Assembly (NCBI GenBank): GCA_043778225.1
Contig: JAYWGM010000059.1
Span: 1-20,243, forward strand
Length of the DNA stretch: 20,243 nt
Reading direction: 5' to 3'
Source of the DNA: Deinococcales bacterium
Lineage (GTDB): Bacteria; Deinococcota; Deinococci; Deinococcales; JAAFIG01
Positions 1-20,243 of this stretch are shown here, in pieces. The notes below the pieces were generated by a model that saw only the letters and a program-made list of their open reading frames with translations, searched no databases and was not told where the DNA came from. Each line of letters begins with the position of its first letter. Within the stretch, counting starts at the first letter, position 1. A program made the position numbers and the translations under genes.

Positions 1-33
1 CACTGCTTGTAATGCTTCTCGAGTTCTTCAGTT

Positions 34-435
34 GTGTGGTGCGCGGTCAGAGGTGTGCCTAATCTTGACATTCCGTATTATCTACCTAAAGTTGGTATAA
101 TCCGTTTTGCTAATTCTAAGTTTAACTCTGAAGAACCTAGCGAGTCACTAAAGGAAGTTAATTCACAAAGCAACAAACTTGCTAAAGCTATTCTAGCAAC
201 TGCGGACACCATACCAATTCCAGATGTTGGTTTCAGTAAAGAGGAATGGGATCGTAAGCGAATAGATATTTTGGAACATGAAATATGGTTTTTGTGTATT
301 TCACAGTTTCAGGAGTTGCTAGAGCATTGCAATTCGACTGAAGATTTTGAACGGGAACTATTTAGATTACGAAGTATCACATTTGGGTTGTCTGATTTTC
401 TTTGGGAATGGGATTACATTCGTAACCTCGCGTAG
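34..435 (+). CDS. Hypothetical protein in an AT-rich segment; may be the 3' part of a frameshifted gene entering from upstream of the window
   Basis: 133-codon ORF with protein-like composition. The segment is clearly more AT-rich than the rest and the ORF has no CTCGAG. No convincing start signal or recognisable motif. Confidence 0.4.
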   Translation: MWCAVRGVPNLDIPYYLPKVGIIRFANSKFNSEEPSESLKEVNSQSNKLAKAILATADTIPIPDVGFSKEEWDRKRIDILEHEIWFLCISQFQELLEHCNSTEDFERELFRLRSITFGLSDFLWEWDYIRNLA

Positions 436-569
436 TCAACTTGTACCGTACCCAATAGGTATGAGTTCTATACATATGAAAATGTGTTCAGCGCTGGCTC
501 AAGATACAAAATACCTCAAATTTCAACTCGAGTAGGCTTTCTTCTATTTCTTTGGCGTATTCTAAGGGC

Positions 570-2393
570 GTGAGTTCTCCTACCAAACCCAGTGAGCCAA
601 AAATAGATTCTCAACAAATGATTGCCGATTTACTGTCCACCCTGCGCCTCGTCTGGGATGCCAGTGCGCTCCACTCAAGTATCATTCTCGTCTCGAGTTT
701 GCTGACCGCATTTGCCCCTGCTGCAACCCTCTGGATTGGCAAGTTGCTGTTGGATGCGGTGGCATTAGCAACCCAAGGTAAGCTCGAGGGTGGCTTAGAG
801 GCACTGACCACGCTGCTCATTATTCAGGTTGGCATCGGGGCGCTTCTGGTGTTGCTTGGGGCATTGCAGGGCGCATCTCGAGAATTGCTGGGCGATGCGC
901 TTCAAAACCGTATTACGATGCAGATTTTGGGCAAAGCCGCCAATCTCGAGGTCGAGCAATTCGAGAATGCCAAGACTTACGATGCCTTAAAAAATGCCTA
1001 TAACGAAGTCGGTTTTCGTCCGATGAACGTGGCGACACAAGTGCTGGCGCTGGCTCAAGCCATCATTACGCTGGGTTCAATTGGTGTGCTGCTGGCACAA
1101 CTGGGTTGGTTGGTGCTGCTTCTCACATTGGTTGCCACGCTGCCGGGCGTGGTGGTCTCAAATCGCTTTGGGGCAGAATCCTACCGCCTGATTCGCCGCC
1201 GCACTCCCGATGCTCGAGTGCAGAACTATTTGGGAACGCTTCTGACCTCCGATGCCTTGGTTAAAGAAGTGCGTCTGTTTGGTTTCGAGCCATATTTAAT
1301 TGAGCGCTGGCAGATGTACTACCAAAAATTTCGGGCGCAACTTGTGCCGTTAATCATGCGCCGTTCTGGTTGGAGTTTTGCCGCCAGCCTTGGCTCGAGT
1401 TTACTGATTGGTGTGGCTACGCTTTCGGTGCTGGCTCGAGCGGCTGCTGGGGCGATTACGGTTGGTGATTTTGCGCTTTTTATTGGCGGTTTAGCCCAAG
1501 TCCAAGCCCAATTCTCGAGCCTGCTGTCGGGTGTTTCCAACATTTATCAAAGTTTACTGTATATGCGAAATTTGTTTGAATTTCTCGAGTTGCCACAGCG
1601 CGACCTCAATGCTGGCTTGGTCTGGTCTGAACCGATTGAAAGCATCGAATTCGAGAATGTTGCTTTTCGCTATCCTCTTACCAGCAAAGACGTGCTAAAA
1701 GGCGTAAATTTTAAGATTGTCAAAGGGCAGGCACTGGCTTTGGTCGGCGAAAATGGGGCGGGCAAAACCACGGCTGTTAAACTTTTAACCCGCCTTTTTG
1801 AACCGACTTCGGGCAGGATTTTACTCAATGGCTTGGATGCCAGTGCCTATTCGCCGCGCAGTGTCCAAACCCAAATGAGCATTATTTTCCAAGATTACGG
1901 GCAGTACCAGATGACGGCTCGAGAAAATGTCGCACTGGGCGAACTAACGCGGATTACCGACACATCAGCCCTCGAAGAAGCGGGGGCGCAAAGTGGCGCA
2001 AATGAATTTGTCGAAACCTTGCCAAATGGCTACGACACGATGCTTGGGCGAATGTTTGAAGGCGGGCGGCAGCTTTCTGGTGGGCAATGGCAACGGCTCG
2101 CGCTCTCGAGGTTGTATTTTCGCCATGCCAGTGTGCTGGTTTTTGATGAACCAACCGCCGCTCTGGATGCCCAAGCCGAATTTGACACGATTGAGGCGCT
2201 TCGCACCCAAGCCGCCGACCGAATGACGGTTTTGATTTCGCATCGCTTTAGTACCGTGCGCCTCGCCGATACGATTTTGGTTCTCGAGCATGGCATTATT
2301 GCCGAGTCGGGTTCGCATCAGGCTTTGGTGGCAAGCGGCGGGATGTACGCCCAATTGTTTAAGCTCCAAGCCAAAGGGTATCAAGCCACTTAA
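570..2393 (+). CDS. Fused ABC exporter (transmembrane domain plus ATP-binding domain), ~607 aa
   Basis: Hydrophobic N-terminal half; Walker A GENGAGKTT, signature LSGGQWQR, Walker B VLVFDEPT, H-loop ISHR. Start moved from the track's 552 to GTG 570, which lies 6 nt after TATTCT (558-563). Confidence 0.93.
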   Translation: MSSPTKPSEPKIDSQQMIADLLSTLRLVWDASALHSSIILVSSLLTAFAPAATLWIGKLLLDAVALATQGKLEGGLEALTTLLIIQVGIGALLVLLGALQGASRELLGDALQNRITMQILGKAANLEVEQFENAKTYDALKNAYNEVGFRPMNVATQVLALAQAIITLGSIGVLLAQLGWLVLLLTLVATLPGVVVSNRFGAESYRLIRRRTPDARVQNYLGTLLTSDALVKEVRLFGFEPYLIERWQMYYQKFRAQLVPLIMRRSGWSFAASLGSSLLIGVATLSVLARAAAGAITVGDFALFIGGLAQVQAQFSSLLSGVSNIYQSLLYMRNLFEFLELPQRDLNAGLVWSEPIESIEFENVAFRYPLTSKDVLKGVNFKIVKGQALALVGENGAGKTTAVKLLTRLFEPTSGRILLNGLDASAYSPRSVQTQMSIIFQDYGQYQMTARENVALGELTRITDTSALEEAGAQSGANEFVETLPNGYDTMLGRMFEGGRQLSGGQWQRLALSRLYFRHASVLVFDEPTAALDAQAEFDTIEALRTQAADRMTVLISHRFSTVRLADTILVLEHGIIAESGSHQALVASGGMYAQLFKLQAKGYQAT

Positions 2394-3494
2394 TCCTCAT
2401 CGCTGCTGCTGGTGGCTGTGGCGCGTTGCCCAGCCAGCCACTCGAGACCCGCCCAAATAAATTCGTCAAGGTCGCCATCCAGCACATTGGCGGGGTTGTG
2501 CTGCATTACCCCCGTGCGGTGGTCTTTGACATATTGCTTATCCAGCACATAACTGCGAATTTGGCTGCCCCACTCGATACTTTTTTGTTGCCCACGGGCT
2601 TTGTCTTCGATTTCACGCTTTTTACGCATTTCCATTTCGTACAATCTCGAGCGCAAGACGGTAAAGGCTTTGTCCTTATTTTTAAGTTGGCTGCGCCCAT
2701 CTTGGCAAACCACAACAATCATGTCGGGTGTGCCAGCTTTATAGGTTAAACGCACCGCGCTGTCGGTGGTGTTGACCCCCTGTCCGCCGTGTCCACCAGC
2801 CCTAAAAACATCTATCCGAACATCGGCGGGGTTAATTTCGACTTCCGAGGCATCCTCGATTTCGGGCATGATTTCGATGCTCGAGAAACTGGTTTGGCGT
2901 TTACCTTGGGCGTTAAATGGCGAGACCCGCACCAAGCGATGCACCCCAGCTTCGCTTCGCAATAAACCATACGCCCGTTCGCCGCGCACAATCAATTCGG
3001 CATAGGTAATTCCAGCTTGGTCGCCGGCGGTATAATCCAACAACTCGACTGCAAAATCATGGCGTTCGGCATAGCGCTGTACCATCCGCAACAGCATTTG
3101 CGCCCAGTCTTGGCTTTCTGTGCCACCCGCGCCTGGTTTAATCACCAAAATAGCAGCAGCCTCGGCATGATGGACATTAAATAGTGTTTCTTTGTAGAGC
3201 GCATCCACCCGAGTTGTTGCCTCGAGTAAATCTGGCTCGAGTTCGGCTTTTTCATCATCAGATGCCAACTCGAGCATTTCGCCCAAGCCCAGCACATCCG
3301 ACTCGAGCCGCACAAAATCGTCGACCACACGGCGCAAGGTGGTACTTTCTTTGGTCACATGGCGGGCATTGCTCGCGTCGTTCCACAGATTTGGGTCGTT
3401 GAGCGAAACCTCGAGAAGATCTAAACGGGCTGTTTTACCAGCGATGTCAAAGATACCCCCGAAGGTTTTCAAGTTTTTCTTGTAATTGGGTCAT
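2390..3494 (-). CDS. prfB: Peptide chain release factor 2, translated through a programmed +1 frameshift (join 3494..3450 and 3448..2390; ~367 aa)
   Basis: SPF motif (VRVSPFN) and GGQ motif (GGHGGQGVNTTDSAVR). ATG at 3494 follows a GGAGG SD and reads MTQLQEKLENLRGYL up to CTT-TGA-C, then continues in the +1 frame as DIAGK... Confidence 0.97.
3446..3460 (-). promoter_or_regulatory. prfB autoregulatory +1 frameshift cassette
   Basis: Minus strand GGGGGTATCTTTGAC: an internal SD-like G run just before the canonical CTT-TGA-C shift site. Confidence 0.96.
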
Positions 3495-3526
3495 AAGTCC
3501 TCCGCGACAAATGGTCGCAACTTAGG

Positions 3527-3535
3527 ATTCTAACA
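3527..3535 (-). promoter_or_regulatory. Putative extended -10 promoter for prfB
   Basis: Minus strand TGtTAGAAT ending 32 nt upstream of the ATG. A short GCGAC/GTCGC hairpin (3504-3518) abuts the SD. Confidence 0.5.
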
Positions 3536-3596
3536 CGAAGATTTGTCATCTCTTGTTGTTCTCATGCTTTCTCGAGTAAAGTACGAAGGGGATTTG

Positions 3597-4085
3597 ATGA
3601 AACGTACACCACTCGATGTTCGACACCAAGAATTTTCTAATGCGCTTTCCGGGTACTCCAAAAGAGACGTGCGCGAATTCTTGACCAGTGTTGCCGAAGA
3701 CCTCGAGGAATACGAACGTGGCATGAGAACCACCCAAGAGCGAATTGGATACCTCGAAGCCCAAGTCAACGAACTGCGCCAAGGCGAAGAAACCCTCAAG
3801 CGGGCAGTGGTCAGTGCCGAACGCATCGCCAACGAAATGAAGCTCAATGCCGAACGCGAAGCCTCTTTGCGGATTAAAAATGCCGAACACCAAGCCCAAA
3901 CCCTGATTCAAGAAGCCGAGAATCAAAAAGAACAATTGCTGCGCGAAGCCTTAAACAAGGCTCGAGACATTCGGGTCGAAATGGATCGTCTGCGTTCACA
4001 GCGTTCAATGTTTGCTTCGCAATTCAAGGCGTTGTTGCAAAGCCATATGGAAAATATAGACCGAGGCGAAGACAAAGGGACTTGA
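3597..4085 (+). CDS. divIVA: DivIVA domain-containing cell division protein (~162 aa)
   Basis: N-terminus MKRTPLDVRHQEFSNALSGYSKRDVREFL fits the DivIVA motif and is followed by a long coiled coil. AAGGGG SD precedes ATG 3597. Confidence 0.88.
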   Translation: MKRTPLDVRHQEFSNALSGYSKRDVREFLTSVAEDLEEYERGMRTTQERIGYLEAQVNELRQGEETLKRAVVSAERIANEMKLNAEREASLRIKNAEHQAQTLIQEAENQKEQLLREALNKARDIRVEMDRLRSQRSMFASQFKALLQSHMENIDRGEDKGT

Positions 4086-5325
4086 GTCTCGAGTCAGTCA
4101 TATCGGTCTGGTCTCGAGTCACATCATATCGGTCTGGTCTCGAGTCAGTCATATCGGTCTGGTCTCGAGTCACTTCAATCACCATCGAAGCGCATTTGCC
4201 ACCAAAGCCAAACGAATTCTTGAGGGTTCGCAAGGTTTTTTCGGGTGGAAAAGGGCTGTTGGTAAAATTTAATTTGCCTTGGGGCTTTAGGAAGTCACAA
4301 TTTTGCAAGTTGTGAATGTGCGGAATAACGCCATGCTGCATGGCTTTTATGGCATAAATCGTCTCTAAAATTCCCGAGGCTGCCAAGGTGTGACCGATTT
4401 TACTTTTTGGGGCATAAATCGGAATATACGGAAACAACTCTGAAAGCACTTTGTATTCGACTGCATCACCAATTGGGGTCGAAGTCGCGTGGGCGTTGAT
4501 GGCATGAATTGTACCCACTTCACGGACGGCTTTTTGGATTGCCAAAATTGCGCCACGACCATCCTGATGTGGCGAGGTTGCATCGTGTGCGTCGGATGCC
4601 ATACCAACTGGGTAGAGCCGTGCGTAAACGGTGCTGCCATAGGCTTTGGCTTTGGCTGGGCTTTGTAAAATTAGGGTAGCTGCGCCTTCGCCCATACAAA
4701 AACCTTCGCGCCGTTGGTCAAATGGAGCGCTTAAATTACCAAGCGCATTGATATAAGCAAAGTATTTCATCGAGAACGAAAAACAACCCGCGTCGGCTGC
4801 CCCAACCACCACATAATCGTATTCCTCGAGTAACTTCATGGCGCTGTCTATTGAAATTAAACCAGTGCTGCACGAAGCAAAAAGCGAATACGACACACCT
4901 TGAAAATTATATTGACACGCCACTTGGTTACAAGCAATATCGGGCAGCCGATTGACGATGGCGAGCGGGTGAACCCGGCGGTTCTCGACAAATTTTGGAA
5001 TTGCATCTTCGATAAATTCTGAATCGTTAGAAACGGTCGAGATAATCACCGCCACATTGGTGCTGTGCTTGAGTCCAGAATGCTCGAGTGCCTGAGCCGT
5101 GGCGTGCATCGCAAGGCGTTGGGTGCGGGTTAAACCTTTGTCTGAAAATCCTATCGGTAGGCGAACATCGGCTTGATTGGCTTTGATGCCTCGCTTAATT
5201 TTTCCATTGACAAAAAAATCCAAGTCGGACACAAAATCGGTCTCGTTCAGCAGGTTCTCAAAGCACATTTGCGGGTGATGACCTAACCCGTCGATCATTC
5301 CGTAGCCTACTACATTAGCAATCAT
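4024..5325 (-). CDS. Beta-ketoacyl-ACP synthase family protein (FabF/FabB-like), with a C-terminus extended by a tandem repeat
   Basis: Catalytic Cys in ASCSTG, His in INAHATST, His in KSKIGHT; also SAPFD..REGF.MGEGAA and NSFGFGG. Confidence 0.9.
   Translation of the reverse strand: MIANVVGYGMIDGLGHHPQMCFENLLNETDFVSDLDFFVNGKIKRGIKANQADVRLPIGFSDKGLTRTQRLAMHATAQALEHSGLKHSTNVAVIISTVSNDSEFIEDAIPKFVENRRVHPLAIVNRLPDIACNQVACQYNFQGVSYSLFASCSTGLISIDSAMKLLEEYDYVVVGAADAGCFSFSMKYFAYINALGNLSAPFDQRREGFCMGEGAATLILQSPAKAKAYGSTVYARLYPVGMASDAHDATSPHQDGRGAILAIQKAVREVGTIHAINAHATSTPIGDAVEYKVLSELFPYIPIYAPKSKIGHTLAASGILETIYAIKAMQHGVIPHIHNLQNCDFLKPQGKLNFTNSPFPPEKTLRTLKNSFGFGGKCASMVIEVTRDQTDMTDSRPDRYDVTRDQTDMTDSRLKSLCLRLGLYFPYGFATTP
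4086..4172. repeat. Tandem repeat of about 3.5 units of 25-26 nt, each containing CTCGAG
   Basis: Units: 4086-4110 GTCTCGAGTCAGTCATATCGGTCTG, 4111-4136 GTCTCGAGTCACATCATATCGGTCTG, 4137-4161 identical to the first, 4162-4172 partial. Confidence 0.95.
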
Positions 5326-5396
5326 TACGGTTATCTTACGTTAAAACAGGCGATGGCTGACACTTTTTAGGGCTTAGATTCGGTAGACTCGAGAAC

Positions 5397-6209
5397 GTGA
5401 TTGTTCTTTCAAACAAATTTGCTCCTGCCACTCGCTTACTCTGGCATTCTGGGGTGCTTGGTGCGCTGGATGGGATTGCCAAAGCGGGTTTCTCGGCAGC
5501 CGAAGTCTGGGCAAGCCACATCAGCGAGTCTCGAGTCCCACCGCTTTTGGTTAAGCAACGCGCCAATGAACTGGGCTTAGCTTTATCGTTGCACGCCCCG
5601 AGTTACGACCTGAATCCGCTCTCGAGCAATCCAGAAATTCGCAGTCTATCGCGCCGCTTGGTGCTTGATTCGCTCGAGGTAGCGGCACGGCTCGAGGCAA
5701 AAATCGTGGTGGTGCATCCGGGGGCGCTTTCGAGCAGCACCGACGACCCCGAGGAATACTGGGGACGGCTCGAGGAGTACGCAGTTCAACTCGATGCTCG
5801 GGCAGCCCACTTGGGTTTAACGGTAGCGATTGAAGCCATGGAAAAAAAACGGCTACAATTTGTGACCAGCATTTCCAGTCTCGAGCGTTTATCAAGGCTA
5901 CTGAATTCGGTCAGCGCCAGACAAGTCGGCATTTGCCTCGACATCGCCCATGCTGGCACACTTGGCGACCCCGAAGAATTTTTAGCAACTGTTCCAAGAA
6001 TTGTGCATCTGCATTTATCAGACACCAGCGACGAAAAGACCCATGCGCTGTTGGGCGAAGGGCGTTTGAACTTAGCCGCCATTGTCCCAAAGTTACTCGA
6101 GAAAATCTCTAAAACCACTGGGCTGATTGTGATTGAAGGGCGCTTGGCTTCGGATGAAGCTCGAGCCATTGCAGTCGCCGCAAGTTATTTGGCGCGATTT
6201 AGTTCTTGA
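5397..6209 (+). CDS. Sugar phosphate isomerase/epimerase (xylose isomerase-like TIM barrel, AP endonuclease 2 family)
   Basis: SLHAP..DLNPLS and VVVHPG, plus the metal-ligand pattern AIEAM / CLDIAHA / HLHLSD / VIEG. GTG lies 7 nt after TAGACT. Confidence 0.85.
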   Translation: MIVLSNKFAPATRLLWHSGVLGALDGIAKAGFSAAEVWASHISESRVPPLLVKQRANELGLALSLHAPSYDLNPLSSNPEIRSLSRRLVLDSLEVAARLEAKIVVVHPGALSSSTDDPEEYWGRLEEYAVQLDARAAHLGLTVAIEAMEKKRLQFVTSISSLERLSRLLNSVSARQVGICLDIAHAGTLGDPEEFLATVPRIVHLHLSDTSDEKTHALLGEGRLNLAAIVPKLLEKISKTTGLIVIEGRLASDEARAIAVAASYLARFSS

Positions 6210-6402
6210 GTTTAGGCTTGGCGCTGTTGCGTCCCATAAAAAAGCCGACCAGCAGACCGACCAAAAGCGGTATAGCAACCGTCAAAATCAGTGTGCCAAC
6301 CCGAATTGAACTGTCAAAGAACGGGATATAAAAACCCCAAGTAAAAAACAGAATGACGGCTAAAATTGCAACAACCACAAGACCCGAAATAATCGCTTTC
6401 AT
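6199..6402 (-). CDS. Small membrane protein with two predicted transmembrane helices (67 aa)
   Basis: Two hydrophobic segments and a basic C-terminal tail; TATACT 6 nt before the ATG. Confidence 0.75.
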   Translation of the reverse strand: MKAIISGLVVVAILAVILFFTWGFYIPFFDSSIRVGTLILTVAIPLLVGLLVGFFMGRNSAKPKLKN

Positions 6403-6444
6403 GACATCAGTATACGCATAAACCAGCCCAAAAGTTCCCAGCCT

Positions 6445-6867
6445 TTAGACCAGAACCGACAATGCCAGTTTTTCCATTTTTCTAAATGGCTTCCAGTCTT
6501 TTTTGGTCTGATGATCAAAACCCAATAAATGGGTTAAGCCATGGCTGGCAAGCACAATCACTTCGGTTTCTAGGTCATGACCATGCTCGAGGGCTTGAAC
6601 TTGGGCGGTCTCGAGGCTGATGTAAATATCGCCCAAGACTGGCGGCATAAACGGGTCGCCCGGTTCCCACTGCGGAAAAGTTAAGACATCGGTCACGGCA
6701 TCTTCGCCCCAGAACTCGAGTTTTAAGGCTCTGAGCCGTGCATCGGTGGATAAGACCAGACAAACCGCACTCGAGACGGCGTGGTTTTTTATTAAAAAAC
6801 CAAGGACACGCCGTAATTTGGGGCGCAAGCCAACTGGAACTTTGGTTTCAGCAACAATCTCGAGCAT
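6445..6867 (-). CDS. ybeY: rRNA maturation endoribonuclease YbeY
   Basis: TDVLTFP, LGDIYIS and the zinc motif HGLTHLLGFDH (H3xH5xH). Confidence 0.95.
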   Translation of the reverse strand: MLEIVAETKVPVGLRPKLRRVLGFLIKNHAVSSAVCLVLSTDARLRALKLEFWGEDAVTDVLTFPQWEPGDPFMPPVLGDIYISLETAQVQALEHGHDLETEVIVLASHGLTHLLGFDHQTKKDWKPFRKMEKLALSVLV

Positions 6868-6876
6868 AAAGCGCGT

Positions 6877-6950
6877 GGGAAAAAAGGTGAAAGGGGAAAA
6901 AGGTTAAAAGCTTTTACTTTTCACCCTTTCACCTTTTGACCTTTTCACCC
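6877..6950. repeat. Intergenic octamer-based imperfect inverted-repeat element, copy 1
   Basis: Purine arm 6877-6910 and pyrimidine arm 6917-6950 are complementary at 26 of 34 positions. Both are built from ~8-nt units of the form AAAAGGTN. Confidence 0.85.
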
Positions 6951-6957
6951 TCTCTTA

Positions 6958-8739
6958 TCACCTCCCAACCAAACTCAGAATACGCGGCTCAGGGCGGTAG
7001 TACAAAAAGTTAATCGGCAAGTACGAACCACTGGCTGGCACAATTTCGATTTCGATTCGGTCGCGGTCATTGGCGCGGTAAACCACCACGGGTAAATCGT
7101 TGCGATACAGCGTGCCACTGTCGGGCAGGGCGGTAAAAACCCCATTGATTTTCATTGCTCCAGCATATGGACCACCACGCGGCACAAGCGCCCCGACTGT
7201 GCCTCGGGCGTTCTCGAGAATAATCGAGTAGGTCACGCCAAAATTGCCTTTGAGGTTCATTTGCTCACCGGTCAGGGCATCGCGCCCAATGATGTTCGGG
7301 TCGTAGTTGCCATCGCCAATAATCTGACGAATCGCCGCCCCAGTCTGGACTTGATTTAAGTCCACGCGGATACGCCGCACTGCTCCATAAAATGTGCCAC
7401 GCTGATGAATCCCATCTCGAGGTAAAGCTGGTAAATTGCGTAAGGTCGTGAGCATTAAAGCGCCAGCTAAATCACCCAGGCTAGGCGTGACCAAGGCTTC
7501 ATCTAAGAAAAAAATTGAGCTTTGGATTCGTCCGTTGCTCTCGAGGTCAAACATCAGGTTTAAGCCTTCGCCTGTATCGAGCGAATTAGAAAGGTAAAGT
7601 GGCGCAGCTTTGCCCGGCTCGAGTACCAGTGTTTCTAAGCCGCTCGAGGTTAGAAAATCGAGCAAACTTGCCCGCCCAAGGGTTGCTACCACGGTCGTGG
7701 CACTGGTCACCCCAAAGCGTGAAACCTTGACCGCCACGGGGGTTGTCTCGAGGTTTGTGACCCAAACCATCAGCCGCCCCAAGGAATTCATACCATTGGT
7801 GTGGTACGCCATTAAGCGTGCCGCACCATTGATCACTTCTTCGTAGAGTAAGCCACTGCGGTCGGGTTCTTCGGGTGAATCCGAAAAAATAAGCGGTACA
7901 GCTTCGTCTTCACGGCTGATTTGGGCTTGTGGGTAGGTCAGCACATTGCTGTCTGGGAAGGTTCGCCCGACGGGCACAAAACGTAAGCCAAATTCTTTAG
8001 CGGTATACAGCACTTCGTTGCTGACTTTAATGTTGACAATAAATGGCTCGGAGATTAAACCATTGCGATTGGTGACCACCAGCGCAATGCTTTTGATACC
8101 ACCACTAAAATAGGCATCCTCGCGCCCTGTAAAACGCTCCAAGGTAATCGGCACACCATTGGGGTCGTAACTGTACTCGATGATTCGCACAGGTTCGCCA
8201 ATTTTGTATTCTTTTTTATCGGTTGCAAAACGTGCCACTGGTAAACTGGTATCGACACTGCCGTCTCGAGCCACAGTAATACTAATCAAGCGCTGGATGG
8301 TATCAAACGAAACCGTGGCATTGAGGGCTTGGTCTAACACCCGTGCGACCACAAACATATTGCCCTCGAGTACCGTAGCGACTTCACTCAGTGGCACTTG
8401 CCGCCCATTGAGACGGGCTAAACGTAAACTTGGATAAATATCGAGTTTGCCAAAGCGTAAACCATCGGGAAAATCACGCACGGTTTCGATTGGAATGGCT
8501 AAAACCCGCCCGAGTTCACGCAAGGGCAGCACCGTTCGCCCATCCACAGTACGCGCACTCGAGCTAAATTGCACCCGTGAGCCATTCAAAAAACCGAAAT
8601 TAGCATCCAAGGGCCAGACCAATTGCCGAGTTGCCAAACGGGTGGCTTGGCGGGCTGGCTGGGTGCTTTGCGCTAAGGCAATGGCAGAAAATAAAAGCGC
8701 GAGCATAAACGCATTTCGCGCCAAAAAGGTCAACTTCAC
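6958..8739 (-). CDS. Secreted/surface protein with a copper amine oxidase N-terminal-like (stalk) domain and an uncharacterised C-terminal region (~593 aa)
   Basis: Signal-peptide-like N-terminus ending ALA-Q. Stalk-like segments DGRTVLPLRELGRVL and EGNMFVVARVLDQALNATVSFD; Ig/PKD-like PVARFATDKKEYKIGEPV..SYDPNG. GTG 8739 lies 7 nt after TGtTATCTT. Confidence 0.65.
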   Translation of the reverse strand: MKLTFLARNAFMLALLFSAIALAQSTQPARQATRLATRQLVWPLDANFGFLNGSRVQFSSSARTVDGRTVLPLRELGRVLAIPIETVRDFPDGLRFGKLDIYPSLRLARLNGRQVPLSEVATVLEGNMFVVARVLDQALNATVSFDTIQRLISITVARDGSVDTSLPVARFATDKKEYKIGEPVRIIEYSYDPNGVPITLERFTGREDAYFSGGIKSIALVVTNRNGLISEPFIVNIKVSNEVLYTAKEFGLRFVPVGRTFPDSNVLTYPQAQISREDEAVPLIFSDSPEEPDRSGLLYEEVINGAARLMAYHTNGMNSLGRLMVWVTNLETTPVAVKVSRFGVTSATTVVATLGRASLLDFLTSSGLETLVLEPGKAAPLYLSNSLDTGEGLNLMFDLESNGRIQSSIFFLDEALVTPSLGDLAGALMLTTLRNLPALPRDGIHQRGTFYGAVRRIRVDLNQVQTGAAIRQIIGDGNYDPNIIGRDALTGEQMNLKGNFGVTYSIILENARGTVGALVPRGGPYAGAMKINGVFTALPDSGTLYRNDLPVVVYRANDRDRIEIEIVPASGSYLPINFLYYRPEPRILSLVGR

Positions 8740-8784
8740 ATTGCCCAAGATAACAAATTTTGGTGTGACAAAACGACCTACCCC

Positions 8785-10200
8785 TCAGGCTCGGGTGTAT
8801 GCCGCCATAAACTTGGCTCGAGCTTGGCGGGTTACTTCGAGGTTTGAAGCTGGTTCGGCAATCAGTTTTGGGCTTGGCAGCATGGTGCTGGTTTCTTGGG
8901 CATTCTTGTATGTGCCGATCGCTAGACCCGCCAATAAAGCCGCCCCTCGAGCGCTGGCATGGCTTGTGCCACTCGAATAAAGTGGGGTCTCGAGACAGTC
9001 GCACAGCAGTTGCCGCCAACGTGGCTCGAGTGTCCCGCCACCGACCAATTGCAAAGCTGGAAGCTCGAAGTTAGTTTGTTGTAAGGCACTCATGCCATCA
9101 GCAATGCTAAAAGCCACGCCTTCCAGAGCCGCCCGTGCCAAATGAGCTTGGCGGTGTTGTAAACCTAAATTCAAAAACGCACCTCGAGCCTGTGGGTTTA
9201 AGTGTGGGGTGCGCTCACCACTGAGATACGGCAAAAAAATCAGGTCTTGTGAATCTGGCACTTCAAATGCCAAGTGATGAAACTCAGCCCAGTCTAAGCC
9301 CAGCCAACCCCGCACCCGCTCGAGCGCCAGTCCAGCATTCTGCATGGCTGCCATGGCATAGTAACCATGCTCGAGAACCGTGCGGTAACAATGGATATTG
9401 GCTTGATAGGTAGCAGTTTCTCGGGCGATAATAATTTGCGCCCCAGTGCCAACACTCAGTTGGGCTGTGCCAGCTTGTAGAATGCCATTGCCAAGCATTG
9501 CACAAGGCGTGTCGCCGCCGCCAGTGGCGACGGGAATACCAGCCACCAAGCCAAGATGCTCGGCGGCTTTTTTGGTCAATAGCCCAGCTATGGTACTCGA
9601 GCCGCGAAGCTCGGGCAATAGGTTTGGCAGTTCTAATTGCTCGAGAACATCGAGCGCCCAAGTATTCTGCTCGAGGTCATAAAGTAAGGTTGCCGAAGCA
9701 TCCGAAGGGTCGGAAGCAAACATACCCGTTAAGCAAAATCGCAGCCAGTCTTTGGGCAGCAGCGCCCAGCGCAGACCCTCAAAACTCGAGAATTTCTTGC
9801 ACCACAATAAAGTCGCGCCCATCATTCCGGTCACAATTGGATTACCCAAGCGCTCGAGTTGCCGTGGAGTTAGAGCCAAATACGGCTCGAGAACCGCCTC
9901 GGAACGCCCATCCGACCATAAAATCGCATCTCGAGTCGGTCGCCCGACAGCATCGCACAGCACCGTTCCGTGCATCTGCCCAGACAGACCAATGGCACGT
10001 ACCTCGGCGCTGTGCTGACCAATTGCTTCTCGAGCCGCCGCGCCAATCGCCGCCCACCACTCGAGCGGATTGCTTTCTGACCAGCCAGACTGTGGCGCAT
10101 TGACCGCATAGGTTCTCGAGGCTTGTCCTAAAACCAGACCCTCGAGACTGAGCAGCAAGGCTTTGCACGACCCCGTACCAAGGTCAAGTCCTAGGAGCAT
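8785..10200 (-). CDS. xylB: FGGY-family carbohydrate kinase, xylulokinase-like
   Basis: LGLDLGTGSCKA, GLSGQMHG, ILWSDGRS, LPKDWLRF.LTG, SDASAT, GGGDT and PYLSGERTPH. The substrate is inferred. Confidence 0.85.
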   Translation of the reverse strand: MLLGLDLGTGSCKALLLSLEGLVLGQASRTYAVNAPQSGWSESNPLEWWAAIGAAAREAIGQHSAEVRAIGLSGQMHGTVLCDAVGRPTRDAILWSDGRSEAVLEPYLALTPRQLERLGNPIVTGMMGATLLWCKKFSSFEGLRWALLPKDWLRFCLTGMFASDPSDASATLLYDLEQNTWALDVLEQLELPNLLPELRGSSTIAGLLTKKAAEHLGLVAGIPVATGGGDTPCAMLGNGILQAGTAQLSVGTGAQIIIARETATYQANIHCYRTVLEHGYYAMAAMQNAGLALERVRGWLGLDWAEFHHLAFEVPDSQDLIFLPYLSGERTPHLNPQARGAFLNLGLQHRQAHLARAALEGVAFSIADGMSALQQTNFELPALQLVGGGTLEPRWRQLLCDCLETPLYSSGTSHASARGAALLAGLAIGTYKNAQETSTMLPSPKLIAEPASNLEVTRQARAKFMAAYTRA

Positions 10201-10205
10201 AAAAG

Positions 10206-10294
10206 AAGGGAAAAAGGGAAAAAGGGAAAAAGGGAAAAAGTTTCTCGAGTAAGGTATTTTACTTTTAACCCTTTAACCTTTTGACCTTTTAACC
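10206..10294. repeat. Intergenic octamer-based imperfect inverted-repeat element, copy 2
   Basis: (AAGGGAAA)x4 arm, a spacer containing CTCGAG, then pyrimidine arm 10257-10294, which matches 6912-6949 at 35 of 38 positions. Confidence 0.85.
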
Positions 10295-10300
10295 TGCTCT

Positions 10301-10340
10301 TCACGCCAGTATCGTGACCTGTGCCGCTCACGCCAGTATC
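10301..10340. repeat. 13-bp direct repeat duplicating the 3' end of the sugar ABC ATPase gene
   Basis: TCACGCCAGTATC at 10301-10313 and 10328-10340, a 27-nt period. Confidence 0.8.
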
Positions 10341-11113
10341 TCTGGTGCGATGTCTTCGACTTTCATTGCTCCAGTCATAATCGCTACGGTGTCGGACATA
10401 CTGATTTTCTTGGGGTTGACCACGGCGGCGCGTTTGCCGAGGCGCTGAATATGAATTCGGTCGGCGAGTTCAAACACATGGGGCATATTGTGGCTGATCA
10501 AAATAACAGGTAAGCCGTTATCGCGCACCCGACGGATTAAATCCAGCACCATATTGCCTTCTTTGACCCCCAGCGCTGCTGTTGGTTCGTCCATAATCAC
10601 CACATGGCGGGCAAAAGCTGCGCTTCGTGCCACTGCCACGCCCTGACGCTGCCCACCGGATAAGGTCTCGACTGCTTGGCTCATGCTGCGAATGCCGATT
10701 TTTAAGCCATCCATGTGGCGCGTGGCTTCCTCGAGCATTTTTTTATGGTCAATCACCCGAAAGAGTTTAGCTAAAAATCCAGAGCGCAAAATTTCGCGCC
10801 CCAAAAATAAATTTTCAGCAATTGTCATTGCGGGAGCAACCGCTAAATCTTGATAAACCGTCTCGATACCATGGTGGCGGGCATCTATCGGGCTGCGAAA
10901 TTTAACGGGTTTACCATCGAGCATGATTTCGCCAGAATCGGGGATGGTTGCGCCAGATAAGGCTTTAATTAAGCTGCTTTTGCCAGCGCCGTTGTCGCCG
11001 ATGACCGCCAAAATTTCGCCAGCTTTGAGTTCAAAATCTGTGCCATCCAGCGCCGTCACTTGTCCATAGCGCTTGACCAAATTTCGGGCTTGGAAAATCG
11101 TGTCTTGGTTCAT
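10328..11113 (-). CDS. Sugar ABC transporter ATP-binding protein with a single ATPase domain, FrcA-like
   Basis: GDNGAGKSS, GIETVYQDLA, LSGGQRQG, VIMDEPTAALGV, LISHNMPHV. Confidence 0.93.
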   Translation of the reverse strand: MNQDTIFQARNLVKRYGQVTALDGTDFELKAGEILAVIGDNGAGKSSLIKALSGATIPDSGEIMLDGKPVKFRSPIDARHHGIETVYQDLAVAPAMTIAENLFLGREILRSGFLAKLFRVIDHKKMLEEATRHMDGLKIGIRSMSQAVETLSGGQRQGVAVARSAAFARHVVIMDEPTAALGVKEGNMVLDLIRRVRDNGLPVILISHNMPHVFELADRIHIQRLGKRAAVVNPKKISMSDTVAIMTGAMKVEDIAPEILA

Positions 11114-11130
11114 TTTTAACTCCTCGAGCT

Positions 11131-12105
11131 TTACTTTTTCTTAGAAAGCTGGTCGGCAGTGACTGCCAGAATCACCAAAATACCAGTAATCAAAATCTGA
11201 AAAACACTTGGTACACCCGTCAGGGTTAAACCATTGCGAAAAACCCCGATGATAATCGCCCCAAGCAGCGTACCAAAAATCACGCCTCGCCCACCAAATA
11301 GGCTTGTACCACCCAGCACCACGGCGGTAATCGTCTCGAGGTTATCGGTTTGTCCAGCATTGGGATCGCCAACTCCGGTTCTCGAGATTAAGAGCCAGCC
11401 AGCCAGCCCATAAATCAGACCTGCCAAGGTGTAGACCAACAGCAGCACACGCTGGGTTGGAATACCAGTTAAACGAGCAGCTTCGGGGTTGTTGCCAACG
11501 GCGTACAAGTGTCGCCCGGGGGCAGTTTGACTCAGGATAAACCAGACAAATAAATACAGGCTAATCATCGTAATCACGCCGTAATTGATGACTGTGCTGC
11601 CTAGGCTAAAGGTGTTGCCAAAAACCAGCAGCGCCGAATCTGGAGCATCTATCGTGACCGTCTGGGCGCTCGAGTAAATCTGGGTTAAAGCAAAAGCGAT
11701 ATTTAATGTGCCAAGCGTGACAATAAAAGGCGGTAGTTTAATGCGGGTAATCAGCATTCCGTTCAGGAATCCAAAACCAGTCGTGACCGCTAAGCCGCAC
11801 AAGATTGCCAGCATTGGTGGTAAGCCCAGTTGGGTGGCAAATTTACTCATTACCATTGTGCCAAGTGCCATCACCATACCGCAGCTTAAATCAATTCCAG
11901 CCGTTAAAATCACCAGCGTTTGTCCGATTGCCATGACCCCAATGACCATGACTTGTTGCAGAATTAACGAAAAATTTTGGGCTGTAAAAAAACGATCTGA
12001 TTGGGTGCTAAAAACAATCACCGCTAAAAGCAATGCCATGAATGGACCCAACACCGAAATGCTGGGAAGTTTCTCGAGCCAATTGGTTTTATTTGCATTT
12101 GACAT
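11131..12105 (-). CDS. Sugar ABC transporter permease (RbsC/FrcC-like)
   Basis: GQTLVILTAGIDLS, LPPFIVTLG, YAVGNNPEAARLTGI, AVVLGGTSLFGGRG. A GAGGAG SD links it to the downstream ATPase. Confidence 0.94.
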   Translation of the reverse strand: MSNANKTNWLEKLPSISVLGPFMALLLAVIVFSTQSDRFFTAQNFSLILQQVMVIGVMAIGQTLVILTAGIDLSCGMVMALGTMVMSKFATQLGLPPMLAILCGLAVTTGFGFLNGMLITRIKLPPFIVTLGTLNIAFALTQIYSSAQTVTIDAPDSALLVFGNTFSLGSTVINYGVITMISLYLFVWFILSQTAPGRHLYAVGNNPEAARLTGIPTQRVLLLVYTLAGLIYGLAGWLLISRTGVGDPNAGQTDNLETITAVVLGGTSLFGGRGVIFGTLLGAIIIGVFRNGLTLTGVPSVFQILITGILVILAVTADQLSKKK

Positions 12106-12126
12106 GGTTATTTCCTAAGAGGTTTT

Positions 12127-12149
12127 GAGGGCGCTGATTTTGCACCCTC
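12127..12149. terminator. Stem-loop between the binding-protein and permease genes
   Basis: On the minus strand GAGGGTGC-7 nt loop-GCGCCCTC, 8 bp with one G-U pair. The adjacent T run is on the plus strand. Confidence 0.45.
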
Positions 12150-12165
12150 GCTTTTTTTGGAGGAG

Positions 12166-12199
12166 TGGGAAACCGACTTACCCCCAAGTCGGTTTCCCA
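12166..12199 (-). terminator. Perfect 14-bp stem-loop just after the binding-protein stop; likely an mRNA-stabilising or attenuating element
   Basis: TGGGAAACCGACTT-ACCCCC-AAGTCGGTTTCCCA, 15 nt after the stop, with no U tract on the sense strand. Confidence 0.7.
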
Positions 12200-12214
12200 G
12201 ATACGAATTTGAGT

Positions 12215-13204
12215 TTAGTTGCCCCAGCAGTTGGCAAGTCCAAAGGCGACATTCTTGCTGCCAATGCCAGCAATGGCGCGTTTGGCAATCAAGGTCACGC
12301 CGGTGTCCACGTAGCCTTTGGCTTTAACACCAGTCTTGGCGTATTTCACGCCAGCCGCCACGCCCAAGGCAGCCATCTTGAGTGGGTATTGTTGGCTGGT
12401 TGCGACAATTACGTTCTTGTCTACGTTGCGAACGCCTTCACAGCCACCGTCTACGCTAAAAATAGCGGCGGTTTTCTTGGCGGCTTTCAGGGCTTGGAAT
12501 GCACCGGCGGCGGCTGGTTCGTTGATTGTGTAGACAACATTAATATCTGGGTTCTTCTGGAGGCAGTTTTCCATCGCAGTCTGCCCTTTGGCTTGGTCGC
12601 CAAAAGTATCTTGGCTGCAAACAACCTGTGGTGTGGTTGCCAAATCTTCGGTGTCAGCATCAATGTTGGTTGCCCCTAAACCAGCCAAAAAGCCGTTGTG
12701 ACGAGCAATTCCAACTGGATGACCGGGAAACAAATCGAGCATTGCAATTTTTAGGGTTTTGCCTTTGAGTTGGGCGGCGGCGTATTCGCCAATCAAAACG
12801 CCAGCTTTGAAGTTATCGGTGGCATACAAGGCATCCACAGCATCGGCTGGTTCGGTTGGGGAATCAAGGGCAATCACTTGGACACCAGCCGCTTGGGCTT
12901 TTTTGATGGCTGGAACAATCGCTTTGGAATCGGACGGCGTAATCAAAATCGTTTGTGCGCCGGCAGCGACCATGTTTTCGATGGCAGCCACTTGTCCAGC
13001 GTTGTCGCCGTCTTGTTTACCGGCGGCGCTCAAGAATTTTGCACCCAAACGTGTGGCTTCCTTAGAAGCGCCTTCTTTCATTTTGACAAAGAACGGGTTG
13101 CTTTCGGTTTTGGTGATTAAACCGATGATTGGGCTTTTACCTTGGGCGAGAGCAAGGCAAACGGTGGTTGCGCCAAGGGCGACTAAAACAGCAATTTTAC
13201 GCAT
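12215..13204 (-). CDS. Sugar ABC transporter substrate-binding protein (FrcB-like)
   Basis: Signal peptide; LITKTESNPFFVKMKEGA, ATDNFKAG, NVVYTINEPAAAGA, SVDGGCEG, SQQYPLKMA; AGGAG SD. Confidence 0.92.
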   Translation of the reverse strand: MRKIAVLVALGATTVCLALAQGKSPIIGLITKTESNPFFVKMKEGASKEATRLGAKFLSAAGKQDGDNAGQVAAIENMVAAGAQTILITPSDSKAIVPAIKKAQAAGVQVIALDSPTEPADAVDALYATDNFKAGVLIGEYAAAQLKGKTLKIAMLDLFPGHPVGIARHNGFLAGLGATNIDADTEDLATTPQVVCSQDTFGDQAKGQTAMENCLQKNPDINVVYTINEPAAAGAFQALKAAKKTAAIFSVDGGCEGVRNVDKNVIVATSQQYPLKMAALGVAAGVKYAKTGVKAKGYVDTGVTLIAKRAIAGIGSKNVAFGLANCWGN

Positions 13205-13285
13205 GGTGGTTCTCCTAATTTGAAAGAGGGCGAATTGCCGACAAGACCAGACTTAAAGAGGGCATTCACTCCCTCGAGAAATGGG

Positions 13286-14290
13286 TTAAGGCGGTGGAGC
13301 GGTGCTGGAGCGGCGAATAAAGTTGGTGGCTAAACGAATCTGAATCGGGTGTTGGGTTCTGCCGCGCTCGAGGCGGTCTAAAAGTGTTTCACACGCCAAA
13401 TATGCCAATTCATACGCCGGTTGGGCAACCACGGTAATGCTGGGTTGCAACAATTTTGCCCAACGTGAATCGTCAAAACCAACCATGCTCAGGTCTTGGG
13501 GGATTCGCAACCCAAGGTCTCGAGCCGCAAAAATTGCACCGATGGTCATTTCGTTGTTGCCGACAAAAAGGGCAGTTGGTCGCTGGTCGGCGGGGCGCGA
13601 AAGGAGATTATGGGCAGCTAACCTGCCGCCATCATCGCGGTGATTGCCGATTTGCACCAAGTTATCGCGGTATGGAATCCCAGCTTCTAAAAGCGCTTCG
13701 CGGTAGCCCGTATGGCGCTCGACAGCGGTCGAAATATCAAAGCTACCAGCAATCATGCCAATCCGTTGGTGTCCTAGGCTGGTGAGGTGCTGCACCGCCG
13801 TTCTCGAGCCACCAATGTTGTCCACCATGACGGTGTGTGCATCTTTTAGCCCACTGGCGCGGTCAAGTTCGATAACTGGCAAATTGCCGACCAATTTTAG
13901 GTTTTCTTGTGCGCCTGCTGTCGGCATAATAATCAAGCCCTGCGGCATATGGCTGCGTAGACTCTCGAGCGCTTTGCGTTCTTTTTCGGAGTCCTCATCG
14001 GTGTTAAACATAAAAACGGTGTAATCGCGTTTGGCGGCGGCATCCTGAACCCCTTTGGCGAGCATTGCGTTACCGGGGTTTAAGACATCGGAAATAATTA
14101 AACCGATGCTCTGGCTCTGACCACGCCGCAAAGCACTGGCAAGCTGATTGGGTTGGTAGCCAAGTTGGTTGGCTATCTCGAGAACCCGTTCGCGGGTTTT
14201 CTGGTTGACCAAATCCGGACGGGTAAAAGCCCTCGAGACCGTGGCTCGAGAAACTTTGGCAAGACTTGCTACTTGGTCAACATCAATCAT
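13286..14290 (-). CDS. LacI-family transcriptional regulator
   Basis: HTH VDQVASLAKVSRATVSRAF, hinge LGYQPNQLASALR, and IPQDLSMVGFDD. An alternative start lies at 14299. Confidence 0.95.
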   Translation of the reverse strand: MIDVDQVASLAKVSRATVSRAFTRPDLVNQKTRERVLEIANQLGYQPNQLASALRRGQSQSIGLIISDVLNPGNAMLAKGVQDAAAKRDYTVFMFNTDEDSEKERKALESLRSHMPQGLIIMPTAGAQENLKLVGNLPVIELDRASGLKDAHTVMVDNIGGSRTAVQHLTSLGHQRIGMIAGSFDISTAVERHTGYREALLEAGIPYRDNLVQIGNHRDDGGRLAAHNLLSRPADQRPTALFVGNNEMTIGAIFAARDLGLRIPQDLSMVGFDDSRWAKLLQPSITVVAQPAYELAYLACETLLDRLERGRTQHPIQIRLATNFIRRSSTAPPP

Positions 14291-14322
14291 GGCTTCCATT
14301 TGTAGAGCGTATCCGATTATCC

Positions 14323-14336
14323 TGCATTCGATTGCA
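14323..14336. promoter_or_regulatory. Putative second LacI-type operator
   Basis: TGCATTCGATTGCA, a near-palindrome with a central CG, 12/14 identical to the operator at 14408-14421. Confidence 0.6.
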
Positions 14337-14406
14337 GTAATAAGGTCTTAGAAATACCGTCTCTCAAGCCATAAATAGCTGGGCAGAACAGTTCTTTTGG
14401 TTTAAG

Positions 14407-14422
14407 TTGCAATCGTTTGCAA
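14407..14422. promoter_or_regulatory. Putative primary LacI-type operator
   Basis: TTGCAATCGTTTGCAA, a 16-bp near-perfect palindrome fitting TGnAAnCGnTTnCA, immediately downstream of the -10 box. Confidence 0.75.
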
Positions 14423-14452
14423 AGTATACTCAGACTTGATGGCAGTTTGCAA
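14423..14452 (-). promoter_or_regulatory. Putative sigma70-type promoter of the lacI-ABC-kinase operon
   Basis: Minus strand TTGCAA-18 nt-TATACT. Confidence 0.65.
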
Positions 14453-14466
14453 GTATTCTGGAATAC

Positions 14467-14499
14467 AAAAACAAAAAACCCCTCGAGACACTCGAGGGG
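14467..14499 (-). terminator. Rho-independent terminator after the phytase-like esterase gene
   Basis: Minus strand CCCCTCGAG-TGT-CTCGAGGGG followed by TTTTTTGTTTTT. Confidence 0.85.
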
Positions 14500-14531
14500 C
14501 ATAAAAGGAAGGAAGTTCCCAAGTTGTTTGT

Positions 14532-15776
14532 TTAGCGTCCCACACCAGTTGCGAGGCTCAAGGCTTTCTCGAGTTTCAGCCAGATAAACTCGTTGGGGTC
14601 TTTAACATCTGCGCCGCGTCCACCTTTGGCATCATAATTATTATCGTTGGCAACCAGAATCGTGGTGCTGTTCAGGACAATCACATTTTCGATCGTCACA
14701 AACGGAAATTGGAAAATGCCATCTTTGGTGCTGGGGGCAAGTTTATTGGCATCGGTAATGTTCATCAGATCAGCCACCAATTCTTTTTGGGCAACGCCAG
14801 CCGTATCTTTTTTGGAGAGGTCAATTTTATAAATCCGTTTGAACTTGGCGGTTGCTCCCGAGCCATTATCGCGCTCGATGACTAAGTATTCGTTCTCGTT
14901 AATGACGGTAAAATCGCCAATCGCGTTGGCAACGTCTTCGAGTTTATAAAAAGCAGCTATGCCAACAAATTTCTTGGTCGCCACATCAAATTCGTTGATT
15001 CGCAACAAACCAGCCGTGTCGGTCGAAACACTGCCCTCAAGCATCGCAAAAATCTTGGTTTTGCTCGGGTTAGTTGCCATGCCCTCGTAGCCCCTCGAGC
15101 CACCAAGGTTAGCGACCGACATTCCGCCTGGGTTTGGCGAGGAAGCCAGTACACCAGAGTTATTGGGTGAGCGCACCAAGTCCTTGGTTGGGTCTTTGCC
15201 CGCTCCAAAGTCTGGGGTGGCAATCGGCGCAGCCAGCAATTTGCCAGTTGTGTCAAAATTCAGTAAGTACGGACCGAATTCGTCGCCAATCCAGATTGTG
15301 CCGTCTTGCGCCAAAATAAAGCTCTCGGGGTCAAAATCAAAGCCAGTCAATAAGCGCTCGGTGGTGTTTTCATTGACGATAATAAACGGGATTTTTTTGT
15401 CGGGGTCGCGTAAGCCAATAAAACTGTTGACAGTTACTGTACCAGCCCCACCTGTAGCAATTTTAGCGTTGAGGGTGATGTTATGCAGGCGCAACAAGTA
15501 ATCAGCGCTGTTGTACTTTGTGCCAAAGCCATTATCCGAGAGCATCCAGTAGTTGCCATTGGCGGCAAATTGGATGCCGCTAAAACCTTGCACAGGTTGG
15601 CTCGAGAAACGGGTGCTATCGGCTTTGCTGCCGTTGGCGTTAAATTGCCCACTGGCAGGACCGGTGGCAAAAGTATCGGCTGGCAGCAGCGAAAACCCAA
15701 TTAGCTCGGTTTTGAGGCTTTGTGCGAGGACGGTAGCCGTGGCAAGAATGCCAAATGCGGTCAGGATTTTTTTCAT
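14532..15776 (-). CDS. Secreted 'esterase-like activity of phytase' family protein (~414 aa)
   Basis: Signal peptide MKKILTAFGILATATVLA; motifs QGFSGI, SDNGFG, FDPES, GDEFGP, SRGYEGMA, VIERD, FPFVTIE, NDNNY. Starting at 15776 removes the overlap with the AraC gene. Confidence 0.85.
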   Translation of the reverse strand: MKKILTAFGILATATVLAQSLKTELIGFSLLPADTFATGPASGQFNANGSKADSTRFSSQPVQGFSGIQFAANGNYWMLSDNGFGTKYNSADYLLRLHNITLNAKIATGGAGTVTVNSFIGLRDPDKKIPFIIVNENTTERLLTGFDFDPESFILAQDGTIWIGDEFGPYLLNFDTTGKLLAAPIATPDFGAGKDPTKDLVRSPNNSGVLASSPNPGGMSVANLGGSRGYEGMATNPSKTKIFAMLEGSVSTDTAGLLRINEFDVATKKFVGIAAFYKLEDVANAIGDFTVINENEYLVIERDNGSGATAKFKRIYKIDLSKKDTAGVAQKELVADLMNITDANKLAPSTKDGIFQFPFVTIENVIVLNSTTILVANDNNYDAKGGRGADVKDPNEFIWLKLEKALSLATGVGR

Positions 15777-15813
15777 ACACTGTGCATTGTGGCTGTGGCT
15801 GGTCAGGTTTAGG

Positions 15814-16650
15814 TCAATCACACAAACTTGACAAAGCGCTAGAGCGATAGCGAGCGCGGTAAAGACGTGGCGACATTTTTGAGGCTTGTGCAAAAACAGC
15901 ATAAAACCGCGCTAGACTCTGAAAGCCAGACTCAAATGCCACATCCAAAACACTCGAGTCTTGGGTAATCAATAAGCGCTGGGCGTGTGCCAAACGGTGT
16001 TGGGTCAGAAATTGGTGAATTGTCAGCCCAAAGGCTTGTTTAAATACGGTCATGGCATAATTGGGGTTTAAGCCAAAATCTCGAGCCAGCGTCGTGGCAG
16101 TGATTGGCTTGGTGTACTCTTGGGCAATCACTTGTGCAAGTTGCTCGGCAGTGCTGCGTCGGCTGTCGTCAAGAATCTGATTGTGTGTCGAATCCTCGAA
16201 CTGGGCAAAGCGGTGTAAAAAGGCTTCGGCTTCGAGCATCACGGCACGGTGCTGGCGAATTGGGTCGGTGTTGGTTTGTGGGCGAACGGACTGTTGTAAA
16301 TCCATTGCCCAGCGCTCAAATAAAGCACAATCCAAACTTGGGTTGTGGCTGCGGCGAATCTGAGGTGTGCCATGCAGCAAAGCATTTCTAAGGTGACTTG
16401 GAATATCCCAGCGCAAGAATTCGGTCAGCGGAATGTGTAAAACGCCAAGTTTTGATGCGGGTTGGCAATAAATAATACGGTGCGGTGTGATTGCCCAATA
16501 TGCCGTGACTTCGGCTGCCCGCAACACCACTCGAGTCCCGCCCATCAGATAATGCAGTTCGCCACTGGCAATCAGATTGAGTTCTATTTCGCTGTGCTGG
16601 TGTAAATGCTCAATCACCCAAGGCTCGCCAAACCAGCCAAGTAAATTCAT
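15814..16650 (-). CDS. AraC-family transcriptional regulator (MelR-like; cupin plus double HTH, ~278 aa)
   Basis: H.HSEIELN..YWAITPH cupin; C-terminal RLAHAQRLL..SVLDVAFESGFQSLARFYAVF..MSPRLYR. ATG 16650 lies 7 nt after TATACT. Confidence 0.9.
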   Translation of the reverse strand: MNLLGWFGEPWVIEHLHQHSEIELNLIASGELHYLMGGTRVVLRAAEVTAYWAITPHRIIYCQPASKLGVLHIPLTEFLRWDIPSHLRNALLHGTPQIRRSHNPSLDCALFERWAMDLQQSVRPQTNTDPIRQHRAVMLEAEAFLHRFAQFEDSTHNQILDDSRRSTAEQLAQVIAQEYTKPITATTLARDFGLNPNYAMTVFKQAFGLTIHQFLTQHRLAHAQRLLITQDSSVLDVAFESGFQSLARFYAVFAQASKMSPRLYRARYRSSALSSLCD

Positions 16651-16750
16651 GCTTTTAAGTATACCTGAGTATCCAAGAAAATGAGTTTGGTCAACGATAA
16701 GACACTTTGGGTCAAGATCGCTAGACTGGGCTAAATCAAAAGGAGTCATC

Positions 16751-17572
16751 ATGAGTCATTTACCCGACCTCTCGAGCCACTACGCCCTCCAACCCGAACA
16801 AATTACAGCTTTCCAGCGCGATGCGGTCACGCTGGTGCAGGGCTTAGCCAGTCCTGAAGAAATTGGTACTTACCGCGAGAAAATCAACCAAGCAGTCGCA
16901 CAATTTAATCAAGAAACCCGCCCCCTGAGCGAACGAGACACCTATGGCATGGCATTTTTGCAGACCATGAACCTCTGGACTCGAGACCAAGCGGTACAGC
17001 AATTTAGTTTTGCCAAACGCTTTGCGCGGGTCGCAGCAGAACTGTTGGGTGTCTCTGGGGTGCGGATGTACCACGACCAAGCGCTCTACAAAGAACCCGG
17101 TGGTGGCGCAACCCCATGGCATCAAGACCAACATTATTGGCCACTCGATACTGATCGCACCATCACAATGTGGATGCCTCTGGTGGACATTCCAGCCGAA
17201 GTTGGGACACTGACTTTTGCCCCCGGTTCGCACACCCGAGGCTACCTTGGCGATTTACCGATTAGCAATAAATCTGATGATGTTTTTAAGGCTTTTATTC
17301 TCGAGAACGGTTGGGAAACCCGCACTTACGGAGCAATGAAGGCTGGCGATGCGACGTTTCATAGCGGTTGGATTCTGCACAATGCCCCCAATAACCCCTC
17401 GCTTACTTTTCGCCGCGAAGTGATGACGATTATCTATATGGCGCAAGATTCACGAGTAGGGATTGCTGACCATGCCAACCGTCAAAACGACCTTGCCGCG
17501 TGGTTGCCCGGTTGTCAGCCCGGCGATTTGGCTGCCAGTCCGCTCAATCCAGTCTTATACTCGAGCCAATGA
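16751..17572 (+). CDS. Phytanoyl-CoA dioxygenase (PhyH) family Fe(II)/2-oxoglutarate oxygenase
   Basis: DQALYKEPGG, TPWHQD (HxD), GTLTFAPGSH, GDATFHSGWILHNAPNN..RR; AAAGGAG SD. Confidence 0.9.
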   Translation: MSHLPDLSSHYALQPEQITAFQRDAVTLVQGLASPEEIGTYREKINQAVAQFNQETRPLSERDTYGMAFLQTMNLWTRDQAVQQFSFAKRFARVAAELLGVSGVRMYHDQALYKEPGGGATPWHQDQHYWPLDTDRTITMWMPLVDIPAEVGTLTFAPGSHTRGYLGDLPISNKSDDVFKAFILENGWETRTYGAMKAGDATFHSGWILHNAPNNPSLTFRREVMTIIYMAQDSRVGIADHANRQNDLAAWLPGCQPGDLAASPLNPVLYSSQ

Positions 17573-20243
17573 ATCACGATATTCGCATGACCGCCAAAAA
17601 AATCCAGTCTCGACTCGGGTGGATTGCAGGACTGGTTTACCGTCAGCATCAGCCACTCGAGCCACTGCGTTTTAAGCATATTCAACTCGAGAAGCCGCCA
17701 CTCGAGGACGATGGCTTGGGGATAGCCCTTTTGCCACGCACGTATTGGGGTGGGCAGGACATCAATTTTGTGCTGCATGGCAGTTTTTGTGTACCAAACC
17801 ATTTTGACCCAACTGCCCCGGTGGCTCTATTTTTGCCACTGGGCGAGGCTGGCGATTTTAGTCATGCCGAGGCGCTGGTTTATCTTGATGGTGTGCCGTT
17901 TGGTACAACCGACCGGCATCACCAAGAAGTTTTACTGACCCCTCAATTTGCCGATGGTGCAGTGCATTCGGTCCTGCTACATGGTTGGACTGGCACACTT
18001 GGGGCAATGGGCGGCGAGTCTGGCAGACAAATTTTTATTGGCGATTATGGCTTGGTGCAAATTGACCAAAACACCCGAGATTTTTTAGCCTTAGCACGAA
18101 CAGCCTTACAAACCGCCAATTTGCTCGAGGAAGTCAACCCAACTAAAAATTTACTCTACAACGCCCTGAATATGGCTTTTATCGCCCTCGAGGCTCGAGA
18201 TTTTTACGCTAGTGTACCAAAGGCGCTCGAGTTACTGCGGGCTGGCATTGCGGCATCGGGTGCGCCACTCGAACTCACCGTGATTGCGGCGGGTCATGCC
18301 CATATTGATGTCGCATGGCTTTGGACACTGGGGCAAACCCGCCATAAAGTTGCTCGGACTTTTCAGAATGTGCTGCGCCTGATGGAACAATTCCCAAGTT
18401 ACCACTTTACCCAAAGCCAACCGCAGTTGTATCAGTATGCGCTCGAGGACAGCCCCGCGCTGTTTGAACAAATTAAAGCCAAAGTCAAGGCTGGGCGCTG
18501 GGAAGTGATTGGTGGAATGTGGGTCGAAGCCGATTGCAATATCTCGGGGGGCGAATCTTTGGCGCGGCAATTAATTTTAGGGCGCAAGTTTTTTACCGAG
18601 CATTTTGGGGCTGGCACAGAATCGCCCGTTTTGTGGCTACCAGATGTCTTTGGCTATGCTTGGAATTTGCCGCAACTGATGAAGCTGGCTGGTCTCGAGT
18701 ATTTTTTTACGATTAAAATCGGCTGGAATCAGGTCAATCAATTGCCCTTTGATTCATTTTGGTGGCAAGGTATTGATGGCACAAAAGTGCTGACCCATTT
18801 TAGCACCACCCCAGACACCCCGTGGAGTGGCGAGCCAAGCACCCCAGACATGAAAAATTATGCGACCTACAACGCCCAGTTAAACGCCTTTGGCGCACTT
18901 GGTTCGTGGGCAAAACTCAAGCACAAAGCTGCCCAAAAAACCATGCTGATGAGCTATGGCTACGGCGATGGTGGTGGCGGACCAACCCGCGAAATGCTCG
19001 AGAACGCCCAAGTGCTTCAATCTTTTCCTGGTCTTCCCCAAGTGCGCCAAGGTCAAGTGATTGATTTTTTTCGGCAACTGCAAGCCGAAAGTGGCACACA
19101 ACTGCCAACTTGGAATGCCGAACTCTACCTCGAGCTTCACCGAGGTACATACACCAGTCAGGCACGCAATAAACGCGCCAATCGCCAAGCCGAATTTTTA
19201 CTGCATGATGCCGAATTTGTCGCCACTTTTGCCAGTCTACTCGAGCCAAGTTTTATTTATCCTCATGCCGCCCTCGAGCAAGCCTGGCAATTGGTTTGCT
19301 TAAACCAATTTCACGACATTATTCCCGGCAGCAGCATCGGTGCGGTCTATCAAGAATCGCTTCAGCAGTACGAGCAGATTAGGCGCTTAGGGAATGGGGT
19401 TCTCGAGTCAGCCCTCGAAGTCATCAAAACACAGGTCGGCGGCGATGTTGTCTTGGTCAATCCGACTGGTTTTAAGCGCTCGGATTTGGCGTTCTGGGCT
19501 GGGAAGTTACCGGCTGGCATGAGCTTTGGGGCTGGGGTCTACACTCAAGAAACAGCCGATGGTACACTGATTGCGACTGATTTGTATCCCTATCGCCCTG
19601 TGGCGTTGCAGTTTTCCCAAACTCCTCAAGAAGAACCTTACGGCTCGTTGCAGATTACCAAAAACCTACTCGAGAACGACCTGTTGCGGGTCGAACTCAA
19701 CGATTTTGGCGACATTGTGCGGATTTTTGACAAAGAAGTCAAGCGCGAAGTCTTGCCCAAAGGCGCAATCGCCAATCAATTTCAGGCTTTTGAAGACCGC
19801 CCTTTAATGTGGGATGCGTGGGACATCGACATTTTTTACGACGACAAAATGTATTTGGCAACCCCAGCCAGCCGTATTCGGATACTCGAGTCGGGGTCTT
19901 TGCGTGTCAGCCTCGAGCTTGAGCGCCAGATTTTAGGCAGCCTGTATACCCAAAAAATTTCGCTGACCCGTTGGAGTAAGGTCTTAAAATTTGAGACCAG
20001 CATAGACTGGCGCGAACGCCAGACGCTCTTAAAAGTGGCTTTCCCAGCCGATATTCTTTCGCCAACCGCCACCCACGAAATTCAGTGGGGACAAGTTGAA
20101 CGCCCAACCCACCGCAACACCTCTTGGGATTGGGCGCGTTTTGAAACCTGCGCTCAGAAATGGGTGATGCTTTCGGAAAATGGCTATGGTTTGGGTTTAA
20201 TCAACGACTGCAAGTATGGACACGACATTCACGATAATGTGAT
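17569..20243 (+). CDS. Glycoside hydrolase family 38 alpha-mannosidase, 3'-truncated by the window end (>890 aa; absent from the ORF track)
   Basis: The ATG overlaps the PhyH stop (ATGA). In-frame GHAHIDVAWLW, FTQSQPQLY, GGMWVEAD, WLPDVFGY, YGYGDGGGGPT, ELYLELHRGTYTSQ, LNQFHDIIPGSSI and NTSWDWARFE. Confidence 0.95.
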   Translation, partial: MNHDIRMTAKKIQSRLGWIAGLVYRQHQPLEPLRFKHIQLEKPPLEDDGLGIALLPRTYWGGQDINFVLHGSFCVPNHFDPTAPVALFLPLGEAGDFSHAEALVYLDGVPFGTTDRHHQEVLLTPQFADGAVHSVLLHGWTGTLGAMGGESGRQIFIGDYGLVQIDQNTRDFLALARTALQTANLLEEVNPTKNLLYNALNMAFIALEARDFYASVPKALELLRAGIAASGAPLELTVIAAGHAHIDVAWLWTLGQTRHKVARTFQNVLRLMEQFPSYHFTQSQPQLYQYALEDSPALFEQIKAKVKAGRWEVIGGMWVEADCNISGGESLARQLILGRKFFTEHFGAGTESPVLWLPDVFGYAWNLPQLMKLAGLEYFFTIKIGWNQVNQLPFDSFWWQGIDGTKVLTHFSTTPDTPWSGEPSTPDMKNYATYNAQLNAFGALGSWAKLKHKAAQKTMLMSYGYGDGGGGPTREMLENAQVLQSFPGLPQVRQGQVIDFFRQLQAESGTQLPTWNAELYLELHRGTYTSQARNKRANRQAEFLLHDAEFVATFASLLEPSFIYPHAALEQAWQLVCLNQFHDIIPGSSIGAVYQESLQQYEQIRRLGNGVLESALEVIKTQVGGDVVLVNPTGFKRSDLAFWAGKLPAGMSFGAGVYTQETADGTLIATDLYPYRPVALQFSQTPQEEPYGSLQITKNLLENDLLRVELNDFGDIVRIFDKEVKREVLPKGAIANQFQAFEDRPLMWDAWDIDIFYDDKMYLATPASRIRILESGSLRVSLELERQILGSLYTQKISLTRWSKVLKFETSIDWRERQTLLKVAFPADILSPTATHEIQWGQVERPTHRNTSWDWARFETCAQKWVMLSENGYGLGLINDCKYGHDIHDNV

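What the first reader, a model, noticed from the sequence alone, without database searches (positions are those of the whole stretch)
18..19917. HIP1-like hyper-iterated palindrome CTCGAG (over 20-fold enriched), pointing to a DNA-level process that writes or maintains it
Seen: about 115 CTCGAG in 20.2 kb (hand count), versus about 5 expected. It occurs in all three codon phases (CTC-GAG Leu-Glu; nnC-TCG-AGn as in F-S-S; nCT-CGA-Gnn as in A-R-V) and between genes, so amino-acid bias cannot explain it. Established: cyanobacterial HIP1 (GCGATCGC) behaves this way and contains methyltransferase target cores. The core here, TCGA, is the target of Thermus aquaticus TaqI/M.TaqI, and CTCGAG is the XhoI/PaeR7I site. 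Inference: this lineage has its own HIP-like system, either methylation-guided repair that converts near-matches into the site, or a site used in DNA uptake, recombination or chromosome organisation. Similar enrichment may already be known in Meiothermus-like genomes; I cannot verify novelty.
Basis: partly seen in the sequence, partly recalled or inferred. Interest (0 to 1): 0.8.

Follow-up and report, generated by a model that had tools for sequence, protein, structure and literature searches.

The report
Hyper-abundant CTCGAG palindrome in Deinococcales
The six-letter palindrome CTCGAG occurs about once every 160 bases throughout this uncultured bacterium's genome and in its whole family, in genes and between them, which points to an unidentified DNA-level process that creates or preserves it, much like the long-unexplained HIP1 repeat of cyanobacteria.

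Summary
The window holds 116 CTCGAG sites against about 3 expected. The whole 4.03-Mb genome holds 24,877, an observed/expected ratio of 26.7 and by far the most over-represented hexamer. Density is the same in coding DNA (6.2/kb) and in spacers between genes (6.3/kb), and sites occur in all three codon frames. Synonymous-codon shuffles expect 2,367 sites in coding sequence; 22,188 are seen. TCGA outside the hexamer is not enriched (0.74x). The motif has changed the proteome: the Leu-Glu dipeptide is 2.3-fold in excess. The genome belongs to an uncultured family of Deinococcales, and all 19 of its genomes carry 4.3-6.8 sites/kb. Two genomes of a distant genus carry 7-8.6/kb while a third carries 0.3/kb. 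Samples from Meiothermus/Calidithermus-like and some Trueperaceae-like genomes show a weaker version. Sites are kept at orthologous positions two to three times better than control hexamers, but they also turn over. I found no gene that co-occurs with the motif: no methyltransferase is conserved across the family, and no Vsr (window genome only) or XhoI-type enzyme turned up. The genome also avoids almost every other 6-bp palindrome to an extreme degree. This is a HIP-like system in a new phylum, apparently unreported, and its mechanism is unresolved.

The parts
18..19917 (.). Array of 116 CTCGAG sites, a palindrome and so identical on both strands. Start positions: 18, 527, 692, 783, 877, 945, 1213, 1394, 1435, 1514, 1584, 1918, 2105, 2283, 2441, 2646, 2880, 3221, 3236, 3269, 3302, 3410, 3571, 3702, 3961, 4088, 4113, 4139, 4164, 4825, 5083, 5388, 5530, 5621, 5673, 5691, 5769, 5880, 6096, 6160, 6586, 6610, 6715, 6770, 6859, 7213, 7416, 7540, 7618, 7643, 7747, 8265, 8365, 8558, 8817, 8946, 8989, 9025, 9183, 9319, 9370, 9596, 9640, 9670, 9785, 9853, 9886, 9930, 10029, 10060, 10115, 10141, 10244, 10730, 11123, 11335, 11381, 11669, 12073, 13273, 13367, 13519, 13803, 13964, 14177, 14232, 14245, 14482, 14491, 14568, 15094, 15601, 15953, 16080, 16530, 16771, 16980, 17300, 17560, 17656, 17686, 17701, 18124, 18187, 18194, 18226, 18442, 18694, 18997, 19129, 19240, 19273, 19402, 19669, 19885, 19912
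   Evidence: 116 sites against 2.97 expected from dinucleotide shuffles. Frame classes: 61 CTC-GAG, 23 nCT-CGA-Gnn, 24 nnC-TCG-AGn, 8 between genes.
2390..3472 (-). Peptide chain release factor gene (PCRF and RF-1 domains) with 8 sites in 1,083 bp. It is the worked example of how sites are made inside a conserved protein.
   Evidence: Some sites sit on Leu-Glu pairs that relatives also have but spell CTG-GAG, TTG-GAA and the like. Others needed an amino-acid change: F-S-S where 8 of the 10 relatives compared have F-A-x, and L-E where relatives have D-E, L-D, Q-Q or T-S. One site uses the rare Arg codon AGA.
14482..14496 (.). Two sites 9 bp apart (14482-14487 and 14491-14496) in the spacer between two genes. 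The other between-gene sites are at 18, 527, 5388, 10244, 11123 and 13273.
   Evidence: 8 sites in 1,621 bp between genes, 4.9/kb.
18187..18199 (.). CTCGAGNCTCGAG: two sites 7 bp apart, forming a 13-bp palindrome inside the GH38 alpha-mannosidase gene. This is one of 123 such pairs in the genome.
   Evidence: A start-to-start distance of 7 occurs 123 times against 30-53 times for distances 8-11, and the middle base is unbiased.
10730..10735 (.). Example of site turnover. The site is present in the window genome and in G005 and G006, but reads TTCTAA (the reverse complement of TTA-GAA, still Leu-Glu) in G003 and ATCGAG in G007.

Best explanation
CTCGAG is a highly iterated palindrome of the HIP type. 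It belongs to an uncultured family of Deinococcales and, at other strengths, to several other Deinococcota lineages.

Shown: a directional force that acts on the DNA hexamer itself operates over the whole chromosome. It has the same strength in genes and spacers and works in every codon frame. It overrides codon preference and even protein sequence. It keeps existing sites about three times longer than an average hexamer, and it loads acquired low-GC DNA with sites before that DNA's GC content has converged.

Inferred, my preferred mechanism: a symmetric (dimeric) reader of the restriction-modification type recognises the perfect hexamer on one strand of a mismatched duplex, whether the mismatch arose from replication error or from recombination. 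It directs very-short-patch correction or gene conversion towards CTCGAG. New one-off losses are therefore reverted, and chance near-matches are ratcheted into sites. Frequent recombination between chromosome copies would amplify such a bias into a genome-wide drive; polyploidy and natural transformation are known for Thermus and Deinococcus (recalled knowledge, not tested for this family).
For: Nature and strength of the force:
- Genome-wide O/E is 26.7 and CTCGAG is the top hexamer.
- Coding DNA carries 6.17 sites/kb, spacers of 30-400 bp carry 6.27/kb and strictly ORF-free DNA 5.16/kb.
- Density is flat across gene starts and stops, 5.2-8.6/kb.
- Protein-preserving codon shuffles expect 2,367 sites against 22,188 seen.
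- 69% of Leu-Glu pairs are spelt CTC-GAG against 6.8% expected. CTC makes up 9.7% of Leu codons elsewhere but 88% before GAG. The Leu-Glu dipeptide stands at 2.32x expectation while Glu-Leu is 0.96x.
- Amino-acid replacements create sites in a conserved release factor.

Maintenance with turnover:
- At 76-80% nucleotide identity, 55-75% of sites are conserved against 22-30% of control hexamers.
- At 94% identity the figures are 47 of 52 sites against 73% of controls.
- Only 8 of 40 six-genome columns hold the site in all six genomes.

Few near-matches: there are 13,793 one-off loci against 24,877 perfect sites, about 0.81x the composition expectation, despite the mutational outflow from the perfect sites (my arithmetic).

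Action on acquired DNA: genes of GC 0.36-0.40 already carry 2.5 sites/kb against about 0.13 expected, and the longest site-free gaps are all low-GC islands.

R-M-type reader (indirect):
- The motif is a perfect 6-bp palindrome, and longer palindromic extensions are disfavoured (CCTCGAGG at 0.30x).
- It is a known type II specificity (XhoI/PaeR7I; recalled).
- XhoI-family systems do exist in the phylum, in 7 of 364 genomes.
- The lineage is under extreme R-M pressure: about 20 methyltransferase genes, and 31 of 64 hexamer palindromes at O/E 0.05 or below.
- Composition-matched palindromes are nearly absent exactly where CTCGAG is hyper-abundant.
- CTCGAG and TCGA are reported as methylated motifs shared within one host-virus group of hot-spring communities (passages of preprint 10.64898/2026.06.24.734251; the passages I saw do not name that group's phylum).
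- As with HIP1, the outer position is the most labile. Among single-difference states aligned to window sites in the five same-genus genomes, 13 are transitions at the outer position against 7 and 7 at the other two.
Against: No gene supports this mechanism.
- Five methyltransferases of the window genome used as protein queries are patchy in the family.
- Eco57I-type hits are patchy.
- One genome has no C5 enzyme. The single-contig genome G013 has no PF01555 enzyme. G002 (82% complete) has almost no methyltransferase at all apart from a D12 enzyme.
- The D12 enzymes of the window genome sit in low-GC islets. One lies beside an EcoRV-type nuclease and one beside a PD-(D/E)XK nuclease.
- The window genome has no Vsr, though it is only 89% complete.
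- No XhoI-family nuclease occurs in the family, and the window genome has no orthologue of XhoI-linked methyltransferases.
- MutS1 is present in enriched and non-enriched lineages alike.
- Transition-type one-off variants are not depleted (1.16-1.41x).
- For HIP1, Xu et al. 2018 read positional conservation as selection rather than biased repair (abstract).
- Methylation of the sites was not, and could not be, examined here.
Confidence: 0.4

Rival explanations
1. DNA-uptake or transformation signal accumulated by molecular drive. The competence machinery, or a step after uptake, prefers fragments that carry CTCGAG (perhaps methylated). Alleles with the motif therefore replace alleles without it through recombination among kin, as is thought for USS/DUS and as was recently proposed for HIP1.
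For: - The distribution is uniform over genes and spacers with no tie to gene features.
- Recently acquired islands are poor in sites.
- Spacing is somewhat more even than random: gaps under 20 bp are 0.3-0.66x and gaps of 50-200 bp 1.15-1.3x the geometric expectation.
- Gene order is poorly conserved between same-genus genomes.
- HIP1 improves transformation in a methylation-dependent way (abstract listing), and HIP1 abundance correlates with type IV/competence genes (passages of PMC13756078).
- Thermus and Deinococcus are naturally competent (recalled).
Against: - A 6-bp palindrome gives little discrimination, since random DNA has one per 4 kb.
- The density (6/kb) is about six times that of known uptake sequences (recalled).
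- Known uptake sequences are asymmetric (recalled).
- There is only a mild rise near stop codons and no terminator pairing.
- Close gaps are depleted but the overall CV of gaps is 1.0.
- Competent Thermus and Deinococcus lack the enrichment.
- No receptor candidate was sought or found.
Confidence: 0.25
2. Each site is weakly selected for a chromosome-level function that depends on density. One possibility is a self-mark that protects DNA from a nuclease or defence system, analogous in logic to Chi. Another is a binding site for a nucleoid-organising protein, as Xu et al. proposed for HIP1.
For: - Sites are conserved in position above background.
- The trait persists across a family and goes together with very heavy palindrome avoidance, meaning intense nuclease pressure.
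- Density is similar (4.3-6.8/kb) in family members whose sampled GC ranges from 0.49 to 0.62, as if set by a requirement.
- Xu et al. 2018 reach this reading for HIP1 (abstract).
Against: - The profile is flat with no preferred positions.
- 5-kb window counts are slightly over-dispersed rather than regular (sd 6.8 against a Poisson value of 5.6).
- Large-scale periodicity could not be tested on 107 contigs.
- About 40% of sites differ between same-genus species, so no individual site matters.
- G032 shows the motif without general palindrome avoidance.
- No candidate protein was found.
Confidence: 0.2
3. An ordinary by-product of composition: codon usage, frequent Leu-Glu, TCGA abundance, or a relic of a high-GC ancestor in which CTC and GAG were the favoured codons.
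For: - In high-GC DNA, codon usage alone can give 3-7 sites/kb: phage contigs of GC 0.60-0.73 reach this, most of them with GAGCTC equally common.
- In Thermus-like and some f4 genomes CTCGAG is about as frequent as GAGCTC.
- 59% of coding sites are in the CTC-GAG frame.
Against: - The window genome has GC 0.487.
- Outside the motif, CTC makes up 9.7% of Leu codons and GAG 24% of Glu codons.
- Spacers and ORF-free DNA carry 5.2-6.3 sites/kb.
- The two out-of-frame classes hold 9,149 sites.
- GAGCTC, with the same codons in reverse order, occurs 24 times.
- TCGA outside the motif is at 0.74x.
Confidence: 0.02
4. Assembly, binning or library artefact, for example a linker that carries an XhoI site.
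For: The genome is a metagenome-assembled genome of 107 contigs, 89% complete.
Against: - Sites lie inside conserved genes at orthologous positions in independent assemblies.
- All 19 family genomes share the trait, including a single-contig one, as do two further MAG records.
- Contigs identical to most of the window are found in two public runs of one study. These may include the source sample and so are not independent support.
Confidence: 0.01

Closest known systems
HIP1 (GCGATCGC) of cyanobacteria
   Same: Both are short perfect palindromes and by far the most over-represented word in the genome. O/E here is 26.7, within the 15-300x range given for HIP1 (abstract of PMC5861425). Both occur in genes and between them, are conserved in position between related genomes, are shared by a whole lineage with exceptions, and are most variable at the outer positions. 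In both cases the mechanism is unknown.
   Different: The phylum differs (Deinococcota) and the word is a hexamer rather than an octamer. Density is much higher: 6,174 per Mb against 300-2,700 per Mb for HIP1 (Table 2 of PMC4390886). That is six times the saturation of about one site per kb predicted by Elhai's repair model. No cognate methyltransferase was found here, whereas GATC and CGATCG methyltransferases generally accompany HIP1 (abstract). There is a clear proteome imprint (Leu-Glu at 2.3x). The 10-90 kb periodicity could not be tested.
Alternate HIPs of single cyanobacteria, e.g. GGCGCC in Calothrix PCC 7103 (Elhai 2015, PMC4390886)
   Same: A 6-bp palindrome replaces HIP1 as the hyper-abundant word, which shows that the phenomenon is not tied to one sequence (passages).
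   Different: Those cases are sporadic single genomes, and each has a methyltransferase of matching specificity (abstract). Here the trait is family-wide (19 of 19 genomes) and recurs in other families, and no matching methyltransferase could be assigned.
DNA uptake sequences (USS of Pasteurellaceae, DUS of Neisseriaceae); recalled, not read here
   Same: Both are genome-wide excesses of a short word produced by a DNA-level drive rather than by gene function, with effects on protein sequences. Both are poor in recently acquired DNA.
   Different: USS and DUS are asymmetric 9-12-mers at about 1 per kb, often paired in terminators. CTCGAG is a symmetric 6-mer at 6 per kb with no positional preference.
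Dcm/Vsr very-short-patch repair in E. coli (recalled)
   Same: It is a sequence-specific mismatch correction towards a methyltransferase site, which raises that site's frequency and lowers that of its neighbours. It is the only well-established mechanism of the kind proposed here.
   Different: The effect in E. coli is small, whereas here it is 27-fold. The window genome has no Vsr and C5 methyltransferases are not universal in the family. The C-to-T neighbour CTTGAG is not depleted (1.41x).
XhoI/PaeR7I-type restriction-modification systems and the orphan CTCGAG methyltransferase of Nocardia (Blow et al. 2016, PMC4752239)
   Same: The recognition sequence is the same. Orphan CTCGAG methylation exists in nature, with motif clusters at the replication origin (passages). 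XhoI-family nucleases with adjacent methyltransferases occur in 7 of 364 Deinococcota genomes.
   Different: A restriction system should deplete its site, not enrich it. None of these genes is present in the family. The Nocardia case concerns local clusters at the origin, not a genome-wide excess.

Membership tests
Highly iterated palindrome (HIP) as described for cyanobacteria | A short perfect palindrome that is the most over-represented word of its length in the genome | tested here: met
   CTCGAG has O/E 26.7. The next-ranked words overlap it, and the best unrelated hexamer reaches 4.9.
Highly iterated palindrome (HIP) as described for cyanobacteria | The excess is not explained by codon usage or protein content, and the word is present in all frames and in non-coding DNA | tested here: met
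   frame counts are 13,031/4,468/4,658. Spacers carry 6.27 sites/kb. Synonymous shuffles expect 2,367 sites against 22,188 seen.
Highly iterated palindrome (HIP) as described for cyanobacteria | Sites are conserved at orthologous positions above background | tested here: met
   55-75% of sites are conserved against 22-30% of control hexamers at about 78% identity, and 90% against 73% at 94% identity. This rests on about 10-15 kb per genome.
Highly iterated palindrome (HIP) as described for cyanobacteria | The trait is shared by a lineage, with sporadic losses | tested here: met
   19 of 19 family genomes carry the excess. In genus g19, 2 of 3 genomes do (8.6 and 7.0 sites/kb against 0.3/kb).
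Highly iterated palindrome (HIP) as described for cyanobacteria | A methyltransferase specific for the word or its core is present | tested here: inconclusive
   The window genome has about 20 methyltransferase genes, but none of those I followed up is conserved in the family and none could be assigned to CTCGAG or TCGA. Specificity cannot be read from sequence with these tools, and no methylation data were available.
Highly iterated palindrome (HIP) as described for cyanobacteria | One-base deviations are concentrated at the first and last positions | tested here: inconclusive
   Genome-wide one-off loci number 6,184 at the outer position, 3,503 at the second and 4,106 at the central position. 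Among single-difference states aligned to window sites in same-genus genomes, transitions number 13, 7 and 7 respectively. The trend points the same way but the numbers are small.
Highly iterated palindrome (HIP) as described for cyanobacteria | Periodic distribution at a 10-90 kb scale (Xu et al. 2018) | not testable with these tools
   The genome is in 107 contigs.
DNA uptake sequence (USS/DUS) | An asymmetric motif recognised by the uptake machinery, with biased uptake of DNA that carries it | not testable with these tools
   The motif is symmetric (sequence). Uptake needs an experiment.
DNA uptake sequence (USS/DUS) | Frequent inverted pairs in terminators or at gene ends | tested here: not met
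   density is 5.9-8.6/kb around stop codons against about 6.2/kb overall. That is only a mild rise.
Target of an XhoI/PaeR7I-type R-M system | An XhoI-family endonuclease with its cognate methyltransferase is in the genome | tested here: not met
   PF04555 is found in 0 of 19 family genomes (7 of 364 in the phylum). The best tblastn match of the linked methyltransferases in the window genome is 25-44% identity over at most 290 residues.
Dcm/Vsr-type very-short-patch repair | A Vsr endonuclease together with a C5 methyltransferase for the site | tested here: not met
   the window genome has no PF03852 match, but it is only 89% complete. C5 methyltransferases are patchy, and G010 (91% complete) has none.

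The most novel reading that the evidence does not exclude
Deinococcota harbour an unrecognised, hexamer-specific 'motif drive': a biased gene-conversion or repair system that writes and keeps CTCGAG without a dedicated conserved methyltransferase. It is strong enough to rewrite more than 10,000 protein positions and to reach one site per 160 bp. It has been switched on, turned up or lost repeatedly within the phylum. It is mechanistically linked to the near-total purge of other 6-bp palindromes. Because cultured Calidithermus/Meiothermus strains show a weaker form, and one genus holds both states (7-8.6 against 0.3 sites/kb), the driver could be identified. That would also open the 30-year-old HIP1 problem to a second, independent system.
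Probability: 0.3. Interest if true: 0.85.

Novelty: new variant of a known kind. Interest (0 to 1): 0.72.

Why it matters
Hyper-iterated palindromes have so far been treated as a peculiarity of cyanobacteria, and their cause is still debated among biased repair, chromosome structure and DNA uptake. A second, independent case in another phylum shows that the phenomenon is general. This case uses a different word, has a higher density and leaves a measurable imprint on protein sequences. It also offers contrasts that cyanobacteria lack: graded strengths across families, a genus that contains both states, and cultured relatives with a weaker form. In practical terms, the motif density marks native against recently acquired DNA in these genomes. 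It also distorts codon-usage and dipeptide statistics, which annotation and binning tools assume to be neutral.

Tried and rejected
- **Maximal-order Markov O/E** (1.16). Rejected as circular: 89% of CTCGA words already belong to the motif.
- **Methyltransferase candidates followed through the family.** None is family-wide or assignable to CTCGAG.
  - The TaqI_C-type N6A enzyme on contig C65 has orthologues in only 2 other genomes.
  - Two C5 enzymes and two N4/N6 enzymes are patchy, as are Eco57I-type hits.
  - N6_Mtase, N6_N4 and C5 families were searched in five representative genomes.
  - D12 enzymes are present in 18 of 19 genomes. In the window genome they sit in low-GC islets, one beside an EcoRV-type nuclease and one beside a PD-(D/E)XK nuclease.
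  - Three large enzymes are of MmeI, type IIG and type ISP kind.
  - Not followed through the family: the C5 enzymes on C99, C2 and C55, the N4/N6 enzymes on C41, C40 and C80, the enzymes on C95 and C92, and the three type I M subunits.
- **Names of homologues of the C65 enzyme**. They are generic only ('TaqI-like C-terminal specificity domain-containing protein'), so they say nothing about specificity.
- **PDB sequence search with the C65 enzyme**. It returned only distant N6 methyltransferases.
- **XhoI-family route**. R-M pairs were found in 7 of 364 genomes, but their methyltransferases have no orthologue in the window genome, nor in G357, G361, G150, G032 or G149.
- **MutS1 across the phylum**. 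It is present in both enriched and non-enriched lineages, so it does not discriminate.
- **Viral contig scan** for three closely spaced sites. Nothing comparable to this family turned up, so the scan says nothing about its phages.
- **Public runs**. Only assembled contigs of two biofilm runs of one study hold the window. There are no raw reads, so neither methylation nor within-population polymorphism could be examined. A more abundant relative co-occurs.
- **Excess of triple changes when a site differs between close genomes.** 3 of 19 differing site hexamers show a triple change, against 4.8% of differing control hexamers (binomial p = 0.06). Not significant; short recombination imports are a sufficient explanation.
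- **Literature searches for prior reports.** No paper holds CTCGAG together with 'highly iterated palindrome'; CTCGAG, over-represented and Deinococc; palindrome, overrepresented, Deinococcus-Thermus and restriction; or hyper-abundant, palindrom and Deinococc. The 2 papers with CTCGAG and Meiothermus are, by their titles, enzyme-cloning studies. The 6 papers with XhoI, over-represented, palindrom and genomes are unrelated by title. Subscription journals and REBASE were not searchable.
- **Tool limits.** A genome-wide TCGA count across the phylum was not possible because the pattern is too short for the tool.

Full report
**1.

CTCGAG occurs 116 times in the 20,243-bp window, first at 18-23 and last at 19912-19917. 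Dinucleotide-preserving shuffles give 2.97 on average and never more than 8. The window is contig C59 of a 4,029,277-bp metagenome-assembled genome of 107 contigs, 89% complete, with GC 0.487.

Genome-wide there are 24,877 sites, one per 162 bp, with O/E 26.7 on base composition. The next hexamers in the ranking are only words that overlap the motif, and the best unrelated word reaches 4.9. Flanking bases carry little information: C is disfavoured at positions -1 and -2. Extension to an 8-bp palindrome is avoided, with CCTCGAGG at 0.30x of independence. The unit is therefore the hexamer.

**2. Composition, codons and proteins do not explain it**

- TCGA occurs 36,442 times, and 24,877 of those are inside the motif. 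The remaining 11,565 are 0.74x of expectation. Of all CTCGA words, 89% are followed by G.
- I called 3,585 ORF-genes with a crude longest-ORF caller. Coding DNA carries 6.17 sites/kb and the rest 6.20/kb.
- That caller counts genes cut by contig ends as non-coding, so I repeated the test strictly. DNA with no open frame of 70 codons or more in any frame carries 5.16/kb (465 sites in 90 kb). Spacers of 30-400 bp between two called genes carry 6.27/kb (1,541 sites in 246 kb).
- Coding sites fall in all three frames: 13,031, 4,468 and 4,658.
- Shuffling synonymous codons within each gene expects 2,367 sites against 22,188 observed. Shuffling codon order expects 1,046.
- A dicodon-preserving null keeps the in-frame sites by construction, so it is circular. 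Even so, its codon-pair Markov expectation for the two out-of-frame classes (2,698 and 2,255) is about half of what is seen (4,481 and 4,668).
- The density profile is flat across gene starts and stops.

**3. The motif has reshaped coding sequences**

- Of all Leu-Glu pairs, 69% are spelt CTC-GAG, where overall codon use predicts 6.8%.
- CTC makes up 9.7% of Leu codons in general but 88% before GAG. GAG makes up 24% of Glu codons in general but 93% after CTC.
- The Leu-Glu dipeptide occurs 18,892 times against 8,135 expected (2.32x), while Glu-Leu is at 0.96x.
- In the window's release-factor gene (8 sites in 1,083 bp), some sites sit on Leu-Glu pairs that relatives spell differently. Others required amino-acid changes or a rare Arg codon.
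- Even the tRNA genes called by ARAGORN hold 6 sites. That compares with 32.6 expected at the genome-wide density and about 1 from composition.

**4. Who has it**

A release-factor search names the nearest records as 'uncultured Deinococcales bacterium' MAGs (78-79% identity). Trueperaceae, Thermus, Meiothermus, Calidithermus and Deinococcus follow at 55-64%.

- **The window's family.** In the held genome set, all 19 genomes (five genera, all MAGs) carry about 4.3-6.8 sites/kb. Genome sizes are rounded by the tool.
- **The phylum.** Across 364 genomes, 111 Deinococcus-like genomes carry 26-1,372 sites each.
- **A mixed genus.** In another genus of that family, two genomes carry 8.6 and 7.0 sites/kb and the third 0.3/kb. 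A neighbouring genus carries 3.6/kb.
- **Caveat on O/E.** Base-composition O/E is unsafe above GC 0.6: high-GC phage contigs reach 3-7 sites/kb, most of them with GAGCTC equally common. I therefore used 20-kb samples with a composition-free index, the share of Leu-Glu spelt CTC-GAG against the product of codon frequencies:

| Sample | Share of Leu-Glu spelt CTC-GAG | Expected |
|---|---|---|
| Family members | 0.47-0.73 | 0.12-0.14 |
| G149 | 1.00 | 0.21 |
| G032 | 0.74 | 0.16 |
| Meiothermus-relative sample | 0.75 | 0.24 |
| Four Trueperaceae-like samples | 0.45-0.60 | 0.06-0.21 |
| Thermus-like sample | 0.22 | 0.33 |
| G151 | 0.04 | 0.06 |
| Deinococcus-like sample | 0.00 | 0.08 |

- **Named 7-kb loci.** Calidithermus roseus carries 2.7 sites/kb, Meiothermus rufus 2.3/kb, two Thermus species about 1/kb, and the two named Deinococcus species and one Deinococcus sp. 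MAG 0/kb.

These samples are small and my gene calls in high-GC DNA are rough. The graded picture outside the family is therefore indicative only.

**5. Dynamics**

- Against five same-genus genomes at 76-80% nucleotide identity, 55-75% of the window's sites are conserved, against 22-30% of control hexamers.
- Between two genomes 94.4% identical, 47 of 52 sites are conserved against 73% of controls. Sites are therefore lost at roughly one third of the rate at which an average hexamer changes (my arithmetic).
- When three further locus pairs, mostly R-M islets, are added, the contrast is weaker: 77 of 96 sites against 71% of controls.
- Turnover is nevertheless large. Only 8 of 40 six-genome columns hold the site in all six genomes.
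- One-off variants total 13,793 loci, 0.81x of composition expectation. Transition variants stand at 1.16-1.41x and transversion variants at 0.15-0.95x (my arithmetic). That is far fewer than free decay of 24,877 sites would leave (inference).
- Site density rises with gene GC, from 0.47/kb below GC 0.36 to 7.5/kb at GC 0.52-0.56. Genes of GC 0.36-0.40 already carry 2.5/kb.
- The longest site-free gaps are all low-GC islands. Examples are a polysaccharide cluster, a NACHT/STAND gene, and an unknown 1,186-residue protein next to an HTH gene.
- Gaps shorter than 20 bp are depleted (0.3-0.66x) and gaps of 50-200 bp mildly enriched. The overall CV of gaps is 1.0, and 5-kb window counts are slightly over-dispersed.

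**6. Search for a reader gene**

- **Methyltransferase load.** The window genome is loaded with restriction-modification genes, about 20 methyltransferases in all.
- **Followed through the family, none is conserved.**
  - The only TaqI_C-type N6A enzyme of M.TaqI-like build has orthologues in 2 other genomes.
  - C5 enzymes are genus-specific or patchy, and one genome has none.
  - N4/N6 enzymes are patchy, and the single-contig genome has none.
  - Eco57I-type hits are patchy.
  - D12 enzymes occur in 18 of 19 genomes. In the window genome they lie in low-GC islets, one beside an EcoRV-type nuclease and one beside a PD-(D/E)XK nuclease.
  - Three large enzymes are of MmeI, type IIG and type ISP kind.
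- **Vsr.** The window genome has no Vsr.
- **XhoI family.** These nucleases occur in 7 of 364 phylum genomes and in none of the family. Their adjacent methyltransferases are a 340-residue beta-class type and, beside a broken nuclease, a gamma-class Eco57I+TaqI_C type. Neither has an orthologue in the window genome or in five other enriched genomes.
- **MutS1.** It is present in enriched and non-enriched lineages alike.

Several methyltransferases were not followed (listed under Tried and rejected), specificity cannot be read from sequence here, and most genomes are incomplete. The result is therefore 'no co-occurring gene found', not 'none exists'.

**7. A linked oddity**

Almost every other 6-bp palindrome is purged. 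Of 64, 31 have O/E of 0.05 or less (AGGCCT, GACGTC and GGGCCC occur once each) and 51 have O/E of 0.30 or less. GGCC occurs 131 times and GATC is at 0.13x.

The composition-matched palindromes are nearly absent in the family: GAGCTC at 0-568 copies per genome, CTGCAG at 8-566 and GACGTC at 0-232. The same holds in the two enriched g19 genomes, but not in their non-enriched congener, which has 384, 634 and 543. G032 is an exception: it is enriched without general avoidance.

**8. Interpretation**

What is shown is a hexamer-specific, chromosome-wide directional force acting on DNA. What produces it is inferred.

I favour biased mismatch or heteroduplex correction towards the perfect site by a symmetric reader of the R-M type (confidence 0.4). 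The reasons are that the word is a perfect palindrome identical to a classical type II specificity, that the force acts equally on every kind of DNA, including recently acquired DNA, and that the lineage is otherwise dominated by R-M pressure.

The rivals are an uptake or transformation drive (0.25) and weak selection for a density-dependent chromosomal or self-marking function (0.2). The evidence here does not separate these three. Compositional and artefact explanations are excluded for this family.

**9. Comparison with what is known**

The closest known thing is HIP1 and its alternates in cyanobacteria. I saw the abstract and passages of Elhai 2015 (PMC4390886), the abstract of Xu et al. 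2018 (PMC5861425), and passages of PMC13756078.

The shared features are the size of the excess, presence in genes and spacers, positional conservation, lineage-wide spread with exceptions, and labile outer positions. The differences are the phylum, the word, a density six times Elhai's predicted saturation, the lack of an assignable methyltransferase, and a strong dipeptide imprint.

Six full-text searches found no report of CTCGAG over-representation in Deinococcota or elsewhere. Subscription journals and REBASE were not searchable. I rate the finding a new variant of a known kind.

Noticed in passing
whole genome (G000); in the window, for example, no GAGCTC-type sites among 116 CTCGAG: Avoidance of nearly all other 6-bp palindromes is extreme. 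Of 64, 31 have O/E of 0.05 or less (AGGCCT, GACGTC and GGGCCC once each in 4 Mb) and 51 have 0.30 or less. GGCC occurs 131 times and GATC is at 0.13x. Only CTCGAG, AAATTT, AGCGCT, CAATTG, TTGCAA and GAATTC exceed 1. For GAGCTC, CTGCAG and GACGTC the avoidance is family-wide and is shared by the two enriched g19 genomes but not by G151.
   Followed up: partly
window 1-109: The first roughly 100 bases match more than 20 places in same-genus genome G003 at 90-92% identity, many of them about 40 bases from contig starts. This is probably the end of a repeated or mobile element that breaks assemblies.
   Followed up: no
window 6877-6957 and 10204-10307: These are short intergenic repeats found in both orientations at many loci of same-genus genomes. 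In two public runs, contigs join 6951 to 10259 across them, and many loose ends start there.
   Followed up: no
window 18187-18199 and 122 other places in G000: CTCGAGNCTCGAG (start-to-start distance 7) occurs 123 times, whereas distances 8-11 occur 30-53 times each. The middle base is unbiased. Unexplained.
   Followed up: partly
window positions 1838, 10730, 13803 compared with G003/G005: In genomes 94% identical, three site differences involve three base changes within the hexamer. One is CTCGAG against TTCTAA, a fully synonymous Leu-Glu recoding. Flanks are nearly identical at 1838 and 10730. With added data, 3 of 19 differing site hexamers show such triple changes against 4.8% of differing controls (p = 0.06). 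Short recombination imports are a possible cause.
   Followed up: partly
L195 (G022, Thermus-like, 20 kb) and L037 (Thermus arciformis, 7 kb): Every TCGA in these samples lies inside CTCGAG (20 of 20 and 7 of 7), although CTCGAG itself is not enriched beyond codon usage there.
   Followed up: no
phylum scan, families f2 and f4: The MutS mismatch-binding domain (PF01624) is found in only 35 of 128 Trueperaceae-like (f2) genomes and in 0 of 12 genomes of genus g8, many of them 95-100% complete. It is near-universal in the other families.
   Followed up: no
L360 (G356:C1:1094188-1097598): An XhoI-family endonuclease gene is broken by stop codons and split into two frames. It sits beside an apparently intact Eco57I+TaqI_C methyltransferase, a possible orphan in the making. 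In family f4, the XhoI-family nuclease pairs instead with a 340-residue N6_N4 methyltransferase.
   Followed up: partly
window genes compared with G003: Gene order is poorly conserved within the genus. The window's 16 genes map to at least 8 different contigs of G003, a 120-contig assembly.
   Followed up: no
G000:C44:57430-63066, C41:55253-59552, C70:76690-79170: The longest CTCGAG-free stretches are low-GC islands (0.33-0.38). One is a polysaccharide-synthesis cluster, one holds an unknown 1,186-residue protein next to an HTH gene, and one holds a NACHT/STAND NTPase. All look like recent acquisitions.
   Followed up: partly
window 2390-3500 in runs X1/X2: A related organism, about 88% identical in the release-factor gene, is present in the same biofilm samples at several-fold higher depth than the window's own strain.
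   Followed up: no
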